Positions 1-64,000 of a stretch of DNA of 64,000 nt are shown here, piece after piece. The notes beneath the pieces were generated by a model. It did no database searches. It saw nothing but the letters and a program-made list of their open reading frames with translations, and had not been told where the DNA came from. Position 1 is the stretch's first letter. Each line of letters starts with the position of its first letter. The stretch covers positions 6,681 to 70,680 of the forward strand of contig NIVC01000836.1 of assembly GCA_002269645.1 (NCBI GenBank), given 5' to 3'. This DNA is from Macrostomum lignano. Lineage: Eukaryota. Position numbers and translations under genes: made by a program.

Positions 1-865
1 TAATTTTGGATTAGAAAATTTTATTGCCTTTAAAACTAAAAAAACGATTCTTGTATAAAGTATAAAAGATCTAATTAAAAACCACGCGGTGCCTAAAATC
101 ATTATAAATCAAGAGTCTTCCCAGTGAGAGACTGACTTTACGGCTATATAGTTGCGAATGATAATTATTAAGCACAAAGGAAGGAGCCAGTGCGGCTTGG
201 TGGCGGCTCGCGAATCAACTTCAAGAAGGTTCGACTAAGGTAAAATGCTCCTTCCTGATGAGTTGCTTACTTGCTCTACATATAGTTTGATTAAGTCAGG
301 CTCCCACTGAACAAATGGTCTTGAAAAGTTAGCCATTAATCGCGTGCAACAAAACTCATTGAAAAGTTGAAATTCAAGTAAGTTCCGACCCGACTTATCT
401 GCAAGCATCCAGTTTCGTTAATAAACCGTAGATTATAGTTTTAATAAGTAATTTTTGCTCCCTTTGATGCCGTCTGGGTTTCCTTTACACTCACTCTAAT
501 AATCTCGTGACTAAAAAATGTGCCAAGCAATAAACAGTATATCAAGCGTCAATATAAAAATGCCAATCTAGAGGTGAAATTGATTGATAAGTCGGGTAAG
601 TCTGGCTATCGACCATAGACAAAACGAATGACTTCTACACTGGCACCACAGGTTGGCATTCTATGTTTACGCTCGATATTCTATGGTAATATCTGGTCTG
701 ACCTGTCAATAAAGTTAAGCATACGTAATTGGTACAGTCAACAATTAGCTCATATTAAAAACAGGTAACAGAATTTAGTCTCCTTTTTAGCCCAAGCTGC
801 TTCTCTTAAACTGTGCCATTTTAACCCTACCAGACCGATATCTGTCACTATATATTAATCTGTAG

Positions 866-1656
866 ATGCCCGCTGGATGCGCCTGGGTCCAAATAGCGAC
901 TCTGCTCTGCCGGCCCTGGCCTGCCATGACATTACCTCGGCGCCGAACTTTCAGTCTGGCGAATTAGTCGCCGCACTGTTTGAACGCGACTGTCCAGCTG
1001 GCGACGCTGGCGGCACAGAGCCGTCTAGTAGCTTTACTAAAACCTGCGACGGGTCTGGGCGGAGCTCGGCCGCTCTGCCTCCAGTTTATCGACAGCCACC
1101 CGCTGCTGCTGCTGTGACCGCTCCGCCAGTTGCTGCGACCGCCGATGCCAACAATGACGAGTTGGACCTTCTAGACGAATTGTTCGGCACGCCTCCGCCG
1201 CAGTCCACAGTAAGCCCCAGCGCCAACCTTCAATCAAGACTTCGTTCCGTGATGGCAAAACGTCGCGCCGATTCGGCCGTTTCGTCAGCGTCGGCGTCTG
1301 TCGGTGCAGCCTCGGTTCGTTCGGATCCGACAGTTTGCGGCCAGCTGCCGCTGCCGGCCAGCTCCGGCCGCGGTTTTGTACTGTCGCGTTTCCTCAGCTC
1401 CGCCGCTAAGCCGGCCGACGATCGACGACTGCCGGCTTACAGCGAGGACCGACACCTGCTAGCGCCGGCTGACGAGCAGCCGCGCCGGCGACGGCGACCC
1501 GGCTCTGTCGGCGAGGAGGAACAGGAGCAGCAGGCGGCTGAAGCATCGGCAGCGCTACGGGCCGAGCCGCAGTTGAAGCGGGTGCGCACAGCGGAACAGG
1601 GACTGCAGGTGGATGCGCAGCGGGCATCGCTACTAGAGTTGGCCAAGTTCAAATAA
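866..1656 (+). CDS. Terminal coding exon of an unidentified gene (low-complexity Ala/Ser/Pro-rich region, basic C-terminus)
   Basis: GC-rich 259-aa ORF 877..1656 follows a tgtag acceptor at 864-865 (phase 1) and ends at TAA before AT-rich DNA. A possible preceding exon at 538..595 (YIKRQYKNANLEVKLIDKS, gtaagt donor) is phase-compatible but weak. No domain recognised. Confidence 0.6.
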
Positions 1657-2422
1657 ATTATAAATATTAACCCTATAGTTTGGACACCCAAACAGTGCTC
1701 CTTTGCCGTAATGCGCCGTCTATTTGTATATAAGCTTGTTCTGTTCTCTTAATGTCAGTTATGCAGCCTGTGCGGTCTTTGTGTGTTTAACTATTTGCTT
1801 GCTAGAAGCATTATCTGAATATAATAAAATATAATGCAAAAAAACATTTTGCTCTATTTTCTCTGTTCAGGAATGCTTAGTAATTAATGCTGTATTGTTC
1901 AAATCTATCGAACGGTAAAATTTGCTTTGTAATTATTTTATATATTAAAGTACAAGCAGAGATTAAAGTACATAATAACCGATAAGCCGCTGGTAAACGT
2001 GCAAAGTACATATACAATCGTACATATTGCTAATTTCAAATATCGGTGCACTAGTACTAGATTAACAGTCAGCCAGATTAGTTTATCTTAGTTTCTGATA
2101 AAACAACAAAAAATTAAATTGATTTTTAGAGGGTAGAAAAAGCACGCAGAGAACTACTGTAGGTGTACATGTACATGGCGCACGGACAACTGCAGTAGCA
2201 GGGTGGTACACTTGATTTTCTTGGAAATGAGCTAGAGGCTGATTAGGAACGTTTAATCGGATTTTTCTCGACTGAATTTGTCTATGGCAAATTTGTTTTG
2301 TTTTGGCCATAGACATAAATAAACGGGAGACTATTTCCAATTGGCCCGGTACTTTACTGAAATCGACTATCAATCAAATATACGATAGCTGATAATATCA
2401 ATGAAGTTGTCAAAGCGTTGTC

Positions 2423-5400
2423 TTAGCCTGGCTGGGACTGGACATCCCAGTAGGCCGGAGGCGGCGGCTGCTGCGACAGATTAATCGGGTATGGTGGCGG
2501 CTGTTGCTGCTCCTGTCCGTAGTAGTTTAACGGCTGCTCAGTCGGCTTGTTGATCAAGTCATTTGAAGCTGGAGCCAAGGTCGGCCGATTATCATGGCCA
2601 CCCGCGGCTACAACAATCGGTTCTGCTACTTGAACGTTTGAAATTTGTAGCGCCGGATTGGTGTGCGCCACGGATACTGAGGCGCTTTGCGATTGGCTGA
2701 AATTTAGGTGTACATGGCATATTACATGTACACATGATTGAGTCTTGGGCGGATTTTGACCTCCGTTGGTATTGTCAGATTCGATTATGACTACTGAGAA
2801 AAGTATACAAATAAAGATTTGAATCGTAGAATGTATCACATATCGCAAAGATGTCACGAAACGTCTGTGCACACAGAGTGGTGGGAAAGTACGATGTGTG
2901 ATAATGGCCGACTGACAGAGGCAAACCAAGCCAGAAACCGGTCTCGGTATGCCTGCATGAAGTTTGACCCATTTTTTAGTATCACAGGTAAATTGAGTGC
3001 GAATGATTCATCATGTCAGAATTTCTCTATTGATAAGTAGAAAGTATGGAGTGTAGCGCGAAAAATCTATGCAATGAACATACTAGACGTTGTTCAGCGC
3101 TAGCCTAGCTCACACATTGGATGGAGCCAGTTGAGGGCAATATCACACCCAGGTACATGCCATGTACAGTTGTACACGACAGAACTGACGATTTTGGCCC
3201 AAGGACAGTTATTTTACAGGAAAACTATAGCTATTGAAGGTGATCTTCTAAACTATTAACATTAACTTTAACGGTAAACTCTAACTTTAGCTGGTTCATT
3301 TTTGTCACTATAGTTTCCCAAAAGCTTGAAACATTAAGCATCTTCAACTCGAGAAAATGTTTTATGATATAATCTACCTTCACGAACTTTACGCACCTGT
3401 TCTTGTGCCTTTTGTAGCCCTTGTAGCATCGGTCAGCGATGTAGACGCAGACGCAGCAGCCCAGCACCACGCCAACGCAGAGTCCGATGACTCGGCCGCT
3501 GCTGCAATTGACGCATGCGAATTTGTACTTTTACTTTGACCTTCTCGTATCTTAATCTTACTTTAAGCTTACTCATGATTCATATGAGCTTGATCTCATG
3601 ATTGTTATGAGCTTGATCTCGTGACTGTTATGAGCTTGATCTCATGATTCATATGAGCTTGATCTCATGATTGTTATGAGCTTGATCTCGTGACTGTTAT
3701 GAGCTTGATCTCATGACTGTTATGAGCTTGATCTCATGATTGTTATGAGCTTGATCTCATGATTGTTATGAGCTTGATCTCATGATTGTTATGAGCTTGA
3801 TCTCGTGACTGTTATGAGCTTGATCTCATGACTGTTATGAGCTTGATCTCATGATTGTTATGAGCTTGATCTCGTGACTGTTATGAACTTGATCTCATGA
3901 TTGCTATGAGCTTGATCTCGTGATTGTTATGAGCTTGATCTCGTGATTGCTATGAGCTTGATCTCATGATTGCTATGAGCTTGATCTCATGACTGTTATG
4001 AGCTTGATCTCGTGACTGTTATGAGCTTGATCTCATGATTGTTATGAGCTTGATCTCGTGACTGTTATGAACTTGATCTCATGATTGCTATGAGCTTGAT
4101 CTCGTGATTGTTATGAGCTTGATCTCGTGATTGCTATGAGCTTGATCTCATGATTGCTATGAGCTTGATCTCATGACTGTTATGAGCTTGATCTCATGAT
4201 TGTTATGAGCTTGATCTCATGATTGTTATGAGCTTGATCTCGTGATTGTTATGAGCTTGATCTCACGATTGCTATGAGCTTGATCTCATGATTGCTATGA
4301 GCTTGATCTCGTGATTGTTATGAGCTTGATCTCATGATTGTTATGAGCTTGATCTCGTGATTGTTATGAGCTTGATCTCATGATTGCTATGAGCTTGATC
4401 TCATGATTGCTATGAGCTTGATCTCGTGATTGTTATGAGCTTGATCTCGTGATTGCTATGAGCTTGATCTCATGATTGCTATGAGCTTGATCTCATGACT
4501 GTTATGAGCTTGATCTCATGATTGCTATGAGCTTGATCTCATGATTGTTATGAGCTTGATCTCATGATTGCTATGAGCTTGATCTCATGATTGCTATGAG
4601 CTTGATCTCATGATTGTTATGAGCTTGATCTCATGATTGCTATGAGCTTGATCTCATGATTGCTATAAGCTTGATCTCATGATTGCTATGAGCTTGATCT
4701 CATGATTGCTATGAGCTTGATCTCATGATTGCTATGAGCTTGATTTCACTCTTCACATGAGCTTGATCTCATAATTGCTATGAGCTTGATTTCACTCTTC
4801 TCATGAGCTTGATCTCATAATTGTTATGAGCTTGATTTCACTCTTCTCATGAGCTTGATCTCATGATTGTTATGAGCTTGATCTCATGATTGTTATGAGC
4901 TTGATCTCATGATTGTTATGAGCTTGATCTCATGATTGCTATGAGCTTGATTTCACTCTTCACATGAGCTTGATCTCATAATTGCTATGAGCTTGATTTC
5001 ACTCTTCTCATGAGCTTGATCTCATAATTGTTATGAGCTTGATTTCACTCTTCTCATGAGCTTGATCTCATGATTGTTATGAGCTTGATCTCATGATTGT
5101 TATGAGCTTGATCTCATGATTGTTATGAGCTTGATCTCATGATTGTTATGAGCTTGATCTCATGACTGTTATGAGCTTGATCTCATAATACTTATGAGAT
5201 TGATCTCATGATTTTTATGAGCTTGATCTCATTATTCTTATGAGCTTGATCTCATGATTTTTATGAGCTTGATCTCATGATTCTTATGAGCTTGATCTCA
5301 TGATTTTTATGAGCTTGATCTCATGATTGTTATGAGCTTGATCTCGTGACTGTTATGAGCTTGATCTCATGACTGTTATGAGCTTGATCTCATGATTGTT

Positions 5401-8400
5401 ATGAGCTTGATCTCATGATTGTTATGAGCTTGATCTCGTGACTGTTATGAGCTTGATCTCATGACTGTTATGAGCTTGATCTCATGATTGTTATGAGCTT
5501 GATCTCGTGACTGTTATGAACTTGATCTCATGATTGCTATGAGCTTGATCTCATTATTCTTATGAGCTTGATCTCATGATTGTTATGAGCTTGATCTCGT
5601 GACTGTTATGAGCTTGATCTCATGACTGTTATGAGCTTGATCTCATGATTGTTATGAGCTTGATCTCGTGACTGTTATGAGCTTGATCTCATGATTGTTA
5701 TGAGCTTGATCTCGTGACTGTTATGAACTTGATCTCATGATTGCTATGAGCTTGATCTCATGATTGCTATGAGCTTGATCTCGTGACTGTTATGAGCTTG
5801 ATCTCATGATTGCTATGAGCTTGATCTCGTGATTGTTATGAGCTTGATCTCGTGATTGCTATGAGCTTGATCTCATGATTGCTATGAGCTTGATCTCGTG
5901 ACTGTTATGAGCTTGATCTCATGATTGTTATGAGCTTGATCTCATGATTGTTATGAGCTTGATCTCGTGATTGTTATGAGCTTGATCTCATGATTGCTAT
6001 GAGCTTGATCTCGTGATTGTTATGAGCTTGATCTCGTGATTGCTATGAGCTTGATCTCATGATTGCTATGAGCTTGATCTCATGACTGTTATGAGCTTGA
6101 TCTCATGATTGTTATGAGCTTGATCTCATGATTGTTATGAGCTTGATCTCGTGATTGTTATGAGCTTGATCTCATGATTGCTATGAGCTTGATCTCATGA
6201 TTGTTATGAGCTTGATCTCGTGATTGCTATGAGCTTGATCTCATGATTGCTATGAGCTTGATTTCACTCTTCACATGAGCTTGATCTCATAATTGCTATG
6301 AGCTTGATTTCACTCTTCTCATGAGCTTGATCTCATAATTGTTATGAGCTTGATTTCACTCTTCTCATGAGCTTGATCTCATGATTGTTATGAGCTTGAT
6401 CTCGTGACTGTTATGAGCTTGATCTCATGATTGTTATGAGCTTGATCTCGTGACTGTTTGAGCTTGATCTCATGATTCATATGAGCTTGATCTCATGATT
6501 GTTATGAGCTTGATCTCGTGACTGTTATGAGCTTGATCTCATGATTGTTATGAGCTTGATCTCATGATTGTTATGAGCTTGATCTCGTGACTGTTATGAG
6601 CTTGATCTCATGATTGTTATGAGCTTGATCTCATGATTGTTATGAGCTTGATCTCGTGATTGTTATGAGCTTGATCTCGTGACTGTTATGAGCTTGATCT
6701 CATGACTGTTATGAGCTTGATCTCATGATTGTTATGAGCTTGATCTCGTGACTGTTATGAACTTGATCTCATGATTGCTATGAGCTTGATCTCGTGATTG
6801 CTATGAGCTTGATCTCGTGATTGTTATGAGCTTGATCTCATGATTGCTATGAGCTTGATCTCATGATTGTTATGAGCTTGATCTCATGATTGCTATGAGC
6901 TTGATCTCATGATTGCTATGAGCTTGATCTCATGATTGCTATAAGCTTGATCTCATGATTGCTATGAGCTTGATCTCATGATTGTTATGAGCTTGATCTC
7001 ATGATTGCTATGAGCTTGATCTCATGATTGCTATGAGCTTGATCTCATGATTGTTATGAGCTTGATCTCATGATTGCTATGAGCTTGATCTCATGATTGC
7101 TATAAGCTTGATCTCATGATTGCTATGAGCTTGATCTCATGATTGCTATGAGCTTGATCTCATGATTGCTATGAGCTTGATTTCACTCTTCACATGAGCT
7201 TGATCTCATAATTGCTATGAGCTTGATTTCACTCTTCTCATGAGCTTGATCTCATAATTGTTATGAGCTTGATTTCACTCTTCTCATGAGCTTGATCTCA
7301 TGATTGTTATGAGCTTGATCTCATGATTGTTATGAGCTTGATCTCATGATTGTTATGAGCTTGATCTCATGATTGCTATGAGCTTGATTTCACTCTTCAC
7401 ATGAGCTTGATCTCATAATTGCTATGAGCTTGATTTCACTCTTCTCATGAGCTTGATCTCATAATTGTTATGAGCTTGATTTCACTCTTCTCATGAGCTT
7501 GATCTCATGATTGTTATGAGCTTGATCTCATGATTGTTATGAGCTTGATCTCATGACTGTTATGAGCTTGATTTCACTCTTCACATGAGCTTGATCTCAT
7601 AATTGCTATGAGCTTGATTTCACTCTTCTCATGAGCTTGATCTCATAATTGTTATGAGCTTGATTTCACTCTTCTCATGAGCTTGATCTCATGATTGTTA
7701 TGAGCTTGATCTCATGATTGTTATGAGCTTGATCTCATGATTGTTATGAGCTTGATCTCATGATTGTTATGAGCTTGATCTCATGACTGTTATGAGCTTG
7801 ATTTCACTCTTCACATGAGCTTGATCTCATAATTGCTATGAGCTTGATTTCACTCTTCTCATGAGCTTGATCTCATAATTGTTATGAGCTTGATTTCACT
7901 CTTCTCATGAGCTTGATCTCATGATTGTTATGAGCTTGATCTCATGATTGTTATGAGCTTGATCTCATGATTGTTATGAGCTTGATCTCATGATTGTTAT
8001 GAGCTTGATCTCATGACTGTTATGAGTTTGATCTCATGATTCCTATGAGCTTGATCTCATGATTTTTATGAGCTTGATCACATTATTCTTATGAGCTTGA
8101 TCTCATGATTGTTATGAGCTTGATCTCATGATTTTTTTGAGCTTGATCTCATGATTCTTATGAGCTTGATCTCATGACTTTTATGAGCTTGATCTCATGA
8201 TTTTTATGAGCTTGATCTCATGATTCTTATGAGCTTGATCTCATGACTTTTATGAGCTTGATCTCATGATTTGCCAGCAACTCACTCCTCCCAGAAGCTG
8301 CAGCACCTCTGTCCATCCTCCTCCCCGCAGCAGTACACCTGGTCCTCCCGGCCCGGCTCGATCGGGCACACGAACAGGCCATAGACAGTTCGGTTCCGGT

Positions 8401-9739
8401 AGAGCCACGGCTCCACCACAGAGCTGTTGTGCTCAGCCGGCAGGTCGTCAATCACGTTGAAGCAGAGGGTGGCGCTGTCGGAGTAGTCAGAGTGGCGTCT
8501 CCGCCAGTGCCAGGAGGAGAAGAAGATGCCGCTGGTGTAGGCGCGCCTGTTCACGCGGTAGCTGACATAGTTGGGGGAGGGGGTGTACAGGGGGTAGTCA
8601 CGACTATATTTAGCTTTCAAAGATAACCTAATTTAGGACGGGAAACTTCGTTTCTTAGAAAGTCATGAATGTTGGTTCTAAGCGTCCTTTCCGTGACTGG
8701 CCATTTTTATTGTTTCATTAAAGTGAAATTCAAATACTTTTCAAGAAACTATAATTGTCACGTCCTTTGCTTTTACGAGTACACAGGCCATCCTGCGTTA
8801 CAGGTGTTTAAGATTCGAACTCACGAGAATCGTTTGCTGACCAGTAGAGACATAGTGCTGTAGCCACTGCCTCTAGAAGAGCCATAGCGACCGCTGCTCC
8901 TACTGCCGCTGTACCTACTGCTGTACCTGCCGCCGCTGAACCTGCCACCGCCTCTGGCACCTGAGCTGCTACCGGCTGCGTGTGATCGAGGAGAGGCGAT
9001 TTTAATCATGACAATCTACCTGACTCACTGCATGACAATCTACCTGACTCACTGCATGACAATCTACCTGACTCACTGCATGACAATCTACCTGACTCAC
9101 TGCATGACAATCTACCTGACTCACTGCATGACAATCTACCTGACTCACTGCATGACAATCTACCTGACTCACTGCATGACAATCTACCTGACTCACTGCA
9201 TGACAATCTACCTGACTCACTGCATGACAATCTACCTGACTCACTGCATGACAATCTACCTGACTCACTGCATGACAATCTACCTGACTCACTGCATGAC
9301 AATCTACCTGACTCACTGCATGACAATCTACCTGACTCACTGCATGACAATCTACCTGACTCACTGCATGACAATCTACCTGACTCACTGCATGACAATC
9401 TACCTGACTCACTGCATGACAATCTACCTGACTCACTGCATGACAATCTACCTGACTCACTGCATGACAATCTACCTGACTCACTGCATGACAATCTACC
9501 TGACCCACTGCATGACAATCTACCTGACACACTTCATGACAATCTACCTGAATCACTGCATGACAATCTACCTGACTCACTGCATGACAATCTACCTGAA
9601 ACTGCATATCTATCTACCTGATACTGTACTACAATTCTGTGCACATTAAAGAACCTGGAACAACCGCAGCAACTGGAATCTTACCAATAGCCAGCAGAAG
9701 AATGAGGACAATAAGACAGTTGATAAGCTCCAGTTTCAT
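2423..9739 (-). CDS. Paralog A: type-I membrane protein, CX/Shisa-like six-cysteine family (286 aa, 5 exons)
   Basis: Exons 9739-9685 (MKLELINCLIVLILLLAI, signal peptide), 8975-8825 (G/S/R-rich), 8561-8286 (W-x-W...LC...NRT...FVCP...YCCG...RCCSFWE), 3501-3397 (TM SGRVIGLCVGVVLGCCVCVYIA plus basic stop-transfer), 2696-2423 (tail with PPPY and PPAY). All introns GT-AG, phases 1,2,2,2, one open frame of 861 nt. Confidence 0.88.
3572..8271. repeat. 23-bp minisatellite (TATGAGCTTGATCTCATGATTGT)n, about 200 units, in intron 3 of paralog A
   Basis: Direct inspection; variant units (GTGAC, GCT, TTTCACTCTTC) recur in blocks. Confidence 0.97.
9008..9600. repeat. 24-bp minisatellite (ATGACAATCTACCTGACTCACTGC)n, about 25 units, in intron 1 of paralog A
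   Basis: Near-perfect units that degenerate only at the right edge; each perfect unit contains TGACTCA. Confidence 0.97.
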
Positions 9740-10384
9740 GTTTTACGATCAGCAAACAATCTTTGCCACACTGCAATCTTCAGCTTTGCTGAACTCTAAA
9801 AAGGAAAAAAAAGTTCTTCACTCAACTACTTGTATGGGACACCTCCCTGCCCTCTTCAGCAATTCTATAGCGGGGAAGGGGCAGAATCGATAATGGCTGC
9901 TCTGTCCCCTGGGGTGAGAGTTATAGAGCTGTTGTCATGACAACGGAGTCGCCCTCCCCTCTCACTGCACTCTCGTCCTCCTGGTTTCTCTCCACGTCTC
10001 ACTCGCTGTCCTTCCCTGTTCCCCAAAATAAAATGGGAGTACAAAAACGCGAAATAATACATTTACAAAAGACTTAACGCTTTAACGAACATTATATTTT
10101 TTTTCGTTGATTTAATCTACCTTACTAAAAAATATGGTTTCTTTTCACAGAGACAGCGCTATGCAAATGCTGCTAAGCCAATGGGAGAAGCAAGTTTGGT
10201 TTTTGATTTGAGCGATAAGACACGGCTGGAAAGGGAAGGAGTTTTAAAATAAAGCACAAAAATTAGCGTACGACTGAATATTTTTTAAATACAAAAGTGA
10301 TACACGAGGCTAAATTATATATTCGAGCCTGATGCTACTGCAACTTGACTCTCAAACTATAGTTCAGATCACCGAGGATCGTTG

Positions 10385-11525
10385 GGGACCTCTGAGGATT
10401 ATTGGGGATCTCTATGAAATTTCTTTGAGAATCTCTGAAGATCTCTGAGGATCTCTGAAGATCTCTGAGGATCTCTGAGGATCTCTAAAGATCTCTGAGG
10501 ATCTCTGAAGTTCTCTGAGGATCTCTGAAGATCTCTGAGGATCTCTGAAGATCTATGGGAATCTTTGAGGATCTCTGAAGATCTCTGAGGATCTCTGAAG
10601 ATCTCTGAGGATCTCTGAAGATCTCTGAGGATCTCTGAAGATCTCTGAGGATCTCTGAAGATCTCTGAGGATCTCTGAAGATCTCTGAGGATCTCTGAAG
10701 ATCTATGGGAATCTTTGAGGATCTCTGAAGATCTATGGGAATCTTTGAGGATCTCTGAAGATCTCTGAGGATCTCTGAAGATCTCTGAGGATCTCTGAGG
10801 ATCTCTGAAGATCTCTGAGGATCTCTGAAGATCTCTGAGGATCTCTGAAGATCTCTGAGGATCTCTGAAGATCTATGGGAATCTTTGAGGATCTCTGAAG
10901 ATCTATGGGAATCTTTGAGGATCTCTGAAGATCTCTGAGGATCTCTGAAGATCTCTGAGGATCTCTGAGGATCTCTGAAGATCTCTGAGGATCTCTGAAG
11001 ATCTCTGAGGATCTCTGAAGATCTCTGAGGATCTCTGAAGATCTATGGGAATCTTTGAGGATCTCATATATTTCTAGAGATATCTCTAAGGATCGCTAGG
11101 TATCTCTGGGGATCTCAAATATTTCTAGAGATATCTAAGGATCGCTAGGGATGTCTGGCGATCTCATATATTTCTGGGGATATCTAAGCATCGCTAGGGA
11201 TCTCTGGGGATTTTTTGGGGTCTCTAGGTATCTCTGGGGATCTCAAATATTTCTAGCGATATCTGAGGATCGCTAGGGATCTCTGGGGATTTTTTGGGGG
11301 TTTCTAGGGATCTCTGGGGATCTCAAATATTTCTAGGGATATCTAAAGATCGCTAGGGATGTCTGGCGATCTCAAATATTTCTGGGGATATCTAAGGATC
11401 GCTAGAGATCTCTGGGGATTTTTTGGGGGTCTCTAGGGATCTCTGGGGATCTCAAATATTTCTAGGGATATCTAAAGATCTCGAGAATATTTGGGTAACT
11501 CTGAGAATCTCTGAGGATCTCTGAG
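10385..11525. repeat. 10/20-bp minisatellite (GAGGATCTCTGAAGATCTCT)n grading into related longer units
   Basis: Direct inspection; lies between paralogs A and B. Confidence 0.93.
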
Positions 11526-11668
11526 AATATTTTAGCAAAATGACATAAGGATTTCTGCTGACTAGAGTGTTCCAGAGAAATCAAATCCTTGAGAATTCAA
11601 AAACCTCGGCCTACCCTGCCCGAGTCCCTGAAGATCCTGTCAAGTCGCTCAGCTAATTGCTGAGCGCC

Positions 11669-14600
11669 TCATCTCCGACTAACCGCCCAGTAAGGAGGCG
11701 GCGGCGTGGTGGGTTGTAGCGGATAATCGCCATCCATCTGCTGGCGCCGCTGCCTCTCGTCCCACATCTCCTCTAGCACTGTGTCGTATCTTGGCGGAGA
11801 TTCTGGTTTGTCATCTTGAGCTGCTTCTGGTGCTGCTGCTGCAGACGATGATGATGAAGCTGCTGCTGCACCAGCTTCAGCTGCAGCCGCTGGTTGCTCT
11901 GCTGTGGCACCTGGATTGCCTCCAGCACCTGCCGAATGCTCTTCGACTTGGTTTCTGCGCGAAGAAGATGATTATTTATGACACATGCATGCGGTACGAG
12001 TAGTATGGATCATTCCTGCCTCTAAATTCTGTCTCAAAGTTAAATATCAAAAAAATTCCCTGTAAATTATGCTTTTAGAAGCTCTTAACTTCAAACTTCT
12101 TGTACATGTACTAACCAACTTCCAAAAGCTTAAAAGATGCCTAACTTCATATTCCTCCAAGCTAAACATTCCCCAAGCTAAACATTCTCCAAGTTAAACA
12201 TTCCCCAAGCTAAACATTCCCCAAGTTAAACATTCCCCTAGCTATAAACATTTCCCAACTTCATACTTCACTATCAAGTTTTAAAATATCCCAAAAATTT
12301 GGTCAGTTTACAACCAAGGACCACTAGGAACTCTTCGATGTAGTCTAGTCTGTCTAGTCTAGTAGTCCTTGGTTGGAAATTTTACGAACCTTCTGACGCC
12401 GCGGGACCTGACGCAGGCCTGCCAAAGGCGGATCGAAGCCACGAAACCGGAGGCCAAACCGCACACCAAGCCGAAGGTTGCCGAAGCGACCCGGGACGCG
12501 CTGGGTGGTTGGGTGGAATCAAGTGTGAGTCAAGTGTGAGTCAACTATGAGTCAAATGTGAGGAAACTGTGAGTCAACTATGAGTCAAATGTGAGGAAAC
12601 TGTGAGTCAACTATGAATCAGGTGTGAGTCAAATGTCAGTCAACTATGAATCAAGTGTGAGTCAACTATGAGTTAAGTGTGAGTCAATGTGAGTCAAGTG
12701 TAAGTCAAGTGTGAGTCAACTATGAATCAAGTGTGAGTCAAGTGTGAATCAAATGTGGGTCAACTGTGAGTCAACTATGAGTCAACTATGATTCAGATAT
12801 GAGTTTAGTCTAGTGTAAGATAGCTCTGAACTCACTCCTCCCAGAAGCTGCAGCACCTCTGTCCATCCTCCTCCCCGCAGCAGTTCACCTGGTCCTCCCG
12901 GCCCGGCTCGATCGGGCAGACGAACAGGCCATAGACAGTTCGGTTCCGGTAGAGCCACGGCTCCACCACAGAGCTGTTGTGCTCAGCCGGCAGGTCGTCA
13001 ATCACGTTGAAGCAGAGGGTGGCGCTGTCGGAGTAGTCAGAGTGGCGTCTCCGCCAGTGCCAGGTGGAGAAGAAGATGCCGCTGGTGTAGGCGCGCCTGT
13101 TCACGCGGTAACTGTAAGGAGGGGGGAGAGCAGGGCAGCTCAGCGGTACGGGGGTTCGATTCCGTGCGCAACCACAAACAGTTGGCCAGGCGGTTGTAAT
13201 GCAATTCGCAACCATGAGGGCCAGCCCCCAAGGCACAGAGAGTGTACATGCCTGACGATTAGAAAGTCAGGGCTGCTGTAAACCCTGTGTGAGCGTGTGT
13301 ATGAGTGCTGTGCCTGCGTACAGCATTGGCGCGCTTGTATGCTCAGGAGCCAGCGGAATGGCGGTATGAGTGCTTGTCTTCTAGCTGGCCCCAGTCCCCA
13401 CTAATCCAAGGTCATCAAGCACCCAATGAAGTTCACTCACGGAAATTTGCTACTAACAAACACAGACACACTTCCGGAGCTACGGAAACTGGAGCGGCTG
13501 CTCCGACTGCCGGTTGAGCTCTTGCCAATCGCGGGGCAAAGCATCAGCTCTGCGTGAGTTGCGTGGATGCTTGGGCTGAGTTTTTCTAAGTCCATGATAG
13601 ATGGAATTTCGGGTTAAGGAAAAAAGGAGAGAATAAGGAGAGTGAGAGAGATGAGAGATAGAGAGAGGAGAGAAGGAGAGGAGACAGGGAGAGAGGAAGA
13701 GAGAGGAGGGAGGGAGAGAGGATAGATAGAGGAGAGTTAGAGGAGAGAGTAGAGAGGGAGAGAGAGGAGAGAGAGAAGAGAAAGAGAGGAGAGAGAGGAG
13801 GGAGGAGATAGGGAGAAAGGGAGAGAGAGGAGAGAGAAGAGAGAGGATAGAAGAGAGAGGGAGAGAGAGAGAGGAGAGAGAAGAGAGAGGATAGAAGAGA
13901 GAGGGAGAGAGAGAGGAGAGAGAAGAGAGAGGATAGAAGAGAGAGGGAGAGAGAGGATAGAAGAGAGAGGACAGAAGAGAGAGGGAGAAAGAGGAGAGAG
14001 AAGAGAGAGGGAGAGAGAGAAGAGAGAAGAGAGAGGATAGAAGAGAGAGGACAGAAGAGAGAGGGAGAGAGAGAAGAGAGAAGAGAGAGGACAGAAGAGA
14101 GAGGATAGAAGAGAGAGAAGAGAGAGGATAGAAGAGAGAGAAGAGAGAGGATAGAAGAGAGAGAAGAGAGAGGATAGAAGAGAGAGAAGAGAGAGGACAG
14201 AAGAGAGAGGATAGAAGAGAGAGAAGAGAGAGGATAGAAGAGAGAGAAGAGAGAGGATAGAAGAGAGGGAGAGAGAGAAGAGAGAAGAGAGAGGACAGAA
14301 GAGAGAGGATAGAAGAGAGAGAAGAGAGAGGATAGAAGAGAGAGAAGAGAGAGGATAGAAGAGAGAGAAGAGAGAGGATAGAAGAGAGAGAAGAGAGAGG
14401 ATAGAAGAGAGAGAAGAGAGAGGATAGAAGAGAGAGGATAGAAGAGAGAGAAGAGAGAGGATAGAAGAGAGAGGGAGAGAGAGGAGAGAGGATAGAAGAG
14501 AGAGGGAGAGAGAGGAGAGAGGACAGAAGAGAGAGGGAGAGAGAGGAGAGAGAAGAGAGAGGACAGAAGAGAGAGGGAGAGAGAGGAGAGAGGACAGAAG

Positions 14601-14784
14601 AGAGAGGGAGAGAGGGAGAGAGAGGAGAGAGGACAGAAGAGAGAGGGAGAGAGAGGAGAGAGGACAGAAGAGAGAGGGAGATGCAGATACGCGGTAGAAG
14701 GCAAATATATCAAGCGATCTTACCAGCAGTGATAGCGATGCAGAGTGCCCAACTCACAGCAGAGATATTTCTGTTGCAAAGCAT
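11669..14784 (-). CDS. Paralog B: type-I membrane protein, CX/Shisa-like six-cysteine family (280 aa, 5 exons)
   Basis: Exons 14784-14724 (MLCNRNISAVSWALCIAITA), 13549-13441 (ELMLCPAIG-KSSTGSRSSRSS...), 13111-12836 (Cys domain), 12500-12390 (TM ASATFGLVCGLASGFVASI), 11954-11669 (tail with PPRY and PPPPY, stop TGA). GT-AG introns, phases 1,2,2,2, open frame of 843 nt. Confidence 0.88.
12517..12800. repeat. Short 10-12-bp TGAGTCA-containing tandem array in intron 3 of paralog B
   Basis: GTGTGAGTCAA / CTATGAGTCAA units; 14 perfect TGAGTCA counted. Confidence 0.9.
13625..14680. repeat. Purine-rich (AGAAGAGAGAGGAT-type) low-complexity array in intron 1 of paralog B
   Basis: Almost entirely G/A on the + strand. 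Confidence 0.93.
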
Positions 14785-15109
14785 TGCAACTCCTTAGAAG
14801 AGAACCGAGGTATTCCCAGCCACAGGAGAGAGGATGCGTGTTGATTACAAGAAGCATGCTTTAATCCACTGAAAGGTGGGGGTCAAATGCTTCTCTCTCT
14901 TGTCGTCATGGTAGCCGTTTTTTTCACTTGGTTCAGAGCACGATCCAGGAGAGAATGGGAGGCCTGTACATTCTTAGTGAATGCCCTGTGCGTACAGCAG
15001 TGTACATTCTCGTAAGTGCGTAAAAGTAGCTTTTGAAAAGTGAATTGAGACGGGAAGGGGCTGGGATAGAGGGGTGAGATTGAGGGAGACAGTAGGGAGA
15101 AGCTGATTA

Positions 15110-15752
15110 GAAGTAGATAAGGCGGGGTGAGTTCAGATGAGACAATATGAGAGAGTAGATGAGAAAAGGTGGGAGAGTAGATGAGACAGGGTGATATCAG
15201 ATGAGACGGGGGTGTGAGATAGCAGATGAGATAGGATGAGAGAATGTAGAAAACGGGGTGAAAGATTAGCTGAGACAAAGTGAGAGAATAGATGAGACTG
15301 AGTGAGACTGAGTGAGATCAGATAAGATAAAGGGAGATCAGATGAGATAAGGTGGGATCAGATGAAATAAAGTGAGATCAGATGAGATAGGGTGAGATCA
15401 GATGAGATAGGGTGAGATCAGATGAGACAGGGTGAGATCAGATGAGATAGGGTGAGATCAGATGAGATAGGGTGAGATCAGATGAGATAGGGTGAGATCA
15501 GATGAGATAGGGTGAGATCAGATGAGACAGGGTGAGATCAGATGAGATAGGGTGAGATCAGATGAGATAGGGTGAGATCAGATGAGATAGGGTGAGATCA
15601 GATGAGACAGGGTGAGATCAGATGAGATAGGGTGAGATCAGATGAGATAGGGTGAGATCAGATGAGATAGGGTGAGATCAGATGAGACAGGGTGAGATCA
15701 GATGAAATAGGGTGAGATCAGATGAGATAGGGTGAGATCAGATGAGACAGGA
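15110..15752. repeat. 20-bp minisatellite (GGGTGAGATCAGATGAGATA)n
   Basis: Clean core at about 15340-15750 with a degenerate left flank. Confidence 0.93.
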
Positions 15753-16016
15753 GTGTGTGAGAATGATATTAAGCAAGTTAAGTGGGTTTCGTGGCAAGCT
15801 AAGAGTAGGTCAGACTTTCATCAGAATTTTTTTATTTTAAACGCGATTTTGCGATCAAAACGGTCTATGCGATCAAAACAAACAAAGAATGTTATTGATA
15901 CGGAAAAGGTCACTTGCAGCTTTCATGTAGGTCCGTAGAAATTTAATTTATTTGATAAATAAACAAGCAAAAAATAACATGGGTTCAAATGATCAGCTTT
16001 AACCTTATTAGTTTTT

Positions 16017-18680
16017 CCCAATCCTCAGGTGCGTCATCTTCTCAATCCTCAGGTGGGTCATCTTCCCAATCCTCAGGTGCGTCATCTTCTCAATCCTCAG
16101 GTGGGTCATCTCCTAATCCTCAGGAGGGTCATCTCCCAATCCTCAGATGGGTCATCTCCCAATCCTCAGATGGGTCATCTTTTCAATCATCAAGTGGGTC
16201 ATCTCCCAATCCTCAGATGGGTCATCTTTTCAATCATCAAGTGGGTCATCTCCCAATCCTCAGATGGGTCATCTTCTCAATCCTCAGGTGGGTCATCTCC
16301 CAATCCTCAGATGGGTCATCTTCTCAATCATCAAGTGGGTCATCTCCCAATCCTCAGATGGGTCATCTTCTCAATCCTCAGGTGGGTCATCTTCTCAATC
16401 CTCAGGTGGGTCATCTTCTCAATCCTCAGGTGAGTCATCTTCTTAATCCTCAGGTGGGTCATCTTCTCAATCCTCAGGTGGGTCATCTCTCATCCTCAGG
16501 TGGGTCATCTTCTCAATCCTCAGGTGGGTCATCTCTCATCCTCAGGTGGGTCATCTTCTCAATCCTTCGGTGGGTCATCTTCTCAATCCTCAGATGGGTC
16601 ATCTTCTCAATCCTCAGGTGGGTCATCTCCCAATCCTCAGATGGGTCATCTTCTCAATCATCAAGTGGGTCATCTCCCAATCCTCAGATGGGTCATCTTC
16701 TCAATCATCAAGTGGGTCATCTCCCAATCCTCAGATGGGTCATCTTCTCAATCCTCAGGTGGGTCATCTTCTCAATCCTCAGGTGGGTCATCTTCTCAAT
16801 CCTCAGGTGGGTCATCTTCTCAATCCTCAGGAGGGTCATCTCCCAATCCTCAGGTGGGTCATCTTCTCAATCCTCAGGTGGGTCATCTTCTCAATCCTCA
16901 GATGGGTCATCTCTCATCCTCAGGTGGGTCATCTTCTCAATCCTCAGGTGGGTCATCTCTCATCCTCAGGTGGGTCATCTTCTCAATCCTTCGGTGGGTC
17001 ATCTTCTCAATCCTCAGATGGGTCATCTTCTCAATCCTCAGGTGGGTCATCTTCTCAATCCTCAGGTGGGTCATCTTCTCAATCCTTCGGTGGGTCATCT
17101 TCTCAATCCTCAGATGGGTCATCTTCTCAATCCTCAGGTGGGTCATCTCTCATCCTCTGGTGGGTCATCTTCTCAATCCTCAGGTGGGTCATCTCTCATC
17201 CTCAGGTGGGTCATCTTCTCAATCCTCAGGTGGGTCATCTCCCAATCCTCAGATGGGTCATCTTCTCAATCATCAAGTGGGTCATCTCCCAATCCTCAGA
17301 TGGGTCATCTTCTCAATCCTCAGGTGGGTCATCTTCTCAATCCTCAGGTGGGTCATCTTCTCAATCCTCAGGTGAGTCATCTTCTTAATCCTCAGGTGGG
17401 TCATCTTCTCAATCCTCAGGTGGGTCATCTCTCATCCTCAGGTGGGTCATCTTCTCAATCCTCAGGTGGGTCATCTTCTCAATCCTCAGGTGGGTCATCT
17501 TCTCAATCCTTCGGTGGGTCATCTTCTCAATCCTCAGATGGGTCATCTTCTCAATCCTCAGGTGGGTCATCTCTCATCCTCTGGTGGGTCATCTTCTCAA
17601 TCATCAAGTGGGTCATCTCCCAATCCTCAGATGGGTCATCTTCTCAATCATCAAGTGGGTCATCTCCCAATCCTCAGATGGGTCATCTTCTCAATCCTCA
17701 GGTGGGTCATCTTCTCAATCCTCAGGTGGGTCATCTTCTCAATCCTCAGGTGGGTCATCTTCTCAATCCTCAGGTGGGTCATCTTCTCAATCCTCAGGAG
17801 GGTCATCTCCCAATCCTCAGGTGGGTCATCTTCTCAATCCTCAGGTGGGTCATCTTCTCAATCCTCAGGTGGGTCATCTCTCATCCTCAGGTGGGTCATC
17901 TTCTCAATCCTCAGGTGGGTCATCTCTCATCCTCAGGTGGGTCATCTTCTCAATCCTCAGGTGGGTCATCTTCTCAATCCTCAGATGGGTCATCTTCTCA
18001 ATCCTCAGGTGGGTCATCTTCTCAATCCTCAGGTGGGTCATCTTCTCAATCCTCAGATGGGTCATCTTCTCAATCCTCAGGTGGGTCATCTTCTCAATCC
18101 TTCGGTGGGTCATCTTCTCAATCCTCAGATGGGTCATCTTCTCAATCCTCAGGTGGGTCATCTCTCATCCTCTGGTGGGTCATCTTCTCAATCCTCAGGT
18201 GGGTCATCTCTCATCCTCAGGTGGGTCATCTTCTCAATCCTCAGGTGGGTCATCTCCCAATCCTCAGGTGGGTCATCTTCTCAATCCTTCGGTGGGTCAT
18301 CTTCTCAATCCTCAGATGGGTCATCTTCTCAATCCTCAGGTGGGTCATCTCCCAATCCTCAGATGGGTCATCTTCTCAATCCTCAGGTGGGTCATCTTCT
18401 CAATCCTCAGGTGGGTCATCTTCTCAATCCTCAGGTGGGTCATCTTCTCAATCCTTCGGTGGGTCATCTTCTCAATCCTCAGATGGGTCATCTTCTCAAT
18501 CCTCAGGTGGGTCATCTTCTCAATCCTCAGATGGGTCATTTTCTCAATCCTCAGGTGGGTCATCTTCTCAATCCTCAGGTGGGTCATCTTCTCAATCCTT
18601 CGGTGGGTCATCTCCCTCTCCAATACTCAGGTAGGTCACTTCAAACTCTTCAGATCGGTCATCTTCCCAATCCTCAAATG
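16017..18680. repeat. 24-bp minisatellite (CAATCCTCAGGTGGGTCATCTTCT)n with 20- and 23-bp variants
   Basis: Direct inspection; it is the source of the spurious 881/465/372-aa ORFs. Confidence 0.96.
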
Positions 18681-18698
18681 CGATCAATTCGGCCGTTG

Positions 18699-21600
18699 CT
18701 AGGCCGTCGTCGGCGGACCCTTCCGTCGCACTCCGACCTTCCGCGGCGCCGGTGCCCCCGACGACGAATACGAGCACTCCTCAGGACCAGTTGGCAGAGA
18801 AGCCGCTTCGTCCATTGCTTGGTTGCGAGCGCTGAATAAGCTGGCCCGGCTGCCCGCTCCGCTGAATGGGACGGGCAAAATTATGGTTTAATATGCTGAT
18901 AGGTTTTCAGCTGCCTATGGTGAATGAGACAGGGAGAGAGTAGATGAGACAGGTAGAAGAGTAGATGAGACAGGGAGAGAGTGGATGAGACAGGGAGAGA
19001 GTAGATGAGACAGGTAGAAGAGTAGATGAGACAGGGAGAGAGTGGATGAGACAGGAAGAGAGTAGATGAGACAGGTAGAAGAGTAGATGAGACAGGTAGA
19101 AGAGTAGATGAGACATGGAGAGAGAGTATGAGACCGTGAGAGAGAGTAGATGAGGCAGGGTGACAGAGCAGATGAGACAGGGAGAGAGAGTAGATGAGGC
19201 AGGGTGGCAGAGCAGATGAGACAGGGAGAGAGAGAGTATATGAGGCAGGGTGACAGAGCAGATGAGACAGGGAGAGAGAGAGTATATGAGGCAGGGTGAC
19301 AGAGTATGAGACAGGGAGAGAGAGAGTATATGAGGCAGGGTGACAGAGTATGAGACAGGGAGAGAGAGTAGATGAGGCAGGGAGAGAGAGTAGATGAGGC
19401 AGGGAGAGAGAGTAGATGAGGCAGGGAGAGAGAGTAGATGAGGCAGGGTGGCAGAGCAGATGAGACAGGGAGAGAGAGAGAGTAGATGAGGCAGGGTGAC
19501 AGAGCAGATGAGACAGGGAGAGAGAGTAGATGAGGCAGGGTGGCAGAGCAGATGAGACAGGGAGAGAGAGAGAGTATATGAGGCAGGGTGACAGAGCAGA
19601 TGAGACAGGGAGAGAGAGAGTATATGAGGCAGGGTGACAGAGTATGAGACAGGGAGAGAGAGAGTATATGAGGCAGGGTGACAGAGTATGAGACAGGGAG
19701 AGAGAGTAGATGAGGCAGGGAGAGAGAGTAGATGAGGCAGGGAGAGAGAGTAGATGAGGCAGGGTGGCAGAGCAGATGAGACAGGGAGAGAGAGAGTAGA
19801 TGAGGCAGGGTGACAGAGCAGATGAGACAGGGAGAGAGAGAGTATATGAGGCAGGGTGACAGAGTATGAGACAGGGAGAGAGAGAGTATATGAGGCAGGG
19901 TGACAGAGTATGAGACAGGGAGAGAGAGTAGATGAGGCAGGGAGAGAGAGTAGATGAGGCAGGGTGACAGAGCAGATGAGACAGGGAGAGAGAGAGTATA
20001 TGAGGCAGGGTGACAGAGTATGAGACAGGGAGAGAGAGAGTATATGAGGCAGGGTGACAGAGTATGAGACAGGGAGAGAGAGTAGATGAGGCAGGGAGAG
20101 AGAGTAGATGAGGCAGGGTGACAGAGCAGATGAGACAGGGAGAGAGAGAGTATATGAGGCAGGGTGACAGAGCAGATGAGACAGGGAGAGAGAGTAGATG
20201 AGGCAGGGAGAGAGAGTATATGAGGCAGGGTGACAGAGTATGAGACAGGGAGAGAGAGTAGATGAGGCAGGGTGACAGAGCAGATGAGACAGGGAGAGAG
20301 AGAGTATATGAGGCAGGGTGACAGAGCAGATGAGACAGGGAGAGAGAGAGTATATGAGGCAGGGTGACAGAGTATGAGACAGGGAGAGAGAGTAGATGAG
20401 GCAGGATGACAGAGCAGATGAGGCAGGGAGAGAGAGTAGATAAGGTAGGGCGAGAGAGTAGATGAGGCAGGATGACAGAGCAGATGAGGCAGGGAGAGAG
20501 AGTAGATAAGGTAGGGCGAGAGAGTAGACTAGACAGGGAGAGAGTAGGTTAGACAGGGAGATCCAATCATTGCACTCGCTCACCTTCTCCAGCTCAGCTG
20601 TCTCCTGGACCACCTAAACAGCCATGCGGCGAACACTGAGCAGCTGATGCCAGCCAGGGCAACTCCGACAACAACTGAAGACAGCCGACTGAAGCTGCGG
20701 GTTTTCCATACAGGATTCTTCATCAAATTGGGGGAAATTATTAGTTAGAAAACAAAGAAAATAATGCATGTATTACTTACTCATCCCAGAAGGTGCAGCA
20801 CTCCTGACCGTCCTTGAAGCCGCAACAGTACACCTTGTCCAGTTGGTTATCCAACGGGCAGACGTGTAGGCCGAGTACCGTACGGTTCTGGTAGAGCCAG
20901 GGCTGCATTACTGAGTCATTTAGCCAGCTGGGCAGGTCGTGTCGCACGCTGAAGCACAGGGTCATGCTGTCGCTGTACTCTGGATGGGCTGCTCGCCAGT
21001 CCTTTGAGGCCAGAATGATGCCGAGGCGGTAGGCTGTGTACTTGGCTAGGAAGCTGGGTATGGGATTGGGTGGGTCTGTTTTGAAGCTTCCTGATTGGCT
21101 GTGGAGTTGAACTAGCCTACGCCTAGAGTAGTGAGGTGGGTCTCTTTCCAATGGAGCTCTCTGATTGGCTGTGGAGTTGAACTAGCCTACGCCTAGAGTA
21201 GTGACATGGGTCTCTTTGCAATGGAGCTCTCTGATTGGCTGTGGAGTTGACTAGCCTACGCCTAGAGTAGTGAGGTGGGTCTCTTTTTAATGGAGCTCTC
21301 TGATTTGTTGTGGAGTTGAACTTGGTCCAGGGGTATGTAGAGAGGCGAATGATATTATATTTTAGGCTAAATCAGGTGGGTGTTAAAATGATTAATATGA
21401 GTACTGCTCACGAGAACCGACTGCGGATGAGCATTGGCAGCGAGGAGAAGCCGCCGCTTCCGGACGAGCCGTAGCGGCTGTTTTTCCGAGTGCTGCCGCC
21501 GGCTCGGCTGCCTGCGCCCTTCGTACGGGGAACTCCTTTGCTGTACAAGGGGCTCGCGGCTGAAGAGCGAGTGAGATTTGTTTCAATCTGGGGGCTTCGA

Positions 21601-23300
21601 AAGTGTTCTTGGCACAAGCTTTCCTCTTTTGCCAGCCTTCTCCTCTCTCCCTCTCGACCCTCCTCTCTCCCTCTCAATTCTCCTCTCTCCCTCTTAACCC
21701 TCCTCTCTCTCCTTCTCAACCATCTCTCTCTCTCTCTCTCTCAAACCTCCTCTCTCACTCTCAACCCTCCTTTCTCTCTCTCAACCCTCCTCGCTCTCAA
21801 CCCTCCTCTCTCTCGCTCTCAACCCTCCTCTCTCGCTCTCAACCCTCCTCTCTCGCTCTCAACCCTCCTCTCTTGCTCTCAACCCTCCTTTCTCTCTGTC
21901 AACCCTCTCTCTCGTTCTCAACCCTCCTCTCTCACTCTCAACCCTCCTTTCTCTCTCTCAACCCTCCTCTCTCTCAACCCTCCTCTATCCTTCTCAATCA
22001 TCCTCAGTCTCCTTCTCAACCCTCCTCTCTCGCTTTCAACCCTCCTCTCTCTCAACCCTCCTCTCTATCCTTCTCAATCATCCTCAGTCTCCTTCTCAAC
22101 CCTCCTCTCTCGCTCTCAACCCTCCTCTCTCTCAACCCTCCTCTCTATCCTTCTCAATCATCCTCAGTCTCCTTCTCAACCCTCCTCTCTCGCTCTCAAC
22201 CCTCCTCTCTTGCTCTCAACCCTCCTTTCTCTCTGTCAACCCTCCTCTCTCCTTCTCAACCCTCCTCTCTCGCTCTCAACCCTCCTCTCTCTCGCTCTCA
22301 ACCCTCCTCTCTCGCTCTCAACCCTCCTCTCTCGCTCTCAACCCTCCTCTCTTGCTCTCAACCCTCCTTTCTCTCTGTCAACCCTCTCTCTCGTTCTCAA
22401 CCCTCCTCTCTCACTCTCAACCCTCCTTTCTCTCTCTCAACCCTCCTCTCTCTCAACCCTCCTCTCTATCCTTCTCAATCATCCTCAGTCTCCTTCTCAA
22501 CCCTCCTCTCTCGCTTTCAACCCTCCTCTCTCTCAACCCTCCTCTCTATCCTTCTCAATCATCCTCAGTCTCCTTCTCAACCCTCCTCTCTCGCTCTCAA
22601 CCCTCCTCTCTCTCAACCCTCCTCTCTATCCTTCTCAATCATCCTCAGTCTCCTTCTCAACCCTCCTCTCTCGCTCTCAACCCTCCTCTCTTGCTCTCAA
22701 CCCTCCTTTCTCTCTGTCAACCCTCCTCTCTCCTTCTCAACCCTCCTCTCTCGCTCTCAACCCTCCTCTCTCTCGCTCTCAACCCTCCTCTCTCGCTCTC
22801 AACCCTCCTCTCTCGCTCTCAACCCTCCTCTCTTGCTCTCAACCCTCCTTTCTCTCTGTCAACCCTCTCTCTCGTTCTCAACCCTCCTCTCTCACTCTCA
22901 ACCCTCCTTTCTCTCTCTCAACCCTCCTCTCTCTCAACCCTCCTCTCTATCCTTCTCAATCATCCCCAGTCTCCTTCTCAACCCTCCTCTCTCGCTCTCA
23001 ATACTCCTCTCTCGCTCTCCTTCTCCCTCTTAACCCTCCTCTCTCTCCTTCTCAACCATCTCTCTCTCTCAAACCTCCTCTCTCACTTTCAACCCTCCTC
23101 TCTCGCTCTCAACCCTCCTCTCTCCCTCTCAACCCTCCTCTCTCTCCTTCTCAACCCTCCTCTCTCGCCCTCAATCCTCCTCTCTCGCCTCCTCTTTCCC
23201 TCTCATGCATGAATCCTTCCCCGCTAAGCCAGGCTTGCAAAAATTCCTTACCAACTGAAAGCAGCAACAAAATCTGCAGAATTCTTCGAGTTCCAAGCAT
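18699..23300 (-). CDS. Paralog C: type-I membrane protein, CX/Shisa-like six-cysteine family (about 247 aa, 5 exons)
   Basis: Exons 23300-23252 (MLGTRRILQILLLLSV), 21559-21412 (KGVPRTKGAGSRAGG...), 21053-20781 (TLCF...NRT...HVCP...YCCG...ECCTFWD), 20694-20584 (TM LSSVVVGVALAGISCSVFAAWLF), 18861-18699 (short tail, no PPxY). Phases 1,2,2,2. The last exon is the least certain. Confidence 0.82.
18925..20560. repeat. Purine-rich composite minisatellite (GAGACAGGGAGAGAGAGTAGAT / GAGGCAGGGTGACAGAGCAGAT units) in intron 4 of paralog C
   Basis: Direct inspection. Confidence 0.93.
21091..21322. repeat. 70-bp tandem repeat, about 3.3 copies, in intron 2 of paralog C
   Basis: CTGATTGGCTGTGGAG starts at 21091, 21161 and 21231, with a degenerate copy near 21300. 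Confidence 0.9.
21640..23205. repeat. Pyrimidine-rich (CTCTCAACCCTCCT)n array with about 480-bp higher-order period, in intron 1 of paralog C
   Basis: The rare variant CTCGTTCTCAA recurs at about 21910, 22390 and 22870. Confidence 0.93.
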
Positions 23301-24393
23301 CGCCGATTTTTTTAACCTGTAGTTCTATTAATTTAATGCATTGTGTATTTGTACTAAACGGTCTGCGTCTTGTGCGGCCGGTCAATTCTCGCCTAGAGAA
23401 ATGGGCTCAAGTTTACAGTATGTTACTAAAGTTTAAATGTTTGTCGTTGCTAGGATCCACGTCTCCCATTCTATCCTATTCTCTATCCTTTCCTTTGTTA
23501 TCACTCGTACGTGTTTTCTTGTTCCTGTACAGTATACATGTACTCACTAGTCTGCAGATCCCCACCGCCGCGGGCTTAGATGAGGCTGACAGTTTCCAAA
23601 TTCAAGAGAGACTGGAATAAGCTAAAGACAATTGCAAGTACTGCACAGTGTACGTGTGCTGTGCAGAATCCAGTATGTAGCATACGGTTGGGGCGGAAAG
23701 GGAGGCGATGCTTTGGAGGGAGGGGAAGATTGAATGGGGGAGAGGAAGGGGAGAGGTAGAGAGAGGAGGGTTGAGAGGGAGAGAGGAAAGCTGAGAGGGA
23801 GAGAGAGGAGGGTTGAGAGGAAGCTGAGAGGGAGGGAGAGATAAGAATGAGAGGGAGAGGAGGAAGCTTAGAGGGAGAGGATGAGGTTGAGAGGTAAGGG
23901 TGAGAAGTACAGAAAGATGATATGGAGAGTGGAATCAATTCCTATTCATATATGAGAATGTTTTTGCTATAAAATAAGAATTTGAAGCTCATTTGAAGAA
24001 GTCCAATTGTCAGGACTGCATATCGAGTATGGAGAGGCGCCTTGCTCAGCCGCAAGAGAATGAAAGCGTCATTAAACCAATCAACCAAAATTTAAAATCG
24101 TGAATACAAAAAGGCTAAACTAAAAACCAAGAATTGCAGCCTTCAAGTGGATTTGCAAGCGTTTATTTTTTTTAGTTTTCGTAAAACCTTTCGCTAAGTC
24201 GAATCGAATGTAAGAATTTTGAGACACAGAATCTTACAGTACATGACTACTGAGTACGGTTTATTACAAACGATATATAATTTTCAGTAGTGCTGGACTA
24301 ATAATAATGATAATTTAATTTGCTAATTCGCCTACTACAAGTAGCCGGATGAGGGAAAACGAAACAGTCTAAATAATGATAGTAATTGCATCG

Positions 24394-27300
24394 TCAGCGA
24401 CTGGCGGACAAGTCGGACAGGCCGGCCAGAGTCTCCTGGTCGAACTTGCCGCGCTGCGGATTCGCCGAGGTGACCAGGGCGTCGCCCAGTTCGGCCAGCA
24501 GGCGCTCGCCGATGTCCTCGGCGATCTGGTCGTGCTGCCTGAACGCGGCCAGCTCGTGCTGATCCAGGTGCTCCAGGCACTGGCGGCGGCCCTTCACCCG
24601 GACCTGATGGATTCGCTCCATGTGCCGCTCCCGGTTGGACTTGGTCGAGAAGGCGTGCTCACAGCGGGTGCATGCGTACGGCTTGTGGCTGGTGTGCGTG
24701 ATGATGTGCCGCTTCAGCGATGACATCCAGGGGAAGGCCTGCCGGCAGGACTCGAACGGGCAGTAGATGAGGTTCGGCGCCTCTTTGTAGGAGTTTTTGC
24801 GAGACTTTCTCTGCTCGGCCGATTGCGAATGCCGACGCCCGTCCTGGTCGATCATGTCGACGTCCACGTCGACGTCGATGTCAACAGCGTCGTCGGCTGC
24901 GTCGCTAAGGTCTCCAAGGGTGCAGTCGTTGCTGCTGCGGCTCTGGTGCTCGTCGGTGTCGTCGGCGCTGACGCAGCCGGGAGTCGGCGTCGAGGTTGCC
25001 GCTTTGCCATCTGGCTGCGCCAGCGGCGGAAATGTCGGCAGCATCGGCTGCGGGGCCTGAGGCTGCTGACTGAGAGCGGACAGCCACAGGTGCTGCTGGC
25101 TGCTGCCGGCCAGGGCAGCCAGGTGGTGCAGGCTCCACGGCCAGGGAAGGCAAGCGGCCGCGGCGGCTGCGGCGGCTGCTGCGGCAGCGGCTGGCCAAGG
25201 CTGAGCAGCAGGCGTCGCGAGAGTCTGGCGAGGCGGCGCCAACGCGGCGGATGAGCTGGGAGCAGCGGGGATCGTTGCTGCCGACTTCTGCACTGTCAGG
25301 TCCAGCGGCTGGTCGGTGGCGGCCGACTGAGCAGACGGAGCCACCCGGTCGGAGCTGGACCGCTTCAGCGCGCCTTTCAGCCAGACTGGCGGAGCCTCCT
25401 CCAGCTGCGCCTCCTCGCCGCTGTCGTCATCAAACGCCGCTACGGCGTCAGCGGCCGCCGGCGCTTCCTCTGTCGCTGTCGTTGAAGAATCGCCGACACC
25501 GCCGCCGCCGCCCGGACGACGTCCGCGACGTCCGCGACCTTCGCCGCTGAGATGGCGGTCGACCTGGTCGGCCAGGCCGGGATCATTCCGGTGGGTCTGC
25601 AGGTGCCGCCGCATGTTGCCGTTGGTGGTGAAGGCGGTCGGGCAAAGCGGACAGGCGAACGGCCGCTCGTCTGTTGGGATTTGGGAGATTTTTCTTAGAT
25701 ATTTTGAAAGATGAAGGATGTGGGAGCAGATGAGACTGGGACTGCTGTGCGAATTGGGAAGCGAAATTGGAAACCGGGAGAGAGGAGAGTGGAGAGGGGA
25801 AGCGGGAGAGGGGGAGCGGGAGAGGGGGGAGCGGAAGAGGGGGAAGGAGAGGGGGAAGGAGAGGGGGAAGCGGGAGAGGGAAAGCGGGAGAGGGGAAGCG
25901 GGAGAGGGGAAGCGGGAGAGGGCAAGCGGGAGAGGGCAAGCGGGAGAGGGGAAAGCGGGAGAGGGCAAGCGGGAGAGGGGAAGCGGGAGAGGGGAAAGCG
26001 GGAGAGGGGAAGCGGGAGAGGGGAAGCGGGAGAGGGGAAAGCGGGAGAGGGCAAGCGGGAGAGGGGAAGCGGGAGAGGGGAAGTGGGAGAGGGGAAGCGG
26101 GAGAGGGGAAAGCGGGAGAGGGAGGAAGAGAAAAATCAGAGTCAGAGGATGGTTGACAGAAAACTTCTACCTCAACATACTACTCATGCGAGTAGAAATA
26201 ATAGTAAATGCAATATTTATTTAAAACACTCACCCGAATGCGTGAGCATGTGCCTATCTAGCGAGGACTGCGAGCTGAGCTCCTTGCTGCAGATGGCGCA
26301 CCTGTGCTGCCCAACTGAATCGCAATCCCGATTGTGCGTCCTCAGGTGGGCGGTCAGCTCGATTTTGCTTCTGGCCAGCACCTGCCTGCCGTTCTGGTCG
26401 CAGAGCGGGCAAACGAACACCTCCTGACCATTGAGCAGCTGTTTCGGCAGGACCTGTCAATTCCAGCGGGAATTTCGGTTGAATTTTTTTTCGATACGGC
26501 GGCGGAGATAAGAGATAAGGATAAATAGGTTTACATTTTATACAAAATTTTCCCAAGTGTGTTTTATGACTGGCAAGCATACCACCTGCACCATAGGAAG
26601 AACTCGCCGCCCTAGCAACTGTCCAGTATCTCTGCCAAGCTTCATCTTCATTTCTATGCGCAACCAACGAATGAAAAAAACTTTGTGATACCAAAAAAGT
26701 GCCTCCGCTTTGAGTGCCCGCCTCCTAACACCCGAAATCCCAGATGGGGGAGGGGATGGGAGTCTGCACGGTCAAGGATCGACGCCGAGAATAAAAGTCT
26801 GGTAGGGGGGGGGGTCATCCAGGGGTCAGCCATGATTGTGAGGCAATCATATCATTGACTGACTTGTCTGCAGTTCTATGGGACTTGACCGCAGTCTCCT
26901 TGGATCCTCTTCTTTATCTATAATAACTTTATTGCTCGTTTCCCGTTCCCACCAAAAATAAAAAGTTAGATTTCGAGTCGAATATGGACTGCGAGTTGTG
27001 TCCCGCATGCAGATGCAGATGAGGCTGAGGCTGGCTAGACAGGCGCCGGCAGCGGTTATATAAAAATAGGAAAAGAAACTAAGACTCCAAAGCTAGAGTC
27101 TGTGTAGTCTGTGTTACCCTTTACTTCCTCTATACTAGTTTGTTTACATCTTTTTTTTTCAGAGACCCATGAATGTGAGAAGGCAAACCAATCCAATCAA
27201 CAAAGGTGATTGACACTGGATCGGGTAGTTCAGAACTCAAATTGCACTAAAAATCCTAAAGTTAAATAAAGACTTTGAGTTCGGTATAGCTTTGAACTCC

Positions 27301-27835
27301 TGTCATTCTTTGTCCCCACTCTTTTGCTTCCAGAAAATTTGCTTCCACAAATCAACAATAGGGGACCTCAGGTGTTTTGCGTTTGCACCTTATGCACACT
27401 TAATTTCAGTTTGATAACGACCAAATGCGAGCGTACAGCCATAAACCAGCCGGTTGGTAAACAAAAATAAAATAATTAATTAATATCGCACCTTAGTAGC
27501 AGAGCTCCTCCGTCCACTTCCGCCGGGCAGAGTCTGCAACTTCTTCTGTTGCTTCTGCTTTTGCTGCTCTTGCTGCTCTGGCTGATCAGGCCGCAGCAGA
27601 TGCAGCTGATTCGACGCGAAATTCGATGTCGACCAAGTCAGCCCCATGAAGCTCTGGCGCTGATGAGAGGCTGCAGTGTGATGCAAAGTTAACAGTTCAA
27701 AGTTCCCAGTTGAATGTTATTGCAATTTCTAGGAAAATAAGTATGAATTATTAAATTACCAAACGATGCAGGCCGCAGCAGAGCATCAGCGCTGCCAAAT
27801 TCGTCCTTGAACTGCTGATGTTGCAGTAGAGTCAT
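24394..27835 (-). CDS. RREB1: RREB1/hindsight(pebbled)-like C2H2 zinc-finger transcription factor (about 583 aa, 4 exons, 5 fingers)
   Basis: Exons 27835-27760, 27670-27492, 26453-26234, 25670-24394 splice in frame. Finger motifs [37 protein letters not shown] and [38 protein letters not shown] match the hallmark N- and C-terminal RREB1 finger pairs. PLDLT is a CtBP-type motif. Confidence 0.87.
25778..26125. repeat. 14/15-bp (GCGGGAGAGGGGAA)n array in RREB1 intron 3
   Basis: Direct inspection; inflates the 524-aa ORF at its N-terminus. Confidence 0.92.
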
Positions 27836-28173
27836 GGTTCGAGTTTAATCTCGAAGCTCTGCAGACTATAGACTTGGGAGTTTGGTAAGCTAGGATGTGG
27901 GAACTAAGATGATGATATTGTGCGAGTCGATTCCCACTGTTTAAATAGCGATGGTGGAGCAGTCAGGCAGGAGGCGGAGGCCGGAGGGGGAGGGACATCC
28001 TCTTTGGACCGGAGCCAATTCCTCCCTGAGAGAGTGGCTATTGGGGGATTGAGCAAGCTCACCCGAGCTCCTGCTCTCATTGGCCCGGGGGGCGGCGGCG
28101 GCGGCGGCTGCGGCCCACGCTGATTACGTGAAGCCGAGGGAGAGTTGAGCAGGAGTAGGGGGGTTGGGTGAGA

Positions 28174-29925
28174 CAAGGACTTCTCTATATAGCATCTGGA
28201 CTGGAAGCTTCGCAATTTTTTTTCCGTCTCTATACCTCACAGGGGCAAAAGAAGAAAAGACCCAGAAGGAGGAAAGGAGACAGGAAAAATTTAACTGTCA
28301 AGCTGGCCATAAACATGACAAAGACACTGTACACAGAAAAGAAGCAAAGTTCAGGGGCATGCAGGGAAGAGCTCATGGGGTAAAGTTTATCCCCCAACAA
28401 TGAATCTTTAACATGTACGTTTATCTTGAAAACTAGTCTGCTATTCGGACTGAGTCATGACTGGAGGTGATGAGTGGGAGTCCCACTCCCACGTTCTATA
28501 TATACTGACGAGCTGGCTGTACTGTACAAATGAAAAAGAAAATTTTGCCTTCAGTGCCTGCCTCATCAATTTCACAATACTGCTACAGTTGCTTCAAGCA
28601 CTGACAATTTTGTTCCAACAAAATGGTTAAGTCGTGCTCAGCACAGGGCTGCGCTAATCGAGCCTCCTCGGACAAGCGAATGAGCTTTCATGGCTATCCT
28701 ATGCACAATGCAGTCCTTCTTGAACAATGGAAGCGAGCAAATCCAAGGCAGAACTTCGAGCCTACCAAGAGCTCAACCATTTGCTCTGCGCACTTCCACC
28801 CCAAGACTTCGTGGAAAACTCTCTGGACACCAACGCCAACGCGAACCGCAAGAAGAGCCGGGACCAACTGTCGAGGCGGTGTCTGAAGCCAGGGACGGTG
28901 CCGTCTATCTTCCCGAATAGACTTATCTCTCTTCTTATCTCTCTTCTGCCGGTCAACTGCGGCAACATCAACTCAGCGCTTGGAGAGAAAATACTGCACT
29001 GCAAGGCCAAATTGATGAGTTCCGAGATGCGGACTCAATCGTTGACGACTACCTTGATGAAGTGCAGCTAAAACTGAATCGAGAGGAAGGAAAACCGGCA
29101 GGATTTCATACCACCATGCTTGCTGACCAGCTGTATCTACACGCTGAACATGGAGCCTTCCTTTCATGTCTCCTGCTACATCTACATGGATAAAGACCAC
29201 AGCATCACTATTGGAGTCAACTGAGTGTTGCTAAAGCCAACCCGACTCAGAGACTTACTTTCGGACGGGAAAGTATCGACTCTCAGTCAACTAGTCAACA
29301 TAATATCCAGAGTCAAGAACTGGGAGGTAGACACTGACAGTGCCAAAGCTGAAGGCAAGGCCAACCGTATGCTTGACATGGCCCAAGATCTTCTGGAAGA
29401 AGCGGAGAATCTTGTTAATAATCGCACTGTTGGCTTCATTTTGGAGCAGCTGAAACTCAGCAGGCAGCCGAGCTGCAGAAGGAGATATTCACAGCAGCTC
29501 ATGATCTTCGCTTATGTTCTGTACTCCACCAGCGCTTCGGCTTATAAGACAATACTGGAGCAGGACGTCCTCTGTTTTCCATCTGATCGAACCCTTCGGT
29601 CTGCTTCAGCCAAAGTTGGTTCAAAGAATGGTCTAGACATCGAAAGCTACCTTCAGTTGAGAGCATCGAAGTTATCGAAATTTATCGAAATCGAATCGAA
29701 AATCGAAATTTTTAATAATCGAAATTATTAAAAAAAGAAATCTAAATCATTCTGAATGAATTTTTATTAAGCTCATGATTTATATAACAATATAAGTGCA
29801 TAATGGCCAGCTATCTAATATACGATGTAACTAGGATCTAAGCTATTTTGGGAAGGGCTTTTGCCCCTCTAAGGTATATGCGGGTGGGGAGCTTCCAGTC
29901 CAGATGCTATATAGAGAAGTCCCTG
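28174..29925 (+). mobile_element. P-superfamily (THAP-transposase) DNA transposon, internally deleted, 1752 bp
   Basis: 36-bp TIRs CA(A/G)GGACTTCTCTATATAGCATCTGGACTGGAAGCT at 28174-28209 and 29890-29925 (1 mismatch). 7-bp direct repeat GGTGAGA at 28167-28173 and 29926-29932. CA...TG termini and an internal THAP transposase remnant. Confidence 0.9.
28623..29690 (+). pseudogene. Disrupted THAP-domain P-element-like transposase, N-terminal part only
   Basis: MVKSCSAQGC...W...TICSAHF then a frameshift near 28800 to QDF...LKPGTVPSIF (THAP C2CH with AVPTIF-like box). Further frameshifts, in-frame TGA at 29222-29224, then FILEQLKL...RRYSQQLMIFAYVLYSTSASAY...FPSDRTLR. Sequence breaks off before the catalytic DDE/RNase H region. 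Confidence 0.85.
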
Positions 29926-30889
29926 GGTGAGAGAAGGCAGGACCACCCCTGCCTGTGTTGGTTGCTATGCTCAGCTCTGCCCCATTCATTTCGTTTTATA
30001 TCCCATACCCTCACTCGGACTCGGAATTCCTGTTGTTTAGTCTTTGTTGCCAGCGGCCCCTTCGCGGTGCCCGACACACTTTGGCGTCGAGCCAAAAGCA
30101 CCGCTTTATCTCTGCTCACCAACCCCAATCTCATAGCTCAGGCTCCTCCTCAACTCGGTCCCGCAGGCTCAGAAATTCACGTCACATCATCAAACATCCC
30201 ACACAAGCAGCTTTCCCACGGACAGCCCGCGGTCTTTTTGGCGGGCTTCCAGTTTAGTATCAGAGACAGACAGTTAGTGCAGTAAGTGATACTGCAATAT
30301 GGCCCGCACTCCCCTTCCCGATATCAACACATCCCTCCCTCACCCACTGAACTCCTTCAAGCTTTTTTCCCACGTTCTTTTCTTGGCAAGCCGACTGACT
30401 GACTGCATGGTATCTTTGTGTTGTTTACTGCCGACAGGCGGCGGTAGCAATATAAATATATCAGTGTATGAATGCAGGCATTATCTCTGTATAAGTATCA
30501 GATAAAGCTTGCCCGGCCTGGCCTTAAAAATCTTTTTAAAAAGCCACTATATTTCTGCGCTGTTGCTTTCACAAGAGCACGCGTGCCGCAACCGCCATCC
30601 CCTCACCGCGTCAAGAGGGGCTGAGACTCGAACTTGCCAAAAAGTTCCCATTACAGTGCGGTGTGGGATTGTTTTTCTAGGAAATAGATAAAAATAATAT
30701 TATTCCCATGCTTAGTATTATGGGGTTGGGGGTCCCGAGATTTCTAAACCAAGGATGCTTTATCAAATTTGCGCTGCCGAGCTGAGAAATTGACCTTAGA
30801 TATCATTTTAATAACAGATGTGACCAAACAGCATTAAAATAATGCATGTAATGAACGAAACTGCTTATGACTGAACATGAGTCTGCTAT

Positions 30890-33565
30890 CTCTCTGATCT
30901 CTATTAGATCTCACTCTGAACTCTATTAGATCTCACTCTGAACTCTATTAGATCTCACTCTGAACTCTATTAGATCTCACTCTGAACTCTATTAGATCTC
31001 ACTCTGAACTCTATTAGATCTCACTCTGAACTCTATTAGATCTCACTCTGAACTCTATTAGATCTCACTCTGAACTCTATTAGATCTCACTCTGAACTCT
31101 ATTAGATCTCACTCTGAACTCTATTAGATCTCACTCTGAACTCTATTAGATCTCACTCTGAACTCTATTAGATCTCACTCTGAACTCTATTAGATCTCAC
31201 TCTGAACTCTATTAGATCTCACTCTGAACTCTATTAGATCTCACTCTGAACTCTATTAGATCTCACTCTGAACTCTATTAGATCTCACTCTGAACTCTAT
31301 TAGATCTCACTCTGAACTCTATTAGATCTCACTCTGAACTCTATTAGATCTCACTCTGAACTCTATTAGATCTCACTCTGAACTCTATTAGATCTCACTC
31401 TGAACTCTATTAGATCTCACTCTGAACTCTATAAGATCTCACTCTGAACTCTATTAGATCTCACTCTGAAGTCTATTAGATCTCACTCTGAACTCTATTA
31501 GATCTCACTCTGAACTCTATTAGATCTCACTCTGAACTCTATTAGATCTCACTCTGAAGTCTATTAGATCTCACTCTGAACTCTATAAGATCTCACTCTG
31601 AACTCTATAAGATCTCACTCTGAACTCTATTAGATCTCACTCTGAAGTCTATTAGATCTCACTCTGAACTCTATTAGATCTCACTCTGAAGTCTATTAGA
31701 TCTCACTCTGAACTCTATTAGATCTCACTATGAACTCTATTAGACCTCAATGATCTCTATTAGATATCACTCGGAATTCTATTAGATCTCACTCTGAACT
31801 CTATTAGATCTCACTCTGAACTCTATTAGATCTCACTATGAACTCTATTAGATCTCACTCTGAAGTCTATTAGATCTCACTCTGAACTCTATTAGATCTC
31901 ACTCTGAACTCTATTAGATCTCACTCTGAACTCTATTAGATTTCACTATGAACTCTATTAGATCTCACTCTGAACTCTATTAGATCTCACTCTGAACTCT
32001 ATTAGATTTCACTATGAACTCTATTAGATCTCACTCTGAACTCTATTAGATCTCACTCTGAACTCTATTAGATCTCACTATGAACTCTATTAGATTTCAC
32101 TCTGATCTCTATTAGATCTCACTCTGAACTCTATTAGATCTCACTCTGAACTCTATTAGATTTCACTATGAACTCTATTAGATCTCACTCTGAACTCTAT
32201 TAGATCTCACTCTGAACTCTATTAGATCTCACTATGAACTCTATTAGATCTCACTATGAACTCTATTAGACCTCACTCTGAACTCTATTAGATCTCACTC
32301 TGAACTCTATTAGACCTCACTCTGAACTCTATTAGATCTCACTCTGAACTCTATTAGATCTCACTCTGAACTCTATTAGATCTCACTCTGAACTCTATTA
32401 GATCTCACTATGAACTCTATAAGATCTCACTCTGAACTCTATTAGATCTCACTCTGAACTCTATTAGATCTCACTATGAACTCTATTAGATCTCACTCTG
32501 AACTCTATTAGATCTCACTCTGAACTCTTTTAGATCTCACTCTGAACTCTATTAGATCTAACCCTGAACTCTATTAGACCTCACTCTGAACTCTATTAGA
32601 TCTCACTCTGAACTCTATTAGATCTCACTATGAACTCTATTAGATCTCACCCTGAACTCTATTAGACCTCACTCTGAACTCTATTAGATCTCACTCTGAA
32701 CTCTATTAGATCTCACTCTGAACTCTATTAGATCTCACTCTGAACTCTATTAGATCTCACTATGAACTCTATAAGATCTCACTCTGAACTCTATTAGATC
32801 TCACTCTGAACTCTATTAGATCTCACTATGAACTCTATTAGATCTCACTCTGAACTCTATTAGATCTCACTCTGAACTCTTTTAGATCTCACTCTGAACT
32901 CTATTAGATCTCACCCTGAACTCTATTAGACCTCACTCTGAACTCTATTAGATCTCACTCTGAACTCTATTAGATCTCACTATGAACTCTATTAGATCTC
33001 ACCCTGAACTCTATTAGACCTCACTCTGAACTCTATTAGATCTCACTCTGAACTCTATTAGATCTCACTCTGAACTCTATTAGATCTCACTCTGAACTCT
33101 ATTAGATCTCACTATGAACTCTATTAGATCTCACTCTGAACTCTATAAGATCTCACTCTGAACTCTATTAGATCTCACTCTGAACTCTATTAGATCTCAC
33201 CCTGAACTCTATTAGACCTCACTCTGAACTCTATTAGATCTCACCCTGAACTCTATTAGACCTCACTCTGAACTCTTTTAGATCTCACTCTGAACTCTAT
33301 TAGATCTCACTCTGAACTCTATTAGATCTCACTCTGAACTCTATTAGACCTCAATGATCTCTTTAGATCTCTCTGATCTCTATTAGATCTCTATGATCTC
33401 TATTAGATCTCACTCTGAACTCTATTAGATCTCACTCTGAACTCTATTAGGTATCACTCGGAATTCTATTAGACCTCACTGATCTCTTTAGATCTCTCTG
33501 ATCTCTATTAGATCTCTATGATCTCTATTAGATCTCACTTTGAATTCTATTAGATCTCACTGCCC
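30890..33565. repeat. 22-bp minisatellite (CTATTAGATCTCACTCTGAACT)n, about 120 units
   Basis: Direct inspection. Confidence 0.97.
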
Positions 33566-34169
33566 ACTGATCACTATTAGCTCTCTCTCTGCTCGCAATT
33601 AGATCTCACTGATCTCTTTAAGTTTCTCTCCGCTATCTTCATCTCTCCTCTACTTGCCTTCTCAGTGTTTTAATTTCTTATTATTTCCCAGAATTTTTCT
33701 CTACTTTCTGTGTTTCGAATCAACCCAGTCTCCTCTATTATCTTTCCTGGAAATTTTGCTCCTTTTGCGTGATGTGCTCGCAAATATGGTTATAGAAGCG
33801 ATTATAGGAATGACCTTTTCTATTCCGAGCTTCATTCTTGACTCAAACAAAGAATTAGACAGGTTCGCACGTTTTCCGAATACTTTAATCGTCAAGGGGG
33901 ATCTGAGCTTGGTCTGGGATAAATCAAAGTCTAAGAATAGAATCTTATTAACAGGACGTGATTGACCGGTCGTTTTCACGGATCAAACGATAGAAAGAGG
34001 ATGAAAGCAGCATACTGAGGACTTGAGGGTTGAGCAAGAGCTCAATCAGATGGCTGCATCCTGTGTGTCACACTGCAAATTGCGACACCATGGTGAAAAT
34101 CAGAAAAAAATTTATAGAATATTTCTAGATCGAACGAAAAAAAGCTGAGAAGATAAATACATTTTTGCA

Positions 34170-34795
34170 AAGTGTCCAGTTTGTGAATTGTCCAGTTTGT
34201 GAAGAGTCCAATCTGTGAAGTGTCCAGTTTGTGAAGTGTCCAGTTTGTGAAGTGTCCAGTTTGTGAAGTGTCCAGTTTGTGAAGAGTCCAGTTTGTGAAG
34301 AGTCCAGTTTGTGAAGTGTCCAGTTTGTGAAGTGTCCAGTTTGTGAAGTGTCCAGTTTGTGAAGTGTCCAGTTTGTGAAGAGTCCAGTTTGTGAAGAGTC
34401 CAGTTTGTGAAGAGTCCAATCTGTGAAGAGTCCAGTTTGTGAAGAGTCCAGTTTGTGAGGTGTCCAGTTTGTGAAGAGTCCAGTTTGTGAAGAGTCCAGT
34501 TTGTGAAGAGTCCAGTTTGTGAAGTGTCCAGTTTGTGAAGTGTCCAGTTTGTGAAGTGTCCAGTTTGTGAAGTGTCCAGTTTGTGAAGAGTCCAGTTTGT
34601 GAAGAGTCCAGTTTGTGAAGAGTCCAATCTGTGAAGAGTCCAGTTTGTGAAGAGTCCAGTTTGTGAGGTGTCCAGTTTGTGAAGAGTCCAGTTTGTGAAG
34701 AGTCCAGTTTGTGAAGTGTCCAGTTTGTGAAGTGTCCAGTTTGTGAAGTGTCCAGTTTGTGAAGTGTCCAGTTTGTGAAATGTCTGTTTTGTGAA
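34170..34795. repeat. 16-bp minisatellite (GTCCAGTTTGTGAAG(T/A))n
   Basis: Direct inspection. Confidence 0.95.
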
Positions 34796-35354
34796 GCGAC
34801 TCCCCCGAGGAAAAGTGGTGTGAGTTAATGAGGATGTAGAAGAAAGAAAAGCCTCAAAACAATAAAGCCCCTAGAAAGATCCCACAGCTTCAACTAAAGC
34901 AAAAAGAGCAGCTGAAATAAAAACTGAAAAAACGAACGCACTTTGAATTTTCCCACAGTCCGTCTGCGGGAGGGGAATTTACTTGTGCTTGCAGTAAATT
35001 GCACACAGGCCTGACAGTTTGTGATTCTCTTTATTGTGGAGTTTGCAGATGGAAGTTGCGAGGTCGTGAGAAAGGGGTACAAATAGCAGATGCTGCATTT
35101 GATCGCGCCATCATGCTTAAAAGTCCCGAACTCAGTTGTAAAACTCGAGTTCGAGCTTTGAAGATCTGTTTTTGAATAACAGAGGTAATGACCGCTGGCT
35201 CATATACAACATCGGGCGCATAGGAGGTAGGAGGCTGGAGCTTAAATAATATAAAGTTACTATATATACATAGTATAATACTGTAGTATATTACTATCGT
35301 ACATAAAGTTAATAAACTCAAAGAGGGGGCGGTGTGTTAAATTTGATGGGGTTG

Positions 35355-37750
35355 CTAGTAGAGGGTCATAGCGGGTGCCAAGTGGTAGTAGAGAGTCATA
35401 GCGGCTGGTAGTAGAGAGTCATAGCGGCTGGTAGTAGAGAGTCATAGCGGGTGCCGGGTGGTAGTAGAGAGTCATAGCGGCTGGTAGTAGAGAGTCATAG
35501 CGAGTGCTAGTAGAGGGTCATAGCGGCTGGTAGTAGAGGGTCATAGCGGCTGGTAGTAGAGGGTCATAGCGGCTGGTAGTAGAGGGTCATAGCGGGTGCC
35601 GGGTGGTAGTAGAGAGTCATAGCGGTTGGTAGTAGAGAGTTATAGTGGGTGGTAGTAGAGAGTCATAGCGGTTGGTAGTAGAGAGTTATAGCGGTTGGTA
35701 GTAGAGAGTTATAGTGGGTGGTAGTAGAGAGTCATAGCGGTTGGTAGTAGAGAGTTATAGTGGGTGCTAGTAGAGGGTCATAGCGAGTGCTAGTAGAGTG
35801 CCATAGCGAGTGCTAGTAGAGGGTCATAGCGAGTGCTAGTAGAGGATCATAGCGGGGGCTAGTAGAGGGTCATAGCGGCTGGTAGTAGAGGGTCATAGCG
35901 GCTGGTAGTAGAGGGTCATAGCGGCTGGTAGTAGAGGGTCATAGCGGGTGCCGGGTGGTAGTAGAGAGTCATAGCGGTTGGTAGTAGAGAGTTATAGTGG
36001 GTGGTAGTAGAGAGTCATAGCGGTTGGTAGTAGAGAGTTATAGCGGTTGGTAGTAGAGAGTTATAGTGGGTGGTAGTAGAGAGTCATAGCGGGTGGTAGT
36101 AGAGGGTCATAGCGAGTGCTAGTAGAGGGTCATAGCGAGTGCTAGTAGAGTGCCATAGCGAGTGCTAGTAGAGGGTCATAGCGAGTGCTAGTAGAGGATC
36201 ATAGCGGGGGCTAGTAGAGGGTCATAGCGGCTGGTAGTAGAGGGTCATAGCGGCTGGTAGTAGAGGGTCATAGCGGCTGGTAGTAGAGGGTCATAGCGGG
36301 TGCCGGGTGGTAGTAGAGAGTCATAGCGGTTGGTAGTAGAGAGTTATAGTGGGTGGTAGTAGAGAGTCATAGCGGTTGGTAGTAGAGAGTTATAGCGGTT
36401 GGTAGTAGAGAGTTATAGTGGGTGGTAGTAGAGAGTCATAGCGGGTGGTAGTAGAGGGTCATAGCGAGTGCTAGTAGAGGGTCATAGCGAGTGCTAGTAG
36501 AGTGCCATAGCGAGTGCTAGTAGAGGGTCATAGCGAGTGCTAGTAGAGGATCATAGCGGGGGCTAGTAGAGGGTCATAGCGAGTGCTAGTAGAGTGCCAT
36601 AGCGAGTGCTAGTAGAGGGTCATAGCGAGTGCTAGTAGAGGGTCATAGCGAGTGCTAGTAGAGTGCCATAGCGAGTGCTAGTAGAGGGTCATAGCGAGTG
36701 CTAGTAGAGGATCATAGCGGGGGCTAGTAGAGGGTCATAGCGAGTGCTAGTAGAGTGCCATAGCGAGTGCTAGTAGAGGGTCATAGCGAGTGCTAGTAGA
36801 GGGTCATAGCGAGTGCTAGTAGAGTGCCATAGCGAGTGCTAGTAGAGGGTCATAGCGAGTGCTAGTAGAGGGTCATAGCGAGTGCTAGTAGAGGATCATA
36901 GCGGGGGCTAGTAGAGGGTCATAGCGAGTGCTAGTAGAGTGCCATAGCGAGTGCTAGTAGAGGGTCATAGCGAGTGCTAGTAGAGGGTCATAGCGAGTGC
37001 TAGTAGAGTGCCATAGCGAGTGCTAGTAGAGGGTCATAGCGAGTGCTAGTAGAGGGTCATAGCGAGTGCTAGTAGAGGATCATAGCGGGGGCTAGTAGAG
37101 GGTCATAGCGAGTGCTAGTAGAGTGCCATAGCGAGTGCTAGTAGAGGGTCATAGCGAGTGCTAGTAGAGGGTCATAGCGAGTGCTAGTAGAGTGCCATAG
37201 CGAGTGCTAGTAGAGGGTCATAGCGAGTGCTAGTAGAGGGTCATAGCGAGTGCTAGTAGAGGGTCATAGCGAGTGCTAATAGAGGGTCATAGCGAGTGCT
37301 AGTAGAGGGTCATAGCGAGTGCTAGTAGAGTGCCATAGCGAGTGCTAGTAGAGGGTCATAGCGAGTGCTAGTAGAGGGTCATAGCGAGTGCTAGTAGAGT
37401 GCCATAGCGAGTGCTAGTAGAGGGTCATAGCGAGTGCTAGTAGAGGGTCATAGCGAGTGCTAGTAGAGGATCATAGCGGGGGCTAGTAGAGGGTCATAGC
37501 GAGTGCTAGTAGAGTGCCATAGCGAGTGCTAGTAGAGGGTCATAGCGAGTGCTAGTAGAGGGTCATAGCGAGTGCTAGTAGAGTGCCATAGCGAGTGCTA
37601 GTAGAGGGTCATAGCTAGTGCTAGTAGAGGGTCATAGCGAGTGCTAGTAGAGGGTCATAGCGAGTGCTAATAGAGGGTCATAGCGAGTGCTAGTAGAGGG
37701 TCATAGCGGGGGCTAGTAGAAGGTCATTGCGGGAGCTAGTAGAGGGGCCA
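35355..37750. repeat. 23-bp minisatellite (GCTAGTAGAGGGTCATAGCGAGT)n with higher-order periods
   Basis: The variant GGATCATAGCGGGGG recurs at spacings of 352, 352, 161, 184 and 184 bp. Confidence 0.96.
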
Positions 37751-38949
37751 TAAACACAACATCCGCAATACAAAAGATATCCCAATTCCCAACTGTAAAG
37801 TCCCAATCAACCTGAGCATTAGCCAAGACCTCTGCTCCTCCCCAAAAGCCTCGCAGTTTCAAATCAGACCCCTCTAAGGCAGGTGTTTTTCAACCGGTAC
37901 CCAGGGCCCCCATACCGAACCGATCCCTAAGCATGCATTCATTGCCATTTCGACTCCTCAAATTTAGCAAGCAAATCTGGATCAATTCTGGGCCAGTTCG
38001 TGTCCTGGCGCTGGTTGAAACAGCTTGCAAAATTTTAGGATTTGGGATAATATATTTTTTAAACGTAAATCCTCATTCTCAAGCCCACATTTTAAAGCCC
38101 CCCAATCATTGTTGCTTCATTGTTGATCGGGTAGATGAGCCTACAGTCTAACACCAGGCAATCAATCTCCCCCTACGCCTCTTTCCCGCAATAGCAGTTG
38201 CAGCTGTCCCAGCTGCAAATCCGCCTGCTAAACTGCTGTAGATAAGTTTTGGGAGTAGAGAATGGAGTTTAGAAAAAATCCCCGTTTCAAATGAGGGTCC
38301 AAGACTGGACGCGGGGGGAGGGAAGAGAGTGAGAGTCAGGTAGTGTGCGGGCTGCAGAAGAGAATTAATCAGAATGACGGTGAATGGCGGCAGCTGCACC
38401 GAGGTGGGCCGCGGCTGCAGATGTTTCCTGCAGCTGACGACAGCAAAGTAGAACGGAGGAGAGCTGGGCACGAGCTGCTGCCGCTGCCCAGATCCCCCCG
38501 ATCGAGCACGGACCCCCATAGTCCGCCCGCAGCCTTGTTGGTCTCCCTCGCCTGTTGCAGCTGCTGCCGCCGCGGCAGGAGGGGAGAGGAGGCTGCTCAA
38601 TGACTTCCACAGCTGCGGATGAGCTAACCGAAGCCTCTTATAAACCCTCCACCCACCTCACCGCCTTGTCTGTCTGTCTGAATATGTCTTCCACTTATTC
38701 TCCGGTTTTGTGTACACAGTTGCGATCGGGGGCGGCAGTGCTCGCGTTCACACGGGGCTGAGTCAAGGACTCCTAAAAACCAAACTTCTGGGAGTGGTTT
38801 TTCTCATGAAACTTTTTTGTAGAAATCTGAATAAATTCTCCCAATAGTTTGGTTAAAAATATCATAGCTTAACAAGATTTTTTTTAAAATTGCGTCAATT
38901 TTTTATTCTAGATGCCAAGTAGGATACAAAGAAGTCGTTTCGTTTTGAG

Positions 38950-39880
38950 ATTTTAGCTTGTGCCACTTTAGCGCGCCGCAGTTGAGATTTTAGCGCCATT
39001 CTAGCGCCGCAGTTGAGATTTTAGCGCCATTCTAGCGCCGCAGTTGAGATTTTAGCGCCACTCTAGCGCCGCAGTTGAGATTTTAGCGCCACTTTAGCGC
39101 CGCAGTTGAGATTTTAGCGCCACTCTAGCGCTAGATTTTAGCGCCACTCTAGCGCCGCAGTTGAGATTTTAGCGCCACTTTAGCGCCGCAGTTGAGATTT
39201 TAGCGCCACTCTAGCGCTAGATTTTAGCGCCACTCTAGCGCCGCAGTTGAGATTTTAGCGCCACTCTAGCGCCGCAGTTGAGATTTTAGTGCCACTCTAG
39301 TGCCGCAGTTGAGATTTTAGCGCCACTCTAGTGCCGCAGTTGAGATTTTAGCGCCACTCTAGTGCCGCAGTTGAGATTTTAGCACCACTCTAGCGCCGCA
39401 GTTGAGATTTTAGTGCCACTCTAGTGCCGCAGTTGAGATTTTAGCGCCACTCTAGTGCCGCAGTTGAGATTTTAGCGCCACTCTAGTGCCGCAGTTGAGA
39501 TTTTAGCGCCACTCTAGTGCCGCAGTTGAGATTTTAGCACCACTCTAGAGCCGCAGTTGAGATTTTAGCGCCACTCTAGAGCCGCAGTTGAGATTTTAGC
39601 GCCACTCTAGAGCCGCAGTTGAGATTTTAGCGCCACTCTAGAGCCGCAGTTGAGATTTTAGCGCCGTAGTTGAGATTTTAGCGCCACTCTAGAGCCGCAG
39701 TTGAGATTTTAGCGCCGCAGTTGAGATTTTAGCGCCACTCTAGAGCCGCAGTTGAGATTTTAGCGCCACTCTAGTGCCGCAGTTGAGATTTTAGCGCCAC
39801 TCTAGAGCCGCAGTTGAGATTTTAGCGCCGTAGTTGATATTTTAGCGCCACTCTAGTGCCGCAGTTGAGAATTTAGCGCT
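38950..39880. repeat. 31-bp minisatellite (TTGAGATTTTAGCGCCACTCTAGCGCCGCAG)n
   Basis: Direct inspection. Confidence 0.95.
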
Positions 39881-41059
39881 ACAGTTGCTGCGCTATTTCG
39901 GATTTTCAGGAAGAGTTGGCAATCCAGATTCTCCCTCTAAGATCGCTTTGACTCCGGTGAGTTAGGGATGAAGTTATTATCCCCCCCCCTAGGAGGGGAG
40001 AGGAATCCCCGGAGCCGCCCCTATTTTTCATTGTGCCCCGAGCTCCCTGGGAAACAGCTGCAGTTGTTAAACACAATCGGCCTTTAGTTGGTAAGGACTG
40101 GGGCGGGCGGGCCTTCGTCTCCACTTAATTACCCAGCAGAAGAGCGGATGGCCCACTCCTGCTCAAGTGACCCCCGGGTAGAAGGGAAGCTTACTCAACA
40201 GCTATCACGCCTTCAGCAGACTGGCGGGCCATCTCCCAACCCCAGTTCAATAAGAAATTTTCACCTGTTTGCTCAGGCTGCAAACCTTTACAGCAAAGCA
40301 TTATTGAGCCCCATATTGGTATCCTGTTACTTCCGACTTCCTTATGTGCTCAAGCGAGCCACTCCACTGCCTGCTTCAGGCCGCGGTGTCTCTCTCTAGT
40401 TTTGAAAGTTAGGAGCGCGCCACGCTTCGCTGTCAAGCTGATTCGATCCGATTCCGTGTGTGATCAGCGGGCCAAAATATTCCCAGGGCATCCGTTTGCG
40501 CCCGAGCTGCAAGAGGCTTTGATCTATTTTTAGCATCGCTTCAATTCGTGTCAATAATTGCCTTCATTGAATCATCGTAGGAATGACTAGGGGGGGGGGG
40601 GTTCAGGGGGTGGAGGCGGCAGCAGACAACCGTAAACTTACTGCGTATTCGACTGAAGTTCCCATATGAATGTAGATAATGTGTCGCTTTCATACCTTTG
40701 GAATAATTTTTTTTATTGATAATCGATATTGTTTTTTTAATTTGATCTTTTCGGGGAAAGCAAAATGGTGCAGATAGCCGCGGATAGGGGGCGGATAGGA
40801 GGCGGATAGGGGGCGGGGGTAGGGGCGGATAGAGAAGCGGAAGGCGGATAGACGCCGGTTTGTTGCGGATAGATTTTTAGTTTAATAGCGGAGCGGATAT
40901 AGGGGGCAGACAGAGGAGCGGATGCGCTCTCGATAGTCGGGATAAATATTTGCCGTATAGTCAACACAGAAAGCGTATGTAGATTATAAGTTATAAGTAA
41001 ATTGGAATTCAAAATTCAAATATTGAACTACCTTTTAGCTGGTTTCCTGAAGGCGTTTT

Positions 41060-41618
41060 AAAAGCTCGAAACTTCTCAAGCTCAAAACTTCACAATCTTG
41101 AAGCTTCACAAGTTCGAAACTTCACAATCTTAAAACTTCGCAAGTTCGAAACTTCACAATCTTGAAGCTTCACAAGTTCGAAACTTCACAATCTTGAAGC
41201 TTCACAAGTTCGAAACTTCACAATCTTGAAGCTTCACAAGTTTGAAACTTCACAATCTTGAAGCTTCACAAGTTCGAAAGTTCACAATCTTGAAGCTTCA
41301 CAAGTTCGAAAGTTCACAATCTTGAAGCTTCACAAGTTCGAAAGTTCACAATCTTGAAGCTTCACAAGTTTGAAAGTTCACAATCTTGAAGCTTCACAAG
41401 TTTGAAACTTCACAATCTTGAAGCTTCACAAGTTCGAAACTTCACAATCTTAAAACTTCGCAAGTTCGAAACTTCACAATCTTGAAGCTTCACAAGTTCG
41501 AAACTTCACAATCTTGAAGCTTCACAAGTTCGAAAGTTCACAATCTTGAAGCTTCACAAGTTTGAAAGTTCACAATCTTGAAGCTTCACAAGTTTGAAAG
41601 TTCACAATCTCGAAACTT
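41060..41618. repeat. 32-bp dimeric minisatellite (CACAATCTTGAAGCTT-CACAAGTTCGAAACTT)n
   Basis: Two related 16-bp halves alternate. Confidence 0.95.
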
Positions 41619-42048
41619 GGCATCGGTCTACTAAGATCTTGCTAGTAGCCACTTCTGCTAGCTCAAAATTTAAAAGAATTTAACGAAGGGAAATCTCAAG
41701 GTTTTAAGAAGAACCCAGTAGCAGGGTTAAATGATTAAGTCATCAAGTTGTTTCACTTCAATTTTACAGCTTCCGCAAATTTTCAAACTTGCGTGTTAGG
41801 CTTGTTGTTAAATTACAACAATCAAGTGAAACAGTTTTTTTTTGCTTGCGCTTTTGCATTCTAATGACAGACTACTGATAGTAGCTATAAAAGCAATTAT
41901 AATAATTTGCTTACTAACAGTAGCAGAAAACAATATCGTAAAAATTATATACAAGTCCCAGTGACCGCCCCCATTCTCACAAGGGACAGCCTCTTTAGAT
42001 ATACTACTTATTAATGAGTAGTTAGTTTAACAACAAAAGGAGCGCCCG

Positions 42049-42754
42049 TCACTTGACACCGAAGCCCTTGAAGCCGAACAGTTTCTCGATATCTGCCTGG
42101 CCATCCGCGTCGCCGTCGTCGTCACCGTCGACGTCGCCGCCGCCACCACCGGCAGCGCCGGACGACGAAGCGGCGGCTTTCTCCTCTTTGCGCCGGCGTT
42201 TCCGCTCTTTCCTAGCCCGCTTGGCCCGCTCCTCGGCGGCCTCGGCCTCTTTCACGCGATCCTCAAAGCTGTAGGCCTTCTCCTCGGCCTCTTGGCGCCG
42301 CTTCAAGCTGCTGAACTTCGATTTCACATCGTCCAGGGTGGCGCGCTTTACTCGCATCGACATGCCGAGATTGCGCTGATGCTTCTTGCCGTTGATGTGG
42401 TCGAGGAAATTAATTGAGTCTTTCACTACACAGTCGCACACGTTGCAATAATAGCCAGCGTCAGCTGACGGCTTGTTGCTGGTCTTATTGATCACCACCG
42501 ACCTGTTCAGGTTGGCCTCGAGGTTCGGCGTCTCCAGTCTGGGCCGCAGCTCTTCGCGTTTCACGGCGGCGCCGCTACCGCCGGCCCGGGACCTGGCGCC
42601 GCCGCCGGAAGAGCGCGAATCGCGAAGTTCATCAATTTCGCGCGACACCCGCTCCTGGGCGAGCCGCTCGAACTCGTCCCGGTCCCACTTGCGCCTGTGA
42701 TCGGACAGGAATGGCGGAGTTGAGCGGCTGCTTGTTGGACAGCTGTCCCAGTTA
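42049..42754 (-). CDS. ZMAT2: Zinc finger matrin-type protein 2 (Snu23 homolog, spliceosomal), main coding exon; start exon not certain
   Basis: DHRRKWDRDEFERLAQER...GYYCNVCDCVVKDSINFLDHINGKKHQRNLGMSMRV...FGFKGFG is the diagnostic ZMAT2 sequence. Frame is open 42801..42049 with no ATG before the internal GMSM. Candidate acceptors at 42754, 42742, 42727 and 42694 are all phase 2. Confidence 0.93.
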
Positions 42755-42799
42755 CTAAGGATGGGAATGGCTGGCCCAGTCAGGGAGGGGCGGCTGATC

Positions 42800-43790
42800 G
42801 ATCAAAGAATCAGAGGGGGGGGTAGTCGATCGATAATCAGAGGGGGTAGCCGATCGATAATCAGAGGGGTAGCCGATCGATAAGAGTCAGAGGGGGTAGC
42901 CGATCGATAATCCCAGGGGGTAGCCGATCGATAGTCAGAGGGGGTAGCCGATCGATAAGAGTCAGAGGGGGTAGCCGATCGATAAGAGTCAGAGGGGGTA
43001 GCCGATCGATAAGAGTCAGAGGGAGTAGCCGATCGATAAGAGTCAGAGGGGGTAGCCAATCGATAAGAGTCAGAGGAGGTAGCCGATCGATAAGAGTCAG
43101 AGGGGGTAGCCGATCGATAGTCAGAGGGGGTAGCCGATCAATAATTAGAGGGGGTAGCCGATCAATAATTAGAGGGGGTAACCGATCGATAAGAGTCAAA
43201 GGGGGTAGCCGATCGATAAGAGTCAGAGGGGGTAGCCGATCGATAGTCAGAGGGGGTAGCCGATCAATAATTAGAGGGGGTAGCCGATCAATAATTAGAG
43301 GGGGTAGCCGATCGATAAGAGTCAGAGGGGGTAGCCGATCGATAAGAGTCAGAGGGGGTAGCCGATCGATAAGAGTCAGAGGGGGTAGCCGATCGATAAG
43401 AGTCAGAGGGGGTAGCCGATCGATAAGAGTCAGAGGGGGTAGCCGATCGATAAGAGTCAGAGGGGGTAGCCAATCGATAAGAGTCAGAGGGGGTAGCCGA
43501 TCGATAAGAGTCAGAGGGGGTAGCCGATCGATAAGAGTCAGAGGGGGTAGCCGATCGATAAGAGTCAGAGGGGGTAGCCGATCGATAAGAGTCAGAGGGG
43601 GTAGCCGATCGATAGTCAGAGGGGGTAGCCGATCAATAATTAGGGGGGGTAACCGATCGATAAGAGTCAAAGGGTAGCCGATAAGAGTCGGGGAGGGGGT
43701 AGCCGATCGATATAAGAGTCATGGAGAGGGTAGTTGATTGATAAAAAGAGTAGGGGAGGGGGTAGCCGATCGATAAAATAGTCAAGGAGT
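42800..43790. repeat. 27/24-bp minisatellite (GATCGATAAGAGTCAGAGGGGGTAGCC)n immediately 5' of the ZMAT2 coding exon
   Basis: Direct inspection. Confidence 0.95.
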
Positions 43791-44764
43791 GGTGGCCGAA
43801 ACTAATTCGAATCAATAATAAATATAAACACATGTGTTTGGCAGACAGAATCTGAGAATAAGAGCGTATACTTTAAATAAATAAATTTTGAATACAAGCT
43901 TTTCTGCACTCAGACTCCAAGAGAATCGTTCTCCTAATTTTCGATTGCCAACACAATAAAGCAATTTGCACATATAAATATTAACTATTAACAGCGAACC
44001 GCCATTCAGAGTTTTACGCAAAAGAAGAAAATAATGTCCCAGTTACTAGACTGTCTCAGAAGCCAGACCGGAAATAAAATAGAAAAGCAGAAGAAACCCA
44101 AAGGCTGACACGAAGTGAACAAATGAAAATAAAAGAATTAATAAAAACAAAATAAAATAAAACCGACACAAATCATTGCGACATACATTAGGAATCCTTT
44201 AATAATAAACAAAATAAAGCATAAACTTGCACAGCTGCGTTACTATGAGTAGCAGTAATTGCAAATAAAATTCAGAAATTAAGAATCACAATTAGTCACT
44301 CTTGCAATATTATATCTGTTAAGTCAGGGAATGTCACTGAGATTTTCCATTGAGATAAAATGATTAGTTAACTAACTAATATTACAATACTAGATTAGTA
44401 AGCTTCAATTAAAGTGATAAATATGAAGAGTCAAGGTGTCAGACATTGATTGCATAATTTACAAAGAAATGCGCAGCGAAAGTAGTTTTTTTCTAAGAAT
44501 TTATAATAAACTATCAATATGCAAAAAAGCGTTACATACTACTCACCAAACTTTAATGGGAATACAGATCTGAAAGGCTCTACTAAGCTGATTTTTAGTA
44601 AAAAATATTCAAGCATTCAAACATACAAACCTTTGAGATTTAGTATATTTAGATTGAACAAGTATTAAATGGATATTTTTATAAAAGTTATTTCGACTTT
44701 CCCAGTTAATTTGATTACAATTCTTTTTCTAAGAGGCTTAACAGGCAAGTTGCCCGGGTTTTAA

Positions 44765-45065
44765 AGGCGACTCTGATAAAAGTACAAGGGGCGATTTCGG
44801 TTGTGTCAATGGCGATTCTGATAAAAGTACAAGGGGCGATTTCGGTTGTGTCAATGGCGATTTTGATAAAAGTACAAGGGGCGATTTCGGTTGTGTCAAT
44901 GGCGATTTTGATAAAAGTGCAAGGGGTGATTTCGGTTGTCAATGGCGACTTTGATAAAAGTGCAAGGAGCGATTTCGGTTGTGTTAATGGCGATTCTGAT
45001 TAACATGTACAAGGGGCGATTTCTCTGGGTTTTAATGGCGACTCTGATAAAAGTGCGAGGGGCAA
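44765..45065. repeat. 45-bp tandem repeat, about 6 copies
   Basis: GGCGATTCTGATAAAAGTACAAGGGGCGATTTCGGTTGTGTCAAT units. Confidence 0.9.
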
Positions 45066-45163
45066 TGAATGCTTGCAGTGTCCCACAGCAGACACAAACG
45101 CAACAGGGTCACTAATACGGAATAGCACCTAGTGAAGAAGCATCTCTATACAGGTGTCGCTCC

Positions 45164-48100
45164 TCAGTCCTCAGCGTTCGCCGACGATTGGCAGGCGGCA
45201 ATCCGACGCAGCGACTCAATTTCAGCCTGCAGACTGGCGACTCGGTCTTCTAGTTCGGCGACGCGGCGGGAGTCGGAGCCGCACAGCTGGCAGACGGTGC
45301 CACCTCCGCCGCCACTGCTGGCGCCTCCGCAGCAGCCGGTAGGCGTGACGACAGCCGAAGTTCGACCATCGTCAAGCAGCTGCCTGCGCAAGCGGAGTAG
45401 CAGAGTCTTCACCCCGGTGACATCGTGAGCCAGGTGCCGAAGGTCCGAGCCGGGTAGAAGGAGCAGGTCACCCTGAGGAGACGACACTGATCGCGGACGG
45501 AAGCGCATGGAGCTGGCGGCCAGAGACAGAGACAGCGGCGGCTGCTGCTGGCGGCGAAGATGCCTGGTGAGGCTGTCGGGAGGCAGGCTGGCGGTCATCA
45601 GGCTGCCGACAATGTCAGCACAGGCTGCGACACCCGCTTGGTTGTCGTCCGCGTCTTCCTGGTTCACTTCGTATTCCTGGGCGAGGAGAATGGAGAATGG
45701 AGAAAGTGATTAACTATCCCTTTCATATAGCATTGACACCTGCCTGTCACTGTCCTTTAGCATCCATACTCAATTATGTCACTCCACAGACAGCGGAAGA
45801 CAACACGAATCTGTCACTCCCCAGACAGCGGAAGACAACACAAATCCGTCACTCCCCAGCGGAAGACAACACGAATCTGTCACTCCTAAACATCAGAAGA
45901 TCACACGAATCTGTCACTCCCCAGACAGTGGAAAACAACACGAATCCGGCACTCCCCAGACAGTGGAAGACAACACGAATCTGTCACTCCCCAGACAGTG
46001 GAAGACAACACGAATCTGTCACTCCCCAGACAGTGGAAGACAACACGAATCTGTCACTCCCCAGACAGTGTGTAGTGTGAGCATCTTTGCGTGTATTTTG
46101 TTGTAAATTGACTGCATTAGTTTCTATATTGTTATTGAATTGTTATTTTGCTTTAGTTTAGTCACGTTTTTGGTGTACTTTTTCCTTGTTAGTTGGAATC
46201 AATTTTGTGTAAACAGGTTAGAGTTAGACGCCGTTGTGACTCAGCGGAGGGTTGAGTTTTGTCTGCGAACCCCAGCTTTGCGCGGCCAGCCAATCAGAAC
46301 CGGCCTGGACCCTGGCACGCGGCAAGTTCCAATTTTACCCGGCGCCGCGGGCACAGTGTAATTCGGCTTAAGCAAGCGGCCGGCCAGACGACCACCACCC
46401 GGCTTGAGGGGGTTTTGAGGGGTTGTGACTCTGACTATATATGAAAGTGTGTTTTGGCAGTCGGATCTCGCTTGCTCCCTTTCCCCGGTTTTGTCTTGTC
46501 CAGTTCCCGGTCGGTGGCCCGATTTCTCCTCTCTTGTTGGTTCGCGCTTTGAGGCGCCTGAATTCATCACCCCCGGTCCATATTTTTGTTCCCGCCCAAC
46601 CGCAGTAGTCTTGTGGCGTAACGTCTACGGCAAATTCCTGTCTGAAGTCGTCGCTATCAAGCGCGGTTAGATAGAGACTGTCGGATCTGATCAAGTACGC
46701 GGCCTCGACCCCGAGGGCCTCAGTGTTACACTGAAGGGCAGTGCCGATAGAATTTAGTCGGTACTCCGTTGAACGGTCGATTCGGCAGGGCTCTCGTTTG
46801 AGAGTAGGTTCTGGCTTAGGCCAGGGGTTAGGAGTCTTTCTCCGTGGTCCTGTGTTCGGTGCCTTCTCCTTCTTCTTCTTCAAGCTGAGATCCGCTTGTC
46901 AGTGCGTAATATAATCATTGTTATTAATCGTTACTATTCGTTATCATCAGTCTAATTATCTGCGTCGCGAGTTTGCTTGAATCCTGTAACTTGAGTAATC
47001 AAATTAAATCGTCTAGCCAATTATCAGTTGTATCACATAGGATTATCACTCTCTAAATCTTTCGGGTTGTGTTCCCTCGTGTTCTTTATTTTCTTGTACT
47101 GTACCTGCGGCTATTGGAGAAAGACTGGTAGGACTCGCCGACCGGCGATAGGCGATTAGGATTAATAGCTTTAAAATCTCCAAACGCTCCAAGTAGGTTT
47201 GTCTAGGGCCTAAATAATTGCTTACCGTGCCTATTTATCACAAGTGGAAGACAACACGAATCTGTCACTCCCCAGACAGTGGAAGACAACACGAATCTGT
47301 CACTCCCCAGACAGTGGAAGACAACACGAATCTGTCACTCCCCAGACATCAGAAGATCACACGAATCCGTCACTCCCCAGACAGTGGAAGACAACACGAA
47401 TCTGTCACTCCCCAGACAGCGGAAAACAACACGAATCCGGCACTCTCCAGACAGTGGAAGACATCACAAACCTCCTCCTCCCTGATCAAGCAGTCGGCGA
47501 GGTCTGTCCCAGCCCGTGAAGTGGTCAGACTGGCTCCGCCGCATGTGTCATCGTCTCCTCCAGCTCCGCCGCCGCCTCCAGTGTCGTGTTCGCAGTCGGT
47601 GTCGCAGTCCGTGCCCAGCATGAGGTCGTCAGAGTCCAGGCTAGACGCACCGGAGGCCAGACGGGAACGGCGATAAACAGAGGTGGCGGCTGCAACTGGG
47701 GCAGCAACAGATGGCTGAGACGGAGATCGGCTGCGGGAGTTGCAATTATGCGATCTGTAAGAGATCCTGACATCCAACAAAGATCTTAACAAAAAACACT
47801 GGATGAGTTGTGTTTGAATGGAGTTCCAATGATGATTATGATTTTGTTGAATTAAACAAGGACGACTTAAGTGGAAGGACTGGAAACCTCGTTTCTTAGA
47901 AAACATTACGGAGATAGGAAGTTTTCATTTTTTCAGCACAAAAATTGTTATTGTTTTTGATAGGAGGCAGACCCAGTGTTCACCTTTTGATATGTTGTGC
48001 CTTTCTTATTGCCTCTATCGATATTCATAAATCTTTTCATTCAAATAATTAGGATTCTGTGTTAATTTCTTATTCTACGTACAATTGAATATGTCCAGTG

Positions 48101-50321
48101 CCTAAAAACTATTAAAATAGCACGGCTCAGCTCTTTAGTTTTATGAACCTATTTAATCATTCTTAGCTGACTGTGTACCAATATTTGTAACTGAGATGAT
48201 AAAATAGATTCATAAAACCAAAGATTGGAGCTGTGTCATGCATTTTTATGATTGTTAGGTACAGGAAATGTACGTAGAATAAACAATTAACACAGAATCC
48301 TAATTATTTGAATGAAAAGATTTATGAATATCGATAGAGGCAATAAGAAAGGCACAACATACCAAAAGATGAACACTGGATCTGCCTCCTATCGATAGTC
48401 GCATTTGAGGCGAGCTACAATGACTCACTCAACAGGCAGACCGCTAGCCTGACTATCGTTGTCAGTTGACGGGCAGACTTCGCTATAGGTAGTGACAGTG
48501 TCAGGCCTGTCCTCGCCCGACCGCACTGCGGGCAGCTGGGCATTGGCTGATGCGGAATGCGGAGGCAGCTGCGGGGCCTCCGTCATGGGTGCCGATAATT
48601 TGTCCGGCAAACGGTTGCGCAACGATGGACGCAGCAGAGCGGCTGCCGAAGTTGCCGACGGCTCCGGTTGGAGACTTGGGGAACTGAAAAATTTGCGCGA
48701 TCAAATTGTAAATGCAGTGCGGACTGCTTTTGTGGTAATGAGCGCTTGGAGCAACCAGGAAAATGACAGGCAGATTCAATGAGCATCAAGGCAGATTCAA
48801 TGAGCACAGGCAGATTCAATGAGCACAGAGACAGATTCAATGAGCATAGATGCAGATTCAATGAGCATAGAGGCAGATTCAATGAGCATAAAGGCAGATT
48901 CAATGAGCAGAGGCAGATTCAATGAGCATAGAGGCAGATTCAATGAGCATAGAGGCAGATTCAATGAGCATAGAGAGGCAGATTCAATGAGCATAGAGGC
49001 AGATTCAATGAGCACAGAGGCAGATTCAATGAGCACAGAGACAGATTCAATGAGCATAGAGGCAGATTCAATGAGCACAGAGACAGATTCAATGAGCATA
49101 GATGCAGATTCAATGAGCATAGAGGCAGATTCAATGAGCACAGAGGCAGATTCAATGAGCATAGAGAGGCAGATTCAATGAGCATAGAGGCAGATTCAAT
49201 GAGCATAGAGGCAGATTCAATGAGCACAGAGGCAGATTCAATGAGCACAGAGGCAGATTCAATGAGCACAGAGACAGATTCAATGAGCATAGAGGCAGAT
49301 TCAATGAGCACAGAGACAGATTCAATGAGCATAGATGCAGATTCAATGAGCATAGAGGCAGATTCAATGAGCACAGAGGCAGATTCAATGAGCATAGAGA
49401 CAGATTCAATGAGCAGAGGCAGATTCAATGAGCATAGAGGCAGATTCAATGAGCATAGAGGCAGATTCAATGAGCAGAGGCAGATTCAATGAGCATAGAG
49501 GCAGATTCAATAAGCATAGAGGCAGATTCAATGAGCATAGAGAGGCAGATTCAATAAGCAAAGAGGCAGATTCAATGAGCATAGAGAGGCAGATTCAATG
49601 AGCATAAAGGCAGATTCAATGAGCAGAGGCAGATTCAATGAGCATAGAGGCAGATTCAATGAGCATAGAGAGGCAGATTCAATGAGCATAGAGAGACAGA
49701 TTCAATGAGCACAGAGGCAGATTCAATGAGCATAGAGAGACAGATTCAATGAGCATAGAGGCAGATTCAATGAGCACAGAGACAGATTCAATGAGCACAG
49801 AGGCAGATTCAATGAGCACAGAGGCAGATTCAATGAGCATAGAGGCAGATTCAATGAGCATAGAGAGGCAGATTCAATGAGCACAGAGGCAGATTCAATG
49901 AGCAGAGGCAGATTCAAATCCCGTTACTCAAGAAACCACCGACTCACTCGTCAGACTTGGCAGCCAGATTGAAGTTATCAATGGTGACAGACCGCACAGG
50001 CAGCAGATCCTCGCTAGCCCGCGAACCGGATGGCGATCGGTCATCAAGCAGAACTGGCCGACGATCTGGCAGGGGCGGAGCGGACTTGCAGGCAGCCGGC
50101 GTGGAAGCGTAGGACGCGGCCAGGCTGTCAGCGTCGCCAGAGAGCGGCCGACGGCCCCGATCTGACCGGTGCTGCTGCCGACGCCAGGGCGATTTGAATG
50201 CGGCAAAGCCGAAGCTGTGCGCCCGTTTTGGCGATTTGGCGGCGTGCTTCTGCTCTGGCTGGCGCTGCTGCTGCTGCGACAGTTCGTCTTCTGGCAGCTG
50301 GCGCGACACGCAGGCGCCCAT
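45164..50321 (-). CDS. Serine-rich coiled-coil protein, CCSER1/2 (FAM190)-like by eye (about 474 aa, 4 exons)
   Basis: Exons 50321-49948 (MGACVSRQ...), 48683-48429, 47754-47472, 45676-45164 splice GT-AG in one frame (phases 2,2,0). The motifs SSLDSDDLML and DVTGVKTLLLRLRRQLL and a C-terminal coiled coil recall CCSER proteins. The gene model is solid; the family name is about 0.45 confidence. Confidence 0.75.
45775..47460. repeat. 35-bp minisatellite (CACGAATCTGTCACTCCCCAGACAGTGGAAGACAA)n, split by the solo LTR
   Basis: Units at 45775-46070 and 47243-47460. Confidence 0.92.
46071..47242. mobile_element. Solo LTR (or LTR-like element), 1172 bp, inserted in a 35-bp minisatellite
   Basis: TGT...ACA termini (TGTAGTG / TATCACA). 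4-bp direct repeat AGTG at 46067-46070 and 47243-47246. The minisatellite resumes in register after the insert. Confidence 0.8.
47963..48389. mobile_element. MITE with about 120-bp terminal inverted repeats, TA target site
   Basis: GGAGGCAGACCCAGTGTTCACC... at 47963-48083 is the reverse complement (about 5 mismatches) of ...GAACACTGGATCTGCCTCC ending at 48389. TA flanks both ends. No ORF. Confidence 0.75.
48768..49917. repeat. 21-bp minisatellite (GGCAGATTCAATGAGCATAGA)n in intron 1 of the CCSER-like gene
   Basis: Direct inspection; 19- and 23-bp variants are present. Confidence 0.96.
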
Positions 50322-52964
50322 TAGGCGATGCATGGCTGCAACTATTGGCACCGCTGGGATGTGGCGGAATTAACATCATTCACTGGGCTGTATCCGCTAT
50401 AGATAAGATGTATAAAGTCAGGGACTACTAAAACACGGGACAGGAAACTGGCCAGATCATGCAGAAAAAAGTTGGAGGCAGCTATTTCTAAGGCTCTGTA
50501 AAGTTTATTATTGAACGTAGAAAGCTGGTTTCTTTACCATCCTGTACAGAATTTATCCCTCTACAAGATGCACAACTCTACATCAGCATGCTCGGTATCA
50601 GAGAAATCGCTGAGTAAATTTCAGAGTAATAACAAGGAAATTTGTATGTATCCCTCACTTGCCCTGGGCGAACGTCTATGGTCTCAGTGTAAATTCCATT
50701 TATTTGCATTGGTGCAAATAAACGGTTTATTTCATTTGCCCAAAGACAATATTAAAACGCCGTTTCTAACTGCTCACTTGGCTACATAGAGAGAATTGAC
50801 TGAATTGTATAGAAATTCTGCTATAGACCATAGACATTGAATCATTTAAAAAAATTATCTTTAACGTTCTTAAGGCTTCGCATCGGTCAATAAACTGGTC
50901 ACTCAAGCATTTATTGCCCTAGCACGGGTATAAATGGGGAATATTAAAGATTAAAGAGCTATCAAAGACTAATTTCGTAATTTTCAGACAACACAGCAGA
51001 AGCAGCAGCTACAAGCTTAACTGAATAGCGATGATGCTTGAGCAGAAACCCTCAGGCATTTCTTTAACCTTTTCGCGCCGGAGCTAGAAGTACAAGTTCT
51101 TTCCGTTTCTTCCCTTCTTTGGCCCGAATTATTCGGCTGAGAGCTCGTATCTTGGCCGAGGCGCAGCCGAGGCCTAGAAGCGAGCTCGTAGCCGTGGACT
51201 TTGGGCCATAGACAGAAAGAAACGGAAAGAATATATTTCTTCCAAACTTGGACCGGGCCAAAGAAATGATAGGCCTGGCCAAAGAAATGAAAAAAAAGCA
51301 TTGAACCATAGACAGACACGGCTCAGCTAAGTGGGAAAGAAATACAAAAGCTCCGTTCCTGCTGACATGGTCAGCTGGGCTGGCCATAGACTATAGCTGG
51401 AATCGTAACGCGCCCTGTGCAAAGCCTTTATAGCCAAGAAGGGAGCATTTTATACTTGGCTTGGACAAATCTAGGGTCGAAAAAAAGCTGTTTCAAAGTG
51501 CATTTTAACTTAATGCTCTCTATATAGATTATGCAGTGTGTACACTACTCGATATCTAGCAATAGACACTACAGTTCACTTTAAAATCTGCAAACAGGCA
51601 TTTTTGAAAGAGAAAGCACTGCACCTCCTTAATAAGAGTAGTGCATCATTTTATTGAAAAGTAAATCAGCTACAACCATGGAAATTTTGCATGGAAATTC
51701 TGAGATTGATGATGTCATCACAAAAATGCTGAATTCCATTCAGATAAGTAGGATTTTTTCACCCATTTTTTGTATGATCAGCACTGCTGACCATGCTTGG
51801 CTGGAACAGCTACTATGTAACACATAACTTTTCTTTTACCATAGACTCCAAAAAATATCAGCAGTAAAGGTTGTTTGTCCATGGTTAGCTCTGCTGACCA
51901 TCCGGCAGCTTAAAAATCTAAATTCAATAAAAAAATCTAAGGAGCACTAGAAATACCAGCCTCTAACTATTTTCTACATCATCTGGGTAGTTTCCCAACA
52001 TATTTTGGTGGCCATGCACAGCACTAGTGGCCAGGGGCAATCTAGCCAATGTATAATAATCAGTCAAATTACTTCAAAGTGTCCTCAAAGCTTATAGGCT
52101 TTGATTTGACAATCAAATTCTAAATTTGATTTTGGGATTTCAGAGACAAAAACCTTGAAACTCTTTCTAATCTAACCTATCAAGCAGATGCAGAGCTTAA
52201 TAATTGGTGCAAAGACTAGATATAAGTAGTATACGGTAAATAGACAAACTAACTTATTAAAGTAGCCTTTTAAATTTATACTGAAGAACCAAGTGCAAAA
52301 AAGCCATAGTTGAGGTAAAAAGTTTATGCTTTTTCATTTGTTTTTATTTTATTCCATTTTTAGTAATTTCTATAATATAGAAATAGAGTTACATTAAATA
52401 TTAGATATTCTTTAATTATACAAGGTACAATGAGATTTCAAGTTTGTTTAATAATTTTATGATTTCTTATGATTTTTTATGATAAATCTTATTTGCCCAA
52501 ATAAAAAAACATTCTAGTTTTAAAAATTGGTCAAATAAATTATTAAAAAATTACAAAAATGTTTTATAAATTTTTTTAATATTTTTATAATGCTTTTTGC
52601 CAGTTAAGTACTATGGCATGATCATTTTTTCCTAAATACAAACTTGATTTTTACTAATTATTTTTAACTTGAAATTTTTAGATATAACAAGCTGTTGAAA
52701 CCTGCAGGTTTTGAACCTAGGGAATTCCAATGCCCATAACTATTTTTGCATGTATTCTAAAATCTGAGGCCATCCTAAAACAAAAACTTGTTAATAGTTA
52801 GTAGGATAGAAGTAAACATAAAGTAGAGTACATTTGTGTAAAATTAGGGTTTGAGGCAAACATTTGATATTGTTGGCTAGGGTGCTACACAAAATGTCAG
52901 ACAATGTCAGTCTGACTCTAAAATATGTATGGCAAACTGTGGCCTCTGCCTCTGACTCCCCCTG

Positions 52965-53420
52965 TCTCTTGGATCTTTTAAAACTTCTATCTTCTCTTCT
53001 ATTTCCTTTCTTTTCTCTTATCCCCTGTCTCTCTTCTCTTCTCTTTTTCCTCTTATCTTTTCTCTTTTTTCCTTTCTCTTCTCTCCTTTCTTTTCTCATA
53101 TATTTTCTCATAGTTCTCTTCTCTTTCATCTCTCTTATCTCATCTTTTCTCTCTCCTCTCCACTCTTCTCTCTCTCCTCTCCACTCTCCTCTCTCTTCTC
53201 TCCCCTCTTCTCTCATCTCTTCCTTCTCCTCTCTATTCTTTTCTCTCTTCTTTTTCTCTCTCATTCTCATTCTTTTTCTCATTCCTCACTCTCCTCTCTC
53301 TCAACACTTCCTTCTTCTCTCTTCTCTCAACTCTCTCTTCTACTCACTCTCTTTTTTTCTTATCCCCTCTCTCGCCGCTCCTCTTTTTTAAATTGTTTAT
53401 TCATTCTTCTTTCTACTCTC
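52965..53420. repeat. CT-rich low-complexity tract
   Basis: Direct inspection. Confidence 0.85.
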
Positions 53421-54648
53421 ATCTGTCTCTCAGCCATGAACTAGATTATTTATCTAGCCTTGGAGATAAAAGTCTGTCTATCCTTGCTTGGAAAGCCAGT
53501 TTGTGGAACGTAGTACTCTCATGGTTTTTTCATGCTTTGAGCATATCATCTTTCTTCCCAATTTGTAGCTCCAAAAGGAATTTGTATATCTTTAGCTCCA
53601 TTACAATCTGCATCAGTCTAACAACCAAGGAAATATGCATTTCTTAGGAGGCCATTTAAATTTTTAAGTACCTTTAAGAAAAAATTGAAACTTCTATGGT
53701 ATGACTAATTTAGTAGGGTTGCATTGCATCGTATTTGCATTAGAGGAATTAGGGTTGCATCATATCACATTTGCATTGCATCAAAAATGCATTGCATTGC
53801 ATTTTCAGAAATCTTTTACTTTTACAAACCATGCTAGGGTTGCCTTGATTTGCCAATTGCCATCCACTATAAAACTGCTATAGAGTTTCTTATACAGAGG
53901 GCAATGGTTAGAATTACTTATTAAACTGTTATAGCTAAACATGGCCTCACCATGGGGGTGCAAAGAAGGCTATAAATAAAGCTATTCCAAAACAATGTAT
54001 ATTGCTATTATATTCAGCCTTATCACCTAACCCTTATTCTGGCTTTGGGTAAAGGATTAAGTAAATGGCACATTTAATAGAAAAATCAGACAACTTTGCA
54101 TGCTTATAGTTTTTGTCTTGATTGAGTTATAGACAGAGTTGAATCTTTACATTTGGACAAAAAATGAATCAATGAAGAATTTTCAAGTTTGAAGTCAATT
54201 GCTTTATGTGGAACAAGCTTATGGCAGCCAAAACTTAGTCAATTTTATAACCCTTTTTACATATCTAAGACCAGATTAAAAGAGTCAGGCAAAGGTTAGG
54301 ATAGCTGCCTTACTAACAAAAAAATCTAAATTTAAAAGTGCATAGCACCATTTAGGATTGACTTTGAGACTCATGATTTTTTTGAAATGTCAAAGTGTCG
54401 AAATAGATGAAGATTATTATGTGTCAAATTTGAAGACAATTGATAAAATTGGAGCAATGCTATGGAAGGTATAGTGAAAAATTGCACATTTTGAGCAGTT
54501 TTGTTTTGCACTTTTAGGTAAGAAGACTTAGACTTATATTTTCTCTATCAAATGATAAAATTAATTTAATGCTAATTAGAATTTGCTATTTTTTAGCCTT
54601 TTTAATTTTATCTTTTATCTAATATTAATAATAATATTGATAAACATA

Positions 54649-54860
54649 CTTGTATAACTTTTGCCAACACATTTTCAGAGATCTTCCAACACTTTTTACA
54701 ACACTTTTTGCGACATTTTAAGTGTCATAAAGTGTCAAAAGATCTGTCTGAAAATGTGTCGGTGAAAGTTAACTGTTACGACACTTTTTGCAACATTTTA
54801 AGTGTCATAAAAAAGTGTCAGAAGATCTGTCTGAAAATGTGTTGGCAAAAGTTATACAGG
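54649..54860. mobile_element. Short MITE (212 bp), TA target site, Tc1/mariner-type ends
   Basis: TA|CTTGTATAACTTTTGCCAACACATTTTCAGA ... TCTGAAAATGTGTTGGCAAAAGTTATACAGG|TA. The core of 29 bp is a perfect inverted repeat, and there is an internal duplicated segment of about 70 bp. Confidence 0.7.
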
Positions 54861-55793
54861 TAAAGACTTCATTAGTAGATAGCCTGCAGAAGACTGCCGG
54901 ACTCATAGCCATTAGAAAACAGGTTCCAGTGCCGGAACTCTAGCCATTAGGCCTAGGCCTACTGCAAACTTGCAAAGTTATTCATGTGCCAAAATCCTCA
55001 TTTTTATTCAAATTTGGCTTCTGCATGCATATTGGCAAGTCTGCAAGTCATGGGATGATGGAACCCTCGGCCTGACTGCTCTGAAGTCCCTAGTTTACCT
55101 ACAGTAGCCTAGCCTTTGCCCCTTGGTAGGCCTACTACTACTAGCTAACTAAGCTAGGCCCTACAATACAAAGTAGACAAGACAATGACAATGACATCAT
55201 CACATCATCTACTTTACCTTTAGGTTTAGTTCACTTAATAATAAAGGCGTAAAAGTTCAATAGAATACGTTTCGTTAATTTAAAACGTACTTATTTCATT
55301 AGCTTAGCAAAAACCACTGCGTGCAAATATGATCAATGCATAGGCCAATAGAGGACTGGGCAAGTGAAGTTGAGCACTAAGACTGGGACATTTATGAAGA
55401 AAACCCGGCAATAAAAGATGTGTTCAAATATTTTTTCTATCTTTAAAAAAAATAATCATGATGTATTTTATTCATTTTTTCTAATTAAAACGATTATTTT
55501 TTGCTTAAATTAAGGTACTTTTTGTTAAAAAGAAATATATGTTTAAAAAAAATTTAAGATCGCATTAAGTTGTGAATTGTCAAGTAAGTTTATAAAAAAG
55601 TGAAAACAGTAATTGATTTCTACGATACAGCATAAATACTTTATTCGAAGAAAAAATACATACTTGACAAGTTAGTTAAATAGTCCTTTTGTTACAATCA
55701 CATTAACAGTGAAACAGAACATACATAAAGCATTATTATCGTATATTATTTGTTTTATAATTATCTGTGAGTACTTTTCACTTAAAATTTGCC

Positions 55794-58700
55794 ATGGCTG
55801 CCTCTGAATCCAGCCTAGAAAAGCTATATGATGTAATGAAGAACATTGAGATGAACAAAAAAACTGGAAAAAACATGGAGGTATGCTATATCAATTTTTG
55901 CTTTTTTTGCTACTGCCTACTTGCTAGTTGCTAGCCTACTACAAACAATACAATTGTCTGGAATCTAAGTAATCATTGTTGTAACTTATATAAAAATTTT
56001 TGTAGTTGATGTTCATTTTGTCTGCTGCCAGTTTGTCCACAACTCTTATCTGCAAAAATAAGATGTCATTTTGTCTACCTCTACTACAAAATATTAAATA
56101 TGATATAAAAATTATAAGTGACAATTGTTATAATATAATGAGATAGTGATAGATAAAATACTCATTTTAATACGACCTAGTGATAATGGACAACTGTATT
56201 ATTAGAAGTATAAACATTCTAAAAAATAATAGTTAGACATAGGCGAGTGGCCATGTGGTAGGCCCCCCTAACTAGTCATTTCACCTATATATAAACTGTT
56301 TTGGCCATGGCCATTTTGCCCTTATACCATTTCGCCCACAGACCATTTCACCCATAGACTGTTTCATCCATAGACCATTTTGGCCATGGACCATTTCTAA
56401 ACTTTACAGTTTTAAACTCTATGTTTTGATTTTCAATTTTGGTGAAAAAATCTTAAATTCTTTTAGTATTTCAAGCTTTATCTTGCTTTTATCTTGCTAT
56501 AACCAAAAACCCTTTCTCATCCTCAGCTGTTCAAATTGGCTTTAATTGTCATACTTTCAAAAGGAATGACTTTTAAAAAACTCGTTATAATTCATAATCA
56601 TAATAAACAAAATTGCAATAATGCAATTGTTGTAGCAACAATTCAGATCATAGTTTTTTACATATTAAAACTAAAAATTAGCATTGAAAAAAAGAAAATG
56701 AAGATACATGTATAGTTGTATCTCTAGTAAATACATAATACATAAATACCTATGTCTAAATTGGAGGCAAATAGTCTATGGCCAAACTGGTTTATAGGCA
56801 AAATGGTCTAAAGGTGAAATATCCATGGCTCAATTGGTTTGGGGACAAAATAACTGGAATTTGGCTGTCTATCTTCTATAATGCAAAAATTTATAACTTT
56901 TAATCTAAATAGTTTAAAAATAGTTTTTTTTAGTGAAAATATTTAATGTTTATATTTTTTGCCTTTTAAGTTTAATAAAATAGCTCTTTGAGGATTTTGG
57001 ATAAATAATTTTTTGTTAGGATGCTACAATTTTAGCATAAAAAGATTAAAATTAGAATCCCAATTATCATTCATTATAATATATGGGTATTATATATTGT
57101 TAAAAAAATTTATAATTAAAAGTTTTTTAGACTGTCTAATCTATAATACAAAAATATTAAAGAGACCCTTAAGAAAGCTAGTTGCTTCTACAATTCCCTA
57201 CATGTTTAGTTTGCAATCTCTATTGTAGCCAAGGTTTGAACTGTGCTTGACACCTTTTCCTACACTAGACACTACCAGTTTACCAGACTGTCTATACTAC
57301 TTGGGGCTAATCTGTGCTGTCTATAATAATGTGCAATTGGCTAAAATAAGGCTTGCAGTTATTTATATTCTATATATCTATGTCTATAAAGGCCCATCCT
57401 AAATATATATTAAAATATTTGCACATTTTAGTTATTCCAACACATTTGATAATAAGTAGATTATCTTATTAGAGATAAAAGGCTTTGTTTGTCTTGGTAA
57501 ACTTTAAGCAAAATTGTCATAAAATTAGTCAGAGGCATTATTGTCTATTTTACTTATTATCCTAAGCTGGCATGCATATATATAGGAATATACAGTATCC
57601 CTAACAACTTTTTTTATTATTAGGCATGTACACTTCATTGTGCCTTGGGAATTGGCCTTCAATGGCATTAGCAGACCAAACTGCATAAGCAGACCAAAGC
57701 TAAGATTCCAATTTAGCCCCAAATTAATTGGACTGCACTTAGAATTGAGCCTGGGCTGCTGACACATGAAAACACCACAACTAAACCACAGGGCTAACAA
57801 TTCTGAGGTTATCAATACTTTCAATACTATCATCAATACAGCTTTAATATTGCTCATTTGATAAGTAATTAAATATGAATGTGTAAATTGTACTTTGTAG
57901 AATGCTGCCCTGTTCAAAGTTATTCTGCAAGCAGCCAAAGGCGACTCAACTTCCAAGCGTTTGGCCTCTCAGTTTATTGCCCGGCTATTTAAAGATTTCC
58001 CAGACGAGCAGAAGACGGCTTACAATGCGCTGATCGATCTAGTTGAAGACGAGGACACACTGGTCAGGCGGCAGGTTATTAGCGACCTGCCAAAGCTGTG
58101 CAAAGATGTGCCAATCTTTGCCCCGAAGGTGGCAGACGTTCTTGTCCAAGTGCTGCAGGCGGACGACAGTCAGGTGAGAGGGAAAGAAGGCGCGATTTCG
58201 TTTTTTTCCCAAGCCTTTTGTTACATTCCATGTTTTAGATAGAATTGGATCAAAAAACTGGTTTTTTAATATGCGGTTTGGTTTTTTTGTAGCAGATGTG
58301 GCCAAAACCCCTGAGGTTTCGGGGCCTCGGGTAAGGCGGCTAAATACAGTAGCGAATGCTGGAGTGACACATCTAGGTTAATATAGAATCTGTGCTTCAA
58401 AGTACCAGTCTGGTTATGTAAGACTCCAAGTCTAAACTAGTTTGATTTCGGGCATGTATTAAAAATGTATAGGCAAAAATATAACTACTTTTTGGCCACC
58501 TACCCTACAATATGTCAATTCTACCCTAAAATAACTTGATTATATTAACTCCACAGGAACTGGCTCTGGCCAACCAGTCCCTTCTGCACGTGATTGGCGC
58601 TCATCCGGCCGAGGCGTTGACCGGCATCCTTGATCAGCTGACTCAGCCTGAGACGCCTGACCTTTGCCGGGAGCGAGCACTCCGTCTTCTAGCCGGCCGT

Positions 58701-61389
58701 GTGCAACAGGTGCCGCTGTCCGCCAAACTTGAAGAGCTGCTTGTTGAACGGCTTCAACCGTTGATTGATTCAGCTAGCGATGCTGAATTTATTAGCCTAG
58801 TTCAACTGCTGGCCTCGCTGAGCTGCATGCAGACCCTCACTGGCCGACAGCGACTGCTGGACATTGTTGGCAAGAAGGCCGCACTAGCTGGACCATTTCA
58901 GCCTGCCGATGCCGCCTTGCTAGCCAGGCTGAGGGAGTGCATTAAACAGGCTCTGCCTCTGCTGTCCGTGAGTGCCCGCCTGTTTTCCGCTTCTGTTTGG
59001 CTAGCTAAGATATTAGATTTCTAGATCACCGGTTTCCAAAGAGCTTATTATATCCCCAGAAGCTTTCCCAGATCCTCAGCAGCTTCTCTAGATTCTCAGA
59101 AGCTTCCCTAGATCCTCAGCAGCTTCCCTAGATCCTCAGCAGCTTCCCTAGATCCTCAGCAGCTTCCCTAGATTCTCAGATGCTTCGCTAAATCCTCAGC
59201 AGCTTCTCTAGATTCTCAGCAGCTTCCCCAGATTCTCAGAAACTTCTCTAGATTCTCATCAGCTTCCCTAGATTCTCAGATGCTATGCTAAATCCTCAGC
59301 AGCTTCTCTAGATTCTCAGCAGCTTCCCCAGATCCTCAGAAACTTCTCTAGATTCTCATCAGCTTCTCTAGATTCTCATCAGCTTCTCTAGATTCTCATC
59401 AGCTTCTCTAGATTCTCAGCAGCATCTCTAGATCCTCAGCAGCTTTCCCAGATCCTCAAAAGCTTCTCTAGATTCTCAGCAGCTTCTCTAGATCCTCAGC
59501 AGCTTCCCCAAATCCTCAGCAGCTTCCCTAGATCCTCAGCAGCTTCCCTAGATCCTCAGCAGCTTCCCAAATCCTCAGCAGCTTCCCTAGATTCTCAGAA
59601 GCTTCCCTAAATTCTCAGCAGATTCTCTACATCCTCATCAGCTTCCCTACATCCTCATCAACTTCCCTACATCTTCAGCAGCTTCCCTACATCCATTAAG
59701 ACTCGCTAAAATCCTCAGCAACTAGCTTTCCATTTACTAAACCCTTAAAACCCTTGCAGAAGAACATTAACGCCAAGCCATTCGTGATTTACTTTCTCGA
59801 CAAAGTGTTGCCAGTCATAGACAAGGTGCCCGCTGAGCTGGCTGGAGAGACTCCTCGGCTGGACCTGCTTAAATCGTTTGCCGAGCTGAGCAGCCACTCT
59901 GGTGAGTTTGTAGGATAATGATATTTTGATTGCCCCTAATCAGCCCAACGTCTGTGCGGTCTAAATTTCCCGCATGTCTGTTTATATTCTGTTCTAATTC
60001 GCTCTGATAATCTAAATAATCCGATCTAAATTACCCCGATAACCCGCTTTAAATCGCCCCGATAATCCGCTCTATATCGCCCCGATAATCCGCTCTAAAT
60101 CGCCCCTATTATCTATTCTAAATCGCCCCGATAAAACGATAATCCGCTCTAAATCACCCTGATAATCTGATCAAAATCGCCCTGATAATCCGCTCTAAAT
60201 CGCCCCAATAATCCGCTTTAAATCGCCCCAATAATCCGCTCTAAATCGCCCCAATAATTCGCTCTAAATCGCAACGATAATCCGATTTAAATCGCTTCAC
60301 CAAGGCGGCAACTTCGCCGCCACCGACGCCCAACTGACCGGCCTGCTGCGCCGTCTGACTGAGCGCCTAGCGTTGCCTAGCGACGCCGACGTTGACACGG
60401 ACGCAGACACACCGGCCGCTGCCGTTGCCGCTGCCGCCGCCGACGCCGCCAGCCTGACTCACTCGGAGTGTCTTCTGTACGCGCTGCATCAGACCGCCCG
60501 TACTCGGCCAGACTTTCTGGCTGACCGCGCCGAACTGTTGGCCGATTTGCGCAAACGGCTGCAGCTGCTGCATCTGTGAGTACTGGGGTTTTTTGTAGAT
60601 TTAGATCGTCATGTCCCTATTTGTTACTGTCAGTAGTTTTACAAGCTGGAAAATATAGGAAATAATATTGTTCTGTCTTTCTGCTTCCTCTCTGCTTTTT
60701 GTAGTAATTTAAGCTGTCAAGTCGGTCGGCAGCCTGTCAAACCAGTCCCAAATCCCAATGTCAGCAGCCTGTCAAACCAGTCCCAAACCCCAATGTCAGC
60801 AGCCTGTCAAACCAATCCCAAATCCCAATGTCAGCAGCCTGTCAAACCAGTCCCAAATCCCAATGTCAGCAGCCTGTCAAACCAGTCCCAAACCCCAATG
60901 TCAGCAGCCTGTCAAACCCCAATGTCAGAAGCCTGTCAAACCCCAATGTCAGCAGCCTGTCAAACCCCAATGTCAGCAGCCTGTCAAACGCTACTCCGCA
61001 CTCCCAGGGCCGCCCAGTCCTACCAGCGCTCGCACAAGCCGGCTGCCGGCGAAGCAAAATGCCGATTGGCTGACAACATCGGCGCCCTGATGAAGGATTT
61101 ATTTAGAAATCCGCCAACCTACAAGGCCGAACTGACCCTATCTTGGAAGCCGCTGCCTCCGCCGCCGCCGTCTCCGCAGCCAATAGCGGCTCCAGCTGTG
61201 AAGTCGCCGACTGCTGCGCCGGATCAGCAGCGGAAGCGGCCGGCCAGCCAGCAGGACTGGGGCCGCGGCGGTGGCGGCGGCCAATTCGGCTACGGCAAAA
61301 GGGGCTTCGGTGGCGGCGGCGGCGCCGGACGAGGAAGCGGCGGCCGAGGCGGCGGTCGCGGCCGAGGCGGTGGCTACCGGCGCTGGTGA
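55794..61389 (+). CDS. API5: Apoptosis inhibitor 5 (521 aa, 6 exons)
   Basis: Exons 55794-55880, 57901-58173, 58557-58967, 59760-59901, 60305-60575, 61008-61389 splice in frame. Motifs KRLASQFIARLFKDFP, LIDLVEDED-LVRRQ, ECLLYALHQ and KDLFRNPPTYKAELTLSWKP plus an RGG tail are characteristic of API5. Confidence 0.95.
59050..59700. repeat. 20-bp minisatellite (CTAGATCCTCAGCAGCTTCC)n in API5 intron 3
   Basis: Direct inspection. Confidence 0.93.
60015..60295. repeat. About 23-bp minisatellite (GATAATCCGCTCTAAATCGCCCC)n in API5 intron 4
   Basis: Direct inspection; ends next to the 60305 acceptor. Confidence 0.9.
60716..60990. repeat. 33/24-bp minisatellite (CAATGTCAGCAGCCTGTCAAACC...)n in API5 intron 5
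   Basis: Direct inspection; ends 17 nt before the 61008 exon start. Confidence 0.92.
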
Positions 61390-61994
61390 GACCATCAGTA
61401 GTGCAGAAGCATCGAGTCGGAATGCAATGAAGTCTGGGTAATAAAACTATTTCTAATGTTGCTTTTGTCTAATGGCAGCCTGTTTATTGCCGCTATTAAC
61501 AGTAATACTAAATGCTATGCCTTAATAGTACATAATGTACGCTCGTCCTTATAACTTGGAACTTTAGTGTGTACAAGTATCAGAATTTTCATACTGTCTC
61601 ATACTATTATATAAGCTAGTTTGTTGTCTCATAATTTCACATCTTCAAGTTCTAGTTCTTATCTTGTAGCCTTTTTAATAAAACAGCTTCTGCTCACAAT
61701 TATAAGGCAACACAAAACTGCGTGTCCCGTAGCCATTGTGGACCCGTTTGTAAGGGGGAAGTGCATTTTTTAACAATACCCCATCATTAATAAGCAGTGT
61801 TACAATAAATACCTACTTGTGCGAGACTGCGCATCCAAATAAGCTGATTGCTTTGTTTGAAATGCTAATTTTGTACCCAGAGTCAGCTGACTTTGTCAAT
61901 TTTATATACAAGTAGTTATTGGCACTATTGTGCAAAGCTCTGAGGTGACACTCTCATTCTCCTCCTTATGAGCCGTTTATTCCCTGTCAACTTC

Positions 61995-62655
61995 TTAACT
62001 GATCCTCGTGTTGATCCCTCCCAGATCCTTATAATCCTCATGTTGATACCCTCCAAAATCCTCAGCAATCCTCAGGTGTTGATCCCCTCCTGACTCCTCA
62101 TCGATCCTCAGGTGTTGATCCACTCCCAAATCCTCATCGATCCTCAGGTGTTGATCCCCTCCCAAATCCTCATCGATCCTTAGGTGTTGATCCCCTCCCA
62201 AATCCTCATCAATCCTCATGTTGATCCCCTCCCAAATCCTCATCAATCCTTAAGTGTTGATCCCCTCCCAAATCCTCATCAATCCTCATGTTGATCCCCT
62301 CCCAAATCCTCATCAATCCTTAAGTGTTGATCCCCTCCCAAATCCTCATCAATCCTCATGTTGATCCCCTCCTAAATCCTCATCAATCCTCATGTTGATC
62401 CTCTCCCAAATCCTCATCGATCCTCATGTTGATCCCCTCCCAAATCCCATCAATCCGCAGGTGTTGATCCCCTCCTAAATCCTCATCAATCCTCATGTTG
62501 ATCCCCTCCCAAATCCTCATCGATCCTCATGTTGATCCCCTCCCAAATCCCCATCAATCCGCAGGTGTTGATCCCCTTCCCAAATCCTCATCGATCTTCA
62601 GGTGTTGATCCCCTCTTAAATCCACATCAATTCTCATGTTGATCCCCTCCCAATG
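61995..62655. repeat. 34-36-bp minisatellite (ATCCTCAGGTGTTGATCCCCTCCCAAATCCTCATC)n
   Basis: Direct inspection. Confidence 0.92.
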
Positions 62656-63434
62656 GATCCCATAAATCTCAAATGTATTTTTGTACCTGCTTTTGAATGA
62701 AAAAGCAAAATAATTAAAACCAGATGGTGTTTTTAAGTGATCTGAAAATGGCAAAGGTCTGTTTATTGTGTAATTTTATACAACATATCAGGTTTTCCTG
62801 TACTTAATAAGGTAAGAGCTTTTACAATAAAATTCAGTATTTAAAACACACGGAAGCACACACTGTGCATAGAAAACAAGTTTAAATGTACCTATAACGT
62901 GTTGCTTGAACTGCAATCGAATACTGCCTTGTGGTTTAAAGTAAAAAATTGACTACAGTATATAGTCGCAGCATTTCAGTATGTTATGGGGAGAATTGTT
63001 TCGGGTATAAGTGCACAGTAATAAGGGGAATTAAAAGGAAGTACATGTACTAAGACGTTGACTATATCCTCTTGCCACGATAGTCACTTAGCTTTCACGC
63101 GAACCTGTCGATAAGCTGATGAAGCACCGCAACAGCCGTTAGAACCGAGACGGCCGTCAGAGCGACATTGGCCGAGATGACTGACGCCGGACTGCACTCT
63201 CTGTCCTCCTGCGAGAGAATATGAGCGTAATTTGCAGATGAGATAATGCGATATATAATGTCTCTGAGTTTCTATACAAGCTGACCCATTAAATTAGCAT
63301 CTTCATCTTGTTTGAAGCTATGCCCAAATCCAGGTTGCGTGTTGCACAGCGAGCAAGAGAAATGGAGGTGGGTGCCCTACTAGCCTCCAGCCAGGCCGAT
63401 AAACAACAGTTTGGGCTTTCTTCTTGTCCGCTTG

Positions 63435-63665
63435 TGTCTGATTTCGACCTCTCTCCTTTCTGCTCTCTCATTGGCTGAGCTAGATTTGGCCTGCCCCCCT
63501 AGGCTGAGTTTCGTCGTCTGACTTTGACCTCTCCTTATTGCTCTCTCATTGGCTAAGCTGGGCCTGCCCCCACCCCTAGGCCTAGTTTCGTCCGTCTGAC
63601 CCTGACCTCTCCAGCTCCTTGCTGCTCTCTCATTGGCTGAGCTTGATTTGGCCTTCCCCCAGAGT
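63435..63665. repeat. Degenerate tandem repeat of about 70-80 bp, 3 copies, each with CTCTCTCATTGGCT
   Basis: TGCTCTCTCATTGGCT recurs near 63461, 63539 and 63623. Confidence 0.75.
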
Positions 63666-64000
63666 TTCGTTTATCCTGCGCTCACTTGTATACATCGAGT
63701 TCAATGCTTGCTGTTCATTTTTCGTTCCTGAGGCCACAAACTCCCGAGGAAGGAAAGGAAATTTCAAGCTGCTACATTAAATTTAAATGACACTACGCAG
63801 ACAAACTACTGAGAGCTTATATAACTTTTGACAACTTTAATTGCATAATTGCATAACATATCAGGTTTTTTATCTATTAGCTGTGGCATCAAAATGCAGA
63901 TTCACTTTTTCAAGCAATTACTCGAATTTGGTTTCTAAGAATCTCAGGTAATTTAGCCCAAATCTTCATCTCAAATAAGTCCGCTCAATTGCAGAATATT

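What the first reader, a model, noticed from the sequence alone, without database searches (positions are those of the whole stretch)
2423..23300. Tandem cluster of three CX/Shisa-like single-pass receptors hidden behind minisatellite-filled introns
Seen: three same-strand 5-exon genes with identical architecture - signal peptide, basic G/S/R segment, C..C..CC..CC domain with a conserved NRT sequon, TM helix and tail - and identical intron phases (1,2,2,2). The ORF track shows only fragments of them. Known: the C*C*CC*CC pattern with TM and PPxY tail defines Shisa-like (STMC6) adaptors. The W...C...N-x-T...F-x-C...CCG...CC spacing resembles by eye the CX module of nematodes and arthropods, whose function is unknown. 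Inference: a local, lineage-specific expansion of cell-surface adaptors with conserved ectodomains and rapidly diverged tails.
Basis: partly seen in the sequence, partly recalled or inferred. Interest (0 to 1): 0.75.

Follow-up and report, generated by a model that had tools for sequence, protein, structure and literature searches.

The report
Three tandem Shisa-like membrane adaptor genes
Three neighbouring genes of the flatworm Macrostomum lignano encode small single-pass membrane proteins of the Shisa-like family; this is an ordinary lineage-specific gene expansion, one member is already in public annotation, and another may be decaying.

Summary
Window 2423-23300 (minus strand) carries three 5-exon genes. 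All splice sites are AG/GT, intron phases are 1,2,2,2, and the layout is signal peptide | basic G/S/R stretch | six-cysteine domain | TM helix | tail. The window is Macrostomum lignano contig NIVC01000836.1. g1 equals GenBank BOX15_Mlig028763g3 exactly. g3 exons 2-5 equal a UniProt fragment. No gene is called over g2 in the GenBank annotation held here.

The family is narrow: 16 hits in 1.84 billion representatives. Members come from M. lignano, bivalves, a brachiopod and bryozoans.

Evidence points to Shisa-like, not to CX:
- 18 of 20 members hit Pfam Shisa_N; none of the listed families is CX.
- The only PDB sequence hit, and the top (non-significant) fold hit, is mouse Shisa-3.
- The three window proteins themselves stay below the Pfam cut-off.

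g1 and g2 carry two PPxY motifs each; g3 has none. The likeliest role is a membrane adaptor for NEDD4-type ubiquitin ligases; this is inferred, not shown.

Two extras:
- g1 and g2 share a 99% identical exon 3 (dS 0.017) while their other exons are about 60-65% identical, which indicates exon-limited gene conversion.
- g2 lacks half of exon 3 on a second contig.

Low novelty.

The parts
9685..9739 (-). g1 exon 1: ATG + signal peptide (MKLELINCLIVLILLLAI), ends in phase 1
   Evidence: identical to P0001
8825..8975 (-). g1 exon 2: basic G/S/R-rich low-complexity segment, ends in phase 2
   Evidence: predicted disordered, pLDDT about 40
8286..8561 (-). g1 exon 3: six-cysteine Shisa-like ectodomain with NSS and NRT sequons. 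A possible alternative in-frame acceptor lies at 8603
   Evidence: 272/276 nt identical to g2 exon 3
3397..3501 (-). g1 exon 4: TM helix (VIGLCVGVVLGCCVCVYIA) and Cys-rich basic juxtamembrane stretch
   Evidence: AF2 helix 162-200, block-mean pLDDT 85-95
2423..2696 (-). g1 exon 5: cytoplasmic tail with PPPY and PPAY motifs, stop codon
14724..14784 (-). g2 exon 1: ATG + hydrophobic signal-like segment
13441..13549 (-). g2 exon 2: shorter S/R-rich segment
12836..13111 (-). g2 exon 3: ectodomain, 99% identical to g1 exon 3. It has N in place of the Y found in most relatives in the YCCG motif
12390..12500 (-). g2 exon 4: TM helix (weaker hydrophobicity)
11669..11954 (-). g2 exon 5: Ala/Ser-rich tail with PPRY and PPPY motifs, stop codon
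23252..23300 (-). g3 exon 1: ATG + signal peptide (MLGTRRILQILLLLSV); missing from the public fragment P0003
21412..21559 (-). g3 exon 2: basic G/S/R segment
   Evidence: equals P0003
20781..21053 (-). g3 exon 3: ectodomain, 54% aa identity to g1, dN/dS 0.45
20584..20694 (-). g3 exon 4: TM helix
18699..18861 (-). g3 exon 5: short tail without any PPxY motif, stop codon
3572..8271 (.). 23-bp minisatellite, 204 copies, fills 98% of g1 intron 3
9007..9621 (.). 24-bp minisatellite in g1 intron 1
12519..12795 (.). 11-bp repeat array in g2 intron 3
13636..14681 (.). GA-rich 14-bp array in g2 intron 1
18934..20544 (.). 22-bp minisatellite in g3 intron 4
21640..23191 (.). 20-bp minisatellite in g3 intron 1
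16015..18676 (.). 24-bp minisatellite (112 copies) in the g2-g3 spacer; it is the source of the spurious 881-aa ORF

Best explanation
The region is a tandem array of three paralogous Macrostomum lignano genes. Each encodes a small type I single-pass membrane glycoprotein of the Shisa-like (STMC6) superfamily.

Each protein has these parts:
- a cleavable signal peptide;
- a disordered basic G/S/R stretch;
- a compact ectodomain with six conserved cysteines (presumed disulphide-bonded), a conserved N-glycosylation site and an F-W motif just before the membrane;
- one TM helix;
- a disordered cytoplasmic tail.

Shown here: the gene structures, the homology and the tandem, lineage-specific origin.

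Inferred by analogy with WBP1L, CYYR1, VOPP1 and Shisa: g1 and g2 use their two tail PPxY motifs to dock WW domains of NEDD4-family HECT ubiquitin ligases at a membrane. They would thereby control ubiquitination and endolysosomal sorting of a partner membrane protein held through the ectodomain or TM segment. g3 has no PPxY and would act without ligase recruitment, for example by retaining or masking a partner as Shisa does for Frizzled and FGFR.

The array arose by DNA-level tandem duplication; the same exon plan is seen in two unlinked paralogues. g1 and g2 have since kept an almost identical ectodomain exon through gene conversion, while their TM segments and tails diverged.

My confidence in the family assignment is about 0.85. 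My confidence in the PPxY/NEDD4 adaptor mechanism is about 0.45.
For: Gene models:
- Junctions are canonical and phases are identical.
- g1 equals GenBank P0001 and g3 exons 2-5 equal UniProt P0003.
- The same exon plan SP|GSR|Cys|TM|tail occurs in paralogues Mlig001147 and Mlig020245.

Homology:
- A profile search of 1.84e9 representatives found 16 hits. A second profile search found 29. Named hits come from M. lignano, Pinctada, Magallana, Saccostrea, Lingula, Watersipora and Bugula.
- 18 of 20 family members hit Pfam Shisa_N, best E 1.8e-7. Paralogues P0006 and P0007 pass the gathering score.
- The sole PDB profile hit is 5m0w_A, Shisa-3, at E 0.002. It aligns F-x-CP...CCG...YCC in register.
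- 5m0w is also the top Foldseek hit for both AF2 models.

Topology:
- There are two hydrophobic segments, and the N-x-S/T sequons lie only between them or in the tail.
- AF2 gives a confident TM helix and a beta-rich ectodomain.

PPxY motifs:
- g1 has PPPY and PPAY; g2 has PPRY and PPPY. A C-terminal PPPP(A)YW motif is shared by otherwise unalignable tails.
- PPxY motifs also occur in relatives P0010, P0030 and P0032.

Mechanism precedent:
- WBP1L binds NEDD4-family ligases through [L/P]PxY and regulates CXCR4 (PMC6991692).
- CYYR1 recruits WWP1 through PPxY (PMC11399591).
- Shisa binds Frizzled and FGFR in the ER/Golgi (as reviewed in PMC5578492).

Expansion: the M. lignano paralogues are monophyletic and share an insert between C1 and the N-x-T site.
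Against: - The three window proteins do not reach the Pfam Shisa_N gathering score: 18.9 bits, 15.9 bits and no hit, against a cut-off of 22.
- The fold matches to Shisa-3 are not significant (E 1.3 and 2.6), and the models are of low confidence (pLDDT 62-63).
- g3 and the paralogues P0006 and P0007 have no PPxY, so ligase docking cannot be the function common to the family.
- No binding partner, expression pattern or localisation is known, and no paper mentions these loci.
- The strongly basic segment right after the signal peptide is unusual for a luminal region. Nothing in the Shisa literature read here accounts for it.
- g2 may not be functional.
Confidence: 0.7

Rival explanations
1. They are members of the CX module family (Pfam PF01705, described for nematodes and arthropods, function unknown) rather than of Shisa proper.
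For: UniProt names P0001, P0002, P0003 and P0004 'CX domain-containing protein'. As I recall it (the paper, Pei and Grishin 2012, could not be opened), CX is placed in the same STMC6 superfamily, so the two labels would not be mutually exclusive.
Against: With the Pfam copy available here, CX does not appear for any of the three window proteins or P0001 at E<=10. It is also not among the 25 families listed for the 20 family members, whereas Shisa_N is hit by 18 of them. Precomputed Pfam tags of the relatives are all PF13908. The closest M. lignano paralogues are named 'Shisa N-terminal domain-containing'.
Confidence: 0.1
2. The cluster is partly decaying. g2 is a pseudogene or on its way to becoming one, kept looking intact in this copy only because its ectodomain exon was recently overwritten from g1.
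For: - No gene is called over g2 in the GenBank stretch returned around g1. The only public model touching it is a frame-garbled chimera, P0005.
- On the second contig, the g2 copy has a 208-bp deletion that removes the acceptor and 170 nt of exon 3.
- The window copy has N where most relatives have Y in YCCG.
- The g2 TM segment is the least hydrophobic of the three.
- g2 exon 5 differs at 13 alignment positions between the two contigs, against 0-1 for g1 and g3.
Against: In the window, the g2 ORF is open through all five exons with canonical splice sites. Both PPxY motifs and the tail ORF are also kept in the second copy. Absence of a gene call is not absence of expression.
Confidence: 0.35
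3. They act like classical Shisa or CKAMP proteins, as ER-resident antagonists of Wnt/FGF receptor maturation or as auxiliary subunits of ionotropic glutamate receptors, not as ubiquitin-ligase adaptors.
For: The best sequence and fold matches are to a bona fide Shisa, Shisa-3. g3 and two unlinked paralogues lack PPxY, so a PPxY-independent function must exist in the family.
Against: The tails end in QSQPG, VSRR and PPTTA, so no hydrophobic C-terminal PDZ ligand is present. That CKAMPs carry such a ligand is from my own knowledge. Similarity to Shisa-3 is confined to about 40 residues of the cysteine core. No orthology to any vertebrate Shisa subfamily is shown.
Confidence: 0.12
4. The models are chance ORF fragments stitched together in repeat-rich DNA, so this is not a real feature.
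For: 69% of the region is tandem repeat, and many long spurious ORFs run through the arrays.
Against: - No exon overlaps a repeat array, apart from 32 nt of the low-complexity g1 exon 2.
- There are fifteen exons with canonical sites and conserved phases.
- Two models match public proteins exactly.
- Homologues with the same architecture exist in four other phyla.
- dN/dS is 0.45 between g1 and g3.
Confidence: 0.01

Closest known systems
Shisa family (Pfam Shisa_N PF13908; vertebrate Shisa1-9; solved domain 5M0W of mouse Shisa-3)
   Same: Type I single-pass protein. It has a C*C*CC*CC ectodomain with F-x-CP...CCG...YCC core motifs aligned in register, an aromatic pair just before the TM helix, and a disordered Pro-containing tail. 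Paralogues P0006 and P0007 pass the Pfam cut-off.
   Different: - The window proteins themselves are sub-threshold.
- An additional 40-50-residue basic G/S/R stretch and a helical segment precede the cysteine core.
- A Macrostomum-specific insert with an extra N-x-S site lies between C1 and C2.
- No orthology to a particular Shisa subfamily is shown.
WBP1 / WBP1L (OPAL1) / VOPP1 / CYYR1 / TMEM92: PPxY-bearing STMC6 adaptors
   Same: Small single-pass proteins with a six-cysteine ectodomain. They have Cys-rich juxtamembrane residues (WBP1L is palmitoylated and N-glycosylated, PMC6991692) and multiple PPxY motifs that bind NEDD4-family WW domains (PMC6991692, PMC11399591). g1 and g2 have two such motifs each.
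   Different: Only weak, sub-threshold Pfam hits: CYYR1 in 5 of 20 members (best E 0.013) and WBP-1 in 1 of 20 (E 0.0045). g3 has no PPxY. No binding has been tested.
CX module (Pfam PF01705)
   Same: A six-cysteine extracellular module followed by a TM helix. UniProt applies this name to g1, its copies and g3.
   Different: The Pfam CX model did not appear for any member tested here. By its Pfam description (from my own knowledge), the CX family is a nematode/arthropod group, whereas this family is found in flatworm, mollusc, brachiopod and bryozoan records.
Drosophila CG15760, proposed fly Shisa-like gene
   Same: It was assigned to the family on the same criteria used here: C*C*CC*CC after a signal sequence, aromatic residues at the TM helix, and PY motifs (PMC5578492).
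   Different: No sequence comparison was possible with the tools at hand.

Membership tests
Shisa-like / STMC6 superfamily | Six conserved ectodomain cysteines in the order C*C*CC*CC | tested here: met
   g1 C102, C134, C146-147, C155-156, with the same columns in g2 and g3. The C2, CC and CC columns are invariant and C1 nearly invariant across 36 relatives.
Shisa-like / STMC6 superfamily | Signal peptide plus a single TM helix directly after the cysteine domain (type I topology) | tested here: met
   Hydropathy peaks lie at the N-terminus and 5-10 residues after the last CC. AF2 gives helices 3-20 and 162-200, with block-mean pLDDT 85-95 over the latter. This is a prediction only; no signal-peptide predictor was available.
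Shisa-like / STMC6 superfamily | Pro-rich cytoplasmic tail with PPxY / LPxY motifs | tested here: inconclusive
   g1 has PPPY262 and PPAY275. g2 has PPRY239 and PPPY271. g3 has none.
Pfam Shisa_N (PF13908) | Score at or above the gathering cut-off of 22 bits | tested here: not met
   g1 18.9 bits, g2 15.9 bits, g3 no hit. The cut-off is met by paralogues P0006 (23.9) and P0007 (24.0) and by relatives P0008, P0009, P0013, P0014 and P0017. 18 of 20 family members match at E<=10.
Pfam Shisa_N (PF13908) | Sequence or fold relation to the solved Shisa-3 cysteine-rich domain (5M0W) | tested here: inconclusive
   The family profile finds 5m0w_A as the only PDB hit, E 0.002, 21 bits. Foldseek ranks 5m0w first for both models, but at E 1.3 and 2.6 with TM-scores 0.42 and 0.48.
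Pfam CX (PF01705) | Match to the CX profile HMM | tested here: not met
   No CX row at E<=10 for g1, g2, g3, P0001, P0003 or P0006. CX is not among the 25 families listed for 20 members (11 further single-member families were not displayed). UniProt's name for these proteins says CX, presumably from another Pfam release.
WBP1 / CYYR1 (PF11669, PF10873) | Match to the family HMM above its cut-off | tested here: not met
   CYYR1 best E 0.013 in 5 of 20 members. WBP-1 E 0.0045 in 1 of 20. The one member shown in detail scored 15.2 bits against a cut-off of 31.
CKAMP / Shisa6-9 AMPA-receptor auxiliary subunits | C-terminal PDZ-binding motif and a long intracellular domain (feature taken from my own knowledge of the family) | tested here: not met
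   The C-termini are ...QSQPG...AVSRR and ...PPTTA.
NEDD4-ligase adaptor (functional class) | Physical binding of the tail to WW domains and ligase-dependent turnover of a partner | not testable with these tools
   This needs a pull-down or yeast two-hybrid assay with M. lignano NEDD4-family WW domains.

The most novel reading that the evidence does not exclude
The genes belong to an undescribed Shisa-like subfamily, so far seen only in spiralian phyla. Its hallmark would be a conserved extracellular Arg/Gly/Ser-rich basic segment, possibly a polyanion-binding or convertase-processed module.

Within it, g1 and g2 would be a 'paired' set. Gene conversion confined to one exon keeps their ligand-facing ectodomain identical, while each is wired to a different TM helix and tail. 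The same extracellular cue would then be read out in two ways, as in paired immune receptors.
Probability: 0.12. Interest if true: 0.5.

Novelty: new member of a known kind. Interest (0 to 1): 0.25.

Why it matters
The practical value is modest.

- **Annotation.** It corrects and completes the annotation of one M. lignano locus. It adds the unannotated g2, the missing first exon of g3 and a better family label than 'CX'.
- **Family range.** It shows that a Shisa-like subfamily with a shared SP | basic G/S/R | Cys | TM layout exists in flatworms, molluscs, brachiopods and bryozoans.
- **Experimental access.** M. lignano is a regeneration model with RNAi and transgenesis, so a small PPxY-bearing adaptor family there could be used to ask which receptors such adaptors control.
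- **Gene conversion.** The exon-limited conversion between g1 and g2 is a clean small example of concerted evolution restricted to one exon.

Tried and rejected
- **Single-exon word search.** A word-index protein search with g1 exon 3 alone found nothing. The three-gene alignment was needed.
- **Exact look-up of spliced models.** Public ids and in-window exon translations were used instead.
- **First g1 exon 3 acceptor.** My first choice (8603) adds 14 residues that are absent from P0001, g2 and g3. I replaced it with 8561.
- **Transfer-RNA-derived element at the g2 breakpoint.** The sequence next to the g2 exon 3 acceptor, at the deletion breakpoint, looked like one by eye. ARAGORN found no tRNA and Rfam found nothing, even at E<=1 on that stretch. 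I dropped the idea.
- **Fold searches.** Both gave Shisa-3 first but without significance, so they are used only as consistency checks.
- **Pei and Grishin 2012.** This is the primary description of STMC6 proteins, and it could not be opened. Statements about it rest on papers that cite it (PMC5578492, PMC6125347, PMC11399591).
- **Literature on these loci.** Searches for the locus names and for PF01705/PF13908 found nothing.
- **Direct comparison with true CX proteins.** This was not possible.


Full report
**What is there**

The window is eukaryotic DNA packed with minisatellites. On the minus strand between 2423 and 23300, three ORF fragments are clearly paralogous. They share the string W...C...N-R-T...C-P...CCG...CC...FW.

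I read the flanking sequence and built three 5-exon models:
- g1: 9739-9685, 8975-8825, 8561-8286, 3501-3397, 2696-2423
- g2: 14784-14724, 13549-13441, 13111-12836, 12500-12390, 11954-11669
- g3: 23300-23252, 21559-21412, 21053-20781, 20694-20584, 18861-18699

All twelve introns are GT...AG, and the phases are 1,2,2,2 in each gene. Each CDS is a multiple of three and ends in a stop codon. The exon plan is the same in all three: signal peptide | basic G/S/R stretch | cysteine domain | TM helix | tail.

**Source and existing annotation**

A profile search with the three proteins returned Macrostomum lignano proteins. The GenBank gene for P0001 (BOX15_Mlig028763g3) spans 7317 bp on the 70,680-bp contig NIVC01000836.1, the same length as g1 here. 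The offsets place the window at bases 6681-70680 of that record.

- g1, with its exon 3 acceptor at 8561, is identical to P0001.
- g3 residues 18-247 are identical to the UniProt fragment P0003, which lacks the signal-peptide exon.
- No gene is called over g2 in the 10 kb upstream of g1 that the look-up returned.
- The only public model touching g2 is P0005. It is a frame-garbled g2+g1 chimera that UniProt names a C-type lectin.

So one gene is annotated, one is half annotated and one is not annotated at all. That is weaker than 'hidden'.

**Repeats**

Tandem repeats of period >=9 cover 69% of the cluster:
- 98% of g1 intron 3 (a 23-mer in 204 copies);
- 87-92% of the three first introns;
- 94% of g3 intron 4;
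- 57% and 81% of the two spacers.

No exon overlaps an array, apart from 32 nt of the low-complexity g1 exon 2. The rest of the window is 34% tandem repeat. The repeats are therefore a feature of the genome that is enriched about twofold here.

**Family**

Pfam scans of the window proteins give only sub-threshold Shisa_N hits. g1 scores 18.9 bits and g2 scores 15.9 bits against a cut-off of 22; g3 has no hit. There is no CX row at E<=10.

An exhaustive HMMER search of 1.84 billion representatives, using the exon 3 profile, found only 16 proteins at E<=0.001. A second profile search found 29. Named sources are:
- M. lignano: two further locus groups, Mlig001147 and Mlig020245;
- bivalves: Pinctada, Magallana and Saccostrea;
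- the brachiopod Lingula;
- the bryozoans Watersipora and Bugula.

The full-length relatives share the whole layout, including the Arg/Gly/Ser-rich segment after the signal peptide. They also share the motif C-x-N...N-x-T/S...G-x-F-x-CP...YCCG...Q-x-CC-x-FW(D/E) and then G-R-V followed by the TM helix.

Of 20 family members, 18 hit Shisa_N (best E 1.8e-7). Several pass the gathering score. The other recurrent weak hits are CYYR1 and WBP-1, which are themselves STMC6 families. CX is not listed.

The family profile has one hit in the PDB: the Shisa-3 cysteine-rich domain 5m0w_A, at E 0.002. It aligns the F-x-CP, CCG and YCC motifs in register.

The AF2 models are of low overall confidence (pLDDT 63 and 62). 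They show a confident TM helix and a small beta-rich ectodomain. Foldseek ranks 5m0w first both times, but not significantly.

Taken together, assignment to the Shisa-like superfamily rests on transitive homology and is solid. Membership of Pfam Shisa_N by the curated threshold fails for the three window proteins. The CX label that UniProt carries is not reproduced here.

**Expansion and concerted evolution**

In a neighbour-joining tree of the domain, the five M. lignano paralogues form one clade. They share an insert with an extra N-x-S site between C1 and the conserved N-x-T. The exon plan is the same at the unlinked loci. This supports lineage-specific duplication at the DNA level.

Within the cluster, g1 and g3 are old duplicates: in exon 3, dS is 0.87 and dN/dS is 0.45.

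g1 and g2 are different. Their exon 3 is 272/276 nt identical (dS 0.017), and the identity starts one base after the acceptor and ends seven bases into the intron. Every other exon pair is only about 60-65% identical, and the introns do not align. Selection cannot explain the identity at synonymous sites, so this is gene conversion confined to the one long homologous exon.

It is not an assembly artefact, because a second contig shows the same thing. That contig, NIVC01000169.1 (L002), carries the same g3-g2-g1 order at about 99% identity.

On L002:
- The g2 copy has a 208-bp deletion that removes the acceptor and the first 170 nt of exon 3.
- The g1 copy has a 1-nt deletion in a GGG run. This explains the frameshifted GenBank protein P0004. 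It may be an assembly error.
- The g2 tail ORF and both of its PPxY motifs are kept.

Several observations raise the possibility that g2 is decaying:
- no gene call over g2 in the returned stretch;
- an N in the window copy at the position where most relatives have Y in YCCG;
- a weakly hydrophobic TM segment;
- the deletion on the second contig.

**Mechanism**

The following steps are inferred, not shown.

Vertebrate STMC6 proteins with PPxY tails dock NEDD4-family ligases. WBP1L binds WWP1, WWP2, ITCH and NEDD4L through [L/P]PxY motifs and lowers CXCR4 (PMC6991692). CYYR1 recruits WWP1 to late endosomes through PPxY (PMC11399591). [quoted passage not shown]

g1 and g2 each have two PPxY motifs. 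One of them lies in a C-terminal PPPP(A)YW motif that is conserved between tails that otherwise do not align. This argues for constraint on that motif.

I therefore favour a ligase-adaptor role for g1 and g2 and a PPxY-independent role for g3. The extracellular basic G/S/R segment is conserved in layout across phyla and is unexplained.

**Verdict**

It is a lineage-specific tandem set of Shisa-like adaptor genes. One is already annotated and one is possibly decaying, and there is a small case of exon-limited gene conversion. Novelty and interest are low.

Noticed in passing
window 8286-8561 vs 12836-13111 (minus strand): Exon 3 of g1 and g2 is 272/276 nt identical (dS 0.017). The identity stops at the exon edges, while all other exon pairs are about 60-65% identical and the introns do not align. 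This is gene conversion confined to one exon.
   Followed up: yes
L002 (NIVC01000169.1) 4900-4910 and about 11800; corresponds to window 12939-13147 and about 8292: A second, about 99% identical copy of the whole g3-g2-g1 cluster exists on another contig. There g2 has a 208-bp deletion (acceptor plus 170 nt of exon 3). g1 has a 1-nt deletion in a GGG run that yields the frameshifted GenBank protein P0004. It is unclear whether the 1-nt lesion is real or an assembly error.
   Followed up: partly
window 11669-14784 and 8286-8561: UniProt entry P0005, named 'C-type lectin domain-containing protein', is a frame-garbled chimera of g2 exons 3-4 and g1 exon 3. The name is almost certainly wrong.
   Followed up: partly
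window 8562-8603 (minus strand): An in-frame AG acceptor 42 nt upstream of the annotated g1 exon 3 start would add 14 residues (RDYPLYTPSPNYVS). This is a possible alternative splice form, untested.
   Followed up: no
whole window: 44% of the 64 kb is tandem repeat of period >=9, with many arrays of 20-35-bp units. These arrays create long spurious ORFs, for example the 881-aa ORF at 15989-18634.
   Followed up: yes
window 24394-25968 (-), 42049-42648 (-), 57961-58242 and 58536-59024 (+), 29225-29731 (+): Other coding pieces in the window:
- a C2H2 zinc-finger protein;
- a small protein with a U1/JAZ-type zinc finger (it looks ZMAT2-like to me);
- two exons of apoptosis inhibitor 5 (API5);
- a weak P-element-transposase-like HTH fragment.

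There are no tRNA genes and no Rfam families in the window.
   Followed up: partly
g1 residues 21-68, g3 residues 18-66; relatives P0007, P0008, P0020, P0021, P0030: An Arg/Gly/Ser-rich basic low-complexity stretch directly after the signal peptide is present in the flatworm, bivalve and bryozoan members. A luminal segment this basic is unusual, and its role is unknown.
   Followed up: no
profile searches: No hit carrying a source name came from a flatworm other than M. lignano, although several hits come from unnamed metagenome or read-assembly contigs. The family may be lost or too diverged in triclads and parasitic flatworms, or those proteomes may be under-represented.
   Followed up: no
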